Source: Escherichia phage vB_EcoS_ESCO30. From it: a stretch of DNA of 64,000 nucleotides. Positions within the stretch are counted from its first letter, which is position 1. The number at the start of each line of letters is the position of its first letter. Below, piece by piece: positions 1-64,000 of this stretch. The notes beneath the pieces were generated by a model. The model was not told where the DNA came from. It saw only the letters and a list, made by a program, of their open reading frames with translations, and did no database searches. Made by a program: the position numbers and the translations under genes. The stretch lies in sequence record NC_106513.1. The stretch is one strand, 5' to 3'.

Positions 1-2
1 GA

Positions 3-386
3 AGAAGTTCTCCAGTGACTCTGTCCATAGAACTTAACTCCGCTAAAAACCTTAGTGTAGTATCTAATTTTAGAGTAACTAATACTGCTTCTGGAGATGT
101 AACTGAGTTTGTTGGCCCAGATGTGAAACTAGCCTGGGATAAGATACCTGAGGAAGAAATAATTCCAGAAATTTATTATACCCTAGAAATACATGATTCT
201 CAGGATAGAATGCTTCGTAGTATTAGGATAGAGGATGCCTATACTTATGACTATCTATTAACATATAATAAGGCGGATTTTGCTTTGCTGAACTCAGGTG
301 CTCTAGGTATCAATCGTAAATTACGATTTAGAATACGGGCTGAAGGAGAAAGCGGAGAACAATCTGTTAGTTGGGCCACTATTTAA
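3..386 (+). CDS. tail/baseplate protein, C-terminal fragment (ORF open at window edge)
   Basis: Reading frame open from window start with no upstream stop; sits directly upstream of the tail fibre gene block. Confidence 0.4.
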   Translation, partial: RSSPVTLSIELNSAKNLSVVSNFRVTNTASGDVTEFVGPDVKLAWDKIPEEEIIPEIYYTLEIHDSQDRMLRSIRIEDAYTYDYLLTYNKADFALLNSGALGINRKLRFRIRAEGESGEQSVSWATI

Positions 387-2489
387 ATGATTTCAAATAA
401 TGCACCAGCTAAAATGGTTCTAAATAGCGTCTTAACTGGATATACGTTGGCGTATATCCAGCATTCTATTTACTCAGATTATGACGTTATAGGCAGATCT
501 TTTTGGCTAAAAGAAGGTAGTAACATTACTCGTAGAGACTTCACGGGTGTGGATACTTTCTCTGTAACTATTAATAATCTAAAACCTACAACAACTTATG
601 AAGTTCAGGGTGCATTTTATGATTCCATAATAGACTCTGAACTTCTTAATGCACAGATAGGTATTAATCTATCTGATAAACAAACTTTTAAAATGAAATC
701 AGCACCTAGAATCACGGGTGCTCGATGCGAGTCAGAACCAGTAGATGTTGGTGTTGGAGCACCAATAGTTTATATAGACACTACAGGGGAGGCCGATTAT
801 TGTACTATCGAGTTAAAAAATAATTCTAATGCTAATAACCCGTGGGTTAAATATTACGTTGGTGCGCTAATGCCAACTATTATGTTTGGCGGTGTACCAA
901 TTGGATCCTATAAGGTAAGAATTTCTGGTCAAATAAGCCTACCAGACGGTGTTACTATTGATTCGTCTGGGTACTATGAGTATCCTACTGTTTTTGAAGT
1001 TAATTATAATTTTGTTCCTCCTACCGCACCTACTAATATTGAATTTAAAGCAGCGCGTATTGCAGATGGTAAAGAACGCTATGATTTGCGTGTTCAGTGG
1101 GATTGGAATAGGGGTGCAGGTGCTAATGTTCGTGAGTTTGTTCTATCCTATATAGATTCAGCAGAATTTGCTAGAACTGGATGGACTAAGGCACAAAAAA
1201 TTAACGTGGGTGCTGCTCAATCAGCAACAATTATATCATTCCCATGGAAAGTAGAGCATAAATTTAAAGTGTCATCTATTGCCTGGGGACCCGGTGCTCA
1301 AGATGTTACTGATTCCGCAGTACAGACATTTATATTAAATGAGAGCACACCGTTAGATAATAGTTTTGTTAATGAAACTGGTATAGAAGTAAATTACGCG
1401 TACATTAAGGGTAAGATCAAAGACGGCTCTACTTGGAAACAAACTTTCCTGATAGATGCTGCTACTGGTGCAATTAACATTGGACTTCTAGATGCCGAAG
1501 GAAAAGCACCAATATCTTTTGACCCTATTAAAAAGATAGTTAACGTTGATGGAAGTGTAATAACTAAAACCATTAATGCTGCGAACTTTGTCATGACTAA
1601 TTTGACTGGTCAAGACAACCCTGCAATCTATACTCAAGGTAAGACTTGGGGAGATACAAGGTCTGGTATCTGGATGGGCATGGATAATACTACTGCCAAA
1701 CCAAAGCTAGATATCGGTAATGCTACACAATATATCCGCTACGATGGTGATACTCTAAGAATTTCTAGTGGGGTTGTGATTGGTACACCTAATGGCGACA
1801 TTGATATAGCAACAGGTATACAGGGTAAGCAAACAGTATTTATTTATATTCTAGATACTTCATTACCTGCTAAACCAACAAGCCCTGCATACCCACCTTC
1901 TGGTTGGTCTAAAACTCCACCGAATAGAACATCTAATACTCAGAATATTTACTGTTCTACTGGTACTCTGGACCCTGTTACTAATCAATTAGTATCGGGA
2001 ACTAGTTGGTCAGACGTAGTTCAGTGGAGTGGTACAGAAGGTGTTGATGGTAGGCCTGGAGCAGACGGTAAACCAGGTGCCGATGGCAGGCCAGGAGATA
2101 CAGGACAACGTGGTCCTGGAATGTATTCTCTTGCTATCGCTAATTTAACAGCATGGAATGATTCACAAGCTAATTCATTCTTTACATCTAACTTTGGTAC
2201 TGGCCCTGTTAAATATGATGTATTAACCGAGTATAAAAGTGGGGCACCAGGAACAGCGTTTACTAGGCAGTGGAATGGTTCAGCATGGGCTAGCCCTGCA
2301 ATGGTTTTACATGGTGACATGATAGTTAATGGTACAGTAACTGCTAGTAAAATTGTTGCTAATAACGCTTTCTTATCACAAATTGGTGTAAATATTATAT
2401 ATGATCGTGCAGCAGCACTATCCTCTAATCCAGAGGGATCTTACAAAATGAAGATAGACCTGCAAAACGGGTATATCCATATAAGGTAA
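387..2489 (+). CDS. tail baseplate/straight-fibre protein (T5 pb4-like) with collagen-like G-X-Y repeat
   Basis: 700 aa; [24 protein letters not shown] collagen-like stretch; Ser/Thr/Gly-rich beta-type composition; position upstream of L-shaped tail fibre. Confidence 0.55.
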
Positions 2490-2493
2490 AATA

Positions 2494-2916
2494 ATGAGTA
2501 CAGAAAATAGAGTTATTGATTTAGTAGTAGATGAGAACGTACCTTATGGTTTACTTATGCAATTTATGGATGTAGATGATAGTGTTTATCCTGCTACATC
2601 TAAGCCAGTAGATCTTACTGGCTTCTCTCTTAGAGGGAGTATTAAAAGTAGCTTAGAAGATGGAGCTGAAATTTTAGCATCCTTTACCACTTCTATTGTG
2701 GATGCTAGACAAGGTGTAGCGTCTATAAGTCTACCTGTTAATGCTGTAACTACTATTGCATCTAAAGCATCTAAAGAAAGAGATAGATATAACCCTAGAC
2801 AAAGGTTGGCTGGATACTATGATGTAATTATTACTAGAACAGCTGTTGGTAGCGCTACTAGTTCTTTCCGCATTATGGAAGGCAAGGTTTATATTAGTGA
2901 TGGGGTAACTCAATAA
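2494..2916 (+). CDS. small tail protein (possibly collar/Ig-like, T5 p132-like)
   Basis: 140 aa ORF tightly coupled between the two fibre genes (stop/start overlap with next gene). Confidence 0.4.
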
Positions 2917-5900
2917 TGGCTATAACTAAAATAATTTTACAGCAAATGGTCACTATGGACCAGAATAGCATAACTGCAAGTAAGTATCCTAAATATACAG
3001 TTGTGCTTTCTAATTCCATTAGCTCTATTACGGCAGGAGAACTAACTACTGCTATAGAATCCTCTAAAGCTTCTGCTGCAGCAGCTAAACAATCAGAGAT
3101 TAATGCTAAACAGTCAGAGCTAAACGCTAAAGACTCTGAGAATGAAGCAGAAATTTCCGCAGCATCTTCCCAGCAATCTGCAACTCAGTCTGCATCTTCT
3201 GCTACTGCTTCTGCTAATAGCGCTAAAGCTGCTAAGACTTCTGAGACTAATGCAAAAGCTAGTGAGACGGCTGCAAAAACTTCAGAAACCAATGCAAAGG
3301 CTAGTGAAACAGCGGCTAAAACTTCTGAGACCAATGCTAATAGTAGCAAAACTGCTGCTGCTGCATCTGCTTCCGCAGCAAAAACCTCAGAAACTAATGC
3401 TGCTGCATCTGCTTCTGCCGCTAAAACCTCTGAAACTAACGCTAATAGTAGTAAAACTGCTGCTGCTAACAGTGCTAGTGCTGCTAAAGCATCAGAAACC
3501 AATGCTAAGACCTCAGAAACTAATGCGGCTGCTTCTGCTACTAAAGCTGAAAACGCAGCTTCCGGTATGCGTGATTCTATAGGTTTAGGTAATGCCCCCC
3601 GTAATTGTCCTGATATTTCTGGTAATCCTTCTGCGTATATTGGCTTTATGCGTATCATGAGTACTGCGGTAGGCTTTCCATCAATAGCCTCTGGAGAAAG
3701 TAGTCTTACAGGATTTATTAGTCAAGTGGATGGTAGTCCAGCGTACACTGGTGTTTTCCAAGGATGGGCGTCCCGCTCATTATATACATATCGTTGGGCA
3801 AGCAACATAGGCCCACAGTGGACACGTCATGCTCGTAAGAATGAGGTTGATAAGCTCGTCCAACTAAGTTCTGAGACCCACCTATTAAACCCGGGTGATA
3901 ATGCTAAAATAATTATTACTTCCAATAAACTCTGGGGAGCTTATGATATAGAGAATAGGACATACATACCTCTTGCAGTAGGACAGGGAGGTACCGGGGG
4001 TAGATCAGCTGCTGAAGCAAGAGCTAATCTACAGCTAAACCGCTTCCAACGTTCCAGTGATACAAGAACCATCGTTTGTTCAACAGATGTTCAGGCGGAT
4101 GGCTGTTATTTACAGGTTGATGCTAGTGGTCAGTGGGGCGCATTTAATCCTATAACTGGTAAATGGCAACCTCTCGCAATAGCTCAGGGTGGCACTGGTG
4201 CTCTTAATACTTCTGACGCACGTAGAAATCTGGAAGTAATGTATCGTAGATTTTCTACCTTAACAGACCAGAACTTGAATGATCTTACGGGTGAGTCTAC
4301 AGGTTTCTACTACCAGGGTCTATCTGCTAATGCAACTGCAGCCCGTAATTATCCTATTCAAGAAGCGGGAAACTTAATGGTACTACAAAATGGTGCTAAT
4401 GGGGTTGCTGGATGTTGTCAAATATACATTACCTTTAGTACTAATAGGATATACGAACGTAGTTATAACCCAGGTACCTCAACATGGTCTGCCTGGGGAT
4501 CTATCCTTAATAGTTATGATCCTAGCTACTGTAGACAGCTTATTGAGCTAGGTTCCCAGCATGCACCATTATTTGCTGGTCTAGCATTAACTGGATATAG
4601 TAATAGTACGGTAGCTGCTGGAGGTATTATTAATAGCTATCTAAGAGCTACAGATGGTACTCAAAGGGTACGTATGCGCTTATATCCAGAGAAACTTGCT
4701 GATGGGGTTGCGGCTGCAACGCTACAGGTTATGGGGGAAGATACTGGTCCATCTTATAAAACATTCCATTTTAAACACAATGGCCAATTATACGTACCAA
4801 ATGAAATAAATACGGAGACTATATCTGTTAGGGATCTTACTGTAACCCAACGAAATTTAGGTATACCTACTACTGGATTTATGGGTGATTACCAGACTAT
4901 CAATGCACCCGCAGGTGCTGTAGATGGAAAATACTACCCAGTTATATTCTATACTGGAGGTACCAGTGGTTATGGTATTACGCCTGTACCTATATTTGTG
5001 CGTACTCCTGGTAGATCTGCATCCCATGAGATGAACAATAATGTTTTCTCTGGATATGTAGCTTGTGGGGGTTGGAGTGATAGTCCCACTATGGCACACG
5101 GCATGTTTACAACATACGATCCTAATGAACTAGGGATCTTATGTATAAAGGGTAGTAACAAAGACTACTCTCAGCATATAGCAGTGTATGTACACTATAA
5201 GGCATTCCCTGTAAATATTATGACAGACCCTAAGGTTGTGATAACTGTTCCAACTGAGGATTATGTATTGGGTACTAACGGTGTTAAATTTAAGTTTGGG
5301 GTAACAGATGCGGGTGATGGGAACACAGAAGGTAATGTGAGTAATATTCTAAACTTTACTGGTGGTGGTTCTGGTTACTACTCTACCCATCCTTTCCGCC
5401 AGGGATTATCTAATAATTTTGCCCTAACTAATAACCTTAGTACTGGAGATGCTTTTTCTGCTACTGCACCTTCTTTTACTTTTAATGGTAGTGTTGTCGG
5501 TGCTAATAGTTATTCTGCTAGAGGTGATGCTGTAACAAAAAATACGTATATATCTCAACTGGTAAATAGTGCCGATAACATAGTAGGACAGAGTGAGTTT
5601 AGGGCAACCGAAGAAGCAGGACAAATTATTGTTAGGGATATGACTAGTTCTGCTAGTCATAAATTCTTTAATTTTAATAAGGATGGGACCTTTTCAGCTC
5701 CTTCCGGTATTTTATCCTCTACTGGTATAGACTGGAATACACAACATAATATTATCAATAAGTTTTATGGTATTGCTGGTCAAGTTAATAGTCCTGAAAA
5801 CAATGTTGTTTTTGGTGGTGTACATATAGGTTTTAGTGGTAACTTTGCTACTCAACTAGCCGGTAGGGGTAGTAGATATTACCTGAGAAGTATTGAATCT

Positions 5901-6845
5901 GGCACTATAGGTGCATGGAATCGTATAATTACGGATCAATATGCTGATTTTAAAGCACAAATTTTTGCTAACAAAAATGGCGAAGCTATAACCATTAAAT
6001 CGACAGTGAATGACAACTCGGAATCTGGATATATCGCTGGTAGAAATAATACCAATACCCGTTTATGGTACGTAGGAAAATCCGGTCCTCAAGAAACTGT
6101 GGTTATCCGTAATGAGATGAACGGAAACCAAATACTATTAAGGGATGGTGCTGGCGATATAAGCTTGGATACAAAGGGTGGGAATAAGGTCGTATACGCA
6201 AACGCGTCGAACTTTAGGCTTATTAATAGTAACGGAAAGTATACAAGATTAGTAACATCCGGAACTTCAACTCATGCAATTAGCCTGGATAACTGGGGTA
6301 CAACTACAAGACCAACTGTATTTGAATGTAAGTACGAAAATCCTTCTACTTCTGCTAACGTTGGTTGGATATTCTATGGTCAAGTAAATACCGATGGATC
6401 TAGAGTATTTCAAGTTAATGGTGCCGTTAACTGTGTAACTTTAAATCAAAGTTCCGACCGTGATCTTAAAGACAATATTAAACCAATCAAAGACGCAACA
6501 AATGCTTTGCGGAAAATGAATGGTTATACATATACACTTAAAGAAGACGGCTTACCTTATGCGGGTGTTATTGCTCAGGAAGTGATGGAGGCTCTACCTG
6601 AAGCTGTAAGTGGATTTACAAAATATACAGATCTTGAGGGACCTACTCTTACTGGAGAACAATTAGTTGGTGAAGAAAGATTCTACTCAGTAGACTATGG
6701 AGCAATTACCGGGTTATTAGTACAGGTAAGTAGGGAATCTGATAGTAGGATCACAGCTCTAGAATCAGAAGTATCTGATCTTAAAAAGCAAATTGCAGAC
6801 CTAACTCTAGTAGTTAACTCTTTGTTAGCAAATAGGGCACAGTAA
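2916..6845 (+). CDS. ltf: L-shaped tail fibre protein with C-terminal intramolecular chaperone (peptidase S74-like) domain
   Basis: 1309 aa; N-terminal AKTSETNAKASETAAKTSETNA tandem repeats; C-terminal SDRDLKDNIKPI...GYTYTLKEDGLPYAGVIAQEV...coiled-coil chaperone-domain signature. Confidence 0.8.
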   Translation: MAITKIILQQMVTMDQNSITASKYPKYTVVLSNSISSITAGELTTAIESSKASAAAAKQSEINAKQSELNAKDSENEAEISAASSQQSATQSASSATASANSAKAAKTSETNAKASETAAKTSETNAKASETAAKTSETNANSSKTAAAASASAAKTSETNAAASASAAKTSETNANSSKTAAANSASAAKASETNAKTSETNAAASATKAENAASGMRDSIGLGNAPRNCPDISGNPSAYIGFMRIMSTAVGFPSIASGESSLTGFISQVDGSPAYTGVFQGWASRSLYTYRWASNIGPQWTRHARKNEVDKLVQLSSETHLLNPGDNAKIIITSNKLWGAYDIENRTYIPLAVGQGGTGGRSAAEARANLQLNRFQRSSDTRTIVCSTDVQADGCYLQVDASGQWGAFNPITGKWQPLAIAQGGTGALNTSDARRNLEVMYRRFSTLTDQNLNDLTGESTGFYYQGLSANATAARNYPIQEAGNLMVLQNGANGVAGCCQIYITFSTNRIYERSYNPGTSTWSAWGSILNSYDPSYCRQLIELGSQHAPLFAGLALTGYSNSTVAAGGIINSYLRATDGTQRVRMRLYPEKLADGVAAATLQVMGEDTGPSYKTFHFKHNGQLYVPNEINTETISVRDLTVTQRNLGIPTTGFMGDYQTINAPAGAVDGKYYPVIFYTGGTSGYGITPVPIFVRTPGRSASHEMNNNVFSGYVACGGWSDSPTMAHGMFTTYDPNELGILCIKGSNKDYSQHIAVYVHYKAFPVNIMTDPKVVITVPTEDYVLGTNGVKFKFGVTDAGDGNTEGNVSNILNFTGGGSGYYSTHPFRQGLSNNFALTNNLSTGDAFSATAPSFTFNGSVVGANSYSARGDAVTKNTYISQLVNSADNIVGQSEFRATEEAGQIIVRDMTSSASHKFFNFNKDGTFSAPSGILSSTGIDWNTQHNIINKFYGIAGQVNSPENNVVFGGVHIGFSGNFATQLAGRGSRYYLRSIESGTIGAWNRIITDQYADFKAQIFANKNGEAITIKSTVNDNSESGYIAGRNNTNTRLWYVGKSGPQETVVIRNEMNGNQILLRDGAGDISLDTKGGNKVVYANASNFRLINSNGKYTRLVTSGTSTHAISLDNWGTTTRPTVFECKYENPSTSANVGWIFYGQVNTDGSRVFQVNGAVNCVTLNQSSDRDLKDNIKPIKDATNALRKMNGYTYTLKEDGLPYAGVIAQEVMEALPEAVSGFTKYTDLEGPTLTGEQLVGEERFYSVDYGAITGLLVQVSRESDSRITALESEVSDLKKQIADLTLVVNSLLANRAQ

Positions 6846-6851
6846 AAAAGA

Positions 6852-6886
6852 AACCCCAGTGGACAAAATCCACTGGGGTTTTTTCT
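6852..6886. terminator. bidirectional rho-independent terminator
   Basis: AACCCCAGTGG-loop-CCACTGGGGTT hairpin flanked by A-run upstream and T-run downstream, between convergent gene blocks. Confidence 0.7.
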
Positions 6887-6887
6887 A

Positions 6888-7097
6888 TTATTCGCTTCTA
6901 CAACCTTCTATAATACCAAGATTATAAATAGTTAATAGTATTTTTAAATGCTCATTGTCGTTATTAGTACAAAGTTCCACAAAACCTTCAGGATCCCAGA
7001 AAATAACATTACCCTCTTTATCTGTTTTTAGTACAACCATTTCTGGTTCAGTAGTTTTAATCTGATAAGTTGACGCATTAGTATCAATACCTACCAT
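6888..7097 (-). CDS. hypothetical protein
   Basis: Six-frame ORF trimmed to internal Met to avoid overlap with dut. Confidence 0.35.
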   Translation of the reverse strand: MVGIDTNASTYQIKTTEPEMVVLKTDKEGNVIFWDPEGFVELCTNNDNEHLKILLTIYNLGIIEGCRSE

Positions 7098-7113
7098 ATT
7101 AGGATCAACAAAA

Positions 7114-7560
7114 TTACTTGCTTCCTGAGCTTCCAAATCCACCTTCTCCACGAATAGTCTCCCCTAGTTCGTCAACGATTTCAAAATTATGAGTTGAGTA
7201 GTGTGGTACTACTACTAGCTGACAAAGTCTTTCAAAATTTTCCAGAGTTTGAATTTCAGAACCATAGTTATAAAGGTTCATCTTAATAGTTCCACGATAG
7301 TCTGAGTCAATCACTCCTGCGGTGTTTGCAATCATCAGATGACGCTTACCTAAGGAGCTACGAGGGACCACCAAACCGAACCAACCTCGCGGAATTTCTA
7401 CCGCGACACCGGTGTCAATCATAAGAGATTTGCCTGGTGCAATAGCACGTAAATCTGCAGCAGGATTAGTACCAAAGAATGCTCGCAGATCCATACCTGC
7501 TGCATCTTCGGAACCAATCTTAGGCATACAATCTGGATGGGTTAATTTAATTTTAATCAT
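7114..7560 (-). CDS. dut: dUTP diphosphatase
   Basis: 148 aa; dUTPase motifs (AAGMDLRA, IDSDYRG, GGFGSSG). Confidence 0.85.
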   Translation of the reverse strand: MIKIKLTHPDCMPKIGSEDAAGMDLRAFFGTNPAADLRAIAPGKSLMIDTGVAVEIPRGWFGLVVPRSSLGKRHLMIANTAGVIDSDYRGTIKMNLYNYGSEIQTLENFERLCQLVVVPHYSTHNFEIVDELGETIRGEGGFGSSGSK

Positions 7561-8432
7561 TGTCCTGCAATCTCCAAAATATCTTTTGTAAATTTATCTA
7601 ATACATCTTGACCTACCGCAGCAATAGCATCCACACAGTAGGTAGGTAAATCAACCAGAATTAGGTTTCGATAAAGCAATTCTTCTGAAGCATTTAAATT
7701 CTGTATATATTTCTGTTTTCCAGGCAGTGGAAGCTGATCAATAATATCCAGAACGTTACCAAATTCACGAATAATGTTATATCCGCGCTTTGCCCCAATA
7801 CCTTCAACACCTCGGATATTATCTCCTAAATCACCCATAATTGCTTTCAGGGAGATGAACTGCTCTACATCGTCAACATTATGATGCTCATACATATCAC
7901 GAAGATGATATTCACGACGTGTTGTGAAAGAGAAGCGAGAAACTTTGTCAGTTAATAAAGTATCCCAGTCACCATCGGTAGAAATTAGCCAAACATGATC
8001 ATATAGATGCCCAATCAGCTTAACAATATAAGCTGCCATGTCGTCTGCTTCTACGCCCCGAATAGTGAAAGTTGGGAATGTAGTTTCACATAACTCGAAA
8101 GCATCTTTCAAATATTCGAAGAACTGCTCATCTAACGCTTTCTCCTCTTCCGTACGCTGCGAGTATTTCTCATCTCGGTTCCCTTTATACTCGGGGAGAT
8201 GCTCTAGGCGGAATGCGGACTTCCCTTTATCTCCTAAAACTATTGTAGTTCTAGCAGAATAAGATTTTGCTAGAGACTGAATAGTGGAAACATAACTTGA
8301 GGCAAATGGTTTTTTACTATTGTTATGCTTGAAGCGAAAGCCTAAGTTAGTTCCATCGACAATCATTAGGTTACGACGGGAAGCCATTTCAGCTTCCTCT
8401 TCTTCAATAAATTTTCCCCAGGATTTACTCAT
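7557..8432 (-). CDS. flap endonuclease / 5'-3' exonuclease (T5 D15-like)
   Basis: 291 aa; MIVDGTNLGFR N-terminus and acidic-residue pattern of the FEN/5'-nuclease family. Confidence 0.8.
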   Translation of the reverse strand: MSKSWGKFIEEEEAEMASRRNLMIVDGTNLGFRFKHNNSKKPFASSYVSTIQSLAKSYSARTTIVLGDKGKSAFRLEHLPEYKGNRDEKYSQRTEEEKALDEQFFEYLKDAFELCETTFPTFTIRGVEADDMAAYIVKLIGHLYDHVWLISTDGDWDTLLTDKVSRFSFTTRREYHLRDMYEHHNVDDVEQFISLKAIMGDLGDNIRGVEGIGAKRGYNIIREFGNVLDIIDQLPLPGKQKYIQNLNASEELLYRNLILVDLPTYCVDAIAAVGQDVLDKFTKDILEIAGQ

Positions 8433-8914
8433 TATTTAATTAAGTCCTCAACAGATGCATGATGTAGCCACGGCTCAAATAAACCAATTACGATTTCCAT
8501 GTCTTTCTTATTTAACACCATATGGGTACGACTCATTAAGTTGTCAACCATCGGGTCTGAGCTATCCAAAGCTATTAACCACTGTCCTCTGTCTTTTTTG
8601 AATATTAATGCAGGTTTGGAGTTCATCTGCTCACCTTCACGTGAGCACTGCTGCCACCACTTCTCTAGAGTGGATTCACCAACATTAAATAAATTACTTG
8701 ATATATTATCATCTTTATACCACTTAACTTCGAAGCAGTATTTACTAATGTGTCCGCTTTGTGGTGGAAGGTAGATGTCGCCCTTCAGTCCGTGGCTCTG
8801 GCCAAAAGCACCAGAGCCGGGAACACGTTCCCACTCAAGACCTGTACGCTCACGTAAAATATCTCTTACCTGATATTCACCACGTTTACCTTTCTCTCTA
8901 CTATCTACAGCCAT
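8432..8914 (-). CDS. hypothetical protein, possible nuclease/recombination accessory
   Basis: 160 aa ORF between FEN and SbcC-like genes; no confident motif. Confidence 0.4.
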   Translation of the reverse strand: MAVDSREKGKRGEYQVRDILRERTGLEWERVPGSGAFGQSHGLKGDIYLPPQSGHISKYCFEVKWYKDDNISSNLFNVGESTLEKWWQQCSREGEQMNSKPALIFKKDRGQWLIALDSSDPMVDNLMSRTHMVLNKKDMEIVIGLFEPWLHHASVEDLIK

Positions 8915-8917
8915 GTT

Positions 8918-10756
8918 TTATTCTAAGTAGGAAAATCCTTCTGCATCTTTTTTGACAGTAATCTTATGAGCTAATGGATGCGTATGCCCATGAGAAACAA
9001 TGATAGAATTTAGACTTTCTTCCTCATTTAATAGTTCAACGAGAGTATCAAGTCCTTTCGTATCAATAAAGCTAATTACTTCATCAAGGAATAGAAGATT
9101 AATATTAACTTTACTAATAGATGTTAACAGCATCCGAATAGCTAACAGGGTTGCTAGATTAATTCTACTTTGCTGACCAGTAGAGCAGTTCTCCATACTG
9201 GTACGATTTCCATCATTGAAGATTACTACTTGTAATTTCGTTTCATCAAGTTCAAACCCAAGTGCGAATTTACCACCAGTCATAATGGAAAGGTATTTAT
9301 TAATTAGTTCTTCAAATACTTTCACACTATGCTCTAGTTTATACCCCACCAGATTTTTCAAAGCAGCAATTAGAATATCAAGATCAGCTACAGCTTCTGA
9401 TACTCCATCAAGTTTGGAAGTAATTTCAGTCATTTCTGCTTCAGCTTTCTCAATCTGTTCTAGTTTCGCTTTATATTTTGCATTAGCTAATTCGACATTT
9501 GCATTATGCTCTTTGGCAATTGCAACCTTAGAGCGGCCATCAGCGATTTCCTGTTCTAATTGTCGGATTTGCACCTGTAGGATTTGCACATTGAGTTCTT
9601 CAAAAGAAGCATCACTCATTGAATTTTTGAACTCGTCTCTAGCTACCACTGCTTTATCCAAAGCATCCTTTGCTCTAGAATACGCAATGTACTCAAGTTG
9701 TTCTTTTTTCAACTGTCCTAGCTTAGCTTCAAGGGATTGCTTCTCTTTGAACAGAGGATCATATTCTACTCTAGCCATATCCATTGCTTTTTGAGCAGCA
9801 GTTGTATCCAGGTGAGTACCACAAGTAGGGCATTCAGTATTTGAAGCCTCTTGCTTGAACTTCTGATAACGTTTCTTAACTTCGCTCGCACGTGAGGTCA
9901 CAATCGTTAGGTCACGCGTAACACTCGAGATCTCTTCATTTTGGTCGGTGGGCGCGGGCAAATTTTTGAAAGGTTCAAAAGATTGTTCGGCAACTTGTAC
10001 AGCTTTGTCCAAATTACGCAACTTAGTAATATTAGCCTCTTGAGACTTGGCTAATGCCGCCTTAATTTTCGATTCAGTAAGTTCTTGTGCTAATGGCTCT
10101 TCATCAAACTCCGGCACCTCTACAGGTTCCTGCAAAGTTCCTAGATTATTTTTTCCATTAAGGATTTTCGTAATTACAGCCATTTGGCCCTGCAAATTAT
10201 TTAAGGTATTTGCTATTTCTTTACGGTCGGCCTTAATAGTTTCCGACATTTCTTTGTATTGTTCTTGGTTGAACAAGTTAACAAGAAAAGCCTTACGTGT
10301 TGCATCTGTTGCTTTTAGAAAATCTAGATTAGAACCCACTGATTGATAAATCAGTTTGGTGAATGTTTGAAAGTCACCACCCATAATTTCTTCAATCATC
10401 TTATATGTTTGGGTTGCCGTATGCCCACTAATATCTTCTCCATTCTTAATGAGTGTAACCTTAGCAGTTGATTTAACTACTTTATGCAATTCATACTCAT
10501 CTTCATCTTTTGAGAAGTAAGCGTGCATATCATACTCTTTTTTCGGAGAAGACCAAGAGAACAGAGCATCCTTCTTAATACCACGTGAGTTCTTATTATA
10601 GAACAGCTCTTCTATAACCGTGGCGATGGTAGATTTCCCTAGCCCATTGCCCCCGATTAGTTGAGTAACTGGATTCTTATCGAAATGAATTACGATATCC
10701 TTACCGTAAGACATAACGTTACTAAATTTTAGTGTCTTAATTGTAATCTTTGACAT
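8918..10756 (-). CDS. SbcC/Rad50-like recombination ATPase
   Basis: Walker A GGNGLGKST near N-terminus, long coiled-coil middle, CPTCG zinc hook, C-terminal LLFLDE Walker B-like signature; start set at MSKITIK. Confidence 0.75.
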   Translation of the reverse strand: MSKITIKTLKFSNVMSYGKDIVIHFDKNPVTQLIGGNGLGKSTIATVIEELFYNKNSRGIKKDALFSWSSPKKEYDMHAYFSKDEDEYELHKVVKSTAKVTLIKNGEDISGHTATQTYKMIEEIMGGDFQTFTKLIYQSVGSNLDFLKATDATRKAFLVNLFNQEQYKEMSETIKADRKEIANTLNNLQGQMAVITKILNGKNNLGTLQEPVEVPEFDEEPLAQELTESKIKAALAKSQEANITKLRNLDKAVQVAEQSFEPFKNLPAPTDQNEEISSVTRDLTIVTSRASEVKKRYQKFKQEASNTECPTCGTHLDTTAAQKAMDMARVEYDPLFKEKQSLEAKLGQLKKEQLEYIAYSRAKDALDKAVVARDEFKNSMSDASFEELNVQILQVQIRQLEQEIADGRSKVAIAKEHNANVELANAKYKAKLEQIEKAEAEMTEITSKLDGVSEAVADLDILIAALKNLVGYKLEHSVKVFEELINKYLSIMTGGKFALGFELDETKLQVVIFNDGNRTSMENCSTGQQSRINLATLLAIRMLLTSISKVNINLLFLDEVISFIDTKGLDTLVELLNEEESLNSIIVSHGHTHPLAHKITVKKDAEGFSYLE

Positions 10757-11714
10757 ATTTTGCAGCTCTAGCCAAGATTCTATCAATGTCGCCTTGAGAT
10801 AGCTTCTCGACTTCACGGAAGTAAAGTTCAAGTTCGCCCAACATATCAAGATCAACAAGATTTAACTTAGCATCTTTAGTAACTCGATGGTTAATCTTCT
10901 TATCTAATAAATCAGAGTCTTTAATAGACTTTAATTGAACAACGTCACCAGTAACTTCATAGACTACACGATCATAATCACTAGGTTCCATCTCTTCACC
11001 TGCTCCGATTGTTTTACGAATCAGTTGTGGTAAATCACCTAGTTCAATCCATTCTACTTTTAATGTGTCGGTATCAATGATAAAGCAACCATTTGTACCT
11101 TTTGTGCGTTCTCTATGGAACGATGTAGTTAATGGAGACCCTGGGTAGAGAAGTCTAGTAGATCCGATAGTCTGGCTATTAGTATAAGAATGTAAATCTC
11201 CAGCAATTACAGTATCATAACAGTTGTACTTAGTTAGATCAATTTCTGGTTTTACATGTGGAGGGATTTCACCACGAACATGCGTGAAACATAGTTTTGA
11301 TTCAGCAGGTTTCCACTTGGGTTTATGAATCTCATCATATGGGACAATATCAAATTCAGGGGAACGATATGGTTTGGTAATTACTTCCCACTTCCCACTA
11401 GTTACTTTATTAATAACTCCCGCATAATGGTATAGACATGAAATGGTTTTAGTTAACATTTCATGATTTCCAGTAAAGATTTTGCCTGGATGGTCAAGTC
11501 TTGACATGAACTGTTCAAGCAGTTCTATTTCTTCTGACGACGGGTCGGCAACATCAAGTATATCACCACCAGCAATATGAAGATCACAGTTATGATTATG
11601 GAATATATCATTTAACCGTTCTCCTAGCATCAGGAAGCGACGCTTCTGCCATTCCTTTGGAACTTTATCTTGTCCTAGTTTGATATGATGATCAGCACTA
11701 AATAATATTCTCAT
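10737..11714 (-). CDS. SbcD/Mre11-like nuclease
   Basis: MRILFSADHH...GDILD...GNHE calcineurin-like phosphoesterase motifs; adjacent to SbcC-like gene. Confidence 0.75.
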   Translation of the reverse strand: MRILFSADHHIKLGQDKVPKEWQKRRFLMLGERLNDIFHNHNCDLHIAGGDILDVADPSSEEIELLEQFMSRLDHPGKIFTGNHEMLTKTISCLYHYAGVINKVTSGKWEVITKPYRSPEFDIVPYDEIHKPKWKPAESKLCFTHVRGEIPPHVKPEIDLTKYNCYDTVIAGDLHSYTNSQTIGSTRLLYPGSPLTTSFHRERTKGTNGCFIIDTDTLKVEWIELGDLPQLIRKTIGAGEEMEPSDYDRVVYEVTGDVVQLKSIKDSDLLDKKINHRVTKDAKLNLVDLDMLGELELYFREVEKLSQGDIDRILARAAKYVKDYN

Positions 11715-11718
11715 TGGT

Positions 11719-11744
11719 TAAAAAGAAAGGGGCCGAAGCCCCTC
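11719..11744 (-). terminator. rho-independent terminator hairpin
   Basis: AGGGGCTTCGGCCCCT hairpin followed by T-run on minus strand after the 257-aa gene. Confidence 0.55.
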
Positions 11745-11750
11745 TATTTA

Positions 11751-12524
11751 TTAGTCATCCAGATCGCTTGCAGCTTCCTGGTCAATACCTTTCTGGGAAC
11801 CAGCATTGCTGTTACCAGATTTGGCATCATCATCTTTATTCTCACGACCTTCCATGAAGGCTAGAATTGCTTCTTTCTGCTCTTCATAGGTAGGAACCGG
11901 ATAGGTTTGTTCCAGAGAAGGAACTTTTTCGAACTTAATGATGTCGCCATCTTCATCACACATAGCTTCACCGATCAGATCTACATCCGCAGCATATTGC
12001 TTAGATTCCGCACTGTTAGGATCTTGCAGCTTAATCTGGAACTGCATAGCAGCAATCTGCTGTACATCATACTCAGTATCGAAACCTTTACCTTTTTTCT
12101 CGATAGAAATATCAATATCAAACGGAGTTGCCAGGTTCAACTGCTTCATGATAGACTGGATGCCTTTCAGAATAGTAGCCTTGACTTCCATTACTTTCAG
12201 TTTGTTATCAGAACGGTCAATAACAAAGGCGATATAGTTTTTCTTCGGTTTCAGCGGAACACGATTACCATCTTTATCCAGCTCTTTCTCGAAGAAGCCC
12301 ATCTCATGAACCGGATCAGCTTTACCACGAACAAAGCTCTCTTTGTCACGGTTAAAACGGAGACATTCGAAAGGAGCTACGTTACCCTCTTTATTAGTCA
12401 GCCAATAGACATAACGTGGAAGAACACCAGAAACGATACGAACACGAGTGATACCGTTGTTGAACTTCAGGAATTCGATTTTATCGTTAGAACCGCCAGT
12501 AGTTTCGCCCCAAGACTTAGCCAT
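11751..12524 (-). CDS. putative ssDNA-binding protein (acidic C-terminal tail)
   Basis: 257 aa; strongly acidic C-terminus ...QEAASDLDD typical of phage SSBs; replication-module context. Confidence 0.4.
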   Translation of the reverse strand: MAKSWGETTGGSNDKIEFLKFNNGITRVRIVSGVLPRYVYWLTNKEGNVAPFECLRFNRDKESFVRGKADPVHEMGFFEKELDKDGNRVPLKPKKNYIAFVIDRSDNKLKVMEVKATILKGIQSIMKQLNLATPFDIDISIEKKGKGFDTEYDVQQIAAMQFQIKLQDPNSAESKQYAADVDLIGEAMCDEDGDIIKFEKVPSLEQTYPVPTYEEQKEAILAFMEGRENKDDDAKSGNSNAGSQKGIDQEAASDLDD

Positions 12525-12801
12525 ATTTTATTTCCTCTTTAAAGATTAATTTCGATTTGTTAATTGCGATTAGTGGGTTAGTGTCGATTACTAAACGTGG
12601 TATCCATACTGGAACATATTGTATGTCCAAACTGGGATCGTTTGTAAACTTGTATTCGGCATAATTTCGTAGACTTAAAATTCCTAGATATTCTGCCAGT
12701 TGTCTATTAGACAATTTATTTGGATTATCAACTATTGTTGATTCATTCAAAATGAATGAGGAACCTACCAATAATTGGTGAGCATCAGGCTCTGTAAGCA
12801 T
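12517..12801 (-). CDS. hypothetical protein
   Basis: 94 aa ORF downstream of tandem minus-strand promoters. Confidence 0.4.
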   Translation of the reverse strand: MLTEPDAHQLLVGSSFILNESTIVDNPNKLSNRQLAEYLGILSLRNYAEYKFTNDPSLDIQYVPVWIPRLVIDTNPLIAINKSKLIFKEEIKYG

Positions 12802-12908
12802 TCTTTTGAATAGCTTAATAATTAGGTCGGAATTTCCTCTAGCTAGTAAGTATAGCTTTTCATAATCGAAGAATTTAATTTTTGTTTTCTCCTCGAATTT
12901 ATGTATAT

Positions 12909-12938
12909 ATTATACTAGATTTCGAGAGAATTTAGCAA
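12909..12938 (-). promoter_or_regulatory. sigma70-like early promoter (TTGCTA-18-TATAAT)
   Basis: Reverse-complement reads TTGCTA...TATAAT; member of repeated promoter family. Confidence 0.5.
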
Positions 12939-13009
12939 CTAAAATTTTTATTTTTCTGCTTCGGACTTTCTTATCAATCCGAAACTTTCTCTCTCAAATT
13001 TATGTATAT

Positions 13010-13038
13010 ATTATACATCATTTATGAGCTGTTGCCAA
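13010..13038 (-). promoter_or_regulatory. sigma70-like early promoter (TTGGCA-17-TATAAT)
   Basis: Second tandem promoter; -10 followed by conserved ATACATAAATTTGAGAGAG leader. Confidence 0.5.
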
Positions 13039-14374
13039 ATGCAATTTTAGCTAATTGAACTGCTTTCTCAGGAGTCATGGTAATAGTTTTCCACCCATTG
13101 TTACGATATACTGCCATCCGTCCAGAAGCCTGCCTTAGTCCAGTGCCACCTTTCATAATTAGATCTACAACAATAGGGTCGAGTTTACCATCGACAATAC
13201 GTTGAACACGTCCTGCAAGCTGTTCAATGAGAGATTCATTATTAATGAGGCTTCCCATTATTAAACAAGACAGCTCATTAAGGGAAATACCTTCAGAGAA
13301 GATACTTTGAGCTGCTGCAAGTACACAAGGCCCACCTTTTGCTATATCTTCCTGAATTTTTAATCGGTCATCCAAGTGGGTTGCCCCTATAATTTCATAT
13401 GTTGTAACACCACGCTGTGCAAGAGCTTCTAGTACTGTTTGGATTAACTCTGTTCTATCACTTACAATGAGTACTTTATGCCCCATATTCACATATAGAT
13501 GTGCTAGGTTTATAATAGTCTCTCGGTATTCAGGATGGTTATACACATCGTTAGCACGTAATGCCCACGGTACGTTTTGGTTCCCTGATAACTCAACAGG
13601 TACGGAGTATCTATGGATTGTAGGTGCAACAGTATTATTAACCGGTGGGCTAAAGATATTATATCCAAAGAAATCTTTGAACATAACTTGTAGACCATCT
13701 TTACGTTTTAATGTTCCAGATAGCCCAATCTTATAGCGAGCACATGATATTTCTAGGAAGTTAGTGAAAGTTGTAGCCACACAATGGTGAACTTCATCAA
13801 CTATAACAGTACCGAATACTTTAGAAAGATTATTCGCATGTTTATTCACTGTTTGAATATTACTGACCACAATTGGTGGATCAATATTGTATTTTCCAGA
13901 ACCTATGATACCTGGTTCAAACCCAAACCATTTACGAACTTCTGCTGCCCACATCTCACGAATAGATGTGTTAGTACAAATTACCAGAGTTTTCTGGCCA
14001 AATTTATACGCAAGTGCAAGGGCTAGGATAGTTTTGCCAAATCCAGGCTTACCATTAATAATACAGGTATCATCGCATTCTTCGTATATTGGAAGCTGGT
14101 CTTCTTCACGCAGCTTGAACTTAGGTTTTGGTATTTCTACCGGAGCTAATGTGCGTTTATCTACTAATTCGTACTTTACTCCTTTAGCATCTAGTAAATC
14201 CAGACGCGTAATAGGAATCCACTTAATCTCTTTGGCGACAACACCACTATTCTTATACATAATAGGGTATTTACTAGTCATTGTCTCGATGTGATAAGTG
14301 GTTTGTTTACTACAATAATCCCAAAGTTCATCATCGGGCTTGAAATAGGCTTTATTAGATATAACAACCTTCAT
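13022..14374 (-). CDS. SF2 (DEAD/DEAH-box-like) DNA helicase
   Basis: 450 aa; Walker A GKPGFGKT, DEVH box, C-terminal helicase motifs (QLAGRVQR). Confidence 0.75.
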   Translation of the reverse strand: MKVVISNKAYFKPDDELWDYCSKQTTYHIETMTSKYPIMYKNSGVVAKEIKWIPITRLDLLDAKGVKYELVDKRTLAPVEIPKPKFKLREEDQLPIYEECDDTCIINGKPGFGKTILALALAYKFGQKTLVICTNTSIREMWAAEVRKWFGFEPGIIGSGKYNIDPPIVVSNIQTVNKHANNLSKVFGTVIVDEVHHCVATTFTNFLEISCARYKIGLSGTLKRKDGLQVMFKDFFGYNIFSPPVNNTVAPTIHRYSVPVELSGNQNVPWALRANDVYNHPEYRETIINLAHLYVNMGHKVLIVSDRTELIQTVLEALAQRGVTTYEIIGATHLDDRLKIQEDIAKGGPCVLAAAQSIFSEGISLNELSCLIMGSLINNESLIEQLAGRVQRIVDGKLDPIVVDLIMKGGTGLRQASGRMAVYRNNGWKTITMTPEKAVQLAKIAFGNSS

Positions 14375-14868
14375 AATTTTATTCTAAGTCTAGGAATTTC
14401 AGGCTCCTCTTGATGGACTTGATAAATAACAGGGCTATTATTTACCAGAATATAGCTTATATAAGCTGGAACATAGGATAATACAAATGGATATGGAACT
14501 TTAGCTACATAGCATTGGTATTTTCCGTTATAAATTCTAGCTGAATGCAAAACTTTAGAGGTGACAACATCATAGAACGTAGTTTTCTTCCAGTTAATAA
14601 GATTTCCATCAGAATCTATAAATTGGCTACGCTTTGACCCAACTAATTGAGACAACATTGATATTCTACCTCTAATAGGGTAGAGCTTGTATGGTAATTC
14701 TTTCCGTTTCTCAAATAGGATAAGCCTACGTTGAGAAAACGTGCCAGGCAACTTCCTGTTATCTAGCACATATTTATTATATCTTGTTGTAATTACGGAA
14801 TAATCACCTTCTTGCTCAATTGATACAAACGCCCGTAAAGCATATACGGGCAATTTGAAATCAAGCAC
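14371..14868 (-). CDS. hypothetical protein
   Basis: 165 aa ORF translationally coupled between polymerase and helicase genes. Confidence 0.45.
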   Translation of the reverse strand: MLDFKLPVYALRAFVSIEQEGDYSVITTRYNKYVLDNRKLPGTFSQRRLILFEKRKELPYKLYPIRGRISMLSQLVGSKRSQFIDSDGNLINWKKTTFYDVVTSKVLHSARIYNGKYQCYVAKVPYPFVLSYVPAYISYILVNNSPVIYQVHQEEPEIPRLRIKL

Positions 14869-17428
14869 CGAGAATCCTTCTCACGTTATCCAAATCTTTA
14901 CATACAGCAATAAACTTATCATCCTTGTATTTGCTATGATCTGGATGCTCTTTATCCATTGCAGCTAGTTTCTTATACTCGAATTCTGCATCAAGTAATA
15001 CACCCTTGACATAACGAGTGTATTCATCATCATCAATACAAGCGATTGATGGATGCTGCTTCTTCATCTTACCACAAGAGTAGTCACGAGAACCTCCAGC
15101 TTCAGAATCAGAATCAATACCAATCGGACAACCAGGAATACTGATACCACGGTCTTTCTGAATATTACGAATCAGGATTTCATTGTATTGGTCGATCAAG
15201 TCTTCACGAACAATAGCAACTACGGAGTCATGAACCAGCATAACAATCTTCATCTCTTGTTCTAGGCCAAGAGAAATGATCTCATTATCTGTATCTACAG
15301 CACCTAAAAGGAGACTATCAGAAGAAGCAGACTGAATGATTGCGTTAAATCCAGAACGGATTTCTTCACCCTGAACACCACGGTCTTCGGAGTGGATATT
15401 ATGCAGACGACGTTTACGACCAAAGTGACTGTAGATAAATCCATGATTCTTGATCTGATCGTGGCACTTATCAATCCAACGCTTAAGCTGCGGGAACTGA
15501 CCGAAGTAAGTTTCAATGTACTCTTTAGCATCTGCAACAGTACACTCCACAAACGGTTCACCTGTCTTAGCAGCTTGTTCCAGAAGAGCTTCATTAACAG
15601 AATGAGCTACTTTAGCCGGGCCAGAACCGTACAAAATACCGAAGGTGATTGCTTTAGCTGCTTGACGCAGAGCTGGGAATAACTTTTTAACATCACGAGG
15701 CTCGCACTGGAGCTTAAATACCATGTGTGCGATGTTAGAGTGGAAGTCAGGATATTTATCAGGTTCATTTCTCATGTTGATAAATACTTGTTGCATATTT
15801 CTATCCCCAGATAGAACAGCAGCATAATAAACTTCCGCAGTTGTTAAGTCCCATGCGATTACACGATACCGGGGAGGAGCTACTACACAACCCTTGATAA
15901 TAGATTCATCACGAGGTAACTGTTGAAGGTTCAGTTTACCAGAAGAACTCAGACGACCAGAAGTAGTCATGTGTTCGTGGAAGCCAGTACGAATGCAACC
16001 ATCAGCATCAATGCTCAGAAGAATCTTCTCAACGTAAGTAGAGATCAGCTTAGTCAGCTTACGAATCTCTAGCAGAGTTTTAGCAATTGGATGCTGCGTA
16101 GACAGTTCGTTCAGAGCTTCTGCATCTGTAGAGTCCGCTCCAGTATCTGTCAATTTACCTGTTGGAGTTAAGCCAACATAATCAAACAGAAGAACACGCA
16201 GCTGCTTAACAGAGTTTGGGTTAAACGCCTCGTTCTGGTCTTTTTCTAGCTGAACGACTTCTGGATAAGTATACAGTTTCTCACGAGCCTTATTCAGGTT
16301 ATGGGTTAACTGGTACTGTGCTTCTTTCAAGCGATCAATAGAAATTGGTACACCACGATCTTCAACACGTTGCAGGAACACGCAACCAGGCATCAAAACA
16401 TCGTAGTATAGACTGCAAAGTTTTTCATTCTTCTCAATTTTTGGTAAGAAGAAGTTGTGCAAACGTATGGTTGCATCGGTATCTTTTGCAGCGTAAGGCC
16501 ACATAATATCAAACGGAATTAAATCATAGGTGAAATCTTCTTTCTTGATTTTATGTGCTTTGCAGTAATCATCCTTGAACTTATCTAGTTCAAAGTCATA
16601 GTCACCCATATCGGTGTACTTCATTGCTAGAGATTTCAAGCCGTGAGTACCACGACGTTCATCTAGAACATAATGCTGCAACATTGTATCATGGAGCCTG
16701 CGTTCTTTATGTGCTTTATCAAAAGTAAGTCCCAGATGGTACTTATAAAAGTGCATATCAAACTTCAAGTTGTGAAAAACAATAGTGTGGTTTTCACTAT
16801 CCAGAATTTTCTGGAGATAATATACTGCAACCTCTGTGAGACAATCAGAATCGATATACACACCCTGATACTCTTGGTGAGACATAGAAACACCAAGCAG
16901 ATAACCATCTCGACAGTATAGTGCTGAGGTTTCGGAGTCGAATGCTACAGGTCCGATAACCATATTATACACCATCTTGATATATTCTTCCGCCTCGTCA
17001 GGGTCAGTAATAGGGCGGTAATCACCAGCTTTTGCAATCTTCTCGCGACCATTGATAATATCGTGGATATTCTCTACTGTTGCATCAAAAACTGGTTTCA
17101 TTTCAGGCTTAAAGTGTAACTGGGCTGGGCTGATACTCGCAATCCAGTTAGCATATCCATTATACTCTACACGTTTACCAGTATAGTCACCAATGCCTTT
17201 CTTACCTGCGAAGTACAGGAAAGGTTCAGCACCTACTAGTATAACAAAATCGTAATCATTCGGATCAAATGGGTTTTCTGGTGTTCCAATAGTAATATGC
17301 TTTTTAAGCAAACGACCAGATAACTTCTCGTTACACATATGGAATACATCAACTTCCTCGCCGTATAGCTGGAAATGTTTATCGTAACGAGTGTTGTTTA
17401 GCGCTTTATCAACTACTGCGATTTTCAA
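14861..17428 (-). CDS. DNA polymerase, family A (T5-type, with 3'-5' exonuclease domain)
   Basis: 855 aa; Pol A motifs (DYSQ-like region, ...ILYGSGPAKVA..., ...MLVHDS...); size matches T5 polymerase. Confidence 0.85.
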   Translation of the reverse strand: MKIAVVDKALNNTRYDKHFQLYGEEVDVFHMCNEKLSGRLLKKHITIGTPENPFDPNDYDFVILVGAEPFLYFAGKKGIGDYTGKRVEYNGYANWIASISPAQLHFKPEMKPVFDATVENIHDIINGREKIAKAGDYRPITDPDEAEEYIKMVYNMVIGPVAFDSETSALYCRDGYLLGVSMSHQEYQGVYIDSDCLTEVAVYYLQKILDSENHTIVFHNLKFDMHFYKYHLGLTFDKAHKERRLHDTMLQHYVLDERRGTHGLKSLAMKYTDMGDYDFELDKFKDDYCKAHKIKKEDFTYDLIPFDIMWPYAAKDTDATIRLHNFFLPKIEKNEKLCSLYYDVLMPGCVFLQRVEDRGVPISIDRLKEAQYQLTHNLNKAREKLYTYPEVVQLEKDQNEAFNPNSVKQLRVLLFDYVGLTPTGKLTDTGADSTDAEALNELSTQHPIAKTLLEIRKLTKLISTYVEKILLSIDADGCIRTGFHEHMTTSGRLSSSGKLNLQQLPRDESIIKGCVVAPPRYRVIAWDLTTAEVYYAAVLSGDRNMQQVFINMRNEPDKYPDFHSNIAHMVFKLQCEPRDVKKLFPALRQAAKAITFGILYGSGPAKVAHSVNEALLEQAAKTGEPFVECTVADAKEYIETYFGQFPQLKRWIDKCHDQIKNHGFIYSHFGRKRRLHNIHSEDRGVQGEEIRSGFNAIIQSASSDSLLLGAVDTDNEIISLGLEQEMKIVMLVHDSVVAIVREDLIDQYNEILIRNIQKDRGISIPGCPIGIDSDSEAGGSRDYSCGKMKKQHPSIACIDDDEYTRYVKGVLLDAEFEYKKLAAMDKEHPDHSKYKDDKFIAVCKDLDNVRRILGA

Positions 17429-17489
17429 ATTTAATCTCCTCTTGGTAAGTAAGTATAACTTCAGTGTTTCTTCTCTAACTTACCAATAT

Positions 17490-17519
17490 ATTATACCAAA
17501 TCTTTAAGCGATTCAGCAA
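17490..17519 (-). promoter_or_regulatory. sigma70-like promoter (TTGCTG-18-TATAAT) upstream of polymerase gene
   Basis: Consensus hexamers on minus strand overlapping the 3' end of the primase ORF. Confidence 0.45.
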
Positions 17520-18381
17520 CTAAAATTTCAATACGTTTTGCTAACATATCAATTTCATCTTTGTTTAAATCACCCGGATCTTTACCTTCAGGCAGAAGAA
17601 AGTTAGCAACTACAGGTATTAAACGCGTTTTTGTACGAATTAACTTGGCCAACGCTTGTGCAGCCTTATTACCAGAAGCATCATTATCTAGTAAGATAAC
17701 AACAACTTTTACACCAGCAATAATATAAGGGCTGAACTTATCCGCAATGTTATCCGAAGTAAACTGATGTGTACCAAAGCAGCAAGAAGCGTAGTCTATA
17801 CCACTATCTTCTAGATTCAGCATATCAAAGATACCCTCAACTAGAATAAGAACTGGAGTATTATATCGTACAGGAAAAATTGGTGGTGAAACTTGTTTTG
17901 GTTTTACTAAGTATTTAGGAGGGGCAGAACTGTTTATAGAACGACCCAAAAATAGGATATTGCGTCCAACAGCATCTGTGATTGGGAATACAATTCTGCC
18001 TTCCCAGTCTGCTTGGTGTTGGAAAGCAAAATATTTCTTCAAGGTCTTAGAACTTATACCTCGGAAATCACCTTCGAAAAGGTAAGCAGATTCAGGAATT
18101 GCAAGATTCGTTGATCCATTCCTAATCTCTGAAATCTTTTTACGTACTTGCGATAGCCTTGGGGACTGTCGGTACTGAGTCTCATTAAAATAATGGTAAA
18201 TGCTCGGTATACCTTTACCGAAGCCACAACTCAAGCAGTGCATAATACCTGTTTCAGGGTCAATACGCAAACTTGGGTGTTTATCGTCATGATCTGGATT
18301 TAAGCAACAGATTAAAATATCTCCACCAGTATCTTTATACTCAATTCCCTTAAGATCAAGTAATTCTGTTATTCTACTCAT
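17491..18381 (-). CDS. DNA primase (DnaG-like, zinc-binding + TOPRIM)
   Basis: CCLNPDHDDKHPSLRIDPETGIMHCLSCG zinc ribbon; TOPRIM-like EG...DND acidic motifs. Confidence 0.75.
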   Translation of the reverse strand: MSRITELLDLKGIEYKDTGGDILICCLNPDHDDKHPSLRIDPETGIMHCLSCGFGKGIPSIYHYFNETQYRQSPRLSQVRKKISEIRNGSTNLAIPESAYLFEGDFRGISSKTLKKYFAFQHQADWEGRIVFPITDAVGRNILFLGRSINSSAPPKYLVKPKQVSPPIFPVRYNTPVLILVEGIFDMLNLEDSGIDYASCCFGTHQFTSDNIADKFSPYIIAGVKVVVILLDNDASGNKAAQALAKLIRTKTRLIPVVANFLLPEGKDPGDLNKDEIDMLAKRIEILVAESLKDLV

Positions 18382-18908
18382 GAATTTAGCTCCTCCAGTG
18401 AAGGATACTTAGTTGGATCAAAGATCTCTTGAACAGCATTTTCTCCATGTAATTGTAGACGTAGTTCATTGGCTTTAGTGACTGCAAGCTTTAGATCTGC
18501 GTAATTAAAGAGCCCACCGTGAACTTTTTCTCCCGTAGAATTTACTACTCTTACATGCCATTTGTGATCCCGCTTAAACCAGAAAACTCCCAAGTATCCA
18601 GATTTACTTCTAGCTGTTTTATTTCTACTATTTTCTTGCCGGGTGGATGGCCTAATATTAATCCATCTATTATCCCAAGTAATTCGATTAATATGGTCTA
18701 CTTCCTCTGGCATATATCCTTCCATATATAGGAAGGCTAGTTGGTGTGCAAAGTATAATTTTCTATCTACCTTTATCCGTATGTATCCACTATCTAGAGT
18801 ACCCGCAATACTACCAGCTTTCTGATTGCCTCTAGATACTTTTCTAGTAAACTCCCCAGTCTCTGGGGAGTAGTCAAACAGTTCTTTTAGTCGTTCCTGT
18901 GTTATCAT
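18378..18908 (-). CDS. HNH homing endonuclease (HNH + AP2-like DNA-binding domain)
   Basis: HINRITWDNRWINIR HNH core and GYLGVFW AP2-like motif; paralog of ORF at 42536-43090; inserted between primase and helicase. Confidence 0.75.
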   Translation of the reverse strand: MITQERLKELFDYSPETGEFTRKVSRGNQKAGSIAGTLDSGYIRIKVDRKLYFAHQLAFLYMEGYMPEEVDHINRITWDNRWINIRPSTRQENSRNKTARSKSGYLGVFWFKRDHKWHVRVVNSTGEKVHGGLFNYADLKLAVTKANELRLQLHGENAVQEIFDPTKYPSLEELNS

Positions 18909-20377
18909 ATATCGCTGGCCTGTTCACCTGTTGAATTTTCAGTTTTGTCTTTCTTAGCACGTTTAGGTTGAGCCGGCTTATCCTTCTCAATAGGGATAAC
19001 GAACTCAGCTTCCATTTGAGATATATCTTCCATTGCTAGGTTGGTAGTGTTATCCATTCGCAGAGTTTCCCAGTTCATCTTAGGCATAAACTTCACGCTA
19101 TCAGAAGAACGAGTTTTAACGAAGTCAAACATAATAGCACCTTGGCCATTATCAGCTTTTGCAGCATTAAGATTAGCAGCCATGTCTGCAGAATCAAGAA
19201 TCCCCTTTGACATACGTGTTCTACCATCTTGATCGATCTGGTAAGGAGCTACGCCAGCCACGTTATGTTTCTGGCAGATAGATTTGAAAGACGAGCTAAC
19301 AACCATCTGTTCTTTCCAGTCATACATATCAATGGTTTTAGAATCTGGAAGTCGGGTTTGGTTAATATAGTCCAGTAAAGCTACTGTAACTTTATCACCA
19401 TATCTAGCAACTAATTTATTTAGTTCTACGTCAACTGTTGTAATGGACAGCTCAGGATCATAAACAATAATCATAGGAGTATGTAGTTCATATCCCTCTA
19501 TTAGCTTACTCTCCATATCGTAGAAATCACTCATCTTAGCCATTGTGTACTGTTTAACGAAGTTATCAAAAAGCTCTTCACCTCCATTAAACATTCTAGC
19601 TCTAGTTCTGGCCAATCTCAACAGAGCTGCACCTTCTAGAGTATTATTACGCATTGCTAATGCTGATACACCAGCTAACATGGCTAGATTACGTCTAAAT
19701 ACTTCATGTTCTTTCATCTCAATTGAGAAGTATGGAGCAATATCTCCATTCAAATATTGCTGAACCTGTATGTTTGAACAGATAATGGATTTACCAGTAC
19801 CACGCCAACCACCAAGCAGTAACGTTTCTGTGCGAGCTAAACCGATTTGAGCGTCGAACTCATTACAAATACCAAGAGCGATTAAGTTCAGTTTGGTATC
19901 TTCTTCTCTCTGGAAAATACGCATGTTATCTGCGTTGAATACTTTTCCAGTATTCGTTACTTTCTCTTCTAATTTTAAGTGAAGGGAGGCAACTCGGTTG
20001 AGAATTTCTCCCTGATCCAGCATTGTTAAATCTTGAAGCACGTCTGTTTCTAGAAGCTTCAGGAATAAATCCTGTGTATATTCGGCTTCTAGGACTTCAA
20101 GTGCCTGTTCCATGCTCACTTCTGGAATTTGAGTGTTAGCTAAGACGACTAGAGCTTGAGAAAGGCGGGCGTTCCTATTAGCTTCAAGCATAAGTGCGTC
20201 AATGGACGGCATTGTGTTATATTTTTTATAATAATTCTGGACGGCTTGGTAAATTGAGGAGAAAGCGTCATTAAAATGATCTTTATGCAGTTTTGAGAAT
20301 GTTTCCAATGCTATTTGCTTCTGTTCGGAAGCTAGAAGCATCTTCAACACTACAGCTTGCACGTTAAACAAGGTCAT
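18905..20377 (-). CDS. DnaB-like replicative helicase (RecA-fold ATPase)
   Basis: GGWRGTGKS Walker A-like motif; start set at MTLFNV, which follows an AGGAG SD. Confidence 0.6.
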   Translation of the reverse strand: MTLFNVQAVVLKMLLASEQKQIALETFSKLHKDHFNDAFSSIYQAVQNYYKKYNTMPSIDALMLEANRNARLSQALVVLANTQIPEVSMEQALEVLEAEYTQDLFLKLLETDVLQDLTMLDQGEILNRVASLHLKLEEKVTNTGKVFNADNMRIFQREEDTKLNLIALGICNEFDAQIGLARTETLLLGGWRGTGKSIICSNIQVQQYLNGDIAPYFSIEMKEHEVFRRNLAMLAGVSALAMRNNTLEGAALLRLARTRARMFNGGEELFDNFVKQYTMAKMSDFYDMESKLIEGYELHTPMIIVYDPELSITTVDVELNKLVARYGDKVTVALLDYINQTRLPDSKTIDMYDWKEQMVVSSSFKSICQKHNVAGVAPYQIDQDGRTRMSKGILDSADMAANLNAAKADNGQGAIMFDFVKTRSSDSVKFMPKMNWETLRMDNTTNLAMEDISQMEAEFVIPIEKDKPAQPKRAKKDKTENSTGEQASDI

Positions 20378-20459
20378 TCTCCTTTGCACGCTTTCGTGCC
20401 TTCTAAATGCAAAAAGGGGAAGGAGCATAGCCCCCTCCCCTTAGGTTTAATTTACCAGA

Positions 20460-21227
20460 TTATTCAGCAGCCGCAGCTTTTGCATCCAGTTTAGCACGCT
20501 TAGCGGCACCATCATAGTCCTTAGCAACCAGACCACGACGAGACAGCATAGATTTAACACCGCGCTCAGATTTACCAGTTTTCTCAGCGATCTCAGCAAC
20601 AGTCATGTTAACCAGATCCAGGCCTTCTAACAGATCTTCACGAGTTTTAGCACTTGAGGTTTCCTGTACCGGCATAGCAGCGATACGACCTTCACGAAGC
20701 AGACTCAGAGCTTTACCGCGGATCTGCTTGATATTACGACCGAAGTGAGCAGCGATAGCTTCAATAGTAGCACCAGCAACAACCTGATTAACAAAATCAG
20801 TTTCTTCATCCGGAGTGAAGGAACGAACAGCAGCAGCTTTTTCGGTTGGCTTAACAGAAGCGGTCATTTCCAGACTCAGGATCTTACCCTGTACCTGTTT
20901 AGCACCGAACTGACCACCAGCTACAGCAGCAGCGATTTCAGCATAGGTATACTGACCAGCATGAGCATTCAGGAAATCAACCAGTTCAGCTTCCTGCTCA
21001 GGAGTCCACGGGGATTTCTGTACTTCGTTAGCTTTTTGTACTTCGAAACCTTCTTTACGCAGCTTAGAGCCAACAGAGCGAGCGGTAACGTCTTTGCCAG
21101 TTTCAGCAGCCAGTTCAGCGGCGATAGCAGCTACTTGTTCTTGAGAGATTACATCAACACCCAGAGCAGTGGCTTTTGCTTTCAGAGACTCGGTTACACC
21201 TTCTACGTTCCAGTTCAGTTTAGACAT
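20460..21227 (-). CDS. putative DNA-binding protein with repeated HTH-like modules (T5 D5-like?)
   Basis: 255 aa, Ala/Lys-rich, repeated xIAxxTGKxxxxVxSKLRxxG modules. Confidence 0.35.
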   Translation of the reverse strand: MSKLNWNVEGVTESLKAKATALGVDVISQEQVAAIAAELAAETGKDVTARSVGSKLRKEGFEVQKANEVQKSPWTPEQEAELVDFLNAHAGQYTYAEIAAAVAGGQFGAKQVQGKILSLEMTASVKPTEKAAAVRSFTPDEETDFVNQVVAGATIEAIAAHFGRNIKQIRGKALSLLREGRIAAMPVQETSSAKTREDLLEGLDLVNMTVAEIAEKTGKSERGVKSMLSRRGLVAKDYDGAAKRAKLDAKAAAAE

Positions 21228-21999
21228 TATTATTTTTCTCCAATAGTTCTTTAATCGACAGGATTTCTATCCCATTCGTTTCGGCTTTCTTATAAGATGA
21301 GGAAGAACGCTTCGATTCATCCTCACAGATTAGGTATTTGACGTCTTTGGTAACGGATTTCTTAACCGTATATCCTAGACCTTCTAAATAGTTTGTTGCA
21401 TCCGTTCTATTTGCAAAATCTTGCAAAGATCCGGTAATACACACCGTGATTCCATTTGGCTGGGCAACTAATTCATCTGTAATGATGTCAGCTTTAGCAC
21501 CCTTAATACCATTTGAGAATTTCCACGGTAGTTCGATAACATCCTTGCCTTGTGGGGAACTTAGCCAGGCTTTATAATTTTCTCCAGCCTTGCCGTCAGC
21601 CTTCACATCGTGGAAGCTAGTGCAATTTTGGGATAATTTCTTTGCTGCAACCTCTCCAATTAGAGGGATTCCTAAAGAACCGAGAACTGAACCAAAGTCA
21701 ATGTCTCCGCGAACTTTAGTATTTAATTCGCTAATTAACTTAGCGGCAACCTTGCTACCCACGGCTCTAACCAAATCTTCTTCGGTTAGGTAAAACAGTT
21801 CTGAAATCTTCGTCAGCTCCAGCTTCTCAATAGTTTTTGGGCCAAAGCCCTTTAACTTCATTTTTGAACAGAAGTTCTCAATTAACTTACTTGATTGCGC
21901 TGGACAGTTGGACTTATTCCGACAGAATAATTGTCCGTTGACAAGATCTAGCTTAGAACCACAAGAGGGACATTGTGTTGGAATTTCGATTTTCATCAA
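21220..21999 (-). CDS. NAD-dependent DNA ligase, C-terminal subunit (Zn-finger, HhH, BRCT-like)
   Basis: CPSCGSKLDLVNGQLFCRN zinc finger followed by HhH-like GFGPKTIEKL; begins 200 bp after the adenylation-domain gene. Confidence 0.75.
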   Translation of the reverse strand: MMKIEIPTQCPSCGSKLDLVNGQLFCRNKSNCPAQSSKLIENFCSKMKLKGFGPKTIEKLELTKISELFYLTEEDLVRAVGSKVAAKLISELNTKVRGDIDFGSVLGSLGIPLIGEVAAKKLSQNCTSFHDVKADGKAGENYKAWLSSPQGKDVIELPWKFSNGIKGAKADIITDELVAQPNGITVCITGSLQDFANRTDATNYLEGLGYTVKKSVTKDVKYLICEDESKRSSSSYKKAETNGIEILSIKELLEKNNNV

Positions 22000-22026
22000 A
22001 TTTCTTCCTTATCAATTTATATAAAT

Positions 22027-22055
22027 ATTATAGCAAGTATTTAAGCATTTAGCAA
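22027..22055 (-). promoter_or_regulatory. sigma70-like early promoter in the ligase inter-subunit spacer
   Basis: Minus strand TTGCTA-17-TATAAT. Confidence 0.5.
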
Positions 22056-22198
22056 CTACAATTTTAACTAACTTTGCTTACCCTCGCCATAACTTTCTAT
22101 CCCTCAACTGAATGATAATAGTATATACCTAAGCGGCGAAAATGTCAATAACCACTTTATAATTCCGATATGGTAGATGGGTAGCAAAGGGTTATGTA

Positions 22199-23170
22199 TT
22201 AATCGTATACTCTCTCTACTATGCACGGGATTACACCACCAGCACGAATCACTCGAATCTGGCAACCGATCTCTAGATCAAGAGAGTTAATATAATCAAC
22301 GTTATTAAGAGTCGCTTTAACAATTGTAGCATCATCAATAATTACCGGTTCGAAATAACCAACTGGAGTTACTTTACCAGAAGCCCCTACCTGCCATTCA
22401 ACTTTAGTAAGAGTTGTAATCTCGCCTTCTTCATCCTCTTTAATAGCGAATGCCCCGCGAGGGAATTTATTAGTCCAGCCTTCTCGGAAGAATTTGTTGT
22501 TGTCATTAATACGAACAACTTTACCATCCGTCGGAATCCATTTAAAGAAGGAACGCACATTAACAACTGTTAAGAAGTTCTCATTCTCTAGCCAGAGCAT
22601 ATCTTTTAAATACGATTCTGTAATACCTACAGATTCAGCAGAACATTGGATACCGTATGCAACGAAGATTAAACCACCTTCCCCGATACGTTGTGCGAAA
22701 TCATCGCTATCTTTGAGGTTAATAGCACCAGAGGCAAAGTTACGTTTATTTTCTACTTCTTTTGTAATTAGAACTTCACCAGTGATTTGAGTAGGTACTT
22801 TTTGGGAAATCTTTTTAGGGATGTTCAGCAATCTTACGTTGCTTGTGACATCATTCCCTAGAATACCATTACCACGAGTTAGCGCTTGAACAAATTCGCC
22901 ATTAATATATAACAGAGAAATCGCACAACCATCTAACTTATCAGTTTCTACCTGACCTAATGGGTTAAACGGAGGTTTATCTCCACGATTATAATAAACT
23001 TTCTGTAAAGAATACATACGATACAGATGTGGAATATCACCCTTAGGCCCGATCTCTTCCTCTAATGGGAAGCGTTTTACCAGGCGATCATATTCTTCAT
23101 CAGAGATTAAAGACATGCCTTGATAATATGCTTCTTGACAGCGTTTAATAAATTCTTTTACATTGGTCAT
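22199..23170 (-). CDS. NAD-dependent DNA ligase, N-terminal subunit (adenylation + OB domain)
   Basis: KLDG adenylation-site lysine motif (VETDKLDGCAISL), NAD-ligase Ia-like N-terminus. Confidence 0.8.
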   Translation of the reverse strand: MTNVKEFIKRCQEAYYQGMSLISDEEYDRLVKRFPLEEEIGPKGDIPHLYRMYSLQKVYYNRGDKPPFNPLGQVETDKLDGCAISLLYINGEFVQALTRGNGILGNDVTSNVRLLNIPKKISQKVPTQITGEVLITKEVENKRNFASGAINLKDSDDFAQRIGEGGLIFVAYGIQCSAESVGITESYLKDMLWLENENFLTVVNVRSFFKWIPTDGKVVRINDNNKFFREGWTNKFPRGAFAIKEDEEGEITTLTKVEWQVGASGKVTPVGYFEPVIIDDATIVKATLNNVDYINSLDLEIGCQIRVIRAGGVIPCIVERVYD

Positions 23171-23201
23171 TTATTTATATCTCTCATTAATTTATATAAA
23201 T

Positions 23202-23230
23202 ATTATATAACAAAACTGAGTTGAAAGCAA
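23202..23230 (-). promoter_or_regulatory. sigma70-like early promoter
   Basis: Minus strand TTGCTT-17-TATAAT followed by conserved leader. Confidence 0.5.
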
Positions 23231-23236
23231 ATACAT

Positions 23237-23548
23237 TTATTCTTTTTCCGCCAGGCGTCTAGCTTCTTTTTCTACTTCTAATAAAACCTCACTATTAGAC
23301 AATATTTTAGTAAATGCCTTAAATAAATGAGATGTTGTTTCTAGAGTGTATGGCATACTGAATCCACTTTTTGTTGGAAACCATTCGCCTTCTATATCTT
23401 GGAGCCAGTACCTAATTCCTAAGTATAGATTCCCCCTAAACTCAGATACAGTTAGCCTAACCTGTTGGCCATCTTCTCTTTCCCAGATAACTATGGACTG
23501 ATCATCTACATGCCCAACATAATCCTGATTTACATTATCTCCCGACAT
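23237..23548 (-). CDS. hypothetical protein
   Basis: 103 aa ORF. Confidence 0.4.
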   Translation of the reverse strand: MSGDNVNQDYVGHVDDQSIVIWEREDGQQVRLTVSEFRGNLYLGIRYWLQDIEGEWFPTKSGFSMPYTLETTSHLFKAFTKILSNSEVLLEVEKEARRLAEKE

Positions 23549-24195
23549 TTTATTGCTCCCTGACTTAGGAGATATTCCTCTGCCTCCTCTGGTTGAATAT
23601 TAAAAAACTCAGTAGAACCATCAAATATTGATTCTGTAAATATCTGTGTAGTACTAAAAAATCTATGAGCTTTATTTTCTAGATTATACGCTGACTCATC
23701 ATAAGAGTATACTCCATGTATACTCAAGTCCTCCAGATTAGAGTCTTTTTTGATCTCTAAAAGTCTTCTATCTGGACTTTTAGATGTTCCTATTTTTGTT
23801 CCTAACCGTGGACTATAGAATATATACAAATAGCTTGTAGTTACACAAATAGGACAAGACCTTCCTGCATTTTTAACTTTATCCACGCTACTAGTCCACC
23901 TATGCCCCTCTGCACACTCGAATACTGCTTGACTATGTGCATTGATATAGGGAGGTATAAGTTTTATGCCTCTATTGGCTAATTGTTGATTTATTTGCTC
24001 TATAGTAAGTTTAGCTTTACCGCTACAATGTGGGCAACCACTGCCTTTTCTTATATTATTTAGGTATGCCTTCCACTGGTGGCCTTTTGAGCATCTAAAT
24101 ATGGCGGGTGTTCTTATGTTAATCCACTCACTTACTATACTAAAACCTCGCGGCTCTAATTCTTTATTTATTTGCTTTACTGTTAACTTTTTCAC
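23530..24195 (-). CDS. T5orf172-domain protein (GIY-YIG-related) with tandem zinc ribbons
   Basis: Two CxxGHxW...CPxC zinc-ribbon repeats followed by ...KIGTSKSPDRRLLEIK... T5orf172-type motif. Confidence 0.65.
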   Translation of the reverse strand: MKKLTVKQINKELEPRGFSIVSEWINIRTPAIFRCSKGHQWKAYLNNIRKGSGCPHCSGKAKLTIEQINQQLANRGIKLIPPYINAHSQAVFECAEGHRWTSSVDKVKNAGRSCPICVTTSYLYIFYSPRLGTKIGTSKSPDRRLLEIKKDSNLEDLSIHGVYSYDESAYNLENKAHRFFSTTQIFTESIFDGSTEFFNIQPEEAEEYLLSQGAIKCREIM

Positions 24196-24200
24196 TATAA

Positions 24201-24240
24201 CCCATATACAGCAAAGGAGAGCCGAAGCTCTCCTTTTCTT
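24201..24240. terminator. terminator-like hairpin
   Basis: AAAGGAGAGC-CGAA-GCTCTCCTTT hairpin flanked by T/A runs. Confidence 0.45.
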
Positions 24241-24242
24241 TA

Positions 24243-24533
24243 TTATTTTTTGCCTACTGGCGTAGCTCTATCAAGTTCACTAGACAATGAAGTGATACGT
24301 TTCACCTTATTTACAGGAATAAATCGGAAGCTGTCATTAGTGCGACTAAACACTAGAATTTCGTCATCTTTTGGTTGACGGATACGCTCCTGAGCAAAAC
24401 GTTTACTTAGGTACTTATCAGAAAAATCCATAGTACCCTGAAGGTACGTAGTACCTTTTTGGCGTAGTTTCTCATAATGAAGGTAGAACTCATTATGGGC
24501 TTCACATGCGGAGATAATTTCTTGTTTGTTCAT
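24243..24533 (-). CDS. hypothetical protein
   Basis: 96 aa ORF. Confidence 0.4.
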   Translation of the reverse strand: MNKQEIISACEAHNEFYLHYEKLRQKGTTYLQGTMDFSDKYLSKRFAQERIRQPKDDEILVFSRTNDSFRFIPVNKVKRITSLSSELDRATPVGKK

Positions 24534-24547
24534 GTATAATCTCCCTA

Positions 24548-24958
24548 TTACTTAGTGATAGCTCGGATCGCTTCTGCCAGATGAGCAGCCGCTTTACCGG
24601 TCAGTTTGTCGATAATTGCATCATCCAGAAAATCTGGTGCTAAGCCAGCATCAGAGAATGCTGAACGAAGGTCGGCATGGGCTTGAGCTTTGGAGGTACG
24701 AGAGCCACCGGAAGCTTTTTCTCCAGTAGATGCGCTAGATTTAGAAGCAGAACCAGCAGCTTTCTTAATATACAAGCCCGCTTTAGTCAGCTTCATACGA
24801 AAACCGTTCGGAGTTACACCATTTTCCTGGGCAATTTCGCTAACAATTTCCATGCTAACACTCGGACGTTCATCCTCTGGGAATTGCTCCATACGAGCAA
24901 CGTATTCGGAAGACATTTTTTCGAACAGTTCATCAGTCCACTGAGTTGGAGTAGTCAT
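24548..24958 (-). CDS. hypothetical protein with HTH-like module (related to the 20460-21227 product)
   Basis: 136 aa; shares VSEIAQENGVTPNGFRMKLTKAGL module type with the 255-aa protein. Confidence 0.4.
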   Translation of the reverse strand: MTTPTQWTDELFEKMSSEYVARMEQFPEDERPSVSMEIVSEIAQENGVTPNGFRMKLTKAGLYIKKAAGSASKSSASTGEKASGGSRTSKAQAHADLRSAFSDAGLAPDFLDDAIIDKLTGKAAAHLAEAIRAITK

Positions 24959-25015
24959 ATTTTATATTTCCTTAATTAAGAATTAAACAGAATAGTTCTT
25001 TCAAACTATGAGAAT

Positions 25016-25044
25016 ATTATATCAAGAATTGTAGGATTAAGCAA
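25016..25044 (-). promoter_or_regulatory. sigma70-like early promoter
   Basis: Minus strand TTGCTT-17-TATAAT. Confidence 0.5.
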
Positions 25045-25064
25045 CTGAAATTTTTCGGTAATTG

Positions 25065-25325
25065 CTACACGTCTAGCTCAACAATCTCCCAATCATCCGC
25101 TAGAGCTTCATCTAGAGTTAATTCAACCTCTTCATCACTGGGCAGCAGCGTAGTATCTGAAGGCATCCACACGTACTGGCGTACAGTATTGCTGTCTACG
25201 TCAAATTTCAATAGTACAGTATACTCTCTATTATTTTCCCAGCTATCCCGCTGGAGATATTTTACTTCCCCATCTTTAAGTAAATCAGTTAGTCTACTCA
25301 CGGCGTTTTCCTTTTTCTTTATCAA
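25065..25325 (-). CDS. hypothetical protein
   Basis: 86 aa acidic ORF. Confidence 0.4.
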   Translation of the reverse strand: MIKKKENAVSRLTDLLKDGEVKYLQRDSWENNREYTVLLKFDVDSNTVRQYVWMPSDTTLLPSDEEVELTLDEALADDWEIVELDV

Positions 25326-25998
25326 GTTTCAAGGCGGCCTTAACAGCTTCGTTAATCAACGTAATGACTTCTTCCCGAGTCCACTTATACCCCAGAGACT
25401 TTACATCAACCCCTAACTTTTCCAGGTGTTTAACAGAAGCCAGTTCATAATTCATATAATGAACGTTCTGTTGTTTGCCTTCTGATAGAAGCCATACACG
25501 GTAACAACCAACAGGGTTATCCATTGCTTTTTTGATTTCACCGATACACTGGTATCCAGGAACCCAAACAAGCTCACCTACCTCAAATTCTTCTGCTACA
25601 GCATCGTCAGGAATAATTGGTGGATTCAATGGATCTACAATATCGTTCAAACGAAGTAGAGCACCATATCGTTCCAGAACAGATTTAACCATTGCTACAG
25701 AGCGATAATTACGATCGGCAATCTCTTCAAAAGAATCACCAGATAAATACTGCTCAATAACGTTGGCTAACTCAATGCCTTCAATGAGTGTGCCACGTTT
25801 CTTTTTCTTCATCTCGGCAACTTGAATTTGGCGATCTTGCCACTCTTCAATCATCCTTTCCATAGTTGGATTGGAGGATACTCCGAGCATTTCACATGCT
25901 GCTTTCTTAGTACCACCGTTCTCCAGATGCTCTATAACTTTTTTAAAGACTTCATCCGGGATTTCATGGATATGTTTCTTTCTGCGAGAACCAGCCAT
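25294..25998 (-). CDS. hypothetical protein, possible HTH regulator
   Basis: 234 aa; N-terminal ...GGTKKAACEMLGVSSNPTMERM... HTH-like segment. Confidence 0.4.
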   Translation of the reverse strand: MAGSRRKKHIHEIPDEVFKKVIEHLENGGTKKAACEMLGVSSNPTMERMIEEWQDRQIQVAEMKKKKRGTLIEGIELANVIEQYLSGDSFEEIADRNYRSVAMVKSVLERYGALLRLNDIVDPLNPPIIPDDAVAEEFEVGELVWVPGYQCIGEIKKAMDNPVGCYRVWLLSEGKQQNVHYMNYELASVKHLEKLGVDVKSLGYKWTREEVITLINEAVKAALKLDKEKGKRRE

Positions 25999-26029
25999 AT
26001 TTAAACTCCTCTCTCAAATTTATGAATCT

Positions 26030-26058
26030 ATTATACAGAAAAATTTTCCTGAAAGCAA
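26030..26058 (-). promoter_or_regulatory. sigma70-like early promoter
   Basis: Minus strand TTGCTT-17-TATAAT plus conserved leader ending in SD. Confidence 0.5.
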
Positions 26059-26066
26059 ATAAATTT

Positions 26067-26300
26067 TTACGATTCCTTGAGCAAAGAAGAAAGTTCAGCA
26101 TATACTTTATCTAATTCAAACCCTATGCGAAGAGATACGTTAGTCCTCCGTTGTTTAAGTAACCACTCGGATATGTTAGGGATGCCAGCTAGTCTGTGTG
26201 GTACCACCCTACATAGCTTTTCCGAAGTATCGTAAGCAGGAACTTTACGCTCTTTTACTGGAAACTTCCTTGTTTCCCATTTTTTATTCTTCACTGTCAT
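26067..26300 (-). CDS. hypothetical protein
   Basis: ORF trimmed to internal Met to limit overlap with upstream HNH gene. Confidence 0.3.
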   Translation of the reverse strand: MTVKNKKWETRKFPVKERKVPAYDTSEKLCRVVPHRLAGIPNISEWLLKQRRTNVSLRIGFELDKVYAELSSLLKES

Positions 26301-26814
26301 ATCTCTCCGAGGGATTAAATTCACCAAACAGCTCTTTAACTCCCCTAAGGTATAGCTGATGGGCTTCTTCCGGGGTATCTCGTCTACCAAAAATATGCTG
26401 CTTTCCATCGCAGTAAGCGTAGGCCATATACCTATTACCTCGTTTTACAACTCCAGTGAATCCGGTAGAATTAGTAGAACACTTCTTATTCTTTCCATTT
26501 TCGGAATAGGTAGCCTTACGTAAATTATCCCACAAGTTATTTAAACTATCACCGTCTTTATGGTCGATAGTTTTATCTCCAGGATCTTCGCCTGTCTTTA
26601 TAAACCAGATTATTCTATGGGCTAAGTAAGCTGTCCGCTCCCCATTTATCGTAAACTCTAGTTGTCTCCCAGTTTTCATTTTGGAGCCCGCTACCTTTCC
26701 CTTCCTTGGGCCAGATAACCAAATTAAGTCCCCAGTACTTTCGTCATACCTAAGCTTTTCTAGGATAAATGCCATAGGAGGCATTGGTTTATGCGTCTTC
26801 ATTAGTTGCTCCAA
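26284..26814 (-). CDS. HNH homing endonuclease (HNH + AP2-like domain)
   Basis: ...IDHKDGDSLNNLWDNLR... HNH core, ...TGFTGV... AP2-like motif. Confidence 0.65.
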   Translation of the reverse strand: MEQLMKTHKPMPPMAFILEKLRYDESTGDLIWLSGPRKGKVAGSKMKTGRQLEFTINGERTAYLAHRIIWFIKTGEDPGDKTIDHKDGDSLNNLWDNLRKATYSENGKNKKCSTNSTGFTGVVKRGNRYMAYAYCDGKQHIFGRRDTPEEAHQLYLRGVKELFGEFNPSERYDSEE

Positions 26815-29653
26815 GTTCTGACAGTACTTCTTCTGCCATAGCCTTCTCTTCCTCTGTCATGAATTTGAAAGGAATCGGCATACACTCGATTTTACAATAG
26901 GTTCTGTACCAGTCTACTATATTTTCAGTGTTCATATCCTTACCAATACCCATCATACCAAGATACATTCTAGCATATTTTGGGTTAGCACTCTGACCTG
27001 TTTTAAGGAAGAAGTCTTTCTTCTTACCTTTCAGAGCTTCTATGAAGGGTTTAATGGTTACATTTGAACACTTCTTAATGTCTTCCCAGAACATCTCGTG
27101 CATCTTATGGAAGAATGCAGCTCGATCGTTCGGCTTATCTTTGATATATTGTTCAACATGCTCAACTGTTACATCTTTAATAGACTCAAGATGATAATAG
27201 CGAACAAGAAGTAGTTTAGCTTCATACGCATCCGCATGACGTGGAGCACAATAATCTGGAGTTGAATGCAGAATAGCTTTGATTCGCTCTTCTGTGTACT
27301 CTTTACCAGCACCTTCGATAGTTCCCCAGCTTTCACTGAAAATATCAATAGTTGCACCTTGATCAAGTAAGTAATAACGTAAAGTACTAGTATAGTTCCT
27401 AGATTCCAGCTCCCTGCGACGTGCGTATAATTGCTGTGCTAATTCCAGCCAGCCTTCATCAATATTATATTGTTCAGAACCTGCGGAGAATCCACTCGTA
27501 GATTTATCAATAAAATAATAGATGTTCTGGGCACCACGGTCGCGCCTGATTGCTTGGAAACGCATGTTCGGCGCTTGATTACTGGTTCTAGTAATAACAA
27601 ATACGTTATCAAAATAGTTGAAGTCAACGCCACTCGTTACGGATGGACTACATAATAAACAGTCAATCTGTTGGTCAATTAGCTCATTAGTTGTATAATC
27701 CAGAATACGTCGAATATCCACATCTGAGGTGGAGTTTGAATGGATTTCCTTAACTAACGCACCAGTATTACGACGTAGTGCCATACCCTTCTCATTCAGC
27801 TCATCAGGGCCACAATCAGATACCAGAATAGATTTCTCACCCATCTCTAGAGAAGTCTGAAGTGCAACCCAAATACTGGATTCATCAGGGAACTCATAAG
27901 CATGAGCTTTTGACAGCATCTTACGGTGATGATTATAGAATGCAACTGGTTTATCGAACTCAATCAAAGAACCATATGCTTCAATTGTTTCCGCACTAAT
28001 ATCACCATCGGATAGTATAATGATTTTTGCAGTTGCAAGAATATCCCGAAGAACCTGAATACACTCGCGACGTTGCTTAACAACCGGGGCGAATAATAGG
28101 TCATTCATTACTGCATCACATTCATCAATAAAGATTGCATCAATTTGACCAATAAAACTTTTGAACTTATGTAAAGAGTGAATAGTTGTGGACATACGAT
28201 CAATAGCACCACGCTTGAAATTAAGCATATCTACAGACTTATCATATTGTCCTGCACTAAATTTCTTGGCATTTGAAGATACCAGTGCTCTAGTATTTGT
28301 AATTGCTAAGAAATTACCTTTAATAACCCCTGAATCTAACCAACGCACAACCGCCGTGGTTTTACCTGTGCCTAGACTTGCTTTTACAAAAGTCATATGA
28401 CCTTCTGGTGGCACAGTGTTTAATTTCAAGAAATTATCTGTTTCTAGAGAGTTAGTTTCTAGCTTTTTAAGTGGAATACCTTTTAAAACATCAGGTATAT
28501 CACGTTTAGAATTATTAACAAATGCTTTCAGAGCCTGTTTTCGACCGTTATTAAAGTAATCTTGAATATTACGACTATTATCTTTAGTTGCAATATACTC
28601 AGATAAAGCTGGGCGGATCTCCTTCTCTAGCCAACCAAAATCTACACCATCCTCTAACGCTCGGTGATAGAGTTTAGGAATAATACGTAGATACACTCCA
28701 TCTTCAGCTTCTTCTAGTTCGCTGATAGTTTCCTCTACTTTATCAGAGGCAGCTTTTTTACCTTTAATTTGATCGAGTAAAGAGTAGAATTCCTCTTTAA
28801 ACTCTCCTCTAGTTGTTTCATAGTCAACTAGATTATTAGGTAAATTTACTTTTGAGCCTTTAACAAATACCAGACGTGAAGCACCATCCGCTTTAAACGG
28901 ATCAACTATACCATCAGTAAATAAAGGATCTGCAAAATAGTGGAGCTGTACTGAAGAGTAATAAGCTAAGTCGGCAATATCAAAACCATACTTTTGTCTA
29001 CTACTTTCGTTGATAGATGTAAATAAGAACTTGATCTGACCCTGTGTAACTTTAACATTAGATTCTAGTATTAAGTGCATTCGGATACCTGGTTTTAGTC
29101 CAGCCGAAGACGATGCATGAGCAATAAACCCTGCATCAAGAGGAAACATATCCTCACTAATACTATTCAACATCCTAATAATATGACGCGCCATGCCAAC
29201 AAGATCAAACTTGTTACAACCTCCTGTATCTACAATACCATCCACATCCATTGCGATTATATGACTTGGATTAGATACATTAAAGTTGCCCTTCTTACGT
29301 CGCACATTATTTTTAGGTGCAAGACATCGACCTCGTACCACAACGATATGAGGGTCAGACGTTAAACGTCTCATAAGAGGAAGCATTTCTACTAGGGTTT
29401 GAGGATCAACTTCATCAATTACATCAAACTTGAAGGGCATTGAAGCTGGTTTACCTTCAGGATGCTTTGAGGAAAATCTTTTAGCAAAAAGATAATCTTC
29501 TGCTTTAACTTCTCGCCAATTGCCTGTGGCTAAATCGCGATGAAATCCTGCATGACCTTGTAGGATTGAAAACACAACAATACTCCTGTGTTGGAAATGA
29601 AATAAATTTTCTTTAGGACTATTCAGAAAGAATAGAACAACTGTTACTGTCAA
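26789..29653 (-). CDS. replication ATPase/helicase with N-terminal primase-polymerase-like domain
   Basis: 954 aa; N-terminal HIIAMDVDG acidic motif; Walker A SLGTGKTT, Walker B IFIDECD; start codon choice uncertain. Confidence 0.55.
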   Translation of the reverse strand: MTVTVVLFFLNSPKENLFHFQHRSIVVFSILQGHAGFHRDLATGNWREVKAEDYLFAKRFSSKHPEGKPASMPFKFDVIDEVDPQTLVEMLPLMRRLTSDPHIVVVRGRCLAPKNNVRRKKGNFNVSNPSHIIAMDVDGIVDTGGCNKFDLVGMARHIIRMLNSISEDMFPLDAGFIAHASSSAGLKPGIRMHLILESNVKVTQGQIKFLFTSINESSRQKYGFDIADLAYYSSVQLHYFADPLFTDGIVDPFKADGASRLVFVKGSKVNLPNNLVDYETTRGEFKEEFYSLLDQIKGKKAASDKVEETISELEEAEDGVYLRIIPKLYHRALEDGVDFGWLEKEIRPALSEYIATKDNSRNIQDYFNNGRKQALKAFVNNSKRDIPDVLKGIPLKKLETNSLETDNFLKLNTVPPEGHMTFVKASLGTGKTTAVVRWLDSGVIKGNFLAITNTRALVSSNAKKFSAGQYDKSVDMLNFKRGAIDRMSTTIHSLHKFKSFIGQIDAIFIDECDAVMNDLLFAPVVKQRRECIQVLRDILATAKIIILSDGDISAETIEAYGSLIEFDKPVAFYNHHRKMLSKAHAYEFPDESSIWVALQTSLEMGEKSILVSDCGPDELNEKGMALRRNTGALVKEIHSNSTSDVDIRRILDYTTNELIDQQIDCLLCSPSVTSGVDFNYFDNVFVITRTSNQAPNMRFQAIRRDRGAQNIYYFIDKSTSGFSAGSEQYNIDEGWLELAQQLYARRRELESRNYTSTLRYYLLDQGATIDIFSESWGTIEGAGKEYTEERIKAILHSTPDYCAPRHADAYEAKLLLVRYYHLESIKDVTVEHVEQYIKDKPNDRAAFFHKMHEMFWEDIKKCSNVTIKPFIEALKGKKKDFFLKTGQSANPKYARMYLGMMGIGKDMNTENIVDWYRTYCKIECMPIPFKFMTEEEKAMAEEVLSELGATNEDA

Positions 29654-30074
29654 TTTCTCAACAAATTAATCGCAAATACTGAAGTGGGGTGGCAACTTCC
29701 ACTTTCACGCTACACTGCCGCTTCACTATACCGCACAAATCCTTGAGGATGGCCGCTAAGCCAGATTTGCTCACCTAATGCTTCATGTACTAGCTCATAC
29801 TAGATGTAGTATACCTTACGTCATCACTTCTCAGAGTTTTTCACTCTTCCCGTCTCACTTCACAACCACCTCACACTAGGTTGCTTCGAGGCCTTACCAG
29901 GGTTCCTACGGGATGTAGATCGCTAAGTATTCTATTAATTATTTGTTTAAAAACTAACACGTAACAGTTAAAACAACCCTTAATGGGGCAGCCTAACTGT
30001 TCCGTATCGCGGATTGTAAACAAGAAAAATTAGCAAAATCAATTTTTACTAATGTCTCTCAATTCAATATAAAT

Positions 30075-30103
30075 ATTATATCAAGATTTTGAGCATCGTG
30101 CAA
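30075..30103 (-). promoter_or_regulatory. sigma70-like early promoter
   Basis: Minus strand TTGCAC-17-TATAAT. Confidence 0.45.
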
Positions 30104-30179
30104 GTAAATTTTTAAAGAGAATGCTATCATTGGTCTTGAGTACGGATAAAACCGAGCCAAAATGACTCGGTTACGTGGA

Positions 30180-30377
30180 TTAGACACTTAAAATACTTCT
30201 AATCTCTTCTATATACTTATCTACTTTTTTAGCATCTACTTTGCTTAGTTTTTCTATATCAAAATTAGGATCAGTAAACATTCTAGCTATCTCTATCTCT
30301 AGAGACTTACTAATTTTCCCTGTAGTATTCCACTTAGAAATCTTCCCTTTTATTTTCCAAAATTCCTTATTCATCAT
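30180..30377 (-). CDS. hypothetical protein
   Basis: 65 aa ORF. Confidence 0.35.
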   Translation of the reverse strand: MMNKEFWKIKGKISKWNTTGKISKSLEIEIARMFTDPNFDIEKLSKVDAKKVDKYIEEIRSILSV

Positions 30378-30759
30378 TTAATCCCGGAACATAAATCCCA
30401 ACACGATTTAATTGTTCTTTAGCTTCTGCGAGAATATCTGGAGTGTACTCCCAAATATCATTTTCCACCTGTAAAAGATGGGGCGAACAACCGTCATCAG
30501 GCACACGACATATGGCCAAACCACGTGGATGGAACAAAGAGAAATTTAGTGCAACAATTAAACCCATAGCAGACAACTCATTCCAATCCAATTCCCATTC
30601 CCTAGCGTAGCCTGATAGGAAAACACCAATACAGGGATAGTCTATTTGCTGCTTCGGAAAAGTGAAGGAAGCTTGTCTTACCCCCAACCAACGTTGTAGC
30701 AGCTTCTCCGCACGCTTCACCAAACTAGGATCAATCTGACGCCAATATACTTGTTCCAT
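30367..30759 (-). CDS. hypothetical protein (paralog A of tandem pair)
   Basis: 130 aa; shares PCIG...W.ELD.MGL..ALN..LF.P... and C-terminal G(I/Y)xxPGL with neighbour. Confidence 0.5.
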   Translation of the reverse strand: MEQVYWRQIDPSLVKRAEKLLQRWLGVRQASFTFPKQQIDYPCIGVFLSGYAREWELDWNELSAMGLIVALNFSLFHPRGLAICRVPDDGCSPHLLQVENDIWEYTPDILAEAKEQLNRVGIYVPGLNDE

Positions 30760-30768
30760 TGTGCCCCC

Positions 30769-31197
30769 TTAGGCAGTTAAACCAGGAATCTGATAACCAA
30801 AACGACGAAGTTTCTGGATACCATCATTTACCTCTTCCGGCGAGTAAGACCAACCGTAGTGTTCATTAACTTGAAAGCCCGGAGATTCACTGGTTTTATA
30901 ATTAACAACAATACGGTGTTTATTGGGCATAAATAGCTTATAGTTTAATGCAAAAACCAATCCCATTTCATCCAGCTCTTTCCATCCGACAATCTCTTCA
31001 AGACCATCCTCTACCTGCACAATTAAACCAATACAGGGAGCCTCTTCAATCTCACCTTTAAAAGCAAAGGAGATTTCATTATTCTCACACCATATTTTCA
31101 GAGCATTAATAGCCTCGTTGTACAGGTTGGCTGGAAGAGTACGCCAAAAATTAACCAATATTGGGTTAGCTTCTTTAGAAAATACATTATTGAACAT
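30769..31197 (-). CDS. hypothetical protein (paralog B of tandem pair)
   Basis: 142 aa; same motif pattern as 30367-30759. Confidence 0.5.
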   Translation of the reverse strand: MFNNVFSKEANPILVNFWRTLPANLYNEAINALKIWCENNEISFAFKGEIEEAPCIGLIVQVEDGLEEIVGWKELDEMGLVFALNYKLFMPNKHRIVVNYKTSESPGFQVNEHYGWSYSPEEVNDGIQKLRRFGYQIPGLTA

Positions 31198-31199
31198 AT

Positions 31200-31706
31200 T
31201 TACACCTTAAATTGTTGTAGGGCTTTACACATTTCAAGATCTGGACTAAATTCTAACATATAGCTAACAGCTCTTAAATCTTGAAGATTTATTCCAGTCC
31301 TACCGTTGACTATAACCGTTGGATACTGATACATCATAGCACCCGCATCATCAAGCACACACCAATGTTTGAGCTTATGCTTTTCAACGAAACGAAGAAC
31401 AGAATTACCCCTAGATAATCCACCCCCAGTAAAATCCGTTGTACCAAGAAAACGATCGATAAGACCTAATCCGGTCATAATCTGAACGTTCTCCATCTCA
31501 TTTCTGACAGAGAACCAAGATGATACTCCAACAATCATTATCGGAGAAGGACGAATAAAGTCCTGAAAAGCCTTGAGAAGCGGTTTAAAAACCCAGTCAC
31601 TTCCAAAGAAAATCTTTTCATCATCAGGTGCATGGTGATGAGAGATGCTCGAGTTGAGTACCCCATCAATATCTAGAAAAATAATTGGAGTATTACTTAT
31701 TTCCAT
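31200..31706 (-). CDS. HAD-superfamily hydrolase (possible 5'-deoxynucleotidase)
   Basis: IIFLDIDGVLN motif I of HAD phosphatases; later VLDD acidic motif. Confidence 0.55.
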   Translation of the reverse strand: MEISNTPIIFLDIDGVLNSSISHHHAPDDEKIFFGSDWVFKPLLKAFQDFIRPSPIMIVGVSSWFSVRNEMENVQIMTGLGLIDRFLGTTDFTGGGLSRGNSVLRFVEKHKLKHWCVLDDAGAMMYQYPTVIVNGRTGINLQDLRAVSYMLEFSPDLEMCKALQQFKV

Positions 31707-31875
31707 TTTTGTCCCTTTCTAAGAACGTATCATACTCAACCGTATCAACATATATGACACCATAGTCATCAGATTTATAGTCCATTTCCCATAGCTCACA
31801 TCGATAACACCAACTACCATCCGCCCATACAAATATATCATCGGGATGTGTATATACAGATTTAACTATGGACAT
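31693..31875 (-). CDS. hypothetical protein
   Basis: 60 aa ORF overlapping neighbours by a few codons (translational coupling). Confidence 0.3.
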   Translation of the reverse strand: MSIVKSVYTHPDDIFVWADGSWCYRCELWEMDYKSDDYGVIYVDTVEYDTFLERDKNGNK

Positions 31876-32698
31876 ATCTGTTTCCCCTCATCTCCGGTAC
31901 ATAAGGTCTACCCTCTAGATGGGCTTCTACACGAGCAATAAAATCAGGGTCACTGAAAGCATCTACCGCACCTTTACTCCAGTAAGGGATACCGCGTTCT
32001 TCCAACTGGTACATCTCACTACGAGTCATACCTTGATAGCCTGGTTCCGCCGCTAGGGCACTATCGTAGTAGTTAACTACCATAAGTTTCGCAGCAGTAC
32101 GATTAAGAGTAGGAAATAGTTCCCAGTAGAAGTTAATTACTTGGTTAGAGCAACCAACTACAACGATCATATCTTGACTGGTAATACCATCAAAAATATT
32201 GTACATTTCTGCGTACGCTGGAGCATGCTCACCAAAGAAGATTACATTAGGTTTAACCCATTTATAATCATCTGGGTCAATAGAGTTATACCCAACATCA
32301 ATAACTCGTTTATTACTACTATTGTAGCTGTCAGCTACAACAACCTCTTTTAAATATCCGTGAATGTGCAGAATGTCACTATGTGGAACACCAGCACGCT
32401 CAATAAGATCATCAACGTTAGTAGTCAAATTTACTACTTGACCCGGATATTTCTTATACCATTCACCAATACGCAGGTGTGCAAGATTGGGTTCAACAGT
32501 TTCTAACTCTTCACGACGTTTGTTGTAAAACGTGTGGGTTTTATGATAAAAATTACCACGAAAGGCATGAATATTACATATCTCTTCTAAGTCATAATCA
32601 TCCCACAATGCTTTACCACTAGCAGTATCAGTACGGAAGGCTCGTACACCACTTTCAACACTCAAACCTGCACCGCTAATAATAATTAATCTACGCAT
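31862..32698 (-). CDS. Sir2-like (sirtuin-family) protein lacking zinc-ribbon cysteines
   Basis: GAGLSVESGVRAFR matches sirtuin NAD-binding motif GAGxSxxSGIPxFR; catalytic HG (HIHGYL); no CxxC pairs. Confidence 0.6.
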   Translation of the reverse strand: MRRLIIISGAGLSVESGVRAFRTDTASGKALWDDYDLEEICNIHAFRGNFYHKTHTFYNKRREELETVEPNLAHLRIGEWYKKYPGQVVNLTTNVDDLIERAGVPHSDILHIHGYLKEVVVADSYNSSNKRVIDVGYNSIDPDDYKWVKPNVIFFGEHAPAYAEMYNIFDGITSQDMIVVVGCSNQVINFYWELFPTLNRTAAKLMVVNYYDSALAAEPGYQGMTRSEMYQLEERGIPYWSKGAVDAFSDPDFIARVEAHLEGRPYVPEMRGNRYVHS

Positions 32699-32912
32699 TT
32701 TTCACCTGTTCTCTGAAGTTTTTACTAAGGTTATGGAGTATATCAGATACTTCTGGATGGGCTTTCCCAACTACAGAATTAGCCATAATATCCATTATTT
32801 TTGCACAAGATTCAACCCCATCCTTATACCCAGCCTCCCACTGCTGCATCAATGCATTTTCCAGCGCAGCATTTAAGCCGTTATCGGGTAGCATCGGCTT
32901 CGAGAATGCCAT
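32691..32912 (-). CDS. hypothetical protein
   Basis: 73 aa ORF. Confidence 0.35.
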   Translation of the reverse strand: MAFSKPMLPDNGLNAALENALMQQWEAGYKDGVESCAKIMDIMANSVVGKAHPEVSDILHNLSKNFREQVKNA

Positions 32913-33084
32913 AAAGTTTCTCCTCTAGTTCCATAATACGACTTTCATAAGAAGCACGCAACTTTTCAATTGCTAGCGCACGCACCATAACCTCATTAGA
33001 GTTAATAGCTAATTGAGCTAGCTCTTCAGTTTCCATACGTCCGTTATAGATTAAGCGATATTTAAGGTGTTTTACGTTTTTCAT
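32881..33084 (-). CDS. hypothetical protein
   Basis: 67 aa ORF. Confidence 0.3.
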   Translation of the reverse strand: MKNVKHLKYRLIYNGRMETEELAQLAINSNEVMVRALAIEKLRASYESRIMELEEKLYGILEADATR

Positions 33085-33293
33085 TCTATGTCCTCAAACA
33101 ATTCAATTTCTGCATTTGCAATTAAAAGAGCTGGTTCCGATAAGCATATGCCTGATCTAGGGTCAATCTTCTCCTTATCCATCCAAGTATTTATTAAGCA
33201 AAATTTAGTAACATCTTCTCTTAGAATAGATCCATATGCTCCTGAGTCCATAACAAAATAGATACGATCTTTATCTACCTTATGAATCCTCAT
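33081..33293 (-). CDS. hypothetical protein
   Basis: 70 aa ORF directly downstream of conserved promoter/leader. Confidence 0.4.
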   Translation of the reverse strand: MRIHKVDKDRIYFVMDSGAYGSILREDVTKFCLINTWMDKEKIDPRSGICLSEPALLIANAEIELFEDIE

Positions 33294-33321
33294 ATCTTTC
33301 TCCTCTCAAATTTATAAATCT

Positions 33322-33350
33322 ATTATACATATATTTTTAGCTGAAAGCAA
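33322..33350 (-). promoter_or_regulatory. sigma70-like early promoter
   Basis: Minus strand TTGCTT-17-TATAAT plus conserved leader. Confidence 0.5.
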
Positions 33351-33392
33351 ATAAAATAAAAGCCAGGTCGACTAGCAACCTGGCTGATTATC

Positions 33393-35219
33393 TTACTTAA
33401 GATTTAAGTGTTTTACTCTACCAAGCACTTCTTTTTGTTTCCCAGAATTGAAAGGCCTACTGCCCGGGGATCCCAGGTACCCGCAAACCCTACGTGTAAC
33501 CTCTATTTCTTCAGACCCACAACTTGGACATACAAACCCACGCTCAGAGGCAATAGATTCACCCATATATCCGCAGTTGAAACACTCGTCAATCGGTATA
33601 TTAACACCGATATAATGGCTACACTCTAGTCCCTTATCTACTACGTATTCAAGAGCTTTATGGAATTTTTTCATTTGTGGTAATTCCACAAACGATATAT
33701 TACCCCCATTAGCTATTTTGGTAAAATGAGCTTCGTACTCAAATTTAGTATCTGGGGCTACCTTCTCTCTTACGTCCAAATGGTGACTATTAGTAAGATA
33801 GCCTTTGTCTGTTAACCAAGAATACTCTGGGAATCTACGTTCTAGTAATTTATTAAAACGATTACATAGAGACTCACTAGGAGTAGCGTATAAGCTAAAT
33901 CCAAGATTAGTCTCATTAGCTTTAACTTCGCAACGATTTTTTAAGTGAGTGAGAACTTCCTCTGTAAATTCAATACAGTCCCTATGAGTCTGTGGTAAAC
34001 TAAACATTATTTGGCACATCTCATAGACTCCAATATACCCAAGAGATACAGAAGATCTACCCTCAAAAATAGGCCATACATATTCTTCCCCCTCTAAACG
34101 TACACCAAAACCACCGTGCATATAAAGAATAGGGGCTTGTTTAGCCTTCACTTTCTTAAGTCTATCCAAGAAAAAATCATGAGCTTCAAAAGCCTCATCC
34201 ACATATTTGTCCAGAATATCCCAGAAATCTTCAAAAACCCCATCTGCCTCAGCAGCAACCATAGGTAGATTAATAGACACTACACCTAAATTATTGCGCC
34301 CTGCAATTTCTCCGGAGGGGATAGCAGATAAAAAGCTACGACAACCCATAGGGGCTTTAAAATCACCAGTAACAGCTACAACTTTCTCATAGCTTAAATA
34401 GTCTGGGTACATACGGGTAGCAGAACACTCAAGTGCTAGCTGTTTTATATCGTAGTTAGGATCGCCTGGATTTTTATTTAACCCTTCTTTAACTGAGAAT
34501 ACTAGTTTAGGGAAGATAGGGGTTGACTCAGCAGCACCTAAACCTTTAATACGATTTTGGAGGATGGCTTTCTGAATCATCCTTTCCTCCCACTCCTGAC
34601 CTAATCCAAAGCCAAGCGTAACAAAAGGGGTCTGCCCATTAGAGTTAAATAATGAATTAGTTTCATACTCTAGAGCTTGGAATGCATCATAACACTCTTT
34701 TTCAGTAAGCTCAGTGGCATACACAGCAGCTTTTCTTTCATCCTTGAGCCAACGTAGCCCACGACCCAGATGTTTATTGTAAGACTTTCTGACATACGGG
34801 GCTAGAACCTCGTCGATACGATCAATAGAGGTGCCACCATACTGAGCACCAGATACTTGGGCAATAATCTGAGCAGTGATTGCACATGCAGTAGTTATGG
34901 ATTTAGGAGTTTCAATATTTGCATTACCAATTTTAGTACCATTCTTCAGCATGCCACCAAGGTCTACTAAGCAACAGTTAGTGTACCCCTGCGCCCTGTA
35001 ATCCATATCATGAATGTGTATCTTACCTAGATTATGGGCGTCTAATAGATGTTTGGGTAATTCCTGCGATACTAAATACTTGTTGATTTCTCCGGCCAAT
35101 AAGTCTCTTTGAGTATGGAACATCTCACTAGGCTTATTAGCATTATTATGTTGTAAGTCTTTATCCGCAGTTAGAGTGAGCAGACCTTTGCAATTCTCAA
35201 TTAATTCATTCTCTGTCAT
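33393..35219 (-). CDS. nrdD: anaerobic ribonucleoside-triphosphate reductase (class III)
   Basis: 608 aa; C-terminal zinc site CxxC...CPxC and glycyl radical motif RVCGYLG. Confidence 0.85.
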   Translation of the reverse strand: MTENELIENCKGLLTLTADKDLQHNNANKPSEMFHTQRDLLAGEINKYLVSQELPKHLLDAHNLGKIHIHDMDYRAQGYTNCCLVDLGGMLKNGTKIGNANIETPKSITTACAITAQIIAQVSGAQYGGTSIDRIDEVLAPYVRKSYNKHLGRGLRWLKDERKAAVYATELTEKECYDAFQALEYETNSLFNSNGQTPFVTLGFGLGQEWEERMIQKAILQNRIKGLGAAESTPIFPKLVFSVKEGLNKNPGDPNYDIKQLALECSATRMYPDYLSYEKVVAVTGDFKAPMGCRSFLSAIPSGEIAGRNNLGVVSINLPMVAAEADGVFEDFWDILDKYVDEAFEAHDFFLDRLKKVKAKQAPILYMHGGFGVRLEGEEYVWPIFEGRSSVSLGYIGVYEMCQIMFSLPQTHRDCIEFTEEVLTHLKNRCEVKANETNLGFSLYATPSESLCNRFNKLLERRFPEYSWLTDKGYLTNSHHLDVREKVAPDTKFEYEAHFTKIANGGNISFVELPQMKKFHKALEYVVDKGLECSHYIGVNIPIDECFNCGYMGESIASERGFVCPSCGSEEIEVTRRVCGYLGSPGSRPFNSGKQKEVLGRVKHLNLK

Positions 35220-36111
35220 TGATTATTTCCTCGATAAACTTTATAGCTACTTTTGGTTCAATATTGAAGAATTCCGTAGCGCCGTCAAAATCTTTGTACT
35301 GGCAATTCTGCTCTTTAAAGTAGTTATGGGCTAATTTTTCTATTCGAACTGCACTACTATATTCTCCAATTTCAAATACTTTAATTATTTCCAAATCAGT
35401 AAGGTGGCTACTAGATCTAATTTGTAGAAGCCTACGCTCTGGGTTGTTAGATCTACCTATTTTAACCCCATGTGAGGGGCTATGCATAATATATATCCTA
35501 GTACTTTCTAAATCTCTATAATTACAGTAAGGACAACCGTTCCCTCTTAATACAGATCCTGGAGTAGCTTCCCACCTATGCCCTGCACCACAAAGAAAGG
35601 CGGTCTTAGTATTCGCGTTACTATACTCACCCACTATTCTGATATTTCTGGCAGCAAGACGATCATTTATAGTATTAACACTAAGTTTTTGTTTATTAGT
35701 AGCACAAGATGGGCAGCCACTACCTCTATTAATTATACTATTAAGTGTAGTAGCCCACTCATGACCACAAACACACCTAAATTTAGTATTTATATCGGCA
35801 CTATTTTTATAGCCGTTCAACAATGTAATACCTCTGTCCTGTAATACAGTATTAATTCTATCAATATCTAGTTTACGGCTACTAATAGAGCAAGTAGGAC
35901 AATTGGTCTTTCCATTCCTAATAGCGTCAAATTTAGCTGTCCATTGGTGACCGTATTCACACTGATACGTATGCCTATACCTAGAATTTTGATATGGCTT
36001 ATCCACCATAGTAAAACCACGCTCGGCTAGGCATTTATCTACTTCTTCTTGAGTTAATTTTTTCGGCATTCCACTTCTCCACAGAATTTTTACGGCATTC
36101 CACTTCTCCAC
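35206..36111 (-). CDS. T5orf172-domain protein with three zinc-ribbon repeats
   Basis: Three CxxGHxW...CPxC repeats, then ...VKIGRSNNPERRLLQIR... T5orf172-type motif; true start probably the internal Met (MPKKL). Confidence 0.6.
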   Translation of the reverse strand: MEKWNAVKILWRSGMPKKLTQEEVDKCLAERGFTMVDKPYQNSRYRHTYQCEYGHQWTAKFDAIRNGKTNCPTCSISSRKLDIDRINTVLQDRGITLLNGYKNSADINTKFRCVCGHEWATTLNSIINRGSGCPSCATNKQKLSVNTINDRLAARNIRIVGEYSNANTKTAFLCGAGHRWEATPGSVLRGNGCPYCNYRDLESTRIYIMHSPSHGVKIGRSNNPERRLLQIRSSSHLTDLEIIKVFEIGEYSSAVRIEKLAHNYFKEQNCQYKDFDGATEFFNIEPKVAIKFIEEIINDRE

Positions 36112-36123
36112 AGAATTTTTACA
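36064..36123. repeat. perfect 30-bp tandem direct repeat (2 copies)
   Basis: CGGCATTCCACTTCTCCACAGAATTTTTAC occurs twice back to back. Confidence 0.9.
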
Positions 36124-36292
36124 CCTATTATACTAAACATTATCCACTATGTCAATTAAAATTTTCTTTCGTCATCTAATACTGTAATATTTCGCATATA
36201 AATAAATGATTATCTAGTATCATATTTCTACCTTTATAAGCAAGTAAATTTTTTACTTAAAAGCAATATCATAGGTTTATTTAAAATTATAC

Positions 36293-36321
36293 TTGCTTTT
36301 TGCTGTAAACCTTGTTATAAT
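36293..36321 (+). promoter_or_regulatory. sigma70-like early promoter (TTGCTT-17-TATAAT)
   Basis: Consensus hexamers with AT-rich upstream region, upstream of phoH. Confidence 0.5.
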
Positions 36322-36397
36322 ATATTTGTAAGTTGATAAACAAGATCTCTTTGTTGATCCTCTGTTAGAAGCGAAGTACACTATAGGAGTGTTATTT

Positions 36398-37150
36398 ATG
36401 GGAAAAGCACGTCAAAAAAGAGAGAACCGCAATGGTTCAAGAAAGCGTGGCAACAAATATGAGAATAACGTAATTCAGGCTGATTTTTCTAATGATTACG
36501 CTAATCCAGTTGCTAAATCCCTAGTAGGTAAAAACCGCGAGCAAAAATCATATATCAATATGATCAAGAACAACACAGTGACTGTGGGTATTGGTGAGCC
36601 AGGTACAGGTAAAACCTTTATTCCGTCTGTTCTTGCAGCTCAGGAACTCGTAGACATTCACTCAGATATTGAGCAAGTGATCCTCGTACGTCCTAATGAA
36701 CCTCTAGGTAAGTCTCTTGGTATGCTTCCTGGTGATCTAGCGGAAAAGCTAGAGCCTTGGTTAGAGCCAATAGCTGATGGTATGAAATGGGCCATCGGTG
36801 ATCATGCCTATAAGGGATATGTCGAACGTCAGAAAATTAAATTTTTGGCTATAGAACATGCTCGTGGCAGAACTTTCAACAACTCCTATGTAATTGTCGA
36901 TGAAGCTCAGAATATTTCCGTTGAGGCAATGGTTTGTCTCCTAACTCGTGTAGGACAAGACTGCCGTTTAATTATCTGCGGAGATATAGCTCAGAAAGAC
37001 ATTAAAGGTGACTCAGGTCTAGCACTACTTATGGAAGTCTATGAGAAATACGAAAATGCCCCATTCTCAATGATCGAATTGATTGATAACGTTCGTTCTG
37101 TTGAGTCTAAAGCATTCTATGATATTTTTAAAGACATGGGGAAGGTGTAA
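36398..37150 (+). CDS. phoH: PhoH-like ATPase
   Basis: Walker A GEPGTGKTF, Walker B VIVDEAQN; start set at ATG after TAGGAG SD. Confidence 0.8.
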   Translation: MGKARQKRENRNGSRKRGNKYENNVIQADFSNDYANPVAKSLVGKNREQKSYINMIKNNTVTVGIGEPGTGKTFIPSVLAAQELVDIHSDIEQVILVRPNEPLGKSLGMLPGDLAEKLEPWLEPIADGMKWAIGDHAYKGYVERQKIKFLAIEHARGRTFNNSYVIVDEAQNISVEAMVCLLTRVGQDCRLIICGDIAQKDIKGDSGLALLMEVYEKYENAPFSMIELIDNVRSVESKAFYDIFKDMGKV

Positions 37151-37151
37151 T

Positions 37152-37349
37152 ATGGGAAACGTCGTACATCTACACCGTAAAACTAAAATACATCGTACTT
37201 CACTGAGTGCTGCTAATATGATTACACGTAAGGAAGGGGAAGAAAGTCCTAAGACTACCCTAGCGTGGAAAATTGTAACCTCAAATCCAAATCGGCCCTT
37301 CAATTATAATGAACTAAGTACCTCAATAGATATTCTGCTGAGAACTTAA
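37152..37349 (+). CDS. hypothetical protein
   Basis: Small ORF starting 1 nt after phoH stop (MGNVVHLHRK...). Confidence 0.35.
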   Translation: MGNVVHLHRKTKIHRTSLSAANMITRKEGEESPKTTLAWKIVTSNPNRPFNYNELSTSIDILLRT

Positions 37350-37494
37350 GTGGCCAAAAACTAGACTGACAACACAGAAGGCCTGGGTATGAAAATACTC
37401 GGGCCTTTTCTATCAGAAAATTTTATTTGCCAAATGACTGAGAATAAAGTAAACTATTTCCTAAATCCCGATAACCATAAAAAAGGAAAACCAA

Positions 37495-39825
37495 ATGAGC
37501 CATCGCATTGAAAAAGTAATTAAACGTGACGGTACTGTAGAAGACTTTGCTCCTGAAAAACTCAATGGTTGGGCAGAGTATGGTTGCAAAACAGTTGATG
37601 TAAGTTGGTCAGCCATTACTATGGCTGCTCAAAAAACTCTGCCTAAAGGGGTTGTAGATTCCGATACTCTGATGGATGCGTTAATTAAAGCTGCTGAAAG
37701 TCTTATCAAAGATAATCCAGCATACGACGTACCAGCAAAGGAACTACGTCTTGCGCAGATGCGTAAACGTCTTTATGATTCCTTCGAACCACCTTCTCTA
37801 CGCTTCTTCCACGATCATATGGTTAGTGTAGGTGCATGGGAAGACATGAGTGCATGGATTACCGATGAGCAGTTTGAGGCTTTGAATCAGGTTATTGACC
37901 ATGATCGCGACCGACTTTTTACTAGTGGTGGACTGAAGCAGTTCTTTGATAAGTATTCCCGTCGTAACATAGCCACTGGTGAAATTTATGAAACTCCGCA
38001 GTTTGCCTACATGGGTATGGCAATGGCGATGCTATCTCAACCTAACTGGACAATTCTAGATGCAATCGACCTCTACAACGCAATGTCACTCCACAAAATC
38101 AACGTTCCTACGCCGCCACTGGTTGGTCTGCGCTCTAGTGACCGTGGATTTGCTAGTTGTTGCCTCGTTGATTCCACTGACACATTGGATTCAATCGACA
38201 CAGCCGAGCACATCGTCTTCAAAATGGTCGCAGCCAGAGCGGGAATCGGGTATCATCTTGAAAGCCGATCAATTGCTGATCCGGTGCGAAATGGGGCATT
38301 CCCGCATTCCGGAAAACTGCCATATTATCGACACATTGACCGCTCAGTAAAGGCCAATACTCAGCAAACTCGTGGTGGTTCTGCTACAGTGTCTTATTCA
38401 TACTTTGACCCTGAAATCATTCAATTGATGCAGGTTAAGCAGCAACGTGCTACAGATGAGAATAAAATCGATAAGATGGATTATTCTCTGAGCTTCAACA
38501 ATCTTTTGTTAAAACGTTATCTGAAAAATGAAGATATTACGCTAATGTCATACTTCTATGCTCCAGAAGTTCATGAAGCGTTTTATAGTGATGACGAGGC
38601 TAAATTTGAAGAAATCTATGTGGCAGCGGAGAAACGTGTGGCATCTCTTACAAAGATCGACCACGAAGGAAAAACAGTTCCAGCAGCTCCTAAAGTCTCT
38701 GCAAAAGAAATCCTAGATACTTGGCTACGTATCCGAATGGAAACAGGACGTATGTATGCCCACCACATCGGGGAATCTAATCGTCACGGTAACTTCCTTG
38801 ATCCGATCCGTATGACAAACCTTTGTGTTGAGATTACTCAGCCTACACGCCCGTTCCATCATATCACGGAACTGTATAAAACAAAAGAACAACTTGATCA
38901 AATGAAGCCGGAGGATATTGGTGAAGTATCTCTGTGTAACTTAGGTGGTGTTGTACTTGGACGCATGGAATCTCTGGCTGAGTGGGAAAAAACTTGCTAC
39001 ATCCTTCTGAAATTCGTTGATACAATTATCGAAATTCAGGATTATCCGTTCCCAACTATGGAATATACGGCTAAGAAACGTCGTAATGTTGGTATTGGCC
39101 TAATGAACGCAGCAGGTGCAATGGCCGCAGAAGGTCTGGCTTACGAAGGTATTGAAGCCCGTAACTGGATTCACCGTGAGGCTGAAAAACTGTCCTACTT
39201 CCTGCATAAAGCCTCTGTACGCCTAGCTAAAGAACAGGGTGCATGTGAGTGGTTTGATCGTACTAAACCATCTAAAGGAATTCTGGTAATCGACACGTAC
39301 AAGAAAACTGTTGATGAACTGGTATCCGTAGGTCTAGAAATGGATTGGGAGTCTCTACGTGCAGATATTCTGAAATATGGTATGCGTAACTCTGTTCTGA
39401 CTGCTCAGATGCCGGGAGAAAGTTCTTCTGTTCTGTTAGGTGTTACTAACTCTATCGAACCACCACGTAAGATTGTATCTATCAAGGGTAGTGCAGTAAA
39501 TAAAGTAATTGCAATTGCTCCAGGTGCAACCGATTGGGAAACGTTAATGAGCTATAAACTGGCTTATGATGTAGATCGTATCGAGTGGATCAAATGGGTA
39601 GCAACTATGCAGAAATTCTTCAGTCAGTCTATCAGTACGAATATGTACTATGACTACACCAAGTTTGAGAATGAAATCATTCCTGGCCCAGTAGTAGTTC
39701 GTGATTTCATGACTGCTGTTAAGTATGGGTGGAAAACCTTCTACTACGCAAACTTCAACACCGAAAATGGTGGGGGTGCTGGAGAAGAAGCAGCCGGTTG
39801 TGCATCCGGTGGTTGTACTATTTAA
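37495..39825 (+). CDS. nrdA: ribonucleoside-diphosphate reductase large subunit (class Ia)
   Basis: 776 aa; N-terminal ATP-cone-like segment, catalytic-core motifs, C-terminal CxxGGC...redox tail. Confidence 0.85.
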   Translation: MSHRIEKVIKRDGTVEDFAPEKLNGWAEYGCKTVDVSWSAITMAAQKTLPKGVVDSDTLMDALIKAAESLIKDNPAYDVPAKELRLAQMRKRLYDSFEPPSLRFFHDHMVSVGAWEDMSAWITDEQFEALNQVIDHDRDRLFTSGGLKQFFDKYSRRNIATGEIYETPQFAYMGMAMAMLSQPNWTILDAIDLYNAMSLHKINVPTPPLVGLRSSDRGFASCCLVDSTDTLDSIDTAEHIVFKMVAARAGIGYHLESRSIADPVRNGAFPHSGKLPYYRHIDRSVKANTQQTRGGSATVSYSYFDPEIIQLMQVKQQRATDENKIDKMDYSLSFNNLLLKRYLKNEDITLMSYFYAPEVHEAFYSDDEAKFEEIYVAAEKRVASLTKIDHEGKTVPAAPKVSAKEILDTWLRIRMETGRMYAHHIGESNRHGNFLDPIRMTNLCVEITQPTRPFHHITELYKTKEQLDQMKPEDIGEVSLCNLGGVVLGRMESLAEWEKTCYILLKFVDTIIEIQDYPFPTMEYTAKKRRNVGIGLMNAAGAMAAEGLAYEGIEARNWIHREAEKLSYFLHKASVRLAKEQGACEWFDRTKPSKGILVIDTYKKTVDELVSVGLEMDWESLRADILKYGMRNSVLTAQMPGESSSVLLGVTNSIEPPRKIVSIKGSAVNKVIAIAPGATDWETLMSYKLAYDVDRIEWIKWVATMQKFFSQSISTNMYYDYTKFENEIIPGPVVVRDFMTAVKYGWKTFYYANFNTENGGGAGEEAAGCASGGCTI

Positions 39826-39831
39826 TAAAAA

Positions 39832-39866
39832 CAAGGAGATCTTCGGGTCTCCTTTTTCTTTGAAAT
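39832..39866 (+). terminator. rho-independent terminator after nrdA
   Basis: AAGGAGA-loop-TCTCCTT hairpin followed by TTTTTCTTT. Confidence 0.6.
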
Positions 39867-39871
39867 TTTAC

Positions 39872-39900
39872 TTGCTAATCGCTATCAGATTTGCTATAAT
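39872..39900 (+). promoter_or_regulatory. sigma70-like promoter (TTGCTA-17-TATAAT) upstream of nrdB
   Basis: Consensus hexamers. Confidence 0.5.
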
Positions 39901-39931
39901 ATTCCTGAAATAGTGAGAAAGAGGAAAATCA

Positions 39932-41077
39932 ATGACTACTTTACTAAACCTGAATTGGGATCATACTAACGCTGACCTTTTCCTGGGAGATTCTCTCGGT
40001 ATCGCAGATTATGTACGTGTAGCACATCCAGAACTAGAACGTCTGGCACTTCTGCAACGCTCTCAATTTTGGACTGAGACAGAAATCAGTCTGGAGGCAG
40101 ATAAGAAACAATGGCCTAATCTCCCGCGTGAAATTCAGGAAATTACACTCCTGAACTTAGCATGGCAGACTCAAACTGATTCCTTTATCAGTCGTGCCCC
40201 TGAAGCAGCTATTATGCCACTTGTAAGTCGTCCAGAATTGGAAGGTATGCTCAAACAGTGGAGCTATTTTGAAGACCTGCATAGTCGTGCTTATAGCAAT
40301 ATTATTCGTAATGTGCTGACTGATCCAGCAGAATTTATTGATTCTGTAACCAAAAACCAAGAAGCATTCGCGCGCATCGCTGATTCTGTTGAACTATTCG
40401 ATGAACTGTACCAGTTAGGTCAGTATTTCATCGCAGTACGCGATCATCGTGGCGACAATACATACCCAGAAACGGAGTTCCCTGAAGTTAAACGTGAAAC
40501 TCAGGCTAAACTATTAGACGCTTACTTTGCGATCTATGGTCTGGAAGCAATGCAGTTTTACGCATCCTTTGCATGTACCTTTGCATTAGCAGAGAACGAT
40601 ATTCTGCAAGGTATTGCTAAAAATCTGCAATTAATCGCTAAAGATGAAGCTCTGCACACTCAGATGTCAAAAGCAATCATCCAGATTATGTTTCAGCAAT
40701 TTGACAAAGATCTGGTAGATGAGGCAGTGGCTAAAGCACCAGCACAGCTCCTGAAAACTCTGAAAACTGAAATTGAATGGGGTCATTTCATTTTCAAAGG
40801 TCGTAGTCTGATTGGCTTGAATGCAGAACTTCTAGAAGAATATCTGTACTTTGTGGGGCGCAATGCATTTATGCACATCGGTATAGAATGGCCAAGTAAT
40901 CTGCCGGTAATCACCAAAAACCCTATTCCGTGGATCATGAACTGGTTGGATACTACTTCTCTACAGCCTGCTCCGCAAGAAATCCAGATTGGTGCAGCTT
41001 ACCGTGTAGGTCAGGTAACTGAGACCTCTACTGATACTCTGAAAGATCTGGGCAATGAATTTGGAGATTTCCTATGA
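39932..41077 (+). CDS. nrdB: ribonucleoside-diphosphate reductase small subunit
   Basis: 381 aa; di-iron ligand pattern (E...EALH...) and conserved tyrosyl-radical region. Confidence 0.85.
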   Translation: MTTLLNLNWDHTNADLFLGDSLGIADYVRVAHPELERLALLQRSQFWTETEISLEADKKQWPNLPREIQEITLLNLAWQTQTDSFISRAPEAAIMPLVSRPELEGMLKQWSYFEDLHSRAYSNIIRNVLTDPAEFIDSVTKNQEAFARIADSVELFDELYQLGQYFIAVRDHRGDNTYPETEFPEVKRETQAKLLDAYFAIYGLEAMQFYASFACTFALAENDILQGIAKNLQLIAKDEALHTQMSKAIIQIMFQQFDKDLVDEAVAKAPAQLLKTLKTEIEWGHFIFKGRSLIGLNAELLEEYLYFVGRNAFMHIGIEWPSNLPVITKNPIPWIMNWLDTTSLQPAPQEIQIGAAYRVGQVTETSTDTLKDLGNEFGDFL

Positions 41078-41607
41078 TTACAGCAATGTATGCAGTTGGG
41101 CCGAATGGGGAGTTCGGCCTCCGAGGTAAGCTTCCCTGGGGTTCTTTTAAAGAAGAACTAGATGCTTTTTATTCACAATTAGATGTACTAAATCCTGATA
41201 ATATTATTATTGGGGCGGGTACTTATTTAGCTCTTCCATATGCCGTTAGGGAACGTATGATTGGAGCTTCTGACCTATTTATTCGTGCTGATCGTCCACT
41301 GCCAGACGATATTACACATGATATTTACACCCCAATTTCTAAGATTGGGGATACATTGCCCACGTTCTTAAAAGATCAACAGACAGTGGTTTTAGGTGGC
41401 GCAACATTACTGTACGAAATGTATATTCATGGTCATATTGAAAGTGCTTTCGTATCCACAATCTTTAGTAATCAAAAACTAGAGGCAGATGTACATCTGG
41501 ATAATACGATTCTAGATTACAACTATGAATCTACTCGTTTAGTTTACGCAACTGGCGCAAACAGTGATAACAGCCTGCGATTTGTACAGGAATTGGTTAC
41601 TTATTAA
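41074..41607 (+). CDS. dihydrofolate reductase
   Basis: 177 aa; [15 protein letters not shown]...LPW N-terminal DHFR signature. Confidence 0.75.
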
Positions 41608-42461
41608 TGGATCAGTATATCGAAGTTGGAAAACGTATTCTATCAGAGGGTCAGTGGGTAACGAATCCTAGAACAGGGGTTCGTTGCCTCACTATTATTG
41701 ACGCAGACTTTACTTTTAACGTAGGTGCAGGGGAATTCCCCCTTATTACTACTCGTAAGGCGTTTGCAAAACAAGCAATAATGGAAATGATTGGGTATCT
41801 ACGTGGGTATGACTCAGCAGCACAATTCCGCGCTATTGGTGTTAACACATGGAATGCTAATGCAAATGAAAACTTAGCTTGGCTAGACAATCCATACCGT
41901 AAAGGTGAGGATGATATGGGACGAGTCTATGGTGTTCAAGGACGTCAGTGGACTAATTCCGATGGTCTTATGTTTGACCAATTAGCCAAGATTTATCATA
42001 ATCTGAAAAAGGGCATTGATGATCGTGGGGAAATTCTAACCTTCTGGAATCCTGGAGAGTTCTCGAAAGGTTGCTTACGTCCATGTATGCATACTCATCA
42101 GTTCTCTATTTTGGGGGGTACATTATACCTGAACTCTTTCCAGAGATCTAATGACTTCCTGTTAGGCCAAGTATTTAACATGGTTCAGTGCTATACGCTT
42201 CTAGCATTAATGGCACAGATTACGGGCCTTAAACCAGGAATTGCACGCCAGAAGATTATCAATCTTCATATCTATGAGGATCAGTATAATGTTTTGATGG
42301 AGCACAAGCAATTCGATCGTGAACCTTTTGCACTCCCAACTCTAGAAATTAATCCAAATATTAAGACTTTAGATGACGTATTGACTTGGGTAAGTAAGGA
42401 TGATTTTACTGTTCAAGGTTATGAACATCATCCAGCTATTGCATATCCATTCACTGTTTAA
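41607..42461 (+). CDS. thyA: thymidylate synthase
   Basis: 284 aa; ...FWNP... and [10 protein letters not shown] active-site region. Confidence 0.8.
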
Positions 42462-42474
42462 TTTAAAATATTAT

Positions 42475-42504
42475 TTGCTTTAATCCCAGTACTTATAGTA
42501 TAAT
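42475..42504 (+). promoter_or_regulatory. sigma70-like promoter (TTGCTT-18-TATAAT)
   Basis: Consensus hexamers; followed by SD-containing hairpin CTCCTATA-loop-TATAGGAG. Confidence 0.45.
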
Positions 42505-42535
42505 ATCTCCTATATACATTATAGGAGATATATTT

Positions 42536-43090
42536 ATGATCGTACAAGAGGGGTGGACAAAAGAATCCGCACGTAATAGGTTTATCTATAATCCTCTTAC
42601 TGGGGAGATTTTAAATAGAATTAACAGTGGTAGGGCTAAGAAAGGACAGACAGCCGGGTACCTCGACAAGTCTACTGGATATATTCGGGTAACATTGGCA
42701 GGAAAAAGAATGAAAGGACATCAGTTAGCCTTCTTATACATGGAAGGATATATACCTGATACTATAGATCACATCAACAGAATAAAATCTGATAATAGAT
42801 GGTGTAATTTAAAGGAATCTTCACCCCAAGAGAATGCTAGAAATATTAAAGCAAGAAGTAAATCTGGTTATTTAGGGGTTGGGTGGCATAAGCCAAGTCA
42901 AAAATGGTGGGTATATACTAAAGATGTAAAAGGAGCGCAGATTAATGGTGGTTACTTTGATTATACGAAATTAGAGGAAGCAGTCAATAAAGCTAATGAA
43001 CTCCGTCAGCAATTACATGGACATACTGCTATTTTAGAAGTTTTTAATCCTGATCAACCAATACCTACCATAGAGGAACTTAATAAATGA
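42536..43090 (+). CDS. HNH homing endonuclease (HNH + AP2-like domain)
   Basis: HINRIKSDNRWCNL HNH core and GYLGVGW motif; paralog of 18378-18908; inserted between thyA and RNase H. Confidence 0.75.
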   Translation: MIVQEGWTKESARNRFIYNPLTGEILNRINSGRAKKGQTAGYLDKSTGYIRVTLAGKRMKGHQLAFLYMEGYIPDTIDHINRIKSDNRWCNLKESSPQENARNIKARSKSGYLGVGWHKPSQKWWVYTKDVKGAQINGGYFDYTKLEEAVNKANELRQQLHGHTAILEVFNPDQPIPTIEELNK

Positions 43091-43563
43091 GTGTTTTCCA
43101 CATTTACACAGATGGTGCTTGTAAGTCTAATCCAGGTCCAGGTGCTTGGGGTTTTATTGTCTATGATGATAACGACGATCGTTTAGGTTCTAAATCTGGT
43201 TATAATCCTAAAACCACAAATAACGAGATGGAACTCACAGCTATTGTAGAAGCTCTACGTTGGTCCGTTAAAAAAGATAATAGACCAATTGCTATCTATA
43301 CTGACTCTGCTTATTGCAAAAATGGTATGGAAAGTTGGATGTTTTCTTGGCAAAAGAAAGGCTGGAAGAAAGCAGATGGTGAAATCCCTCTTAATCTAGA
43401 ACTTTGGCAAGAAGCATTTAAATTAACTCAGCAATACATTAACTTCCACAATACTAATCCTACTTTTATTAAAGTAAAAGGGCACTCAGGAATTAGTGGT
43501 AATGAAGCTGTAGATGCACTATGTAATACAGTTATTACTGAAGCTGAAATGGCTGAGATGTGA
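43087..43563 (+). CDS. ribonuclease H
   Basis: 158 aa; MSVFHIYTDGACKSNPGPGAWG RNase H1 N-terminal signature, later acidic catalytic residues. Confidence 0.8.
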   Translation: MSVFHIYTDGACKSNPGPGAWGFIVYDDNDDRLGSKSGYNPKTTNNEMELTAIVEALRWSVKKDNRPIAIYTDSAYCKNGMESWMFSWQKKGWKKADGEIPLNLELWQEAFKLTQQYINFHNTNPTFIKVKGHSGISGNEAVDALCNTVITEAEMAEM

Positions 43564-43583
43564 TAAATAAATTAAAAATTTTC

Positions 43584-43612
43584 TTGCTTAAAGCCCTTTA
43601 ATTTAGTATAAT
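43584..43612 (+). promoter_or_regulatory. sigma70-like early promoter
   Basis: TTGCTT-17-TATAAT. Confidence 0.5.
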
Positions 43613-43638
43613 ATTCGTATTGAAAGTGAGGGGGCTTT

Positions 43639-43917
43639 ATGCGAATTTATAACTCAAATTCATTAGGATTTAAACCGTTGAGAAAACGTGCGCAATCACC
43701 TCGTCAAATAAGAAAGGCTAATATTGGTGAACCAGAAACACGTCTTCCACCTCCCCCAGAACAACGTTTAGTTTATCTGGATGAAGAATTAGCTGAACGC
43801 GAAAGAAAAGCTCAAGAAGAGATTGAGCGTAAGAAAATGTGTACTGCTCCAGCGTATAATAAAGGAGCGTATCAATACGTTTCTGATGAAGAACAAGCTA
43901 AGCTGGTCGGCAGATAA
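43639..43917 (+). CDS. hypothetical protein
   Basis: 92 aa ORF with SD. Confidence 0.45.
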   Translation: MRIYNSNSLGFKPLRKRAQSPRQIRKANIGEPETRLPPPPEQRLVYLDEELAERERKAQEEIERKKMCTAPAYNKGAYQYVSDEEQAKLVGR

Positions 43918-43933
43918 TTTTTAAAAAATTCAT

Positions 43934-43962
43934 TTGCTAAACGCTTCAAATTCTCGTATAAT
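43934..43962 (+). promoter_or_regulatory. sigma70-like early promoter
   Basis: TTGCTA-17-TATAAT plus conserved leader. Confidence 0.5.
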
Positions 43963-44000
43963 ATACTTCATAAATTGATAAACAAAAAGGAAAACAAATA

Positions 44001-44516
44001 ATGGCTAAGCAGAAAAACGCAAAAACTCAAGCAGCTACTACAGTTAAAACTTTCCCGCAGACTGAGGCTAACCGCAAAGCTCGTCTGGAACGCCACCTAC
44101 GCAAGCACCCTACTGATGCTCAGGCTGCACAGGCACTGAATCGTCCGGCCCCGATTCGTCAAAAGCCGAAGGCTAAGAATGCTACTCGTTCTGTAGCCCG
44201 CCTTGTGACCTATGTACAGGGTTATGGTCACAAATCTGTTCCAGTAACACTGAGTTTCAATGCTGGAGCTGAATTGTTCTCTCGTAATGGCATGGCCATG
44301 AAAGATTATGAGAAAGCAGTTAACCAGAAACGTAAACCAACGGCAGATGTACTGCGTGATACTCGTGGCCAGTTTGGTTCTGTTAAGCCAAATATCTTTG
44401 GCGTAGAATATAGCAAGGATAATGTTCGTGCTCTGTGTTACGGTGTGGGTATTAAATTCACAGGCGATTCTGCTCGTAAATCTGCTAAACCAGCTCGCAA
44501 ACGTAAAGTGAAGTAA
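44001..44516 (+). CDS. hypothetical basic protein
   Basis: 171 aa Lys/Arg-rich ORF with SD. Confidence 0.45.
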   Translation: MAKQKNAKTQAATTVKTFPQTEANRKARLERHLRKHPTDAQAAQALNRPAPIRQKPKAKNATRSVARLVTYVQGYGHKSVPVTLSFNAGAELFSRNGMAMKDYEKAVNQKRKPTADVLRDTRGQFGSVKPNIFGVEYSKDNVRALCYGVGIKFTGDSARKSAKPARKRKVK

Positions 44517-44575
44517 TAGATAGGGGCGAAAGCCCCTACAGTCAACTAATTCTCTAACCAATCAAGGATATTTTT

Positions 44576-44791
44576 ATGTTCTCTAAGAAACCACGTTCCG
44601 TTACTGAAATCGTTGCTTCCTTTACTACTATTACTGATGAACTTCAAGCTCGTATTGAGGCTGATCAGAAAATTGCTGCTGATATTCAGAAACAACAGGA
44701 AGAACTTGCCCTGAAACTGGCCGAAACTACTAAGAGTGAAAAATCTGCCCAAACTATTATGGAAAATATCCTTAAACTGCTGGGCAAGTAA
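44576..44791 (+). CDS. hypothetical protein
   Basis: 71 aa coiled-coil-like ORF. Confidence 0.4.
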   Translation: MFSKKPRSVTEIVASFTTITDELQARIEADQKIAADIQKQQEELALKLAETTKSEKSAQTIMENILKLLGK

Positions 44792-44833
44792 TTTAAGTTA
44801 GGGGGCGAAAGCCCCTCTTAGTTTGGAGAAACT

Positions 44834-45070
44834 ATGCGTAATTTTGTAGCAAAGAATGATTTTAACCGTGCTAGCACTCATAAGTCCGCTAGAGATTATA
44901 CACGACTTTCTAGTCATGAGGTAATGGATACCTGTTATGAAGAGCTGGAAGATAACTGGAATGAATGGCCAGACTTTTCTATGGAAGAAAACTGGGATGT
45001 CAGTGAGGATATGCTTCCTAGTTTTAAAGACCCCAAGAAGTGGGAGTCTATTAAAGAGACAGCTCTTTAA
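44834..45070 (+). CDS. hypothetical protein
   Basis: 78 aa ORF. Confidence 0.4.
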   Translation: MRNFVAKNDFNRASTHKSARDYTRLSSHEVMDTCYEELEDNWNEWPDFSMEENWDVSEDMLPSFKDPKKWESIKETAL

Positions 45071-45098
45071 TAGTTTTCTACACAATAAAGGATAAGTT

Positions 45099-45800
45099 AT
45101 GAAAGTAAAACCATTTGGTATGTTAGATATTGAATCTCTAGGAACCCCAGGAGATTGTGGTACTACTCATATCGTAATGCCTTCTTTCGCTTTTGTGGCT
45201 ATGCATGGAATTGATAAAGATCCTGATCTAGTGTTTGTTACTTTGGATGTACAAGATCAGCTTAATTCTGGAGCCAAAGTTACGGCATCTACTCTAGCAT
45301 TCTGGATGGATCAAGCTAAAAATAGCCCATCAGCTCTCCATATTATGGAAGCTATGAAGGAATGCAATCCAAAGCTGATTGCTTTTCAAGATGGTAAACA
45401 TCACTGTACTAATAAGCTTGGCTCTAACTATGCAGCTTATTCTATGGCTAAAAACATTATGGAGTTGGCTCTAGGCGAAAATACTTTGTATTATGGCAAT
45501 GGCCCAGAATTTGATATGACTATCTATTCTGCAAATACGTTCCATGCTGGAACCAATGAAGAGGTAATTCCGTGGAAATTCTGGAATTTGGGTAATGTTC
45601 GATCTCTTCGTAATCTCTGGATGCAAGCTGGATATAGTTACAAAGACCTAGAAGCTGAGGGGATTAGCTGGGCAAAAGCTAAGATGGAGAAGATGGACAC
45701 CATTCGTTATGGGATCTATCCGGTTAAGCATGATCCTGCATTTGATGCCTTAGTTGAAAGCTATTGTGTTGCAGCTATGATCGAAAAAATGAAAATTTGA
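45099..45800 (+). CDS. putative 3'-5' exonuclease (DEDDh family)
   Basis: MLDIESLG (Exo I D-x-E), NGPEFD (Exo II), HDPAFD (Exo III H-x4-D) motif order. Confidence 0.5.
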   Translation: MKVKPFGMLDIESLGTPGDCGTTHIVMPSFAFVAMHGIDKDPDLVFVTLDVQDQLNSGAKVTASTLAFWMDQAKNSPSALHIMEAMKECNPKLIAFQDGKHHCTNKLGSNYAAYSMAKNIMELALGENTLYYGNGPEFDMTIYSANTFHAGTNEEVIPWKFWNLGNVRSLRNLWMQAGYSYKDLEAEGISWAKAKMEKMDTIRYGIYPVKHDPAFDALVESYCVAAMIEKMKI

Positions 45801-45801
45801 T

Positions 45802-45830
45802 TTGCTTCCGGCTCCAAAATTCTGTATAAT
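45802..45830 (+). promoter_or_regulatory. sigma70-like early promoter
   Basis: TTGCTT-17-TATAAT plus conserved leader. Confidence 0.5.
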
Positions 45831-45870
45831 ATATTCATAAATTTGAGAAAACAATAAAAGGAAAACAAAT

Positions 45871-46053
45871 ATGCCAGTATCTAAAAATGTTCGTAAAAAT
45901 GGTAAGAAAGCTACTCGTAATCTTGGTATCCGTCGTATGGCTGAACGTCAATCAGGTATCCAGAAAATCTTTGATCTGTTAAATCGTGCTAATCCTAAAA
46001 TTGATAACAGTAATGATACTGTTCTGCGCACTCTGCTGGCAATTGGTCTGTAA
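45871..46053 (+). CDS. hypothetical protein
   Basis: 60 aa ORF with SD. Confidence 0.35.
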   Translation: MPVSKNVRKNGKKATRNLGIRRMAERQSGIQKIFDLLNRANPKIDNSNDTVLRTLLAIGL

Positions 46054-46106
46054 TAGATCAAATTTAAACAAATTCAAATCTCAAACTTCATATAAGGAAG
46101 CAAATA

Positions 46107-46745
46107 ATGACTACTCGTATTTCTAAAACTCGCGCTCTGGCAACTATCAAATCTCTGGAAGCTAAAATCCGTAAAGCTACTGAACAACAGCTTCTGATCG
46201 CTGTTGGTGAAGGTAAGGATAAAAATAAGGTTGTAGTTGGCGCTGCAATCGAAGTAGACGATCTGTCTAATCGTATTAGGACAGATTTCCAGTCTCTGCT
46301 GGATATGATGTCCCAGCGTGACCGAATCAAAGCAGCTTTGATTAAGAGCAATGCGGAAACAATCGTTGAGATTGGTTCTCGTAAAATGACTGTTGCAGAA
46401 GCAATTGAAGCTAAACGTTCTATGGAGCTTAAAGCTCAGTTGCTGGCTAATATGCGTAAGCAGTTCCATGCCGCTACGGTTAAGTTTAATACGCAGAAAG
46501 CACAGTTTGATGCTAAATATGAGCGTTTGCAGGATAGCATGGCTACCCGCGATAAGAAAACTTCCGAAGATGAAGTTAAAATGCAGCTCAACCTGCTGGA
46601 ACTCAAGAATACTCCATTCTTGATTGATCCGCTGGAACTGGAGAAGCTGATTAAACAGCATGACGAGGAATACCAGGACTTTGCAACAAATGTTGACTTT
46701 GTTCTGTCCGAGTCTAACGCCTCTACTTTCATTGAAGTAGAGTAA
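46107..46745 (+). CDS. hypothetical coiled-coil protein
   Basis: 212 aa ORF with AAGGAAG SD; plus strand chosen over the overlapping minus-strand ORF. Confidence 0.5.
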   Translation: MTTRISKTRALATIKSLEAKIRKATEQQLLIAVGEGKDKNKVVVGAAIEVDDLSNRIRTDFQSLLDMMSQRDRIKAALIKSNAETIVEIGSRKMTVAEAIEAKRSMELKAQLLANMRKQFHAATVKFNTQKAQFDAKYERLQDSMATRDKKTSEDEVKMQLNLLELKNTPFLIDPLELEKLIKQHDEEYQDFATNVDFVLSESNASTFIEVE

Positions 46746-47128
46746 TAATTTAAAAGCTAGTAAATCGGTAGACGAAAGCCCAAGCATCTTACCTCGCAGC
46801 AGCGGTTGAAATACGAGGTTAAATAAGACCGCTGACCATACTATAAAGTATAATCTATTGGAGATTATGTTTATTACATCAGACATTTAATCTGACACGT
46901 AAAAACAAAGCGTCGTTGATATTACCGACACAACTTCAAAGATCAACATTTAAGTATGAAAGCTGAAAAGTTTAAAGAACTCAAACTTCTAAACTTCTAA
47001 AGCTAAAAGATGCAAAGTATTCGTTGATGATTCAAACCCTAGATCAAAGGTACATGGCTCGTAAGATATGGCCTGTGGCGCCTCTAGGCTGTTTATCGGT
47101 TTACTAGTTTCACAATTTAAAAATGTAT

Positions 47129-47157
47129 TTGCTAATTTATTAAGTTTTCTGTATAAT
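47129..47157 (+). promoter_or_regulatory. sigma70-like early promoter
   Basis: TTGCTA-17-TATAAT. Confidence 0.5.
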
Positions 47158-47187
47158 ATATTTTTAAATTGATGAAACGAGGCTATT

Positions 47188-47505
47188 ATGACTTTTCATA
47201 TTTTGATTGATGATGTGCGTAATCTTCACGGAATGGACATTATCATTCGAACCCCAGAAGCCGCTGTCGAGTTTCTGAATAAAACTGATACCACAGGCCA
47301 CTTCGTTTATATGGATAATGACTTGGCTGTAGATGGTATGGAAGGTTATCAAATTCTTCGTTTACTCTTAGAATTTGGGCAGAGACCAAAGAAAGTGGTA
47401 CTAGTAACCTCGAATCCCGTAGCTAAGCAAACTATGCGTAATGATTTGCTTGACTTGGGATACAAAGAAAACCCCAATCGTATTGAATATGATTGGCAGG
47501 AGTAA
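47188..47505 (+). CDS. hypothetical protein with receiver (CheY-like) domain-like motif pattern
   Basis: ILIDDV N-terminal acidic pair, YMDNDLAVDGMEG mid acidic pocket, VVLVTS, downstream Lys: order typical of REC domains. Confidence 0.35.
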   Translation: MTFHILIDDVRNLHGMDIIIRTPEAAVEFLNKTDTTGHFVYMDNDLAVDGMEGYQILRLLLEFGQRPKKVVLVTSNPVAKQTMRNDLLDLGYKENPNRIEYDWQE

Positions 47506-47510
47506 AAAGA

Positions 47511-47960
47511 ATGAAGGCAGCTTTGCTTTTAGTAGCTGCCCTTACCTTCAGCTTTAGTAGTCAGGCATCGCACGATGCAAAAGAAATAGATTGCATTGCT
47601 AAAAATATCTATTTCGAAAGTCGTGGTGAGGGCATAAAGGGAATGACGGCGATTGCACATGTTACTAAAAACCGTGTAAACTCCGGTAAATTCCCAGATT
47701 CCTACTGTAAAGTAGTATATCAGTCTAACCAGTTCTCTTGGGTATCTAAGAGACCAAAAGTTGATAAAACTGATGAGGCTTGGCAAACCGCTAAGAATTT
47801 AGCTAGAGTGATATACTACGTTGATTTACCACAAGATCCTACATATGGAGCACTTTACTTCCATAGTGGTAAAGATAAACCTTACTGGACAAAGAAGTTT
47901 AAGAAAACAACTAAGATTAAGGGACATACGTTTTATAAACCTGTTGTCACTAAAACTTAA
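47511..47960 (+). CDS. secreted SleB/CwlJ-like cell wall hydrolase (Hydrolase_2 family)
   Basis: Signal peptide MKAALLLVAALTFSFSSQA; IAKNIYFESRGE...AIAHVTKNRV motif block. Confidence 0.55.
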   Translation: MKAALLLVAALTFSFSSQASHDAKEIDCIAKNIYFESRGEGIKGMTAIAHVTKNRVNSGKFPDSYCKVVYQSNQFSWVSKRPKVDKTDEAWQTAKNLARVIYYVDLPQDPTYGALYFHSGKDKPYWTKKFKKTTKIKGHTFYKPVVTKT

Positions 47961-47968
47961 AAATTTAC

Positions 47969-47997
47969 TTGCTTAAATACTTAAATTTCCGTATAAT
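47969..47997 (+). promoter_or_regulatory. sigma70-like early promoter
   Basis: TTGCTT-17-TATAAT. Confidence 0.5.
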
Positions 47998-48028
47998 ACT
48001 TCCATAAATTAATGAGAGGAAGCGAAAT

Positions 48029-48198
48029 ATGAAATCAGTTGTAATTATTGGTGTTAACACTCGCGGTATTCGTACTACGAAAACTGTTAAAACTTCTAAC
48101 GTTGCTGAGATCACTACGAACCCTAAAAAGTTTGATTTCGCCAAAGTCTCAGCAGTTATGACAGAACAATCTTTTAACCAAGCGTTAGGAATGAAATA
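48029..48198 (+). CDS. hypothetical small protein
   Basis: 56-codon ORF with GAGGAAG SD, coupled to next gene. Confidence 0.3.
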
Positions 48199-48642
48199 AT
48201 GGAAGAGAATATTTTAGATGTTTTGCGTAGAGCTTTGCAGGATTCTAAGTTTAATGGTTCTGATAAAGAAGTCGCTAAAAGCTATCAGACCATAATCGGG
48301 GATCTTCAGCGTATTGATAAAGATTTCATCACTTCTGAACAATTTGTGTCTTATCTCAAAGCTCAACTAAAAAGCATTAACCAGATGAAAGCTAAACTTC
48401 ATGGTCAAGATCTTGATAGTTATAGCTTGCAGTCCGCTCAGTATGAATACATTCTAAATAAGTGGTTGCAGGAGTATCTGCCTCCTCAGTTATCTGATAC
48501 TGAGATTCGTAAATACTTTGCAGAATTAGTTAAGCTAAACCCTGGAATTACAAAAGGTATGCTGATGAAAGCGATTAAGGAAGAATTTCCTGGGCGTTAT
48601 GATGGTGGTACTGCTGCTCAGATTGCTGGCGAATTTAATTAA
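48199..48642 (+). CDS. GatB/YqeY-domain-like protein
   Basis: 147 aa; YLPPQLSDTEI and KGMLMKA...G..DG motif pattern resembling bacterial YqeY. Confidence 0.45.
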   Translation: MEENILDVLRRALQDSKFNGSDKEVAKSYQTIIGDLQRIDKDFITSEQFVSYLKAQLKSINQMKAKLHGQDLDSYSLQSAQYEYILNKWLQEYLPPQLSDTEIRKYFAELVKLNPGITKGMLMKAIKEEFPGRYDGGTAAQIAGEFN

Positions 48643-48650
48643 AAATTTAT

Positions 48651-48679
48651 TTGCTAAATGCTTATAAATTCTGTATAAT
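48651..48679 (+). promoter_or_regulatory. sigma70-like early promoter
   Basis: TTGCTA-17-TATAAT. Confidence 0.5.
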
Positions 48680-48902
48680 ATATTCATAAATTAGAGAACA
48701 GCGAGCCGATTACGCTGAGTGCAGAATCCCAACCGGAGCGCATTGAATAGAGTCGGTGGGTTAGTTGGAAAACTAGTACACAGGGGGCGGCAATCCCGGT
48801 TAGTGGCTAGAACGTGTAAAATGAGGCGTCTGAAACCTCTCCCCTAAACTCTTCTCTAATTTACTGATAGTGGGGTGTGGAAATCACTTATGTAGTAACA
48901 CT

Positions 48903-48974
48903 GCCGATCTAGTATAAACGGTATTATCAAGCCGTAACTGGTGGAAGATGTAGGTTCGAATCCTACGGTCGGTA
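48903..48974 (+). tRNA. tRNA-like element (anticodon not assignable)
   Basis: 7-bp acceptor pairing (2 G-U) and consensus T-arm GTAGG-TTCGAAT-CCTAC; D and anticodon arms do not fold canonically. Confidence 0.3.
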
Positions 48975-49476
48975 AGAACTGGATAACTGGTGCTTTTAAC
49001 GTAAAAGCTTCCGAGGTTAGTTGCGCACTGCCTAAACCACGCGGTAGTTGGTTCCAGACTAACCAACCAGTCTGCTGAATAGTTTTATTACGATTTAACT
49101 ATGTCCAGGCATAAAGAAGAACTTTAGAAGGTATTCTAGGTAGTGAAGTTTTTCCTCCATATCGGAGTAGTTTTTCAAGCTATCCACAAAGTGGGAAATG
49201 ATGGCATGAGAGATGCCACTAATGGTGCACAATAGCACAGGTAATTCGCGATAACCCCTGTTGAGTAGCAGCAAAAAGGTGGGGAGTCATGACCCTAACC
49301 TAACCGAGTCCTCAGTATACCGCAGGACATAACCACTAAGTCACCTTGACTTAAACTGGAAAATAATAGACGTTACTGTATTTTGTCTTGAAATACTTAA
49401 TGAGTGAGACTTATGACTCTCCCGGTATCGTCTGTATTTTTAAGAGTTTTTACGAGAGTTCTTAAAAATACTTAAA

Positions 49477-49548
49477 CGGGGTGTAGTCTAAGGGAGAGGC
49501 AGGAGTCTTCTAAATTCCTTTATGCAGGTTCGAATCCTGTCACCTCGG
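49477..49548 (+). tRNA. tRNA-Arg (anticodon TCT)
   Basis: Hand-folded cloverleaf; loop CTTCTAA; T-arm GCAGG-TTCGAAT-CCTGT; encoded CCA. Confidence 0.6.
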
Positions 49549-49585
49549 CCAATTTTATTAACTGTAACTAAGACAAAGGAAATAT

Positions 49586-50533
49586 ATGTTTAATACTAAA
49601 AATATGAAAGAACTGACTTCTGAGCAAAAAGTAATTCGCACTATTAAACGTTGGGGTATTGGTGCTGTAGTTGGTTTAGCAGGTTTAATCCTAGCTTTTA
49701 ATTCATATACTATTGTTTCTGATGGTACGGTTAAAACCCAAACATTTCTGGGTAAAGTAGATCCTAACCCAGTATTACCTGGTTTCCATCTTGTAAACCC
49801 ATTTGCATCTTTCGATACTTTTAGTACAAAAGATATTGCTGTAAAATTAGATAAACTTCAGGTTCCTAGCCAGGATAAGTTTAAATCCACTGTTGACCTG
49901 ACTGTTATGTTACAATTTGATGGTTCTAAGGCACCGATCAACCGTATTAACGCAGGTACTCAGGATCAGGCGTTAGATAAGTATGTAACTGAGAAATTGC
50001 TATCTACTATTCGTGAATTTGGTAAGTCTGTTCCTAAAGCACAAGATTTGTTTGACGCTAAAATTCAGGCACAATTGCAAACCGCAATTCAACAGGAAGT
50101 TGAAGAGTATGCACGCCCCTATGGTTACACAGTTAAGCAAGTATTCCTTCAGGATATTACATTGCCACCGGTAATTATGGAACAGGTACAGAATACCAAA
50201 GTTCGTGAAGAACAAGTTAATGCTGCGAAAGCTGAATTGGCTCGTGTTGAACAAGAAGCACAGCAGAAGGTTAAACAAGCAGAAGCAGATCGTGAAGCTC
50301 GTAACAACCAAGCTATTGCAAACGAACGTGATGCAGATGCTAAACTGTACGCAGCTAAGAAAGAAGCTGAAGCTAACGCTGCTCTGCAACGTACTATTAC
50401 TCCTGAGATGATTCGTTGGAAACAACTAGAAGTTGAAATGATTCGTGCTCAGAAATATCAAGGTGGTGTACCGCAAACAGTAGTTGGCACTGGTTACGAT
50501 GGCCAGATGATTATGGATATGCGTAACAAGTAA
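49586..50533 (+). CDS. SPFH/band-7 (prohibitin/HflC-like) domain membrane protein
   Basis: N-terminal TM helix, ...PGFHLVNPF... SPFH start motif, long C-terminal coiled coil. Confidence 0.55.
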   Translation: MFNTKNMKELTSEQKVIRTIKRWGIGAVVGLAGLILAFNSYTIVSDGTVKTQTFLGKVDPNPVLPGFHLVNPFASFDTFSTKDIAVKLDKLQVPSQDKFKSTVDLTVMLQFDGSKAPINRINAGTQDQALDKYVTEKLLSTIREFGKSVPKAQDLFDAKIQAQLQTAIQQEVEEYARPYGYTVKQVFLQDITLPPVIMEQVQNTKVREEQVNAAKAELARVEQEAQQKVKQAEADREARNNQAIANERDADAKLYAAKKEAEANAALQRTITPEMIRWKQLEVEMIRAQKYQGGVPQTVVGTGYDGQMIMDMRNK

Positions 50534-50557
50534 TACCCACATGTAATATTCGAAGTA

Positions 50558-50596
50558 AGCCCTGCGTTCCCTGGAGAGCGCAGGGCTTTTCTGTAT
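50558..50596 (+). terminator. rho-independent terminator
   Basis: GCCCTGCG-loop-CGCAGGGC hairpin followed by TTTTCTG. Confidence 0.65.
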
Positions 50597-50607
50597 TTAA
50601 GGTAAAA

Positions 50608-50645
50608 GAAAAGCCCCTAAGTCTTTCGACTAGGGGCTTTATTGT
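50608..50645. terminator. second hairpin terminator (bidirectional)
   Basis: GCCCCTAG-TCTTTCGA-CTAGGGGC hairpin with A-run upstream and T-run downstream. Confidence 0.6.
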
Positions 50646-50653
50646 TTGGTTCT

Positions 50654-50848
50654 TTAGAACCATATACTCTTATTACAGCAACCACCCATACGGGAGGCCA
50701 ATCTTGACTGAAAATCTACTCTAGGGGGCAGGATAAGAGTAGGCTTAAAGGCAAAGGGATTGAACGCCGGTATTTGTGTAAACATTGCTGGAGAGCAACA
50801 ACGTGCTACAGGCATTGGGCAGCACGAAACAGATTTTCTGCAACACAT
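50654..50848 (-). CDS. hypothetical Cys-rich small protein (uncertain)
   Basis: 64 aa ORF, 8 Cys, immediately downstream of Gln-rich gene; may be non-coding. Confidence 0.2.
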   Translation of the reverse strand: MCCRKSVSCCPMPVARCCSPAMFTQIPAFNPFAFKPTLILPPRVDFQSRLASRMGGCCNKSIWF

Positions 50849-50857
50849 AATTCCTCC

Positions 50858-51274
50858 TTAGGAGTTATTATCACCATTTTGAGCTTTTGCAACTTGGCTT
50901 TGGCAGAAGCTATTAAACTTACCCATAAGTGATACAAGCTGTTTCCCATCCTCTGTCTTTGCGAAGTCTTCGAAAAGGGCTAGTACTGCCTGTCCTTCCG
51001 CAGAAACCTGCGGTTGTTGGGTTTGTTGCTGAACTTGCTGCTGAGCCACCTGTTGCTGCATTTGTTGAGGCATTTGCGACTGCCCGCTCATTTGCTGCAT
51101 CATTTGCATAGGACTCACACTTCCAGGGTTTTGCTGGAGTTGTTGCTGCATCTGTTGCGCTTCTGCTAAACGCTGTTGCAACTGTTGTAGGTAAGGGTTA
51201 TCCAGTCCCGGAACGGGCTGCTGGGAGCCCATTTGTTGATTAAATCCGTTGTTTACAAAACCATATTTACTCAT
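50858..51274 (-). CDS. Gln-rich low-complexity protein
   Basis: 138 aa; extended QQ/QM repeats; SD upstream. Confidence 0.5.
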   Translation of the reverse strand: MSKYGFVNNGFNQQMGSQQPVPGLDNPYLQQLQQRLAEAQQMQQQLQQNPGSVSPMQMMQQMSGQSQMPQQMQQQVAQQQVQQQTQQPQVSAEGQAVLALFEDFAKTEDGKQLVSLMGKFNSFCQSQVAKAQNGDNNS

Positions 51275-51295
51275 AATGGGCTCCTCCCCTTAATT

Positions 51296-52276
51296 TTAAG
51301 CCGGCAGTTTAGCCTGCAGACCAGCCAGAGTCTGAGTGATAGCACCAAGACTTACAGCGATTTGGTTGATTACCTGACCGTTTGCACCACTACCTGCAGC
51401 GATTGCTTCGCGCAGACGGCATTCATTCAGTTCGTCCTGGATACGTGCAGTAGTTACACCAGCGATTGCAGTCTGAAGCTCACAGCAACATTCAGCAAGC
51501 TGACGTTCGATAGCGTTCTGGTTAGCACACATCTGAGCCTGAACAGCGGCAAACTGGTTGTTGGTCTGAATAGACTGCTGGAAAGCAATCTGAGCAGAGT
51601 CAAACTTATCTTGAGCACGTGCTATCTGGTTAGCAGCGAAAGACTGATCCATCTGACGAGAAAGATCGAACTGACCCTGAATAACGTTACGAGTTTCAGC
51701 ACAGATCTGATTTGACAGATTAGCACCTGTACCATAGATAGTAGTCAGAACTTGCTGAGTGCTAGCAGCTTGAGCAGCTCCCACACCGTTTACTGCGCTT
51801 AGAACAGCCCCAGTGCCCTGGTTAGCTTCTGTACGAGTAGTATTGATTGCAGCTAGAATACTTGCAGTATCTTGGTTAGAAAGGATCGCGTCCACAGCAG
51901 TTCCTTCAGCGGCAACACCAACACCGCGACCAAAACCACCAAAACCACCAAATCCGCCTGTTAATAGAGCACCGATTAGGATAGCTCCGAATAGACCCAT
52001 ACCTTCTCCACCGAAAGCACTTGCGTTAGCTGGGAATGCACCCATGCCAGGGAAGCCGTTAGTAAATACGTTTACTGGTTCTTGCATTTTATGTTTTCCA
52101 TATTTATGACAATGTTCATCATCGTCATCTTCTTCATCTTTATCATCGTGTTCACGATGTTCTTCTTCGTAGGCTTTGACTTTCTCCCACTTTTTCTTAT
52201 CTGATTCCTCGTGACGATGCAGTTCTGCTGCTACGCTAGCGACGGTTTCAGGACTCTTAGCTACTTCTTCTGTCAT
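51296..52276 (-). CDS. hypothetical protein with acidic/His-rich N-terminus and Gly-rich hydrophobic segment
   Basis: Start set at MTEEV after strong AGGAGGTG SD; GLFGAILIGALLTGGFGGFGGFG segment; Ala/Gln-rich coiled C-terminus. Confidence 0.55.
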   Translation of the reverse strand: MTEEVAKSPETVASVAAELHRHEESDKKKWEKVKAYEEEHREHDDKDEEDDDDEHCHKYGKHKMQEPVNVFTNGFPGMGAFPANASAFGGEGMGLFGAILIGALLTGGFGGFGGFGRGVGVAAEGTAVDAILSNQDTASILAAINTTRTEANQGTGAVLSAVNGVGAAQAASTQQVLTTIYGTGANLSNQICAETRNVIQGQFDLSRQMDQSFAANQIARAQDKFDSAQIAFQQSIQTNNQFAAVQAQMCANQNAIERQLAECCCELQTAIAGVTTARIQDELNECRLREAIAAGSGANGQVINQIAVSLGAITQTLAGLQAKLPA

Positions 52277-52483
52277 TTTTTGACACCTCCTAGTATATAG
52301 AAAATGTGTGTCTCTTTGATCACTCATCCATAACATATACTTTACACTACCCCGGCGAAAATGTCAAGGGGTCTTTAAAAATTGCCCCCGGATTTTTAGT
52401 GGGGTCACAAATTTTGGTCCTCACCACTTATCTGCTACCCTTAAGTGCCCTATGATTTTCCCCTAAAAAGTTAAAAAATTTGA

Positions 52484-52512
52484 TTGCTTGAATGCTAAAT
52501 TCTCTGTATAAT
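52484..52512 (+). promoter_or_regulatory. sigma70-like early promoter
   Basis: TTGCTT-17-TATAAT plus conserved leader. Confidence 0.5.
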
Positions 52513-53061
52513 ATATCTATAAATTTGAGAGAGGAACCAAATATGAATGTTGATGAGCTAACACAGCACCTCTTATCTAGGGGATTTGATACTGATAAAT
52601 ATCATTGCTGGTTAAGTCCGGAAGGATGGCTAACAGTCCCGTTGTATGATTTCTCTGGGATGTTGAGGGGCTATCAAACTTATAATCCTTCTGCTCCAAA
52701 AGGTCATGGTAAGTGCCCCCTTGAAGCTAAATACTTTACTTATTCTACCACCCAGTGTGTATGGGGACTAGAAACTCTCAATGGAGATGAAAAAGTAGTA
52801 TTGATCGCTGAATCTGTATTTAAGGCAGTTGCGTTACATAACGCTGGTTATCCAGCCATAGCAATGTTGGGTTCTTCTCCAGGAAAAGCGTTATTAAAGC
52901 AACTAAAATTACTACCTTTTAAATTGGTAGCTGTTGGTGATAATGATCCTGCTGGTGAAAAATTTGCTAGAAAATTAAACGGTTTTGTTTCTCCCGTAGA
53001 TGTGGATGAGATGTCTACCGAAAACTTGAAAAATTTTCTTGCTATGAAGCTAAATTTCTAA
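52492..53061 (+). CDS. hypothetical protein
   Basis: 189 aa ORF; probable start at internal Met MNVDELT after GAGAGAGG SD. Confidence 0.45.
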   Translation: MLNSLYNISINLREEPNMNVDELTQHLLSRGFDTDKYHCWLSPEGWLTVPLYDFSGMLRGYQTYNPSAPKGHGKCPLEAKYFTYSTTQCVWGLETLNGDEKVVLIAESVFKAVALHNAGYPAIAMLGSSPGKALLKQLKLLPFKLVAVGDNDPAGEKFARKLNGFVSPVDVDEMSTENLKNFLAMKLNF

Positions 53062-53081
53062 TATAATATATCTTATAAATT

Positions 53082-53168
53082 CGGAAGAATAGCATAACGG
53101 TATTGCAGCAGATTGCTAATCTGTCGGTTTGAAATATAGCCTTGTGGGTTCGATTCCCACTTCTTCCG
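53082..53168 (+). tRNA. tRNA-Ser (anticodon GCT), type II
   Basis: Loop TTGCTAA; long variable arm; T-arm GTGGG-TTCGATT-CCCAC; encoded CCA. Confidence 0.6.
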
Positions 53169-53177
53169 CCAGATTTT

Positions 53178-53252
53178 GGTTCTCAAGCTCATATGGTATG
53201 AGCACCCGGCTCATAACCGGAAGGTACGTAGGTTCGAATCCTCGGGGAGCCA
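53178..53252 (+). tRNA. tRNA with CAT anticodon (Met or Ile-lysidine)
   Basis: Acceptor and D-arm fold well; loop CTCATAA; T-stem has mismatches. Confidence 0.45.
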
Positions 53253-53275
53253 CCAACTTAATTAGGGGATTACAA

Positions 53276-53464
53276 GTGGAATTATACATAGTTTATGTTG
53301 TGTTCATTCAAGATAGAGAATACCCTGATGAATATAAAAAAGGATATAGATTAGCCAGAGCTACCTCTGAAGCCCAAGCTATGGATAAAGTGGCAGATTA
53401 TATGATTACGGTAGAAAACGTACACTATATCGACTACCTTGAAGCCTCAAAAGTAATTGACTAG
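53276..53464 (+). CDS. hypothetical small protein (GTG start, uncertain)
   Basis: Portion of the 53129-53464 ORF not overlapping tRNAs; AGGGG SD 7 nt upstream of GTG. Confidence 0.25.
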   Translation: MELYIVYVVFIQDREYPDEYKKGYRLARATSEAQAMDKVADYMITVENVHYIDYLEASKVID

Positions 53465-53473
53465 GGAGACTAT

Positions 53474-53659
53474 ATGTCTAAGTTTCAAGAACTCAAGCAA
53501 GAGCTAGAAGAATGTGCCTGCCCTGAATGTCTGGGGATTGGAGAAAGTTCTGATGCAGAAGCAGGAGATACTTTTTGCAATATCTGGGTTTGCCCAAATT
53601 GCAATGGTACAGGTATTAATCCTAACTGTGGTATTTCTCTAGATATTGAAAGAGGATAA
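53474..53659 (+). CDS. hypothetical Cys-rich zinc-ribbon-like small protein
   Basis: 61 aa; CACPEC...CPNCNGTG cysteine pairs. Confidence 0.4.
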   Translation: MSKFQELKQELEECACPECLGIGESSDAEAGDTFCNIWVCPNCNGTGINPNCGISLDIERG

Positions 53660-53761
53660 TACCTGTGAAACTAAAAGATTATTATATTGGTTGGTTTGTG
53701 GGACTAGTAGTAGGATTTTCACTAGGCTATAATATGTATCAACTAATAAACTGATTACACG

Positions 53762-53835
53762 GGGGGTGTAATCGAATTGGCATAGGTACTGGACTTAAAA
53801 TTCAGGTTTTGTGGGTTCGAATCCCACCACCCCTA
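53762..53835 (+). tRNA. tRNA with TAA anticodon (Leu-type anticodon, short variable loop)
   Basis: Acceptor GGGGGTG/CACCCCT; loop CTTAAAA; T-arm GTGGG-TTCGAAT-CCCAC; encoded CCA. Confidence 0.45.
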
Positions 53836-54013
53836 CCAAATTAAGGAAATAAGATGTATAGACATCCACCTCCGCCAACACGTCGTTCTAGGGAAGTCAT
53901 CCTTATGGAATTGACTAAAAACTTCAAGGCAACTCTTGAAGATAGAGATCTAGGCACGGATGAAGATATTGATTTTATTTGTAGACTATTAAAGATGAAA
54001 CTGGAGAAACAAC

Positions 54014-54220
54014 ATGGCTAATCCTGAAATTACCGCACAACGTTTCATGCTTAAAGGCATGATTGCTGAGGCAGGTATAACTCAAGAGGTTGCAGATTTT
54101 CATAAGCAATTTCTTGACATTATAACTCTAGCTAAAGAGACTGGAGAAAAAGAACATGGAGCGGCAATTATGGCTATATCTCTTATTAGTCTAGACTTGG
54201 CTGAAGAATCTGGAGTTTAG
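54014..54220 (+). CDS. hypothetical protein
   Basis: 68 aa ORF. Confidence 0.4.
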   Translation: MANPEITAQRFMLKGMIAEAGITQEVADFHKQFLDIITLAKETGEKEHGAAIMAISLISLDLAEESGV

Positions 54221-54250
54221 CTCCTCCAAACAGAATTTTTAAAAATGTAC

Positions 54251-54280
54251 TTGCCTTTTGCTTTAAATTTCTGATATAAT
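54251..54280 (+). promoter_or_regulatory. sigma70-like early promoter
   Basis: TTGCCT-18-TATAAT plus conserved leader. Confidence 0.45.
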
Positions 54281-54310
54281 AGTTATATAAATTGATGAAG
54301 GAGTTAACGA

Positions 54311-54586
54311 ATGCAAAATCGTGTTATAGCAGCTGGTATTGAAAGTGCAATCTGTAAATCCTGGGAAGGCTGGGAAGGTGAGATTGAATGGCTTTATTTC
54401 TATGATGTAGAACTTCTGCCGGAAGTTAAAGCTAAATGTGTTAAAGCTGGCATGGCTCCGGATGCAAAAGCTGATATTGATATTTCAATGTCTGAACTTA
54501 AAGGTCGTGTAGTTACCGTTAGTAATGAGGGGGAAGAAGTTTTCGAACTTCCATTCTCCTTAACTGTCACTCCTAAGTTCGACTAA
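54311..54586 (+). CDS. hypothetical protein
   Basis: 91 aa ORF with GGAG SD. Confidence 0.45.
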   Translation: MQNRVIAAGIESAICKSWEGWEGEIEWLYFYDVELLPEVKAKCVKAGMAPDAKADIDISMSELKGRVVTVSNEGEEVFELPFSLTVTPKFD

Positions 54587-54622
54587 CTAATACAGCACTG
54601 AGCAAGTTCTTTAAAATTTGAC

Positions 54623-54651
54623 TTGCTCAGTGCCTTAAAACTTGGTATAAT
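54623..54651 (+). promoter_or_regulatory. sigma70-like promoter inside terminator-like hairpin
   Basis: TTGCTC-17-TATAAT; -35 lies within GCACTGAGCAAG...CTTGCTCAGTGC inverted repeat. Confidence 0.45.
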
Positions 54652-54716
54652 AGTTATCTAATTTGGAAACATATTTAAAAGTGTTTAAATTAGAATTTTT
54701 GAATACTTCTAAATAT

Positions 54717-54801
54717 GGGCGTTTATTCCGTAAGTGGTAGCGGAGGGGATTGTAAATCCCTGGTCATTGCGACTCGAGTGGTTCGACTCCATTAACGCCC
54801 A
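54717..54801 (+). tRNA. tRNA-Tyr (anticodon GTA), type II
   Basis: Acceptor GGGCGTT/AACGCCC; loop TTGTAAA; long variable arm; T-arm AGTGG-TTCGACT-CCATT; encoded CCA. Confidence 0.6.
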
Positions 54802-54821
54802 CCAAATTAAAGGTAAAGGAT

Positions 54822-55313
54822 ATGTATATTGATCGGATAATTCAAGAAGCTGCAAATAGAGGTATTATACAGTTGGGTTCACCAGCTGATATAAATAAAG
54901 ATCTAATATTAGAAAGCCTCACATTTGGTACAGCTAACTTTGGTCGCGATAGTAATCGTCGATATAGCTTGAAGTTATCTGCACTATCTTTTATCAAGTA
55001 TAACAAAAGTATTGGAGAAAAATCCAGCTGTGGTTTTATTTACGCAATAACTAACCCAGCTTGGGATAACTATGTAAAAATTGGTATGTCTTCTGATCCT
55101 AAAACAAGATTAAGAAATTACCAAACCTATTCTCCTTTACGTGATTATAAGTTAATACATTGGTCATTTTGGTTTAATGCTAGAGAAGCGGAGAAAATGC
55201 TTCATAATAGCTTTCCTGAACGGCTTAATGAATGGGTAGTGTTAGACAGAGGTGTAGACGAAATACTTTCCGAGTTTAACAATTTATCCAATAAGCAATT
55301 TAAGTCCTGTTAG
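54822..55313 (+). CDS. T5orf172/GIY-YIG-related domain protein
   Basis: GFIYAITNPAWDNYVKIGMSSDPKTRLRNYQT motif block. Confidence 0.55.
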   Translation: MYIDRIIQEAANRGIIQLGSPADINKDLILESLTFGTANFGRDSNRRYSLKLSALSFIKYNKSIGEKSSCGFIYAITNPAWDNYVKIGMSSDPKTRLRNYQTYSPLRDYKLIHWSFWFNAREAEKMLHNSFPERLNEWVVLDRGVDEILSEFNNLSNKQFKSC

Positions 55314-55377
55314 ACAAACTGGTAAAGTCACTACCCTTTCAAGGTAGGATTTGCGGGTTCGATCCCCGCACAGGACG
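55304..55377 (+). tRNA. tRNA-Glu (anticodon TTC)
   Basis: Acceptor GTCCTGT/ACAGGAC; loop CTTTCAA; T-arm GCGGG-TTCGATC-CCCGC; 5' end overlaps stop codon of upstream CDS. Confidence 0.6.
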
Positions 55378-55386
55378 CCAATTTCT

Positions 55387-55462
55387 GCATTCCTAGAGTG
55401 TTACTGGACAGCATGTCGGTCTCCAAAACCGTACGGTCTAGGTTCGAGTCCTAGTAGGTTTG
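55387..55462 (+). tRNA. tRNA-like gene, possible Trp (CCA anticodon), acceptor stem unresolved
   Basis: T-arm CTAGG-TTCGAGT-CCTAG and CGGT-CTCCAAA-ACCG anticodon hairpin; acceptor pairing not found by eye. Confidence 0.3.
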
Positions 55463-55471
55463 CCAAAATTT

Positions 55472-55543
55472 GCACCTTTAGCTGAGATGGATTAGCGCTT
55501 GCCTGAAGAGCTTGAGAGGTTCGTTCGATTCGAACAGGGTGCA
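55472..55543 (+). tRNA. tRNA (possibly Phe, GAA), anticodon stem imperfect
   Basis: Acceptor GCACCTT/AGGGTGC; D-arm and T-arm GTTCG-TTCGATT-CGAAC fold; loop CTGAAGA with two stem mismatches. Confidence 0.4.
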
Positions 55544-55557
55544 CCAATTTGAAGGAG

Positions 55558-55836
55558 ATGCTGATGCATCCTGAAAACTTCTTTATTTACTGCGCGGATA
55601 AGTCGCTGAAACGTAGAATTAATAAAGTCTATCATTATCGTGCTAGTCAACAGCCTTATGTATATGCTTTTGACGGTGATCACATCCCACTAGAACAATT
55701 ATCTTGTGATTACATGATATTGAAGAACTTTGACGAGACGAAGATCTCAAGCGTTCATAATCGACAGAATCCTTTAACGTGGAAATATAAGAGGAAAAAG
55801 AAAGGCATCAAATTCTTAAAAAATGTAGTTGCTTAG
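55558..55836 (+). CDS. hypothetical protein
   Basis: ORF beginning after tRNA; GGAG SD upstream. Confidence 0.4.
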   Translation: MLMHPENFFIYCADKSLKRRINKVYHYRASQQPYVYAFDGDHIPLEQLSCDYMILKNFDETKISSVHNRQNPLTWKYKRKKKGIKFLKNVVA

Positions 55837-55857
55837 TTTCCAAAAGTTCTGTATAAT
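55829..55857 (+). promoter_or_regulatory. sigma70-like early promoter
   Basis: TTGCTT-17-TATAAT; overlaps 3' end of upstream ORF. Confidence 0.5.
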
Positions 55858-55886
55858 AATTACATAAATTGAACTGGAGAAGCGAC

Positions 55887-56111
55887 ATGACAGAACAAGA
55901 ATTGAATGAACGTAAGTTGGTAATGCTTCGCTTACTAAATATTTTCTCTGGTATGGATGGTGGAATTGACTTTGTTCATCTACGTTCTTTCGTAGAAGAA
56001 GCCGAGGGCGAATCTATCACTAAAATCCTTAAACACATGGGATTACTTTTAGACGCTGCTAATGTGGCTACTGAATATAAACTAGAAGATCTACCAGAGC
56101 GTGTTAAATGA
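55887..56111 (+). CDS. hypothetical protein
   Basis: Start at MTEQEL after GGAGAAG SD. Confidence 0.45.
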   Translation: MTEQELNERKLVMLRLLNIFSGMDGGIDFVHLRSFVEEAEGESITKILKHMGLLLDAANVATEYKLEDLPERVK

Positions 56112-56299
56112 AACGATTAGTTAGATTTAAGTGTTGTGGTTCCGAGCACATTTTCACACATCTTCGTGAATTTAAAATGTGCGATTGTGGTAAATCAGGC
56201 TATGACTCAGGAGATGGGTTCTACACCCGTACTCTAGGGAACTTCAATGATCTAGAATTTGAAGATCTCGAAAAACAAGATAAATCGACCGTTGGCTGA
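56108..56299 (+). CDS. hypothetical Cys-containing small protein
   Basis: 63 aa; CCGSEH...CDCG motif; translationally coupled. Confidence 0.4.
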   Translation: MKRLVRFKCCGSEHIFTHLREFKMCDCGKSGYDSGDGFYTRTLGNFNDLEFEDLEKQDKSTVG

Positions 56300-56358
56300 A
56301 TGGCTTAGGCGAAGGATTGCAAATCCTTTTTATGTGAGTTCAAATCTCATGCGGTCGT
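56286..56358 (+). tRNA. tRNA-Cys (anticodon GCA)
   Basis: Acceptor CGACCGT/GCGGTCG; loop TTGCAAA in AAGGA/TCCTT stem; T-arm GTGAG-TTCAAAT-CTCAT; overlaps 3' end of upstream CDS. Confidence 0.6.
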
Positions 56359-56513
56359 CCAATTTGCTGAAAGAATTGTTAAATCAATTCAGGCACGCGT
56401 AGGAACACTGTCTCCGTAATTGAAAGATGAGGCACGGTTTGGAGAGGTATGCCGCTACACGCTACGGTGCTAACTCCGTCTAGGTGAAAATCCTAGTCAG
56501 CAATATAAATTTA

Positions 56514-56593
56514 GGGTCGTTAGCCAAGCGGTTTGGCGGTGGACTGTTAATCCATGTCGAAAGACAACGTAGGTTCGAATCCTACACGGCCCG
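56514..56593 (+). tRNA. tRNA with GTT (Asn) anticodon and extended variable arm
   Basis: Acceptor GGGTCGT/ACGGCCC; D-stem GCCA/TGGC; loop CTGTTAA; 13-nt variable hairpin GTCGAAAGAC; T-arm GTAGG-TTCGAAT-CCTAC. Confidence 0.5.
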
Positions 56594-56698
56594 CCAAATT
56601 CTGTGTAGAGTTAAGTAAACCGGTAGCCAACCAGCTATCATTGCTGACATCGAATTCAGCCACAGATACCATTTTCATTAATAATTGAGGAAACAAGC

Positions 56699-56884
56699 AT
56701 GTCCAAGAATGTAATTGCACAGCTAGAAGTTCATCGTGATAGCACTATCAACAATATTGAAGTTGAGAAGAAATACATCGAAGAACTTAAACATGATATA
56801 CTAGTAAGTCTCAATCGTCTTAATGTACGAAAAGAGTTTCTTAAAGAACTTAATGCAGCTATTGAAAAACTCAAAGCTGAGTAA
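56699..56884 (+). CDS. hypothetical coiled-coil small protein
   Basis: 61 aa ORF with GAGGAAA SD. Confidence 0.4.
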   Translation: MSKNVIAQLEVHRDSTINNIEVEKKYIEELKHDILVSLNRLNVRKEFLKELNAAIEKLKAE

Positions 56885-56893
56885 ATAAATTAT

Positions 56894-56967
56894 GCGACCG
56901 GGGCTGGCTTGGTAATGGTACTCCCCTGTCACGGGAGGGAATGTGGGTTCAAATCCCATCGGTCGCG
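56894..56967 (+). tRNA. tRNA-Asp (anticodon GTC)
   Basis: Perfect acceptor GCGACCG/CGGTCGC; CTCCC-CTGTCAC-GGGAG anticodon arm; T-arm GTGGG-TTCAAAT-CCCAT; encoded CCA. Confidence 0.65.
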
Positions 56968-56995
56968 CCAAATTAATTTAGTATGAGAATATACT

Positions 56996-57343
56996 ATGCG
57001 TAATGCCAAAGAAGAGTTGTTACTTGCCTTAAAAAATACTAATTCTGAAGTTAAGTGTATTAAAATAGAATTCGGGTATTATGGGGATAAAAAAGTTTGG
57101 GTATTACCTTTAGGTTATACAGAAGAAGACATTGAGGATTTTCTTAATAACCTAGACTTTGAATATGATTCTGGATATGGTGGACAATTACTTTATGGTA
57201 ATGTATGGTTTGCCGACGGAACTTGGCTAGAACGTGGGGAATATGACGGTGCTGAGTGGTGGGAATACAAGGCCACCCCGGCAATCCCAGAGGAATGCCG
57301 AACAATTAATGGTGAAGTAGACAATACTTTACGGTTAAACTAA
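56996..57343 (+). CDS. hypothetical protein
   Basis: 115 aa ORF. Confidence 0.45.
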   Translation: MRNAKEELLLALKNTNSEVKCIKIEFGYYGDKKVWVLPLGYTEEDIEDFLNNLDFEYDSGYGGQLLYGNVWFADGTWLERGEYDGAEWWEYKATPAIPEECRTINGEVDNTLRLN

Positions 57344-57351
57344 TAAAATTT

Positions 57352-57424
57352 CAGTGCGTAGCGCAGTTGGTAGCGTGGGATCCTTGGATGATTCGGGTCG
57401 CAGGTTCGAGTCCTGCCGCACTGA
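57352..57424 (+). tRNA. tRNA-Pro (anticodon TGG)
   Basis: Acceptor CAGTGCG/CGCACTG; GGATC-CTTGGAT-GATTC anticodon arm; T-arm GCAGG-TTCGAGT-CCTGC; encoded CCA. Confidence 0.65.
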
Positions 57425-57433
57425 CCAAACAAT

Positions 57434-57506
57434 TGCGGGTGGGAGGCATAGAGTTCTTCTTAGTCTCATAAGCTAAGTAAGTCCAGGGCAGTACTGGAAC
57501 CCGCTA
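57434..57506 (+). tRNA. tRNA-like gene with CAT anticodon and non-canonical T-loop
   Basis: 6-bp acceptor pairing; loop CTCATAA; T-arm TCCAG-GGCAGTA-CTGGA lacks TTCRA consensus. Confidence 0.35.
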
Positions 57507-57527
57507 CCAATTTCAAGAAAAACGCAG

Positions 57528-57556
57528 TTGCTTAATGCTTAATTTCTTGTTATAAT
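57528..57556 (+). promoter_or_regulatory. sigma70-like promoter driving an untranslated leader into tRNA genes
   Basis: TTGCTT-17-TATAAT; followed by GATGAGGAGAAATCCTCATC hairpin, no ORF before tRNA-Ala. Confidence 0.5.
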
Positions 57557-57794
57557 ATTTATATAAATTGATGAGGAGAAATCCTCATCATAGTTCACTA
57601 AGGTATTAGCTCGACCTAGGACTGGCTGCCAAAAAGCACGATCCCTACTATTTGGGAGAAGTTCTAGATTAGTCCACTAGATTCAGCGGCAACTGAATAG
57701 TGTATTGGGTTTGCGAGATGACGCAGTTCCTTCCGCTCGAAGCGAAGGTGCTGTAGTTACGCCGAGCTAATAGCCTTAGTAAACTAAAGAATTT

Positions 57795-57866
57795 GGGCGA
57801 ATAGTGTCAGCGGGAGCACACCAGACTTGCAATCTGGTAGGGAGGGTTCGAGTCCCTCTTTGTCCA
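57795..57866 (+). tRNA. tRNA-Ala (anticodon TGC)
   Basis: Acceptor GGGCGAA/TTTGTCC (G-U pairs); D-stem GTGT/GCAC; CCAGA-CTTGCAA-TCTGG; T-arm GAGGG-TTCGAGT-CCCTC; encoded CCA. Confidence 0.65.
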
Positions 57867-57874
57867 CCAAATTC

Positions 57875-57956
57875 GGGGCTATGCTGGAACTGGTAGACAA
57901 TACGGCCTTAGATTCCGTAGCTTAAATGCGTGGGAGTTCGAGTCTCCCTAGCCCCA
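57875..57956 (+). tRNA. tRNA-Leu (anticodon TAG), type II
   Basis: Perfect acceptor GGGGCTA/TAGCCCC; loop CTTAGAT; long variable region; T-arm GGGAG-TTCGAGT-CTCCC; encoded CCA. Confidence 0.5.
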
Positions 57957-57976
57957 CCAACTCATAGGATTTATGT

Positions 57977-58561
57977 ATGCAGTTTGTACCAGTAAAAGAT
58001 GCACCAGGGTATTTAGTAAATGAGGCGGGGGATGTGTTCTCTACATTTACTAATAAAGTTTTATCAAGATATATAGTTGATGGATACCCTGCTGTAAAAT
58101 TACAGATAAATGGTAAACAAACCTCTGTACTTATACACCGAATTATTTCTCATGTATTTGGGGACTTATATAATCTATTTGACCCTGAATTAGAGGTAGA
58201 TCATAAGGATAGAGATAGACTGAATCTATCTAAAGATAATCTTCAAGTCCTATCAAAAATAGAACATCAGAGGAAAACTAATAAAGATAATGGGTGGTCT
58301 GACAGTAGAGTACCTTGCCCCCTATGTGGGAGTCTAATGCTTCAGAGATCTGTAACATGTACAAATTGTAAGCCAAAACCTACAGGAAGGTTGATAAAAC
58401 CAGAATTGTCTTTAGACGACATAACTGAAAAGGTTTTATTAATGGGGTGGGTTAAGGCAGCTAAAGAGTTAGAAGTATCAGAGTCCACTTTGCGCAGGAG
58501 GTATACTAAACTAACTGGATTAAGCCCAAAAGTATTAACAGAACAACGGAAAAGCAAATAG
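57977..58561 (+). CDS. HNH homing endonuclease (NUMOD-like N-terminus + HNH)
   Basis: ...LIHRIISHVFGDL...EVDHKDRDRLNLSKDNLQVLSKIEHQRK... HNH core; embedded in tRNA cluster. Confidence 0.65.
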   Translation: MQFVPVKDAPGYLVNEAGDVFSTFTNKVLSRYIVDGYPAVKLQINGKQTSVLIHRIISHVFGDLYNLFDPELEVDHKDRDRLNLSKDNLQVLSKIEHQRKTNKDNGWSDSRVPCPLCGSLMLQRSVTCTNCKPKPTGRLIKPELSLDDITEKVLLMGWVKAAKELEVSESTLRRRYTKLTGLSPKVLTEQRKSK

Positions 58562-58638
58562 ACTGGCGACTAAACCCGATTGGAAATCGGTTGAGTAATA
58601 GCAATATTGCCTTATGGGTTCAACTCCCATCTTTTCCG
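58548..58638 (+). tRNA. tRNA-Ser (anticodon GGA), type II
   Basis: Perfect acceptor GGAAAAG/CTTTTCC; ACCGA-TTGGAAA-TCGGT anticodon arm; long variable arm; T-arm ATGGG-TTCAACT-CCCAT; overlaps 3' end of HNH CDS. Confidence 0.5.
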
Positions 58639-58648
58639 CCAAACAAAT

Positions 58649-58735
58649 GGAAGATAGGACGTAGTGGTACGTAACTGGTCTTGAAAACCAGCCCGCTGTA
58701 GTGATACGGTGATGGTTCGACTCCATTATCTTCTG
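58649..58735 (+). tRNA. tRNA-Ser (anticodon TGA), type II
   Basis: Acceptor GGAAGAT/ATCTTCT; perfect CTGGT-CTTGAAA-ACCAG anticodon arm; long variable arm; T-arm GATGG-TTCGACT-CCATT; encoded CCA. Confidence 0.6.
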
Positions 58736-58754
58736 CCAACTTATAGGGTAATAT

Positions 58755-58937
58755 ATGTCTTTAACGAAAACTGTGAAGGTTACACTAACTGATGGCACAG
58801 AGTTTAGTGCACAAATAACCTTACTAGAAGACGGTTATTGGGAAGTATATCTTCCACACGTTAATTCTACTGGTAGAGGATGGACTCAACAACAGGCTAT
58901 TGTTGATGCTTTAAATGAGGCTTCCGCTGGTTTATAA
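58755..58937 (+). CDS. hypothetical protein
   Basis: 60 aa ORF. Confidence 0.4.
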   Translation: MSLTKTVKVTLTDGTEFSAQITLLEDGYWEVYLPHVNSTGRGWTQQQAIVDALNEASAGL

Positions 58938-59304
58938 AAATTCTTGGAATATGCCGGAATTGGTAGACGGGACTGCCCAATAGGTTTACTAGGAACATCC
59001 ACTCCTAGAAATATACCTTAAAAGCGGTTGAGTTAAATGGTCTAACTCATGAAGGTTCAAGTCCTTCTGCTTCTTGATACATCTATGGCTCAAAGTGTAA
59101 CGGTGCTATTTGATGCTCTTGGAAAGACTTTCCCGACAGGCGTTCGGGGGTAAGCTTCTGAGGCTAGAATAGAAGAGTTTCTGAGAGCCGCCACAATTGA
59201 AAATTCGTACTCGTCTTGAGCTGCGTGCAATAGGAGATAACTTGATTAGTATTCTAGAACATGCTAATTGAGGATGGTTTCGCTAACCCTGCGAGTTTTC
59301 AATT

Positions 59305-59378
59305 GTGGCTATATCATAATTGGTTAATGATCCTGATTGTGAATCAGGCCTATGTGGATTCGAATTCCACTAGCCACC
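59305..59378 (+). tRNA. tRNA-His (anticodon GTG)
   Basis: Perfect acceptor GTGGCTA/TAGCCAC; CCTGA-TTGTGAA-TCAGG anticodon arm; T-arm GTGGA-TTCGAAT-TCCAC; encoded CCA. Confidence 0.65.
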
Positions 59379-59406
59379 CCAAATTAACTTAAATAGGAAA
59401 TAAAAT

Positions 59407-59604
59407 ATGGCTGATTTCTGCAAACAATGCTCCATTGATATGTGGGGCAGAGATACTGGTGATCTTTCTGGTTTGATTACAGAAGCCGAAGTCAAAGAAG
59501 GTTATGGTGCAGTTGTGATTTGCGAAGGATGCGGAGTTATTCGAGTAGATCATGAAGGCAAACGTTTAGAAGAACCGGAAAATTTAGGAGAAACAAATGA
59601 GTAA
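59407..59604 (+). CDS. hypothetical Cys-containing small protein
   Basis: 65 aa; CKQCS...CEGCG cysteine pairs. Confidence 0.4.
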   Translation: MADFCKQCSIDMWGRDTGDLSGLITEAEVKEGYGAVVICEGCGVIRVDHEGKRLEEPENLGETNE

Positions 59605-59833
59605 TGCTTTAATTAGTGAAATTATGTTAACACGTCTTGCAGAACTGCAAACTCTTCGAGATGAATCTCAGAATAACTTAGCCTATCATAAACAGATGGT
59701 AGATACTCTTACTACTCGTATTGAAACTTACGAGCGTGATATTGCAGCATTACAAGCTCTTTTCTCTGTATCAGCACCAGATACATTAGAACAGCCTGCC
59801 GTATCTCAGCCGGTAGAAACAGCATCTAGTTAA
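59597..59833 (+). CDS. hypothetical protein
   Basis: 78 aa ORF overlapping previous by 8 nt. Confidence 0.4.
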   Translation: MSNALISEIMLTRLAELQTLRDESQNNLAYHKQMVDTLTTRIETYERDIAALQALFSVSAPDTLEQPAVSQPVETASS

Positions 59834-59842
59834 TAGCATTCT

Positions 59843-59915
59843 TGGAGTGTAGATCAATTGGCAGATCGTCGGCCTCTGACTCCGAAGGTTCCTGGTTCGA
59901 TCCCAGGCACTCCAG
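59843..59915 (+). tRNA. tRNA-Gln (anticodon CTG)
   Basis: Perfect acceptor TGGAGTG/CACTCCA; loop CTCTGAC; T-arm CCTGG-TTCGATC-CCAGG; encoded CCA. Confidence 0.5.
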
Positions 59916-59924
59916 CCAAACAAT

Positions 59925-59997
59925 TGGAGAGTAGTGTAACGGTTAGCACAACGGCCTTTGACTCCGTTAATGGTAGGTTCGATTCCTCCTTCTCCAG
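59925..59997 (+). tRNA. tRNA-Gln (anticodon TTG)
   Basis: Acceptor TGGAGAG/TTCTCCA; D-stem GTGT/GCAC; loop CTTTGAC; T-loop TTCGATT; encoded CCA. Confidence 0.5.
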
Positions 59998-60008
59998 CCA
60001 AACAATAA

Positions 60009-60081
60009 GCGGTTAAGCACACGGGTTGTGTCGCAGGCCTTCCAAGCCTCGCTGAGTAGGGTTCGATTCCCTCTAGCCGCT
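60009..60081 (+). tRNA. tRNA-Gly (anticodon TCC)
   Basis: Acceptor GCGGTTA/TAGCCGC; AGGC-CTTCCAA-GCCT anticodon hairpin; T-loop TTCGATT; encoded CCA. Confidence 0.5.
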
Positions 60082-60100
60082 CCAACTTTAAGGAAACGTT

Positions 60101-60322
60101 ATGCACGTTTTTGAGTTTCGTAATAAAAGTACCAATAAACGAGTTATTGTTATTGGGGAAACATATCGAGCATATGAACAAACTGACGGCTCTGTTATCT
60201 TGAATGATGAGAAAGGGGGTTTTAGCTTTTATCCAGAAGAAACGTATGAGGGGTTTCGTACTAAGTTTCTTTTACCAGACTGGCTAGCAGTAGCCGAGCA
60301 ACGAGAATCCGAAGATGGCTGA
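60101..60322 (+). CDS. hypothetical protein
   Basis: 73 aa ORF. Confidence 0.4.
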   Translation: MHVFEFRNKSTNKRVIVIGETYRAYEQTDGSVILNDEKGGFSFYPEETYEGFRTKFLLPDWLAVAEQRESEDG

Positions 60323-60479
60323 TAACCTAAAATTAAGAGTTGACAAACAAAAGAAATACGTTGAGGTTGAATTAGGCGAAGAACGCTTAAAGCTAACTTT
60401 CGAGTTTCTTCAGCAGTTGGCTATGACAGTTATGACTGATAAGTCTCCTGTTATTGAAAAAGAAATCCCGTTGAAATAA
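60315..60479 (+). CDS. hypothetical small protein
   Basis: 54-aa ORF overlapping previous stop (ATGGCTGA), coiled-coil-like. Confidence 0.3.
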   Translation: MADNLKLRVDKQKKYVEVELGEERLKLTFEFLQQLAMTVMTDKSPVIEKEIPLK

Positions 60480-60489
60480 CGGGATTATC

Positions 60490-60561
60490 GCTCCTAAAGC
60501 ATTGCTGGCGATGCAGCTGCCTTGTAAGCATCTGAACCGGGTTCGATTCCTGGTGGGAGCA
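60490..60561 (+). tRNA. tRNA-Thr (anticodon TGT)
   Basis: Acceptor GCTCCTA/TGGGAGC; D-arm GCAT...ATGC; loop CTTGTAA; T-arm CCGGG-TTCGATT-CCTGG; encoded CCA. Confidence 0.55.
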
Positions 60562-60579
60562 CCAAATTTAAAAATTCAT

Positions 60580-60608
60580 TTGCCTTCTCTCTTATTTCTT
60601 GTTATAAT
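60580..60608 (+). promoter_or_regulatory. sigma70-like early promoter
   Basis: TTGCCT-17-TATAAT plus conserved leader. Confidence 0.5.
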
Positions 60609-60638
60609 ATTTATATAAGTTAATGAGAGGGAAACCAA

Positions 60639-60932
60639 ATGAAACGTTATCTTTCTGTTGTGTTCCAAACTGGTGGTCAACGCTATACCTATGAATTTCC
60701 TAGCTCTTGGAAGATCAAAGAAGGTGATCAAGTAGTAGTGTTAACACCGCGTGAGGGTTTCAAGGTAGTAACGGTTAAGCAAGTATTTCCAAAAGAGCAT
60801 GAACCAGCTAAAGGCATTCGCTATAAGATGATTCATGGTGTAGTTCGTCAAGTACCACGAGTGGAGGTCGAAATCAAAGTAGATAAAGATGGTAAACTTA
60901 AATATACCTCTTGCTTAGACGAGTTGCTATAA
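60639..60932 (+). CDS. hypothetical protein
   Basis: 97 aa ORF with GAGAGGG SD. Confidence 0.45.
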   Translation: MKRYLSVVFQTGGQRYTYEFPSSWKIKEGDQVVVLTPREGFKVVTVKQVFPKEHEPAKGIRYKMIHGVVRQVPRVEVEIKVDKDGKLKYTSCLDELL

Positions 60933-61138
60933 TGAGGATTACTTTTACAGAAAAGATCATGAGTAATGGTGTTATGATCATTACCGCATGGGATGGCAAT
61001 CAGTGGTGTAGTGTTTCAGGTATTAAGCCTGAAAAACAAACACTAGAAAATATCTCAAAGATTAAGCGAAGAATGGCAGAACGTGCACGACTTCCAGGTG
61101 CACCTAGAAATGGCAAACGTTCTGCTGTAAAATGTTAA
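60932..61138 (+). CDS. hypothetical protein
   Basis: Start at MRITFTEK overlapping previous stop (TAATG). Confidence 0.4.
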   Translation: MRITFTEKIMSNGVMIITAWDGNQWCSVSGIKPEKQTLENISKIKRRMAERARLPGAPRNGKRSAVKC

Positions 61139-61139
61139 T

Positions 61140-61213
61140 GCTTCGGTAGCTTAGCGATCTAAAGCACTCGGCTGATAACCGAGAGATCGGGGGTTTAAAT
61201 CCCTCCCGGAGTA
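61140..61213 (+). tRNA. tRNA-Ile (anticodon GAT)
   Basis: Acceptor GCTTCGG/CCGGAGT; D-stem GCTT/AAGC; perfect CTCGG-CTGATAA-CCGAG; unusual T-loop TTTAAAT; encoded CCA. Confidence 0.55.
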
Positions 61214-61312
61214 CCAAATTTAGGAATTAAGACTATGCGTCCAGGAAAGTTTAAAAAAGCTAATTGGACTAAAGAGTATAAAGAATACTTACTTAGCCTA
61301 ATAAAACATAAT

Positions 61313-61385
61313 AGTTAGTTGGCAGAGTGGTTATGCACCTCCTTCATACGGAGCGACTACAGTGGTTCAAATCCACTACTAACTA
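61313..61385 (+). tRNA. tRNA with CAT anticodon (Met or Ile-lysidine)
   Basis: Perfect acceptor AGTTAGT/ACTAACT; loop TTCATAC; T-arm AGTGG-TTCAAAT-CCACT; no encoded CCA. Confidence 0.5.
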
Positions 61386-61425
61386 TCATTAAAAGAGCTA
61401 GAGATAGCTAACTTTAGGAGCAGCT

Positions 61426-61620
61426 ATGTTAACAATTAAAATAATGTCAGCCAAGAATGGGGAACAGATTCATACAGGCAAAAGTGTAAGCTTTAATCCT
61501 AGAAATAAAAGATTGGCTATAGTTGGAGTAGACCAAGCCATCTTTTTAAAAGAAGATGAAGTAGCATATGTCATGAACCAAACTGGTAAGACAGTTTCCG
61601 TATACTATGGAAAAGTATAA
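61426..61620 (+). CDS. hypothetical protein
   Basis: 64 aa ORF with AGGAG SD. Confidence 0.45.
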   Translation: MLTIKIMSAKNGEQIHTGKSVSFNPRNKRLAIVGVDQAIFLKEDEVAYVMNQTGKTVSVYYGKV

Positions 61621-61662
61621 AGAATAAATAGCTGAGCCAAATTCTAACATCGGGGAGATCTA

Positions 61663-62031
61663 ATGAAAGCATATCAAAATCTTAAATCTGGCGTAATTAA
61701 CCTTGTTCATGAAAATCAGATTATTCAGCTATACTCCGACAATGGTGAACTTAAACAGAAAGTTCTAGTTGAAGATCTAGAAGGTATCACACCACAATTC
61801 GATCCAGAAGCCTTCCGTGAAGTCAAAGTGGAAGTCGCCCCTCAAATCGAAGGTGGTCAGCACCTAAATGTCAATGTATTAAGCCGTGATCAGCTTTTGG
61901 ATGCACAGAAACATCCTGAAAAATACCCTCAATTAACTATCCGTGTTTCAGGGTACGCTGTACGTTTTAATGCACTGACTCGTGAACAGCAGAACGACGT
62001 TATTAGTCGTACATTTACTCAGGCGATGTAA
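61663..62031 (+). CDS. grcA: autonomous glycyl radical cofactor (GrcA/YfiD-like)
   Basis: 122 aa; C-terminal ...[56 protein letters not shown] closely matches E. coli YfiD glycyl-radical region. Confidence 0.75.
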
Positions 62032-62112
62032 TGGGGTTTGGATACGATTTCTCCGAACTACGTGAGGTAGTCGAGCAAATTCCATTTATCTCCCAAGTTT
62101 TAGGAGAAATGT

Positions 62113-62418
62113 GTGGATCGAGCATTAAGACGCCATCATCGGCAACGTGTGAAGAACAACCGCAAGAAGTATTGGACAGTCTTCCCACATGAAGAAAGCC
62201 CTAAGCGGTTAGGTATTATCACTACTACTCCTTGCATTTGTTCTTGTTGGATGTGTGGGAACCCTCGCAAATACTATAAAAATAGTAAAGCAGGTATGAA
62301 AACCTCGGAGATCAGGAAAATGGAAGCGATGATTGCGGACATCACCTATACTGGTGGTATTTCAAATGATGAATTTGATGGCTTCGTAGCGTTCGAAGAT
62401 GAACGTCCCGATCTGTAA
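62113..62418 (+). CDS. hypothetical Cys-containing protein (GTG start)
   Basis: 101 aa; CICSCWMCG motif; TAGGAGA SD 5 nt upstream. Confidence 0.4.
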   Translation: MDRALRRHHRQRVKNNRKKYWTVFPHEESPKRLGIITTTPCICSCWMCGNPRKYYKNSKAGMKTSEIRKMEAMIADITYTGGISNDEFDGFVAFEDERPDL

Positions 62419-62427
62419 TTAATAACA

Positions 62428-62466
62428 AACCCCAGCTATTGAATAAGTAGTCTGGGGTTTTTCTGT
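62428..62466 (+). terminator. rho-independent terminator
   Basis: CCCCAG-loop-CTGGGG hairpin followed by TTTTTCTGT. Confidence 0.65.
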
Positions 62467-62539
62467 ATACAGGAAAATAGTTTATGTATAATAAAATTCA
62501 TCCACATTAGGTTAATTTAAAAGACTTAATGGAGGTAAT

Positions 62540-62887
62540 ATGAGCCGTACTTATCGTAGACAATCTGGTGATCAGTGGTGGAAGTCTAAAGAACAATTCT
62601 CTCAAGAATATTCTTTCCTTAAAGAAAATGGCTACTGGATTCGTGTTATTTATGCTAAATCCTGGGATGATGTAGAACAGGAAATGAAGGAAGCAACCAT
62701 TCGTAATGAGAAAAAGGATGGTTATAACTGGAATTCTATTAGTAAGAATGTTAAGTGGCATTCTAATAAAATGGTTCGTCAAGGGAATCGTCAAGAACTC
62801 CACCGCGTGATGAAAGATCCAGAAAATGATGATTATAATCGCGATCATGACATGCGTAAGCGTGGGTTATGGTGGCGCTATGACTAA
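62540..62887 (+). CDS. hypothetical protein
   Basis: 115 aa ORF with GGAGG SD. Confidence 0.45.
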   Translation: MSRTYRRQSGDQWWKSKEQFSQEYSFLKENGYWIRVIYAKSWDDVEQEMKEATIRNEKKDGYNWNSISKNVKWHSNKMVRQGNRQELHRVMKDPENDDYNRDHDMRKRGLWWRYD

Positions 62888-62904
62888 ATTCTGAAATAAT
62901 TCAT

Positions 62905-62933
62905 TTGCTAAACCTCTCTTTTCTTGCTATAAT
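62905..62933 (+). promoter_or_regulatory. sigma70-like early promoter
   Basis: TTGCTA-17-TATAAT plus conserved leader. Confidence 0.5.
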
Positions 62934-62963
62934 ATGTTTATAAATTGATGAGAGAGGTTTGAA

Positions 62964-63245
62964 ATGAAAACTCGTCTAGACTGTGCTGTTCATGTTCTTG
63001 AACATGATGTTGCGGGAACCTGTATGTCTTACCACGAAGCAGGTCGTTTAATTAAAGAACGTGTGGCAGATGTGTGCGGATTGAAGATTACTGCTGAGGA
63101 AGCTGATGATCTTTTAGGTCAAGCACTGGAGAAAACCGAAATGTTTCTCTGCGATTCTTGTTCTTGGTGGTGTGAAGCTCACGAACGTTCTTTCAACGAT
63201 TATGATGTATGTCGTGATTGTAGTGGGGAGGATGAAGATGAATAA
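62964..63245 (+). CDS. hypothetical Cys-rich protein with acidic C-terminus
   Basis: 93 aa; CDSCSWWCEAHE...CRDCSGEDEDE. Confidence 0.45.
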   Translation: MKTRLDCAVHVLEHDVAGTCMSYHEAGRLIKERVADVCGLKITAEEADDLLGQALEKTEMFLCDSCSWWCEAHERSFNDYDVCRDCSGEDEDE

Positions 63246-63537
63246 GTTTATTATTGCACTGATGATCTCCGCAGTTAGTTTCGGTTCTCTGGCGTCTACC
63301 AAAGTTTCTATGAAAAATGGTAATGTTAAAGTCCAACAGAACGGCATTATTACAGAGTATGGTAAAGTTCGTGATGTTAAGGAACGTAATGGTAAAGTAG
63401 AAATATATACTAATAAAAACTTCTCTACTCCGGCTGTTACTGTTAGCAAACGTGGTGAGATAACTACTCAACGTACTAATAGCTCTAGTTCTTTTACTTG
63501 TCGTTATGATTGCGACTTCGAAGGTGAAGATGAATAA
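63232..63537 (+). CDS. hypothetical secreted protein (signal peptide)
   Basis: Start MKMNKFIIALMISAVSFGSLAS; overlaps previous ORF; ends CRYDCDFEGEDE. Confidence 0.45.
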   Translation: MKMNKFIIALMISAVSFGSLASTKVSMKNGNVKVQQNGIITEYGKVRDVKERNGKVEIYTNKNFSTPAVTVSKRGEITTQRTNSSSSFTCRYDCDFEGEDE

Positions 63538-63925
63538 TTTAGATCCTAGAATTAAATTTGCAATTACAGAAATCCAAGATCAAATTGATGAGGACTTCAC
63601 TGTTTGGTCAAGGTCCGGTAATGGGGAATACTGCCAGCTTTATAGCATGAAAATGGGCATTTCAATCGAGCTTAACATTAACTCTGAAGGTAGAGTAGAA
63701 GCCCAACCACTATTCAGTGTTCCAGGCTTCTCTGGATTTGTTGCAGGTATGAAATTGTGTCTACCAAATAACCATCTTCATCGAGTTATTTGTCAGCTAG
63801 AGACTATTAAACATTTCTTGCCAGAAGGTAACATTAATGACTACTACCATGAAGTTGTAGCAGCTCATATGATGAAAGAACGCAAACGTCGGAGAGAAGA
63901 ACGTGAAAAAGCTAAACATCAATAG
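63530..63925 (+). CDS. hypothetical protein
   Basis: Start MNNLDPRIKF overlapping previous stop (ATGAATAA). Confidence 0.45.
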   Translation: MNNLDPRIKFAITEIQDQIDEDFTVWSRSGNGEYCQLYSMKMGISIELNINSEGRVEAQPLFSVPGFSGFVAGMKLCLPNNHLHRVICQLETIKHFLPEGNINDYYHEVVAAHMMKERKRRREEREKAKHQ

Positions 63926-64000
63926 CACAGTGCAGATTCCAGCAACTAAGGACATCTTAACATTCCTGCGTAGTGAGAATACACAATTTTGGCATGACTA

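What the first reader, a model, noticed from the sequence alone, without database searches (positions are those of the whole stretch)
31862..32698. Phage-encoded Sir2-like protein without the sirtuin zinc ribbon
The 278-aa product carries the sirtuin NAD-binding signature (GAGLSVESGVRAFR) and an HG catalytic motif, but none of the CxxC pairs of canonical deacetylases. Zinc-less Sir2 domains in known systems tend to act as NAD+ hydrolases or ADP-ribosyltransferases. In a virulent phage that also uses an NAD-dependent ligase, this gene could modulate host NAD+ pools, modify host proteins, or counter NAD-depleting defence. Function assignment is inference.
Basis: partly seen in the sequence, partly recalled or inferred. 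Interest (0 to 1): 0.7.

Follow-up and report, generated by a model that had tools for sequence, protein, structure and literature searches.

The report
Known T5-phage sirtuin lacking zinc cysteines
This is the long-annotated "sir2" early gene of T5-like phages: an intact CobB/SIRT5-type sirtuin without zinc-binding cysteines, next to an RNA-repair-type phosphatase, with an untested function that others have already predicted to be RNA repair.

Summary
A 278-aa ORF on the minus strand (31862..32698) matches Pfam SIR2 over the full profile (87 bits, cutoff 24). It has only two cysteines and no CxxC.

The gene is not new. The window is a T5-like phage (Tequintavirus, about 95% identical to DT571/2, H8 and BF23), and this gene is annotated "Sir2-like" in hundreds of records. 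Zinc-less phage sirtuins were described in 2016. A phage-specific sirtuin clade linked to RNA-repair genes, including the T5-like phage SP15, was described in 2022.

My analysis adds the following:
- All NAD-binding and catalytic residues, and the class III YxxR motif, are invariant in 86 homologues.
- The predicted fold is closest to the deacylases Sir2Af1, CobB and SIRT5, and further from SirTM and the defence NADases.
- The ribbon keeps its fold without cysteines.
- The next enzyme gene downstream (one 60-aa ORF between) is a HAD_SAK_2 phosphatase. In 135-150 kb relatives the orthologue sits beside an Rnl1-type RNA ligase, cREC, a kinase and a metallophosphoesterase.

The most likely role (about 0.4) is NAD-dependent ADP-ribosyl transfer in RNA-end repair, Tpt1-like. 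A lysine deacylase (about 0.3) is the main rival. Interest is low to moderate.

The parts
31862..32698 (-). sir2 CDS, 278 aa: phage-clade sirtuin, orthologue of the T5 'Sir2-like protein'
   Evidence: ORF; Pfam SIR2 87 bits; PHROG 2162 E 2e-120; 95-97% identical to T5-like phage genes annotated sir2; AF2 model pLDDT 90.6
32703..32707 (-). Shine-Dalgarno AGGTG, 4 nt upstream of the ATG
   Evidence: read directly from the sequence
32633..32674 (-). NAD-binding motif GAGLSVESGVRAFR (residues 9-22)
   Evidence: G9, A10, G11, S13, S16, G17, F21 and R22 invariant in 86 homologues
32516..32527 (-). Y58-N-K-R61: the YxxR motif of class III sirtuins (CobB Y92/R95, SIRT5 Y102/R105)
   Evidence: aligned to CobB FYNARR; Y58 and R61 invariant in 86 homologues; role of CobB Y92/R95 in desuccinylation from PMC6636992
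32408..32425 (-). TTNVDD (residues 92-97), counterpart of the sirtuin TQNID motif; N94 and D96 kept, Gln replaced by Thr as a clade-specific change
32357..32362 (-). catalytic His113-Gly114
   Evidence: invariant in 86 homologues; aligned to the CobB catalytic HG
32255..32356 (-). degenerate zinc-ribbon module (residues 115-148) with no cysteine; the strands are retained
   Evidence: strands 114-122, 131-134 and 147-152, with block-mean pLDDT 91-98 over residues 111-150; the CobB zinc cysteines align to non-Cys residues; 0 of 120 homologues have CxxC
32228..32239 (-). FFGE (residues 154-157), the sirtuin FGE loop
   Evidence: F154, F155 and E157 invariant
31693..31875 (-). 60-aa ORF (T5.104 family, PHROG 5116), overlapping the sir2 stop codon by 14 nt; function unknown
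   Evidence: present next to sir2 in most T5-like loci
31200..31706 (-). HAD_SAK_2 phosphatase (168 aa, DIDGV motif I at residues 12-16, LDDAG near residue 128); predicted RNA-end phosphatase and partner of sir2
   Evidence: Pfam PF18143 73 bits against cutoff 27.5; sir2 found within 5 kb in 27 of 28 loci holding close relatives of this HAD; linked to sir2 in the rearranged loci L003 and L039 at 41-43% identity
30769..31197 (-). DUF7415 protein a (142 aa), same operon; function unknown
30367..30759 (-). DUF7415 protein b (130 aa), 31% identical paralogue of the preceding gene
32691..33293 (-). three small ORFs (73, 67 and 70 aa) upstream of sir2 on the same strand, overlapping or abutting; functions unknown
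   Evidence: the 73-aa ORF overlaps the sir2 start by 8 nt
33361..33385 (-). strong intrinsic-terminator-like hairpin (10 bp stem followed by a T run) just after nrdD; marks the upstream edge of the sir2 transcription unit
   Evidence: BF23 annotation places a terminator and an early promoter here

Best explanation
Identity (confidence about 0.97). This is the early-region 'sir2' gene of T5-like phages. It is a catalytically intact sirtuin from a phage-specific clade that branches from class III (CobB/SIRT5/Sir2Af1-like) sirtuins. The zinc-ribbon fold is retained but all zinc-binding cysteines have been replaced.

Mechanism (inferred; the confidence given below applies to this part). The enzyme uses NAD+ for ADP-ribosyl transfer within an RNA-end repair pathway, rather than to drain NAD+. 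It works with the HAD_SAK_2 phosphatase encoded downstream (one 60-aa ORF lies between). The proposed chemistry mirrors both sirtuin and Tpt1/KptA chemistry:
1. An oxygen of a 2'- (or terminal) phosphate on cleaved RNA or tRNA attacks C1' of the nicotinamide ribose and releases nicotinamide.
2. The His113-activated ribose 2'-OH attacks the phosphorus. This frees RNA 2'-OH and produces ADP-ribose 1'',2''-cyclic phosphate.
3. The HAD phosphatase either removes the remaining 3'/2',3'-cyclic phosphate from the RNA or processes the ADP-ribose phosphate product.

The biological purpose would be to restore tRNAs or other RNAs cut by host ribonuclease toxins and defence systems, in a phage that also carries more than 20 tRNA genes.

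Shown: family, fold, residue conservation and gene linkage. Inferred: substrate and chemistry. The same idea was proposed by Iyer et al. 2022 (PMC9503650).
For: Sirtuin identity and an intact active site:
- Pfam SIR2 87 bits.
- All NAD-binding and catalytic residues are invariant in 86 homologues, and Y58 and R61 as well.
- AF2 pLDDT 90.6.

Phage-specific clade:
- The 120 best homologues are at least 50% identical and none has CxxC. Where a source names them, the name is nearly always a phage. A few are filed under Salmonella enterica records, and most are unnamed metagenome sequences.

Linkage to RNA-repair genes, reproduced here independently:
- In the window, HAD_SAK_2 (PF18143, 73 bits) lies one small ORF downstream in the same tightly packed gene string.
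- sir2 lies within 5 kb in 27 of 28 loci holding close relatives of this HAD.
- The HAD-sir2 link survives rearrangement and divergence to 41-43% identity in Erwinia phage KEY (L003, HAD upstream) and in L039.
- In 135-150 kb phages (Raoultella phage Ro1 and others), the 50-64% identical orthologue sits within 0.4-3.3 kb of RNA_lig_T4_1, cREC_REC, an AAA_33 kinase and a Metallophos gene, in three different gene orders.

Other support:
- The window matches the 'type 3' neighbourhood of PMC9503650 section 3.7.3. Its example, phage SP15, carries a 98% identical DUF7415 neighbour.
- 22 tRNA genes lie in the window.
- Sirtuin and Tpt1 chemistry run in parallel: attack on C1', then ribose 2'-OH attack giving a 1',2'-cyclic species. 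This rests on established mechanism and is my inference.
Against: - No biochemical or genetic data on this protein were found.
- The window holds no phage RNA ligase, RNA kinase or cREC, and none is annotated in 42 kb of DT571/2. A T5-type module could therefore only heal ends, not seal them.
- Everything a lysine deacylase needs is retained, including the YxxR motif that binds acidic acyl groups in CobB and SIRT5. The nearest folds are deacylases. The parsimonious reading is a deacylase.
- The family is acidic (pI 4.6-6.05, median 5.2), which is unusual for an RNA-binding enzyme.
- 18 of the 67 loci that hold a sir2 homologue show no detectable RNA-repair neighbour. In Phapecoctavirus PD06 the Rnl1 gene lies about 30 kb from sir2.
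- Phage early regions cluster nucleic-acid metabolism genes anyway (nrdD, phoH and the ligase are nearby), so adjacency is weaker evidence than in bacterial operons.
Confidence: 0.4

Rival explanations
1. A conventional NAD+-dependent protein lysine deacylase, CobB/SIRT5-like and probably preferring acidic acyl groups such as succinyl or malonyl. It would remodel host or phage proteins during early infection, for example metabolic enzymes, Acs, RNA polymerase or nucleoid proteins.
For: - Closest by sequence and fold to CobB, Sir2Af1 and SIRT5.
- All deacylase residues are invariant, including catalytic H113, F21, the FGE loop and the YxxR motif. The CobB counterparts of YxxR, Y92 and R95, are needed for desuccinylation (PMC6636992).
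- Zinc-bearing and zinc-less close relatives share the same active site, so zinc loss need not mean a new function.
- A deacetylase role was proposed for Vibrio phage Sir2/CobB (PMC5107563).
Against: - It does not explain the repeated linkage to the HAD_SAK_2 phosphatase or to Rnl1/cREC/kinase/Metallophos clusters in several phage lineages.
- No O-acyl-ADP-ribose-processing Macro or Nudix gene was seen next to it. A NADAR gene lies about 6 kb away in L002 only.
- The clade has specific changes at the NAD ribose site (TQN to TTN) and in the GTS-VYP substrate wall (GCSNQVINF).
Confidence: 0.3
2. One reading: an NAD+ glycohydrolase or NAD-pool modulator, or a counter-measure against NAD-depleting defence.
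For: - No zinc cysteines, as in many NADase SIR2 domains.
- The phage depends on NAD+ for its own ligase.
- In phage ECO340P2 an Acb2/Tad1-hairpin anti-defence gene lies about 4 kb from the orthologue.
Against: - No hit to SIR2_2 or to any PADLOC model.
- The substrate-side motifs YxxR and FGE and the ribbon fold are under strict conservation, which a plain NADase would not need.
- Destroying NAD+ would hurt a phage that uses an NAD-dependent ligase.
- A sirtuin consumes NAD+ and cannot restore it. The known phage counter-measures (the NARP pathways) rebuild NAD+ (PMC13464706).
Confidence: 0.1
3. A SirTM-like protein mono-ADP-ribosyltransferase that modifies a host protein, analogous to T4 Alt/ModA/ModB but with a sirtuin fold.
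Against: - No macrodomain partner gene in the window operon or in any fetched neighbourhood.
- Structurally nearer to deacylases than to SirTM.
- YxxR and the catalytic HG are retained as in class III.
Confidence: 0.1
4. A decaying or non-functional remnant carried as cargo.
For: The gene is dispensable. Shigella phage SHSML-45 carries a deletion that removes it, and phage Shivani is reported to lack it (PMC4342426).
Against: Forty positions are invariant, including every catalytic residue, across 86 homologues that fall as low as 54% identity to the query, in phages of very different genome size (108-150 kb) and gene order. The ORF is intact with a good Shine-Dalgarno sequence, and the model is confident.
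Confidence: 0.02

Closest known systems
Sir2-like protein of phage T5 and relatives (BF23 BF23_00121, DT571/2 sir2 gp103, H8, SP15)
   Same: Orthologue: 92-97% identical. Same position between nrdD and the replication origin-binding protein gene, with the same flanking genes.
   Different: Only the last ~10 C-terminal residues vary, and they are low-confidence and poorly conserved. This window also has an extra T5orf172-type gene beyond nrdD.
Class III sirtuins: E. coli CobB (1S5P), A. fulgidus Sir2Af1 (1ICI), human SIRT5
   Different: Only 20-26% identical. All zinc cysteines are replaced. TQNID has become TTNVD and GTSxxVYP has become GCSNQVINF. There is a C-terminal extension with clade-specific conserved residues (A244, F248, E258). 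It is phage-encoded and linked to RNA-repair genes.
Zinc-less Sir2/CobB of Vibrio phages KVP40, phiSt2 and phiGrn1 (Skliros et al. 2016, PMC5107563)
   Same: A phage-encoded, CobB-like sirtuin modelled with no zinc ligand in the finger domain. The same paper lists T5 as carrying the gene.
   Different: That paper infers a deacetylase acting on Acs from modelling and transcript timing. I made no direct sequence comparison with those proteins.
RNA-repair-associated phage sirtuin clade (Iyer, Burroughs, Anantharaman, Aravind 2022, PMC9503650 section 3.7.3)
   Same: The window has that paper's 'type 3' neighbourhood (sirtuin + Swiss-army-knife HAD phosphatase, example phage SP15). The orthologues have the 'type 2' neighbourhood (T4-like RNA ligase, cREC, kinase, calcineurin-like phosphoesterase).
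   Different: Nothing differs in kind. I add residue-level conservation, fold ranking, the graded loss of zinc among relatives and a natural deletion mutant.
Tpt1/KptA RNA 2'-phosphotransferase
   Same: Proposed functional analogue: NAD+-dependent, two-step removal of an RNA 2'-phosphate via an ADP-ribosylated intermediate (inference; PMC9503650).
   Different: Unrelated fold and sequence. No Tpt1/KptA family appears among the Pfam hits or among the listed fold matches, which are sirtuins followed by other Rossmann-type proteins. The activity is untested for any sirtuin.
Defence-system SIR2 NADases (ThsA, DSR2, Sir2-HerA, Avs5, SPARSA) and SirTM
   Same: Same superfamily. Many of them also lack the zinc cysteines.

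Membership tests
Sir2/sirtuin family (Pfam PF02146) | Significant full-length match to the family profile above the curated cutoff | tested here: met
   87.1 bits against cutoff 24, profile positions 1-178 of 180
Sir2/sirtuin family (Pfam PF02146) | Rossmann NAD-binding core with GAGxS...SGxxxFR, the (T)xN(I/V)D motif and catalytic HG | tested here: met
   G9, A10, G11, S13, S16, G17, F21, R22, N94, D96, H113 and G114 invariant in 86 sequences; confident Rossmann model; sirtuin top hits
Sir2/sirtuin family (Pfam PF02146) | Cys4 zinc ribbon (two CxxC pairs) in the small domain | tested here: not met
   Only C41 and C183 in the whole protein, and no Cys in residues 115-148. 0 of 120 homologues have CxxC. 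The ribbon strands are still predicted.
Sir2/sirtuin family (Pfam PF02146) | NAD+-dependent lysine deacylase activity | not testable with these tools
   Needs an enzyme assay; no published assay was found
Class III sirtuins (CobB/SIRT5 type) | YxxR motif that binds acidic acyl groups | tested here: met
   Y58 and R61 align to CobB FYNARR and are invariant; CobB Y92/R95 role from PMC6636992
Class III sirtuins (CobB/SIRT5 type) | Closest sequence and structure relatives are class III members | tested here: met
   [not shown]
Defence-type SIR2 NADases (Pfam SIR2_2; ThsA, DSR, Sir2-HerA, SPARSA, Avs5) | Match to SIR2_2 or PADLOC defence models | tested here: not met
   No Pfam SIR2_2 hit at E<=1; 0 PADLOC families at E<=1
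Defence-type SIR2 NADases (Pfam SIR2_2; ThsA, DSR, Sir2-HerA, SPARSA, Avs5) | Fusion to, or operon with, a sensor or partner (SLOG, HerA, pAgo, STAND) | tested here: not met
   Single-domain 278-aa protein. The neighbours are small ORFs, HAD_SAK_2 and DUF7415.
SirTM (class M, macrodomain-linked ADP-ribosyltransferases) | Adjacent or fused macrodomain | tested here: not met
   No Macro domain among the operon proteins or in five fetched neighbourhoods
SirTM (class M, macrodomain-linked ADP-ribosyltransferases) | Closest structural relatives are SirTM | tested here: not met
   [not shown]
RNA-repair-associated phage sirtuin clade (PMC9503650) | Phage-encoded sirtuin with a conserved neighbourhood of a HAD-SAK phosphatase, or of RNA ligase/cREC/kinase/phosphoesterase genes | tested here: met
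   HAD_SAK_2 downstream of sir2 with one 60-aa ORF between. Linkage holds in 27 of 28 HAD loci and in rearranged distant loci. Rnl1, cREC, AAA_33 and Metallophos lie next to the orthologues.
RNA-repair-associated phage sirtuin clade (PMC9503650) | NAD+-dependent removal of RNA 2'-phosphate (the predicted activity) | not testable with these tools
   A prediction only. It needs biochemistry.
Tpt1/KptA | Tpt1 fold and Arg-His-Arg-Arg catalytic tetrad | tested here: not met
   No Tpt1/KptA family among the Pfam hits, and the sirtuin fold is established. Only functional analogy is proposed.

The most novel reading that the evidence does not exclude
The phage sirtuin is not a protein deacylase but an RNA 2'-phosphotransferase, or an RNA-end ADP-ribosyltransferase. 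That would be a convergent, sirtuin-fold analogue of Tpt1/KptA. In T5-like phages it would form, together with the HAD_SAK_2 phosphatase, a minimal two-enzyme RNA-end-healing module that helps the phage survive host tRNA- or RNA-cleaving defences. The class III YxxR pocket would have been re-used to bind a phosphate instead of a succinyl carboxylate. The idea was already proposed in print in 2022 but has not been tested.
Probability: 0.35. Interest if true: 0.7.

Novelty: already known. Interest (0 to 1): 0.3.

Why it matters
If the RNA-repair reading is right, it would add a new substrate class (nucleic-acid phosphates) to sirtuin chemistry. It would also reveal a widespread phage counter-measure against tRNA- and RNA-cleaving immunity. 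T5 is a tractable model for testing this, because natural sir2/HAD deletion phages already exist.

If the protein is simply a deacylase, it would be one of very few known cases of a phage rewriting the host acyl-lysine proteome.

As a scan finding it is not a discovery. The gene has been annotated since the T5 genome was sequenced. The zinc-less trait was noted for phage sirtuins in 2016, and the RNA-repair hypothesis was published in 2022. What remains open is experimental.

Tried and rejected
- PADLOC and Pfam SIR2_2 searches gave no hit, which rejects membership of the defence NADases.
- NCBIfam gave only sub-threshold CobB-type hits (102 bits against cutoff 243), so the protein is not an equivalog of any curated bacterial deacylase.
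- Literature searches for experimental work on the T5 or other phage Sir2 found none. One search was wasted on over-general terms. The Burroughs & Aravind 2016 RNA-repair paper is not held.
- The promoter and terminator scan was not above the shuffle expectation overall, so only the hairpin after nrdD is used.
- tblastn for Rnl1, cREC, the AAA_33 kinase and Metallophos in the whole window found nothing, so T5-likes lack the sealing half of the pathway.
- A PDB sequence search with the HAD protein found nothing.
- Cluster-name look-ups for the nearest zinc-less and zinc-bearing relatives returned almost only unnamed metagenome contigs, so the cellular or viral origin of the sister group is unresolved.
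Full report
**1. Observation**

The ORF exists at the stated coordinates but on the minus strand: 31862..32698, ATG start, TAA stop, 278 aa. An AGGTG Shine-Dalgarno sequence lies 4 nt upstream of the ATG. GAGLSVESGVRAFR is residues 9-22 and the HG motif is H113-G114. The protein has only two cysteines, C41 and C183, and no CxxC.

The family match is far beyond chance:
- Pfam SIR2 (PF02146) gives 87.1 bits against a cutoff of 24, covering profile positions 1-178 of 180.
- PHROG 2162, 'Sir2 (NAD-dependent deacetylase)', gives E 2e-120.
- NCBIfam gives only sub-threshold CobB-type hits.
- PADLOC gives nothing.

The ligase is split into two ORFs, 22199..23170 (adenylation + OB domains) and 21220..21999 (HhH + BRCT).

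**2. Source of the window, and prior annotation**

A 2.5-kb query around the gene matches 427 phage records, mostly Salmonella and Escherichia T5-like phages. The best matches are about 95% identical (DT571/2, H8, BF23). In these records the gene is annotated 'sir2', 'Sir2-like protein' or 'SIR2 family NAD-dependent protein deacetylase'.

In BF23 and DT571/2 the gene lies between nrdD and the replication origin-binding protein gene, in the early region, with the same neighbours as here. It is therefore the known T5 sir2 gene.

**3. Prior literature**

- Skliros et al. 2016 (PMC5107563) modelled the Sir2/CobB of Vibrio phages phiSt2 and phiGrn1 on E. coli CobB. They reported that the finger domain has no zinc ligand, as in KVP40, and listed T5 among the phages carrying the gene.
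- Iyer et al. 2022 (PMC9503650, sections 3.7.1 and 3.7.3) reported that most viral sirtuins form a distinct clade with conserved neighbourhoods of RNA-repair genes. [quoted passage not shown] They proposed a KptA-like role in removing RNA 2'-phosphates. SP15 is a 111-kb T5-like phage whose DUF7415 neighbour is 98% identical to the one in this window.
- I found no experimental study of any member of this clade.
- Phage Shivani is reported to lack the gene (PMC4342426).

**4. The protein itself**

*Homologues.* The 120 best homologues are all at least 50% identical. Those that carry a name are nearly all from phages, and the rest are unnamed metagenome sequences. None has a CxxC.

*Conservation.* In an 86-sequence alignment the following are invariant:
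- G9, A10, G11, S13, S16, G17, F21 and R22 (NAD-binding loop).
- P70, N71 and H74.
- T93, N94, V95 and D96 (counterpart of TQNID).
- H113 and G114 (catalytic His).
- K149 and P150.
- F154, F155 and E157 (FGE loop).
- G182 and S184 (counterpart of GTS).
- N209.
- F57, Y58, R61 and R62.

Y58 and R61 align to the FYNARR segment of CobB. That segment holds Y92 and R95, which are needed for desuccinylation (PMC6636992). This is the class III YxxR signature.

*Predicted structure.* The AlphaFold model is confident (pLDDT 90.6, pTM 0.88). It shows a Rossmann core plus three strands (114-122, 131-134, 147-152) where the zinc ribbon normally sits, with block-mean pLDDT 91-98 over residues 111-150. In the profile alignment the CobB zinc cysteines fall opposite non-cysteine residues. 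The ribbon fold is therefore kept and only the metal ligands are lost.

*Fold ranking.*
- Foldseek puts E. coli CobB first (E 1.7e-17, TM 0.85), followed by Sir2Af1 and SIRT5.
- More distant are SirTM (14.7 and 14.2) and SIRT6 (14.0).
- The defence proteins are furthest: PsSIR2 13.1, ThsA 12.2, Sir2-HerA 12.2 and 11.5, and Avs5 and FAM118B at about 9.5.

*Loss of zinc among relatives.* A profile search of 1.84 billion cluster representatives finds 169 proteins at E<1e-30. Among the ranked representatives:
- 21 of the nearest 25 have at most one cysteine in the ribbon segment.
- 12 of the next 25 do.
- About 7 of the 50 after that do.
- YxxR is present in about 80% of the top 100, and H113 and N94 in essentially all.
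- The ribbon segment keeps the same length, about 35-44 residues, in the top-ranked representatives that were listed, both zinc-bearing and zinc-less.

Zinc-bearing and zinc-less relatives share nearly all conserved positions, including C41. Clade-specific changes include Q-to-T in TQN, G-to-N in GTSG, F190, and a conserved C-terminal extension. Loss of the cysteines therefore looks like structural drift within a class III-like subfamily. It does not mark a switch to NADase chemistry.

**5. Context**

*The gene string.* sir2 sits in a tightly packed minus-strand string. After a strong terminator-like hairpin that follows nrdD (33361..33385) come, in order:
- Three small ORFs (33293..32691).
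- sir2.
- A 60-aa ORF that overlaps the sir2 stop by 14 nt.
- A 168-aa protein (31200..31706) that matches Pfam HAD_SAK_2, 'HAD domain in Swiss Army Knife RNA repair proteins', at 73 bits against a cutoff of 27.5. It has an intact DIDGV motif I and an LDDAG motif.
- Two paralogous DUF7415 proteins.

*Neighbourhood survey.* I fetched 61 viral loci with a sirtuin profile plus several contigs encoding homologues, and searched them with the neighbour proteins.
- All 32 Markadamsvirinae-type loci, including a 48-52% identical subgroup, have sir2 + HAD + 2x DUF7415.
- Erwinia phage KEY (L003) has the HAD upstream of sir2. L039 has it downstream. In both, the HAD is only 41-43% identical.
- 17 loci from 135-150 kb phages (Raoultella phage Ro1, Erwinia phage pEa_SNUABM_55 and relatives) place the orthologue within 0.4-3.3 kb of RNA_lig_T4_1, cREC_REC, an AAA_33 kinase and a Metallophos gene. 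This occurs in three different gene orders. Two of these loci (L033, L060) are partial and show only part of the cluster.
- 18 of the 67 sir2-bearing loci, many of them Phapecoctavirus-like, show no such neighbour. In PD06 the Rnl1 gene is about 30 kb from sir2.
- Conversely, 27 of 28 loci holding close relatives of the window's HAD carry sir2.
- The exception, Shigella phage SHSML-45, has an in-frame deletion. It fuses the first 24 codons of the upstream 73-aa ORF to HAD residue ~64. This removes sir2, the 60-aa ORF and the HAD catalytic N-terminus together.

*What the window lacks and has.* The window contains 22 tRNA genes. It has no Rnl1-type ligase, cREC, kinase or Metallophos homologue.

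**6. Mechanism**

Sirtuins and Tpt1/KptA use parallel chemistry (established knowledge). In both, an oxygen nucleophile on the substrate attacks C1' of the nicotinamide ribose: the acyl carbonyl in sirtuins, the 2'-phosphate in Tpt1. The ribose 2'-OH then attacks the acyl carbon or the phosphorus to give a 1',2'-cyclic species. A sirtuin active site with its catalytic His is therefore pre-adapted to Tpt1-like chemistry. The YxxR anion pocket could bind a phosphate. Both of these points are my inference.

Combined with the repeated linkage to RNA end-healing and sealing enzymes, I rank the options as follows:
- NAD+-dependent ADP-ribosyl transfer in RNA-end repair: about 0.4.
- Conventional, probably acidic-acyl, lysine deacylase: about 0.3.
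- NADase or NAD-pool role: about 0.1.
- SirTM-like protein ADP-ribosyltransferase: about 0.1.

The arguments against the leading model are real:
- T5-likes lack a ligase.
- The family is acidic (median pI 5.2).
- Every deacylase feature is retained.
- Adjacency in phage early regions is weaker evidence than in bacterial operons.

**7. Verdict**

The Sir2 assignment is supported. The gene, its zinc-less state and the RNA-repair hypothesis are all already published, so novelty is 'already known' and interest is low to moderate (0.3). The open question is experimental, and it can be tested directly in T5.

Noticed in passing
L096 4929..5318 (Shigella phage SHSML-45, NC_031022); corresponds to window ~31515..32840: A natural in-frame deletion of about 1.3 kb fuses the first 24 codons of the 73-aa ORF upstream of sir2 to residue ~64 of the HAD_SAK_2 protein, giving a 129-aa fusion ORF. 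It removes sir2, the 60-aa ORF and the HAD catalytic DxD motif together in a viable phage. The junction falls at a shared Trp codon.
   Followed up: partly
window 31200..31706 (-): PHROG 18062 is labelled 'Sir2 (NAD-dependent deacetylase)', but it is really the C-terminal 92 residues of the HAD_SAK_2 protein (E 3.5e-58 to residues 77-168). The true Sir2 hits it only at E 4e-6. As a result, RefSeq and Pharokka-style annotations call T5.105 a second 'Sir2' ('Sir2 x2' in many records). This is a propagated annotation error.
   Followed up: yes
[not shown]
   Followed up: partly
window 35206..36111 (-) and 23530..24195 (-): Two ORFs combine DUF4379 treble-clef zinc fingers, CapR and a T5orf172/MUG113 (GIY-YIG-like) domain. 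The 301-aa one overlaps the start of nrdD and sits where DT571/2 and BF23 have only intergenic DNA before phoH. It is probably a mobile homing-endonuclease-type insertion.
   Followed up: no
window 21220..21999 and 22199..23170 (-): The NAD-dependent DNA ligase is split into two ORFs, adenylation + OB and HhH + BRCT, separated by about 200 nt, as annotated for T5 ligA/ligB.
   Followed up: partly
window 48902..61387 (+): A cluster of 22 tRNA genes covering 19 different amino acids, including four tRNA-Ser and two each of tRNA-Gln and tRNA-Leu. The tRNA-Ser at 48902..48975 is called with the unusual anticodon ACT.
   Followed up: no
L007 1940..2215 (Escherichia phage ECO340P2): In this Phapecoctavirus-type phage the sir2 orthologue has no RNA-repair neighbour, but an Acb2/Tad1-hairpin (anti-CBASS/anti-Thoeris sponge family) gene lies about 4 kb upstream. 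This may hint that the gene sits in an anti-defence region there.
   Followed up: no
window 32408..32425 and 32129..32155 (-): Clade-specific substitutions at otherwise near-universal sirtuin positions. TQN becomes TTN (the Gln is present in 85% of the zinc-bearing relatives). GTSG..VYP becomes GCSNQVINF. A conserved C-terminal extension (A244, F248, E258) is absent from the relatives.
   Followed up: partly
window 33361..33385 (-): A strong terminator-like hairpin (10-bp stem with 6 GC pairs, then TTTTATTTT) lies 8 nt after the nrdD stop codon. It separates nrdD from the sir2 gene string.
   Followed up: no

Follow-up and report, generated by a model that had tools for sequence, protein, structure and literature searches.

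T5-type early-promoter cassettes recur at 26 sites on both strands of a T5-like Escherichia phage

The window, by which we mean the whole 64,000-nucleotide stretch of Escherichia phage vB_EcoS_ESCO30 (NC_106513.1) analysed here, shares about 96% sequence identity with T5-like phages (Tequintavirus). The coding strand switches at ~36 kb, coinciding with a switch in GC skew. We found 26 copies of a promoter-like cassette, all of them co-oriented with the genes 3' of them. The cassettes occupy the early region of the genome together with early genes (nucleotide metabolism, replication, tRNAs), which is the setting of T5 class II, and the matrix scan found no cassette at 1-7 kb, where the window carries late genes.

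Searching with the exact pattern TTGCTW-N16-19-TATAAT gave 20 matches against 0.29 expected. Allowing at most one mismatch over both hexamers furnished 24 good copies plus three isolated matches, at 5965 (+), 24172 (+) and 42311 (-), which lack the flanking motif and were discarded as false. A two-block position-weight matrix (PWM), built from the 24 good hexamer-selected copies, added two more, both on the minus strand, with -10 hexamers starting at 30080 and 13015. All 26 copies score between 36 and 64 bits, while the maximum in 10 shuffles of the window was 4.3 bits, confirming that the module is real and far above chance; the scan with a motif derived from the copies, which the original prediction had suggested as a check, separates them from the shuffles. 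The final tally is 17 strong copies on the plus strand (36.3-62.9 kb) and nine on the minus strand (12.9-33.4 kb). Nine minus-strand copies had indeed been predicted, together with only 16 on the plus strand, and both sets had been placed at 36293-62933, an interval that holds the plus-strand copies only; the minus-strand copies lie at 12883-33364. The cassettes are listed below with their PWM scores and T5 counterparts; ATG distances are counted past the -10 hexamer.

36279..36347, plus strand: early-promoter cassette (-35 at 36293, -10 at 36316), 52.8 bits, T5 promoter 53638-53712; PhoH-like gene (Pfam) 3', long leader, ATG at 76 nt.
39858..39926, plus strand: early-promoter cassette, 49.0 bits, T5 promoter 50061-50135; nrdB ATG at 31 nt, terminator-like hairpin (39833-39854) directly 5'.
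42461..42530, plus strand: early-promoter cassette with 18-bp spacer, 36.0 bits with a low downstream block; the 26th copy, sharing the thy-rnh gap with T5 promoter 46937-47011; atypical leader formed by a hairpin (42503-42531) that encloses the Shine-Dalgarno sequence; precedes an inserted HNH endonuclease gene (HNH_3 domain).
43570..43638, plus strand: early-promoter cassette, 41.2 bits, T5 promoter 46337-46411; ATG at 26 nt.
43920..43988, plus strand: P-H207 orthologue, 47.5 bits, T5 45985-46059.
45788..45856, plus strand: early-promoter cassette, 55.4 bits, T5 promoter 44393-44467; ATG at 40 nt.
47115..47183, plus strand: early-promoter cassette, 63.0 bits, T5 promoter 43067-43141; ATG at 30 nt.
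47955..48023, plus strand: P-D/E33 orthologue, 64.1 bits, T5 42227-42301.
48637..48705, plus strand: P16-17 orthologue, 63.9 bits, T5 41554-41628; stable-RNA and tRNA genes 3' rather than an ORF, ATAAATT still present.
52470..52538, plus strand: P15a orthologue, 58.7 bits, T5 37802-37876; ATG of a Toprim-domain gene (Toprim_2) at 30 nt.
53025..53093, plus strand: P15b orthologue, 42.7 bits, T5 37247-37321; inside the 3' end of the preceding ORF, tRNA-Ser (at 53083) starting ~10 nt past the inferred start site.
54237..54306, plus strand: P15c orthologue with 18-bp spacer, 58.6 bits, T5 35897-35971.
54609..54677, plus strand: P14a orthologue, 48.0 bits, T5 35524-35598; tRNA-Tyr 3' (at 54717).
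55815..55883, plus strand: P14b orthologue, 55.2 bits, T5 34759-34833.
57514..57582, plus strand: P13b orthologue, 58.8 bits, T5 32001-32075; stable-RNA and tRNA cluster 3', strong leader hairpin (fold -13.8 kcal/mol, z = -4.2).
60566..60634, plus strand: P11 orthologue (P11 as labelled for T5), 62.1 bits, T5 28597-28671.
62891..62959, plus strand: early-promoter cassette, 58.8 bits, T5 promoter 26722-26796; ATG at 30 nt.
33296..33364, minus strand: early-promoter cassette, 42.7 bits, T5 promoter 55708-55782; a terminator T-run precedes it in place of the A-tract.
30049..30117, minus strand: early-promoter cassette with -35 TTGCAC, 45.0 bits, non-seed copy, T5 promoter 58999-59073; long leader, then a 954-aa replication gene.
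26004..26072, minus strand: PN25 orthologue, 63.3 bits, T5 63043-63117 (P-N25); D2 gene 3'.
24990..25058, minus strand: PN26 orthologue, 48.3 bits, T5 64068-64142; D3 3'.
23176..23244, minus strand: early-promoter cassette, 54.1 bits, T5 promoter 65284-65358; DNA ligase subunit A 3'.
22001..22069, minus strand: P-K28a orthologue, 63.8 bits, T5 66459-66533; ligase subunit B 3'.
17464..17533, minus strand: early-promoter cassette with 18-bp spacer, 49.9 bits, T5 promoter 70987-71061; DNA polymerase 3'.
12984..13052, minus strand: P31A orthologue with -35 TTGGCA, 45.0 bits, non-seed copy, T5 75467-75541; in tandem with P31B, which lies 101 bp downstream.
12883..12952, minus strand: P31B orthologue with 18-bp spacer, 60.6 bits, T5 75568-75642.

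Twenty-five of the 26 copies coincide with "promoter" features of the T5 reference record on the right strand, and 15 of these carry names, including PN25, PN26, PK28a, PH207, PD/E33, P11, P13b, P14a/b, P15a-c, P16-17 and P31A/B. The orthologous promoters are annotated in two independent T5 GenBank records (T5 accessions AY543070 and AY587007); the record used second labels them "putative early promoter T5P14-38". Over -35 to +20 the PN25 copy of the window does not differ from PN25 of T5. According to the literature cited in PMC7472727, in vitro transcription and primer extension served to map the T5 early promoters, and host sigma-70 initiation at the T5 orthologues was reported by Gentz and Bujard 1985 (primer extension). 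In T5, primer-extension products were seen in vivo for 11 of 19 promoters tested in vitro (PMC7472727), and therefore not every copy need be active. We are highly confident that the repeated module represents the sigma-70 promoters of the early class in a T5-like phage, whose elements would act as they do in PN25; the original reading, in which sigma-70 promoters carry an AT-rich element on their 5' side and are followed by a conserved leader, is thereby supported. Polymerase binding, start site and escape would follow what the literature describes for PN25. The promoter family is already known, and the finding is real but ordinary. Indeed, the T5 early promoters of the Bujard and Ksenzenko laboratories show the same positions, orientation and extended consensus, and the two phages are a few percent apart in sequence, with no essential difference. 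One difference concerns an HNH gene, which lies behind the cassette at 42499 here and behind a different cassette in T5.

The conservation extends well beyond the hexamers, as had been claimed: column information reaches 0.7-1.7 bits at -45..-39, -6, -3, -1, +2..+7 and +11..+14, whereas random sets of 24 sequences average 0.09, their 99th percentile being 0.37. Because the copies were picked by their hexamers alone, this signal is unbiased. It comprises an A-tract (-45 to -39), an A/T-rich discriminator in which the A at -6 is invariant and, in the transcribed part, TAAATT at +2 to +7 followed by a purine-rich stretch at +9 to +18. The common core reads TATAAT-A-N5-(A)TAAATT, then purines. A conserved leader thus exists as predicted, but the 22-mer quoted for it matches only four sites at up to three mismatches, the core being shorter; two copies, at 42499 and 43607, match the transcribed part poorly by PWM. 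The non-consensus -35 hexamer TTGCTW is kept in 22 of the 26 copies. Together these elements, namely the A-tract, TTGCTW, 17-18 bp, TATAAT, an ATATT-like discriminator, an A start and a leader that is first A/T-rich and then purine-rich, constitute the extended consensus of T5 early promoters, which is also visible in the 75-bp T5 promoter features; a common ATATT discriminator has been described for the early T5 promoters (PMC7472727). The register of the start site was taken from the published -12/+2 N25 oligo TATAATAGATTCAT (PMC7472727).

Each unit of ~70 bp would recruit the unmodified host RNA polymerase and fire a short early operon encoding proteins, or tRNAs and stable RNAs. TTGCTW, an A/T-rich spacer of 17 bp (sometimes 18 bp) and a perfect TATAAT would be the polymerase-binding elements, the A/T-rich discriminator with its invariant A at -6 would be the signature of the early class, and transcription is predicted to start at an A, seven bases past the -10 hexamer. 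The A-tract at -45 to -39 could be contacted by the alpha C-terminal domains in the manner of a UP element. Its consensus AAAAATT holds 0.7-1.3 bits per column and conservation fades upstream of -46, so that the shared block is only proximal-subsite-like. The proposed UP-element role fits PN25, which is described with a canonical UP element matching the consensus at ~66% (PMC12464699). Among sigma-70 promoters with UP elements, rrnB P1, lambda PR and T7 A1 similarly place an A-tract just 5' of the -35 hexamer, at the position of the proximal subsite. Unlike these strong promoters, the T5-type family adds the TTGCTW hexamer, the A/T discriminator and the conserved transcribed region; rRNA promoters have G+C-rich discriminators and form short-lived open complexes.

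Orthologues from ~30 related phages are least diverse from -45 to +15, with diversities of 0.00-0.07 in the -35, -10, discriminator and +1..+18 segments and ~0.10 in the spacer and UP segments versus ~0.2 in the flanks, in ungapped alignments anchored on TATAAT, which inflate the flank values and set the -10 hexamer to zero by construction. The cassette is kept in more distant phages whose D2 protein is 68-73% identical.

For the transcribed part, the best-documented role, promoter escape, had been overlooked in the original prediction. N25, with a UP element and TTGctt/17/TATAAT, is limited at the escape step, and replacing its +3..+20 region (antiDSR) lowers full-length RNA ~10-fold (PMC12464699). 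The family carries an A/T-rich and purine-rich non-template strand over +1..+20, as in the N25 'DSR'; in the 24 copies, each column of +8..+18 holds 0-3 C, and there are few T at +11..+18. We suggest, extrapolating from PN25, that the A/T-rich and then purine-rich initial sequence (+2 to +7 and +9 to +18) would speed the escape of the polymerase from a promoter that otherwise binds it very tightly.

The same region could instead be conserved mainly as a translation signal, an A/U-rich landing pad for the ribosome (S1) beside a strong Shine-Dalgarno sequence, with the conservation arising from a fixed distance between promoter and gene start. We regard this as possible but doubtful. In 14 copies an ATG follows the -10 hexamer at 26-31 nt and GAGG or GGAG lies between the two, which makes the Shine-Dalgarno sequence part of the motif; the G content at +13..+16 is higher in this class, and the leaders are mostly unstructured (z near 0). 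Also in the early-promoter reading, the purine run of these copies, about half of the total, doubles as Shine-Dalgarno sequence in a mostly unstructured leader of ~24 nt. The predicted leader ending in a Shine-Dalgarno sequence thus holds for these 14 copies but is not general to the 26. The other 12 copies, which have no ORF start next to them and are followed by a tRNA or stable-RNA gene, by a long leader or by a second promoter in tandem, keep TAAATT at +2..+7 (0.6-1.7 bits per column) and the purine run. They include P15b, where a tRNA starts from ~+10, and P31A, where the GAGAGAGA leader is complete but no ORF starts. In copies with leaders of 38-76 nt the motif also keeps its register to the -10 hexamer and not to the ATG. 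Translation probably contributes, but is not sufficient to explain the conservation of the transcribed part.

That the motif stands at a constant distance from the -10 hexamer points to a role at the DNA level and argues against the 5' AUAAAUU being a signal for RNase processing or decay, such as an A/U-rich site of the RNase E type. An RNase site had been suggested in the original prediction, and we consider it almost certainly wrong. The motif is A/U-rich, single-stranded in most leaders and loosely resembles the site preference of RNase E, but it lies at the extreme 5' end (+2..+7), where cutting removes almost nothing, and in the literature we found no support for an RNase role of AUAAAUU.

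Could the copies be a dispersed repeat family, spread or homogenised by duplication and recombination and shuffling gene modules? In the second T5 record the portions comprising -10 hexamer and leader are entered as dispersed repeats, named "repeat b" and "repeat c", HNH endonuclease genes stand directly 3' of a cassette's -10 hexamer in this phage and in T5, and 6 of 48 breakpoints in the window-T5 alignment fall inside cassettes versus 1.6 expected under a uniform model. This null is too lenient, because cassettes sit at gene boundaries, where breakpoints cluster anyway. Moreover, the term "near-identical" used for the copies was overstated: over -45..+20 their mean pairwise identity is 60% (range 40-83%), the longest exact run common to a pair has a median of 9 bp (maximum 27 bp), and spacers and flanks are unrelated among copies. 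Copies this dissimilar are poor recombination substrates, and at st0, the one deletion junction annotated in T5, the repeat is 10 bp long and lies within ORFs, not in a promoter. The proposed service as recombination substrates is therefore weak, and a repeat family is in our view very unlikely.

An extended promoter consensus is also known from T4-type phages, whose dozens of early promoters use the host polymerase and are conserved well beyond the hexamers, with an upstream A-rich block; they are alike in kind, but different in sequence. T4 modifies the host polymerase (Alt, AsiA/MotA), and to our knowledge no equivalent is established for T5. T5 early promoters are fully active with the host polymerase alone in plasmids (pQE, pDS vectors), which speaks against a further reading of the early-class cassettes, in which TTGCTW at -35, the A at -6 in the A/T discriminator and TAAATT at +2 to +7 form a recognition code for a phage-encoded factor that shuts off early transcription. 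Candidates are the polymerase-binding protein gpT5.026 and the DNA-binding protein D5. In T5, the TTGCTW -35 and TAAATT are absent from PG25 and PJ5, the two late promoters compared, whereas the early llp promoter has both, and the non-consensus -35 is conserved. The polymerase is reported to bind the -5/+2 segment less strongly with gpT5.026, and early transcript levels to rise when this protein is lost, with the ATATT discriminator proposed as the basis (PMC7472727); the original idea of a site for a phage regulator has a proposed counterpart in print for the discriminator. The in vitro effects of gpT5.026 are two-fold or less, and no dyad symmetry or other operator-like structure was found in the cassette. 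We consider such a shut-off code fairly unlikely, and it is unlikely that the positions distinguishing early from late promoters, at -35 by TTGCTW in place of TTGACA, together direct selective early silencing by T5-encoded polymerase- or DNA-binding proteins. If true, this code would bear on the early-to-late switch, the mechanism of which is described as unknown (PMC7472727). Early kinetics, on after second-step DNA transfer and off late, were shown in T5 for Ppol and P15A (PMC7472727); in the window, the -10 hexamers of their orthologues start at 17495 (-) and 52507 (+).

The promoter cassette, a module of ~70 bp with an upstream A/T block, a -35 TTGCTW, a -10 TATAAT and a transcribed motif, was found 26 times in the window, with 17 copies on the plus strand and 9 on the minus strand. 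Twenty exact matches to TTGCTW-N16-19-TATAAT were counted, while 0.29 are expected in the window, and allowing at most one mismatch over both hexamers gave 24 convincing copies together with three isolated hits without flanking similarity. A weight matrix of two blocks with a variable spacer added two minus-strand copies, whose -10 hexamers start at 30080 and 13015. It scores the 26 copies at 36-64 bits, compared with a maximum of 4.3 bits in shuffled windows; the other hits in the window (13-22 bits) are mostly true copies echoed off-register, but two at 36.1-36.2 kb, within the divergent region, are not. These data confirm the recurring module of the original prediction, and its count of 16 plus-strand and 9 minus-strand copies was essentially right. 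The interval 36293-62933, however, which it had assigned to both strands, holds plus-strand copies only; the minus-strand copies lie at 12.9-33.4 kb. To call the copies near-identical was also too strong: from -45 to +20 their pairwise identity is 60% on average, and the longest exact run shared has a median of 9 bp. A scan with the generic sigma-70 consensus was rejected as a family detector, because it returned 44 sites against 53 expected and hence did not pick the family out. Enrichment is seen only for the specific TTGCTW/TATAAT pattern, with none for the generic consensus.

When the copies were mapped individually onto T5 by BLAST, 25 of the 26 fell within 75-bp features annotated as 'promoter' in AY543070, with matching strand, which supports the predicted promoter function. 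Fifteen of these 25 features carry names (P-N25, P-N26, P-K28a, P-H207, P-D/E33, P11, P13b, P14a, P14b, P15a, P15b, P15c, P16-17, P31A and P31B). The remaining copy, whose -10 starts at 42499, is in the gap between thy and rnh. T5 also has a promoter in this gap; in the window, an inserted HNH gene comes next. AY587007, a second T5 record, labels the same sites 'putative early promoter T5P14-T5P38' and treats the -10-plus-leader segments as dispersed repeats, named 'repeat b' and 'repeat c', so that the promoters, and also their repeat-like character, had been recorded before. From the -35 through +20, the copy at 26004-26072 (minus strand, ahead of D2) is identical to the T5 early promoter PN25. 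The feature is the known T5 early promoter family. These promoters have been under study since about 1980, and PN25 is a standard model of promoter escape and the basis of commercial T5-promoter expression vectors. With promoters studied for so long, the discovery value is small and the residual value modest. Looking in the literature for a transcriptome of T5 or a map of its start sites gave nothing relevant.

The surrounding genome agrees with this assignment. Positions 36293-48000 are matched by 541 phage records, best by Salmonella and Escherichia T5-like phages at ~96% identity, and for a 700-bp piece near 26 kb the identity to phage T5 itself is 96%. Judged by this identity, the window belongs to a Tequintavirus genome and is the reverse complement with respect to the T5 reference. 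It takes in the last part of the late region (1-7 kb) together with the greater part of the early region. At ~36 kb the gene direction switches from leftward (minus strand) to rightward (plus strand), and the GC skew flips there too.

Because the copies were chosen by their hexamers alone, their flanks form an unbiased sample. With the start-site register set by the published N25 oligonucleotide (TATAATAGATTCAT, -12 to +2), the informative columns are an upstream AAAAATT block (-45 to -39), an A at -6 that is invariant in 26/26 copies, a T at -3, a pyrimidine at -1 and a transcribed TAAATT (+2 to +7); from +9 to +18 purines follow and C is nearly absent. Informative columns reach 0.7-1.7 bits, compared with 0.09 on average (99th percentile 0.37) for random sets of 24 sequences. 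The A/T-rich spacer is conserved more weakly.

This family consensus coincides with published PN25 and discriminator elements. PN25 has an UP element, a -35 TTGctt, a 17-bp A/T-rich spacer and a -10 TATAAT, and since binding is very fast and the open complex very long-lived, initiation is limited at the escape step (PMC12464699). The native initial transcribed sequence, A/T-rich and purine-rich, favours escape: with antiDSR, which replaces +3..+20, full-length RNA is ~10-fold lower and the escape half-time rises from ~3 to ~45 min (PMC12464699). The UP element that had been proposed for the cassette is consistent with the A-tract at -45..-39 and with that of PN25 (PMC12464699). According to a separate study, an ATATT discriminator is common to all known T5 early promoters, and gpT5.026, a phage protein, is reported to loosen the hold of polymerase on the -5/+2 segment (PMC7472727). 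A phage regulator acting on the cassette, as suggested in the original prediction, has been hypothesised in print only for the discriminator (PMC7472727), and operator-like symmetry, looked for across the family, was not found. PN25 does contain an 8-bp inverted repeat (AAATTTAT upstream, ATAAATTT transcribed), but a two-site operator of this kind is not a family feature: the longest upstream/transcribed inverted match averages 4.7 bp, compared with 4.1 bp in shuffles, and the idea was therefore rejected. An RNase site received no support.

The conserved leader might be read as a ribosome-binding site only. In 14 copies an ATG lies 26-31 nt past the -10 hexamer, the purine run holds the Shine-Dalgarno (SD), and the leader is ~24 nt long and mostly unstructured; here the predicted leader ending in an SD holds. 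The other 12 copies lack an adjacent ORF start and stand ahead of genes for tRNAs or stable RNAs, of long leaders or of a tandem promoter. These copies still keep TAAATT at +2 to +7 and a purine run, as do P15b, with tRNA-Ser beginning ~10 nt past the start, and P31A, without an ORF start, which rules out a ribosome-binding site as the sole explanation. The TAAATT register is fixed to the -10 hexamer and not to the start codon. Both observations fit a role at the DNA or initiation level, on which translation would place an extra constraint in half of the copies. An Rfam search gave tRNAs only, with no match of the cassette leader to a known leader family.

Orthologous cassettes in ~30 related phage contigs are least diverse from -45 to +15. 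Diversity is 0.00-0.07 in the -35, -10, discriminator and +1..+18 segments and ~0.10 in the spacer and UP segments, compared with ~0.2 in the flanks, a contrast exaggerated by the ungapped alignments anchored on TATAAT. TATAAT-N6-ATAAATT-purine cassettes persist in phages with a D2 protein of only 68-73% identity. Relatives with a D2 homologue at 41% identity have merely loosely similar promoters, and where D2 is 29-37% identical there are essentially no cassettes (one hit >25 bits among 12 loci). The extended consensus thus characterises T5 together with its closer relatives. An IMG/VR scan with the -10-plus-transcribed pattern gave, among the matches listed, multiple copies in T5-size contigs and scattered single chance hits elsewhere; these matches say little about the wider distribution. 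The T5 late promoters PG25 and PJ5 have neither the TTGCTW -35 nor the TAAATT motif; both are present in the early llp promoter, and in these sequences the extended consensus marks the early class. Together with hundreds of sequenced T5-like genomes, the 26 paralogous copies form a natural mutational series that reveals the constrained non-hexamer positions (-45..-39, -6, -3, -1, +2..+7 and the purines at +9..+18). Such a series could inform work on a possible family-wide escape function as in PN25 and on how T5 shuts its early promoters off.

The copies had further been proposed as recombination substrates. Alignment breakpoints between the window and T5 fall inside cassettes 6 times, compared with 1.6 expected, but we discount this mild enrichment as evidence for recombination, since the cassettes are located at gene boundaries, which collect breakpoints in any case. 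In T5, the deletion junction annotated as st0 consists of a 10-bp repeat that lies within ORFs and not in a promoter. Since little exact sequence is shared (median run 9 bp), the copies are poor substrates.

Individual cassettes show the following local features.

57563-57590 (plus strand): leader of the P13b-type cassette, strong hairpin GAUGAGGAG-AAAU-CCUCAUC (-13.8 kcal/mol, z = -4.2)
53062-53171 (plus strand): P15b-type cassette, with tRNA-Ser beginning ~10 nt past the inferred start
12957-13003 (minus strand): between the tandem promoters P31A and P31B, predicted 8-bp hairpin UUCGGACU/AGUCCGAA in the P31A transcript (-9.9 kcal/mol, z = -4.6)
39833-39854 (readable on both strands): terminator-like hairpin, adjoining the nrdB cassette upstream
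42475-43090 (plus strand): gene for an HNH endonuclease of 184 aa (Pfam HNH_3), immediately following the cassette at 42475-42504
39895-39931: nrdB cassette, compared with the hegH leader at ~50040-50085 of the T5 record (L001 26045-26090)

The P13b-type hairpin sequesters a GAGGAG that resembles an SD, yet the genes downstream are all for stable RNAs or tRNAs. The P15b-type cassette sits inside the 3' end of an upstream Toprim-domain ORF, and the distance to tRNA-Ser would leave the primary transcript a 5' leader of only 9-10 nt (UAUAAAUUC). The T-run of the terminator-like hairpin merges with the upstream A/T block of the nrdB-cassette promoter; similar terminator-promoter pairs are annotated in the T5 record.

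Of the T5-like records searched, only 8 contain the HNH gene. The leader of this gene departs from the family consensus and forms a 12-bp hairpin (42503-42531) with the SD (AGGAG) in the 3' arm and the inferred start site within the 5' arm. Transcripts started at the promoter would therefore leave this SD free, while read-through transcripts from upstream would hide it. T5 hegH, a related HNH gene (31% identical), sits immediately past the -10 hexamer of a different cassette, that of nrdB; its leader also begins TATAATATCTCC, which pairs with GGAGAT at the SD. With related genes behind different cassettes, the two endonuclease insertions read as independent, and the promoter-proximal layout is common to both.

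The window holds 22 tRNA genes at 48.9-61.4 kb, on which the finders disagree twice: ARAGORN missed the Rfam tRNA at 53178-53252 (plus strand), and the ARAGORN tRNA at 48902-48975 (plus strand), with the odd anticodon act, has an Rfam score of only 36.8 bits. A perfect sigma-70 consensus promoter (TTGACA, 17 bp, TATAAT) that lacks the transcribed motif of the early type lies at 36127-36155 (minus strand). It precedes the ORF 35206-36111 (T5orf172/MUG113, with treble-clef zinc finger and CapR domains), which occupies a site where T5 runs straight into nrdD.

What the first reader, a model, noticed from the sequence alone, without database searches (positions are those of the whole stretch)
47188..47505. 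Small protein with receiver (CheY-like) domain residue pattern
The 105-aa product has acidic and hydroxyl residues in the order expected for a response-regulator receiver domain (N-terminal DD in ILIDDV, central Asp in YMDNDLAVDGMEG, Thr/Ser in VVLVTS, downstream Lys). A stand-alone receiver-like protein in a phage could act as a phosphate sink or decoy for host two-component signalling. The call rests on motif order only.
Basis: inference. Interest (0 to 1): 0.45.

Follow-up and report, generated by a model that had tools for sequence, protein, structure and literature searches.

The report
Phage T5-type cREC receiver-fold protein
This small T5-like phage gene does encode a stripped-down CheY-like receiver fold, but it belongs to the already named, never tested "cREC" family, which is linked to RNA repair and NAD metabolism rather than to two-component signalling.

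Summary
The 105-aa ORF at 47188-47505 (+) is real. It has its own promoter-like site and ribosome-binding site, and it lies in a T5-like phage (Tequintavirus) at the 5' edge of a 22-gene tRNA cluster.

Across 140 diverse family clusters, D8, D9 and D43 (equivalent to CheY D12, D13, D57) are invariant and T/S74 (T87) is always a hydroxyl residue. The receiver Lys (K109) has no conserved counterpart. The family has its own conserved residues: R11, R21, D45 and N76.

The idea of a phosphate sink or decoy for host two-component systems is not supported.

In relatives, cREC sits between RNA ligase 1 and a sirtuin (rV5), or in a cREC-kinase-Rnl1-phosphoesterase operon (L035), often beside tRNA clusters. 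The most likely role is a small aspartate-based phosphoesterase in phage RNA-end or ADP-ribose-phosphate processing.

Near-identical orthologs are already labelled cREC in public databases, but no member has been tested experimentally.

The parts
47129..47157 (+). Sigma-70-type promoter-like site (TTGCTA, 17 nt, TATAAT), about 30 nt upstream of the start codon. It is bracketed by a 17-nt inverted repeat (47113-47129 / 47155-47171).
   Evidence: 10 of 12 consensus matches; the number of such sites in the region is not above the shuffle expectation, so this is suggestive only. (inverted repeat I2, 94% complementary).
47179..47182 (+). Shine-Dalgarno-like GAGG, 5 nt before the ATG.
   Evidence: Read directly from the sequence.
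47188..47505 (+). cREC-family (PF20274) receiver-fold protein, 105 aa. Key codons: D8-D9 at 47209-47214, R11 at 47218-47220, R21 at 47248-47250, D43-N44-D45 at 47314-47322, T74 at 47407-47409, N76 at 47413-47415.
47511..47960 (+). SleB-like cell-wall hydrolase (Pfam Hydrolase_2) with a hydrophobic, signal-like N-terminus. It starts 5 nt after the cREC stop codon and is probably co-transcribed. Any functional link to cREC is unproven.
   Evidence: A homolog lies next to cREC in the unrelated contig L043.
48199..48642 (+). YqeY/GatB-C-like protein (PHROG label 'tRNA amidotransferase'), between cREC and the tRNA genes.
   Evidence: 25.4 bits, just under the cutoff of 27; phrog_1460, E = 3e-47.
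48902..61387 (+). Cluster of 22 tRNA genes on the same strand, starting 1.4 kb downstream of cREC.
45099..45800 (+). Rv2179c-like 3'-5' exoribonuclease-domain protein, 1.4 kb upstream on the same strand.
   Evidence: 33.1 bits against a cutoff of 27; phrog_255, exonuclease.
31862..32698 (-). Phage sirtuin (SIR2). It belongs to the same clade (54.8% identity) as the rV5 sirtuin that lies directly next to the rV5 cREC. Here it is 14.5 kb from cREC on the opposite strand.
31200..31706 (-). HAD_SAK_2 'Swiss Army Knife' RNA-repair phosphatase next to the sirtuin. This is the SP15-type sirtuin-HAD neighbourhood described in the literature.
   Evidence: 73 bits against a cutoff of 27.5; PMC9503650.

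Best explanation
The gene encodes a member of the cREC family (PF20274), a minimal receiver-fold protein with five strands and three helices. Canonical helices α1 and α5 are deleted.

It keeps the receiver's phosphoryl-chemistry pocket: D8/D9 (the metal-binding pair in receivers), D43 (the phospho-accepting or nucleophilic Asp) and T74. It has lost the receiver Lys. It has gained family-specific conserved residues in the loops at the same edge of the sheet: R11, R21, H/N44, D45 and N76.

I infer that it is not a signalling switch but a small soluble enzyme. It would use an aspartyl-phosphate-type mechanism, with D43 as nucleophile and D45 at the 'Asp+2' position acting as general acid/base, as in the HAD motif DxD. 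The two arginines would hold the substrate phosphates.

The likely substrate is a phosphate or cyclic phosphate on RNA 3' ends, or on the ADP-ribose phosphate by-products of NAD-dependent RNA repair. The gene appears to be expressed from its own sigma-70-type promoter at the head of the tRNA gene cluster. It would work alongside the phage's sirtuin and HAD_SAK phosphatase to keep phage and host tRNAs usable after attack by host ribonucleases.

Shown here: family membership, fold, residue conservation, absence of the two-component features, and the gene linkages in relatives.
Inferred: catalysis, the roles of individual residues, the substrate, and the biological purpose.
For: Family and fold:
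- PF20274 matches at 54.9 bits against a cutoff of 27.
- Orthologs 93-98% identical are already named 'cyclic-phosphate processing receiver domain-containing protein' by NCBI and UniRef.
- The AlphaFold model has pLDDT 91.3 and pTM 0.85.
- Foldseek agrees against PDB and against viral models.

Pocket:
- D8, D9 and D43 are conserved in 100%; T/S74 in 100%; D45 and N76 in 99%; R21 in 98%; R11 in 94% of 140 clusters.
- The register against CheY and other receivers is confirmed.
- In the model these residues sit in the loops that follow strands β1, β2, β3 and β4.

Context in relatives:
- rV5: Rnl1, then cREC (52.3 bits), then Sir2 and a MazG-like gene, with a divergently transcribed P-loop kinase and a calcineurin-like phosphoesterase.
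- L035: a contiguous cREC-kinase-Rnl1-phosphoesterase operon downstream of six tRNA genes.
- Vibrio phage D479: a tRNA cluster, then Sir2, then cREC.
- Unbiased clustering of neighbours in 38 lineages ranks SIR2 and the rV5-type phosphoesterase first, at 5 lineages each.
- The Pfam tally of nearest neighbours includes AAA_33 x4, RNA_lig_T4_1 x2 and RtcB x1.
- 9 of 36 non-redundant loci have tRNA genes within 8 kb, all on the cREC strand, and 6 of these have clusters of 6-27.

This window:
- cREC sits at the head of 22 tRNA genes.
- It is flanked by an exoribonuclease-like gene and a YqeY-like gene.
- The sirtuin plus HAD_SAK_2 module is present in the same genome.

Literature: the family was defined and given this prediction in PMC7824862 and PMC9503650.
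Against: - No member of the family has been tested experimentally. The 2022 paper states this, and I found nothing later in the held library.
- In this window cREC is not adjacent to the sirtuin-HAD pair (14.5 kb away, opposite strand). No RNA ligase was found among the roughly 45 window ORFs I scanned.
- About three quarters of family loci have only small neighbours of unknown function.
- The tRNA proximity was not tested against a null model.
- Receiver- and HAD-type aspartate chemistry is established for phosphomonoester and acyl-phosphate transfer, not for opening cyclic diesters. The 'cyclic phosphate' substrate is therefore the weakest step.
- I had no model coordinates, so the pocket geometry is inferred from secondary-structure positions and alignments only.
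- The window protein departs from the family consensus DHDLG: it reads DNDLA (N44, A47).
Confidence: 0.5

Rival explanations
1. Counter-defence enzyme or sponge for immune nucleotide signals. The cREC pocket would bind, and perhaps cleave, small phosphate-containing second messengers made by host defence systems. Examples are TIR/Thoeris cyclic ADP-ribose isomers, 2',3'-cyclic nucleotides and cyclic oligonucleotides. This would blunt abortive-infection signalling early in infection.
For: - The defining papers list cADPr-type molecules as alternative substrates and note linkage to WYL sensors.
- L009, an integrase-bearing element, has WYL-WCX and SIR2 genes within 4.5 kb of a cREC.
- L005 has cREC in a block containing an ArdA anti-restriction gene and AbiEii.
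- Most phage copies sit among small early-type genes with their own promoters, as known anti-defence genes typically do.
- The small single-domain size suits either an enzyme or a sponge.
Against: - No linkage to any particular defence system or signal was found.
- There is no hit in PADLOC, though that library holds defence proteins, not anti-defence proteins.
- The strongest operonic contexts (rV5, L035) are RNA heal-and-seal cassettes rather than anti-signalling loci.
Confidence: 0.2
2. Non-catalytic pseudo-receiver. The fold would serve as a protein-protein interaction or regulatory module, for example controlling the co-transcribed SleB-like wall hydrolase or a host protein. The acidic pocket would then be a binding site rather than a catalytic site.
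For: - The hydrolase gene starts 5 nt after the cREC stop.
- A homologous hydrolase lies next to cREC in the unrelated contig L043.
- Pseudo-receivers are a known phenomenon (my own knowledge).
- Ribosomal L7/L12 C-terminal-domain proteins lie directly downstream of cREC in 5 loci, which could hint at protein partners.
Against: - Strict invariance of three aspartates plus T/S, with near-invariance of D45, N76, R11 and R21, at 26-64% overall identity is the signature of a chemical active site. Pseudo-receivers typically lose these residues.
- The hydrolase adjacency is seen in only 2 of about 39 lineages.
Confidence: 0.1
3. One reading: a genuine stand-alone response-regulator receiver, phosphorylated by host histidine kinases or by acetyl phosphate, that drains or decoys host two-component signalling.
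For: The DD / D / T pocket needed for autophosphorylation from small-molecule donors is intact, and the fold is receiver-like.
Against: - It fails the Response_reg gathering threshold.
- Helix α1, the kinase-docking helix, is deleted; α5 and the conserved Lys are absent.
- The family is never linked to histidine kinases in the literature.
- No kinase family is among the 25 commonest Pfam families in 149 neighbours.
- Family-specific conserved residues (R11, R21, D45, N76) point to a different substrate.
Confidence: 0.05

Closest known systems
cREC (cyclic-phosphate processing Receiver) domain family, Pfam PF20274; defined by Iyer, Anantharaman, Krishnan, Burroughs and Aravind 2021 (PMC7824862) and revisited in 2022 (PMC9503650)
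   Same: The protein scores well above the family cutoff. It has the family's invariant aspartates, T/S and N, the stand-alone size of about 100 aa, phage origin, and no histidine-kinase partner. The same genome encodes the sirtuin clade that accompanies cREC elsewhere. Near-identical T5-like orthologs already carry this name in NCBI and UniProt.
   Different: In T5-like phages the gene is not in the sirtuin / RNA-ligase neighbourhood that motivated the family's predicted function. It sits at the head of the tRNA cluster, next to a SleB-like hydrolase. The motif reads DNDLA instead of the consensus DHDLG. The 2022 paper calls the site 'metal-independent with two aspartates'. My alignment shows the full receiver-type metal-binding DD pair plus the D-x-D as invariant or nearly so, which to me suggests Mg2+-dependent chemistry (inference).
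Canonical response-regulator receiver domains (CheY, Spo0F; Pfam PF00072 Response_reg)
   Same: Flavodoxin-like parallel β-sheet. The acidic pair after β1, the Asp after β3, the Gly of the 'MDG' turn, the Pro before β4, the T/S after β4 and an aromatic residue on β5 are all in register. These domains are the best structural matches.
   Different: No α1, no α5 and no conserved Lys. The score is below the family threshold, and there is no kinase or Hpt partner. Extra conserved Arg, Asp and Asn residues surround the pocket.
HAD-superfamily phosphatases (motif I DxDx[T/V]), including the HAD_SAK_2 RNA-repair phosphatase encoded in this same window
   Same: A mechanistic analogy only: an Asp nucleophile with a second Asp two residues later, a Mg2+-binding acidic cluster and a T/S phosphate ligand. 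The similarity between receiver and HAD active sites is established knowledge (mine, not checked here).
   Different: Different strand order and motif placement: the D-x-D follows β3, not β1. There is no cap domain and no HAD Pfam hit. It is not a member.
2H phosphoesterases, Macro domains, and the phosphatase domains of T4 Pnk / bacterial Pnkp (Metallophos)
   Same: These are proposed functional analogues. They resolve RNA 2',3'-cyclic phosphate ends or ADP-ribose cyclic or 1''-phosphates, and they occur in the same phage RNA-repair neighbourhoods.
   Different: They have unrelated folds and catalytic residues, and their activities are experimentally proven. That of cREC is not.

Membership tests
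cREC_REC (PF20274) | Sequence match to the family model above the curated threshold | tested here: met
   54.9 bits, E = 1.4e-14, against a cutoff of 27, covering model positions 2-86 of 88. All 30 close homologs carry PF20274.
cREC_REC (PF20274) | Conserved catalytic aspartates shared with receiver domains | tested here: met
   D8, D9 and D43 are invariant and D45 is 99% conserved in 140 clusters. The register with CheY D12, D13 and D57 is confirmed.
cREC_REC (PF20274) | Receiver-like Rossmannoid fold | tested here: met
cREC_REC (PF20274) | Never associated with histidine kinases | tested here: met
   No kinase was found among the window ORFs scanned. No HisKA, HATPase_c or Hpt family is among the 25 commonest Pfam families in 149 neighbours of 38 lineages (only the top 25 of 59 families were visible).
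cREC_REC (PF20274) | Gene-neighbourhood linkage to NAD+/ADPr-processing or RNA-repair genes | tested here: inconclusive
   Not adjacent in this window: the sirtuin plus HAD_SAK_2 pair lies 14.5 kb away on the other strand. The tRNA cluster, an exoribonuclease-like gene and a YqeY-like gene are adjacent. The linkage is clearly met in the relatives rV5, L035, D479, L009, L019 and L021.
cREC_REC (PF20274) | Cleavage of cyclic phosphates (the predicted activity that gives the family its name) | not testable with these tools
   No biochemical data exist for any member.
Response regulator receiver (PF00072) | Sequence match above the curated threshold | tested here: not met
   12.4 bits against a cutoff of 30.2.
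Response regulator receiver (PF00072) | Complete (β/α)5 architecture including α1 (kinase docking) and α5 | tested here: not met
   The model has strands at 4-7, 18-20, 39-42, 69-72 and 100-102 but helices only at 23-32, 53-62 and 77-90. hhalign places an 8-residue gap at α1. The chain ends about 13 residues after the β5 aromatic residue.
Response regulator receiver (PF00072) | Acidic pair, phospho-acceptor Asp and T/S | tested here: met
   D8/D9, D43 and T74 are in register.
Response regulator receiver (PF00072) | Conserved Lys after β5 (CheY K109) | tested here: not met
   The aligned position is N95, which is variable in the family. K93 is Lys in only 27 of 140 sequences.
Response regulator receiver (PF00072) | Phosphorylation by a cognate histidine kinase or by small-molecule donors | not testable with these tools
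   Requires biochemistry.
HAD superfamily phosphatases | HAD Rossmannoid fold with motif I DxD after β1, squiggle/flap and motifs II-IV | tested here: not met
   There is no HAD Pfam hit. The D-x-D follows β3. The resemblance is mechanistic only.

The most novel reading that the evidence does not exclude
cREC proteins would be the first receiver-fold enzymes that act on nucleotide-derived substrates. In T5-like phages the protein would be an early-expressed counter-defence factor. It would either destroy host immune signals carrying cyclic or ADP-ribose phosphates (for example TIR-made cADPR isomers), or clear the 2',3'-cyclic phosphate ends left by host anticodon nucleases so that tRNAs can be re-ligated by host RtcB.
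Probability: 0.2. Interest if true: 0.7.

Novelty: already known. Interest (0 to 1): 0.3.

Why it matters
The assignment itself is not new. The family was named in 2021, and T5-like orthologs already carry the label.

What remains open is the biochemistry. This is a widespread family: 431 clusters at 50% identity, 1,685 clusters at 90% identity, and essentially all T5-like phages. It has an intact receiver-type aspartate pocket and no signalling partners, and it has never been assayed.

T5 and the BASEL T5-like phages grow on E. coli K-12 and are genetically tractable. The protein is 105 aa and models confidently. This gene is therefore a convenient entry point for testing whether a receiver fold has been turned into a phosphoesterase for RNA repair or for degrading immune signals.

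For genome annotators, the practical point is that 'CheY-like' phage ORFs of this type should not be read as two-component decoys.

Tried and rejected
1. Sequence search of solved structures with the single protein and with the 140-sequence profile. The only 'significant' hit was a repeat-driven artefact to the TALE protein Hax3 (VVAIASN-type repeats). Receiver domains appear only at E = 0.01-0.3. No solved relative exists.
2. NCBIfam and PADLOC gave no hits for the protein.
3. Fusion partners: eight longer family members were scanned. The only partner found was an HNH_3 homing endonuclease (P0031), most likely a read-through or fusion artefact of a neighbouring homing endonuclease. It is not informative.
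4. The search for related loci with the full 140-sequence alignment failed because no stretch was conserved enough. It worked with a 50-sequence sub-alignment.
5. Metagenomic contexts were mostly uninformative blocks of small unknown genes.
6. Rfam found only the two tRNAs around the gene, and nothing in the 440-bp upstream spacer.
7. I could not obtain model coordinates, so no direct measurement of the Asp-pocket geometry or superposition on BeF3-bound receivers was possible.
8. I did not compute a null expectation for proximity to tRNA clusters, because only ±8 kb of each contig was available.
9. Literature searches for experimental work on cREC or on the T5 sirtuin RNA-repair idea found only the two computational papers.

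Full report
**1. The observation**

It has a GAGG ribosome-binding site 5 nt before the ATG. It also has a good sigma-70-type promoter-like site (TTGCTA, 17 nt, TATAAT) at 47129-47157, although such sites are not more frequent in this region than in shuffled sequence.

The window is a T5-like phage (Demerecviridae, Tequintavirus). The 4.5 kb around the gene are 97.5% identical to phages chee24 and IrisVonRoten (Bas32). In the chee24 and IrisVonRoten records, as in nearly all others, the ORF is annotated 'hypothetical protein'.

**2. Family assignment**

- Against Pfam, the protein matches PF20274, 'cREC_REC, cyclic-phosphate processing Receiver domain', at E = 1.4e-14 (54.9 bits against a cutoff of 27).
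- The canonical Response_reg model scores only 12.4 bits against a cutoff of 30.2.
- PHROGs places it in phrog_1479, function unknown.
- NCBIfam and PADLOC have nothing.
- All 30 close homologs carry PF20274. Several T5-like orthologs at 93-98% identity are already named 'cyclic-phosphate processing receiver domain-containing protein' by NCBI or UniRef.

The family is large. An exhaustive profile search found 431 clusters at 50% identity. The annotated collection holds 1,685 clusters at 90% identity. Nearly all are stand-alone proteins of about 100 aa. Among deposited phage genomes, tblastn finds the protein in 492 records, made up of T5-like phages plus T4-like Vibrio jumbo phages.

**3. Fold**

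An AlphaFold2 model built on 13 homologs is confident (pLDDT 91.3, pTM 0.85).

- Foldseek against the PDB also ranks receivers first, though modestly (TM 0.55-0.59, E of 2e-3 or worse).
- Foldseek against viral models returns proteins named cREC at TM 0.63-0.93.

The model has strands at 4-7, 18-20, 39-42, 69-72 and 100-102, but helices only at 23-32, 53-62 and 77-90. There is no helix between the first two strands and none after the last.

**4. The pocket, residue by residue**

I aligned 140 family clusters that are 26-64% identical to the query.

| Position | Conservation in 140 clusters | Canonical receiver equivalent |
|---|---|---|
| D8, D9 | 100% | CheY D12, D13 |
| D43 | 100% | CheY D57 (phospho-acceptor) |
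| G53 | 100% | CheY G65 |
| T/S74 | 100% (T 106, S 34) | CheY T87 |
| D45, N76 | 99% | none (family-specific) |
| R21 | 98% | none (family-specific) |
| R11, G47, P67 | 94% | R11 and G47 family-specific; P67 matches the receiver Pro before β4 |
| Y92 | 91% | CheY Y106 |
| Position 44 | His 61%, Asn 36% | variable in receivers |

The window protein reads DNDLA where the family consensus is DHDLG.

The register comes from profile comparisons with CheY alone and with five textbook receivers (88% probability, E = 3e-6). The comparison pairs D8/D9 with D12/D13, D43 with D57, G53 with G65, T74 with T87 and G91-Y92 with G105-Y106. It also places an 8-residue gap in cREC exactly where α1 lies.

CheY K109 falls on N95, a variable position. 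So four of the five hallmark receiver residues are truly conserved and homologous, the Lys is not, and the family has its own conserved set (R11, R21, D45, N76). In the model this set sits in the same loops at the C-terminal edge of the sheet.

**5.

The fold call is correct. The proposed role, a phosphate sink or decoy for host two-component systems, is not supported.

- From established knowledge of kinase-regulator complexes (my own knowledge), α1 is the main docking surface for histidine kinases. α5, together with α4 and β5, forms the output face. The Lys is needed for the phosphorylation switch. All three are missing here.
- The family's authors report that cREC never occurs with histidine kinases.
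- In my own tally of 149 nearest-neighbour ORFs from 38 non-redundant cREC loci, no kinase or Hpt family is among the 25 commonest Pfam families. Only the top 25 of 59 matched families were visible.

**6. Context in this window**

The gene lies in the early region, among nucleotide-metabolism and tRNA genes.

Upstream on the same strand:
- PhoH
- aerobic ribonucleotide reductase
- thymidylate synthase
- RNase H
- an Rv2179c-like 3'-5' exoribonuclease-domain protein (45099-45800)
- a 212-aa coiled-coil-like protein

Downstream:
- a SleB-like wall hydrolase, starting 5 nt after the cREC stop
- a YqeY/GatB-C-like protein
- 22 tRNA genes (48902-61387), interspersed with homing endonucleases and a Band_7 protein

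About 14.5 kb away on the opposite strand lie a sirtuin (31862-32698) and an adjacent HAD_SAK_2 'Swiss Army Knife RNA repair' phosphatase (31200-31706). This is the sirtuin-HAD neighbourhood that the 2022 paper typifies with phage SP15 and interprets as NAD-dependent RNA-end repair. A split NAD-dependent DNA ligase is also present.

No RNA ligase was found among the window ORFs I scanned. I did not examine the rest of the genome.

**7. Context in relatives, tested independently**

- rV5: the sirtuin there is 54.8% identical to the one in this window. The 116-aa 'hypothetical' ORF83 sits directly between RNA ligase 1 and Sir2 and is a cREC (52.3 bits). A MazG-like gene follows. A P-loop (AAA_33) kinase and a calcineurin-like phosphoesterase are transcribed divergently, and a tRNA cluster lies 4-5 kb away.
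- Vibrio phage D479: 23 tRNA genes are followed by Sir2 and, 1.7 kb further on, by cREC (54 bits).
- Viral contig L035: cREC, an rV5-like kinase, Rnl1 and an rV5-like phosphoesterase form a contiguous, partly overlapping operon downstream of six tRNA genes.
- Unbiased clustering of all ORFs within 5 kb of cREC in 38 non-redundant loci ranks SIR2 and this phosphoesterase as the two most recurrent neighbours, at five lineages each.
- The Pfam tally of the nearest neighbours (within about 1.4 kb) includes AAA_33 x4, RNA_lig_T4_1 x2, RtcB x1, SIR2 x2 and Metallophos_2 x2.
- Of the 36 non-redundant loci, nine have tRNA genes within 8 kb. Six have clusters of 6-27, and in two of these (L031, L053) cREC lies inside the cluster. 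The tRNAs are always on the cREC strand.

I could not compute a null expectation for the tRNA proximity, so it is suggestive only. Roughly three quarters of the loci have only small unknown neighbours.

**8. Most likely mechanism**

Shown:
- a receiver-derived fold
- an intact acidic, metal-type pocket with a nucleophile-position Asp and a hydroxyl residue
- loss of the signalling-specific elements
- gain of two arginines, an Asp at +2 and an Asn around the pocket
- recurrent linkage to RNA heal-and-seal and sirtuin genes and to tRNA clusters

Inferred:
- The protein is an enzyme that forms an aspartyl-phosphate-type intermediate on D43.
- D45 acts as the general acid/base, as the Asp+2 of HAD phosphatases does.
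- D8/D9 hold Mg2+, and R11/R21 bind substrate phosphates.
- The substrate is a terminal or cyclic phosphate on RNA 3' ends, or an ADP-ribose phosphate by-product of sirtuin- or KptA-type 2'-phosphate removal.

The 2022 paper describes the site as metal-independent with two aspartates. The invariance of the full DD pair makes me favour a metal-dependent site, but this is untested.

Aspartyl-phosphate chemistry is best known for monoesters. A phosphomonoesterase activity (RNA 2'- or 3'-phosphate, or ADP-ribose 1''-phosphate) therefore seems at least as plausible as opening a cyclic diester.

I put about 0.5 on this RNA/ADPr-phosphate-processing reading, 0.2 on an anti-signalling enzyme or sponge, 0.1 on a non-catalytic pseudo-receiver, and 0.05 on the two-component decoy. 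The remainder is for something not considered.

**9. Novelty and verdict**

The family was defined computationally in 2021 (PMC7824862) and discussed again in 2022 (PMC9503650), where it is stated to be experimentally uncharacterised. I found no later experimental work in the held library. Orthologs of this exact protein are already labelled cREC in public databases, so the finding is already known as an assignment.

Its residual interest is that a very widespread phage protein with an intact receiver-type catalytic pocket remains untested. T5-like phages also offer a tractable system in which the cREC, sirtuin and HAD_SAK genes are all present but unlinked.

Noticed in passing
window 48902-48975 (+): A tRNA-like gene that ARAGORN calls tRNA-Ser with the unusual anticodon ACT. 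It passes the Rfam tRNA threshold (36.8 bits against 29). It is not annotated as a tRNA in the 97.5%-identical phage IrisVonRoten, where small ORFs are annotated instead.
   Followed up: partly
window 45099-45800 (+): This 233-aa ORF is annotated 'metallopeptidase' in some GenBank records, while re-annotated RefSeq records of the region list an 'exonuclease'. It matches the Rv2179c-like 3'-5' exoribonuclease domain (33.1 bits against a cutoff of 27) and the PHROG exonuclease family. The peptidase label looks wrong, and an RNA exonuclease next to the tRNA region may be relevant to RNA processing.
   Followed up: partly
window 46107-46745 (+): This 212-aa protein matches a PHROG family labelled 'tail fiber protein' (E = 8.7e-82). 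It lies in the early nucleotide-metabolism region and has no supporting Pfam domain, so the label is doubtful.
   Followed up: no
window 47511-47960 (+); L043 7474-7890: A SleB-like cell-wall hydrolase (Hydrolase_2) with a signal-like N-terminus starts 5 nt after the cREC stop. A homolog lies about 100 nt upstream of cREC in an otherwise unrelated viral contig (L043). The adjacency therefore recurs in two of roughly 39 lineages and is unexplained.
   Followed up: partly
window 49586-50533 (+); L040 7427-8320: A Band_7/SPFH-domain protein is encoded inside the tRNA region, 2 kb downstream of cREC. A homolog lies about 470 nt downstream of cREC in contig L040, and Band_7 occurs twice in the nearest-neighbour tally.
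   Followed up: no
L006-L008 6312-6674; cluster L025 8320-8877 / L029 424-786 / L034 774-1334 / L036 2182-2739: In L006-L008 a protein with a ribosomal L7/L12 C-terminal domain overlaps the end of the cREC gene, and the Pfam tally found 5 such neighbours in all. A conserved ORF directly downstream of cREC in L025, L029, L034 and L036 probably accounts for most of them, but the tool did not say which members matched. A phage-encoded L12-like protein is unusual and hints at a link to translation.
   Followed up: no
window 47113-47129 / 47155-47171: A 17-nt inverted repeat (94% complementary) brackets the -35 and -10 elements of the cREC promoter-like site and could be an operator. A second GTATAAT(C/A)TATT copy lies at 46848-46859.
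   Followed up: no
window 31200-32698 (-): A sirtuin plus HAD_SAK_2 'Swiss Army Knife' RNA-repair phosphatase pair, flanked by two DUF7415 genes (30367-31197). The sirtuin clade occurs in 993 phage records, including rV5-like, Klebsiella and Vibrio phages, and its proposed RNA 2'-phosphate-removal role is untested.
   Followed up: partly
L016 11406-12848; L014 7377-8870; L047 9444-10880; L035 15653-16276: A protein of about 480 aa, annotated 'RNA-binding protein' (Pfam DUF2828 + DUF7788), lies 1-2 kb downstream of cREC in T4-like Vibrio phages and 7 kb downstream in L035.
   Followed up: no
window 23530-24195 (-), 35206-36111 (-), 54822-55313 (+): Several T5orf172/MUG113 (GIY-YIG-like) and HNH_3 homing-endonuclease genes are scattered through the window. 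One metagenomic relative (P0031) has an HNH_3 domain fused in frame to cREC, probably a homing-endonuclease insertion artefact.
   Followed up: partly
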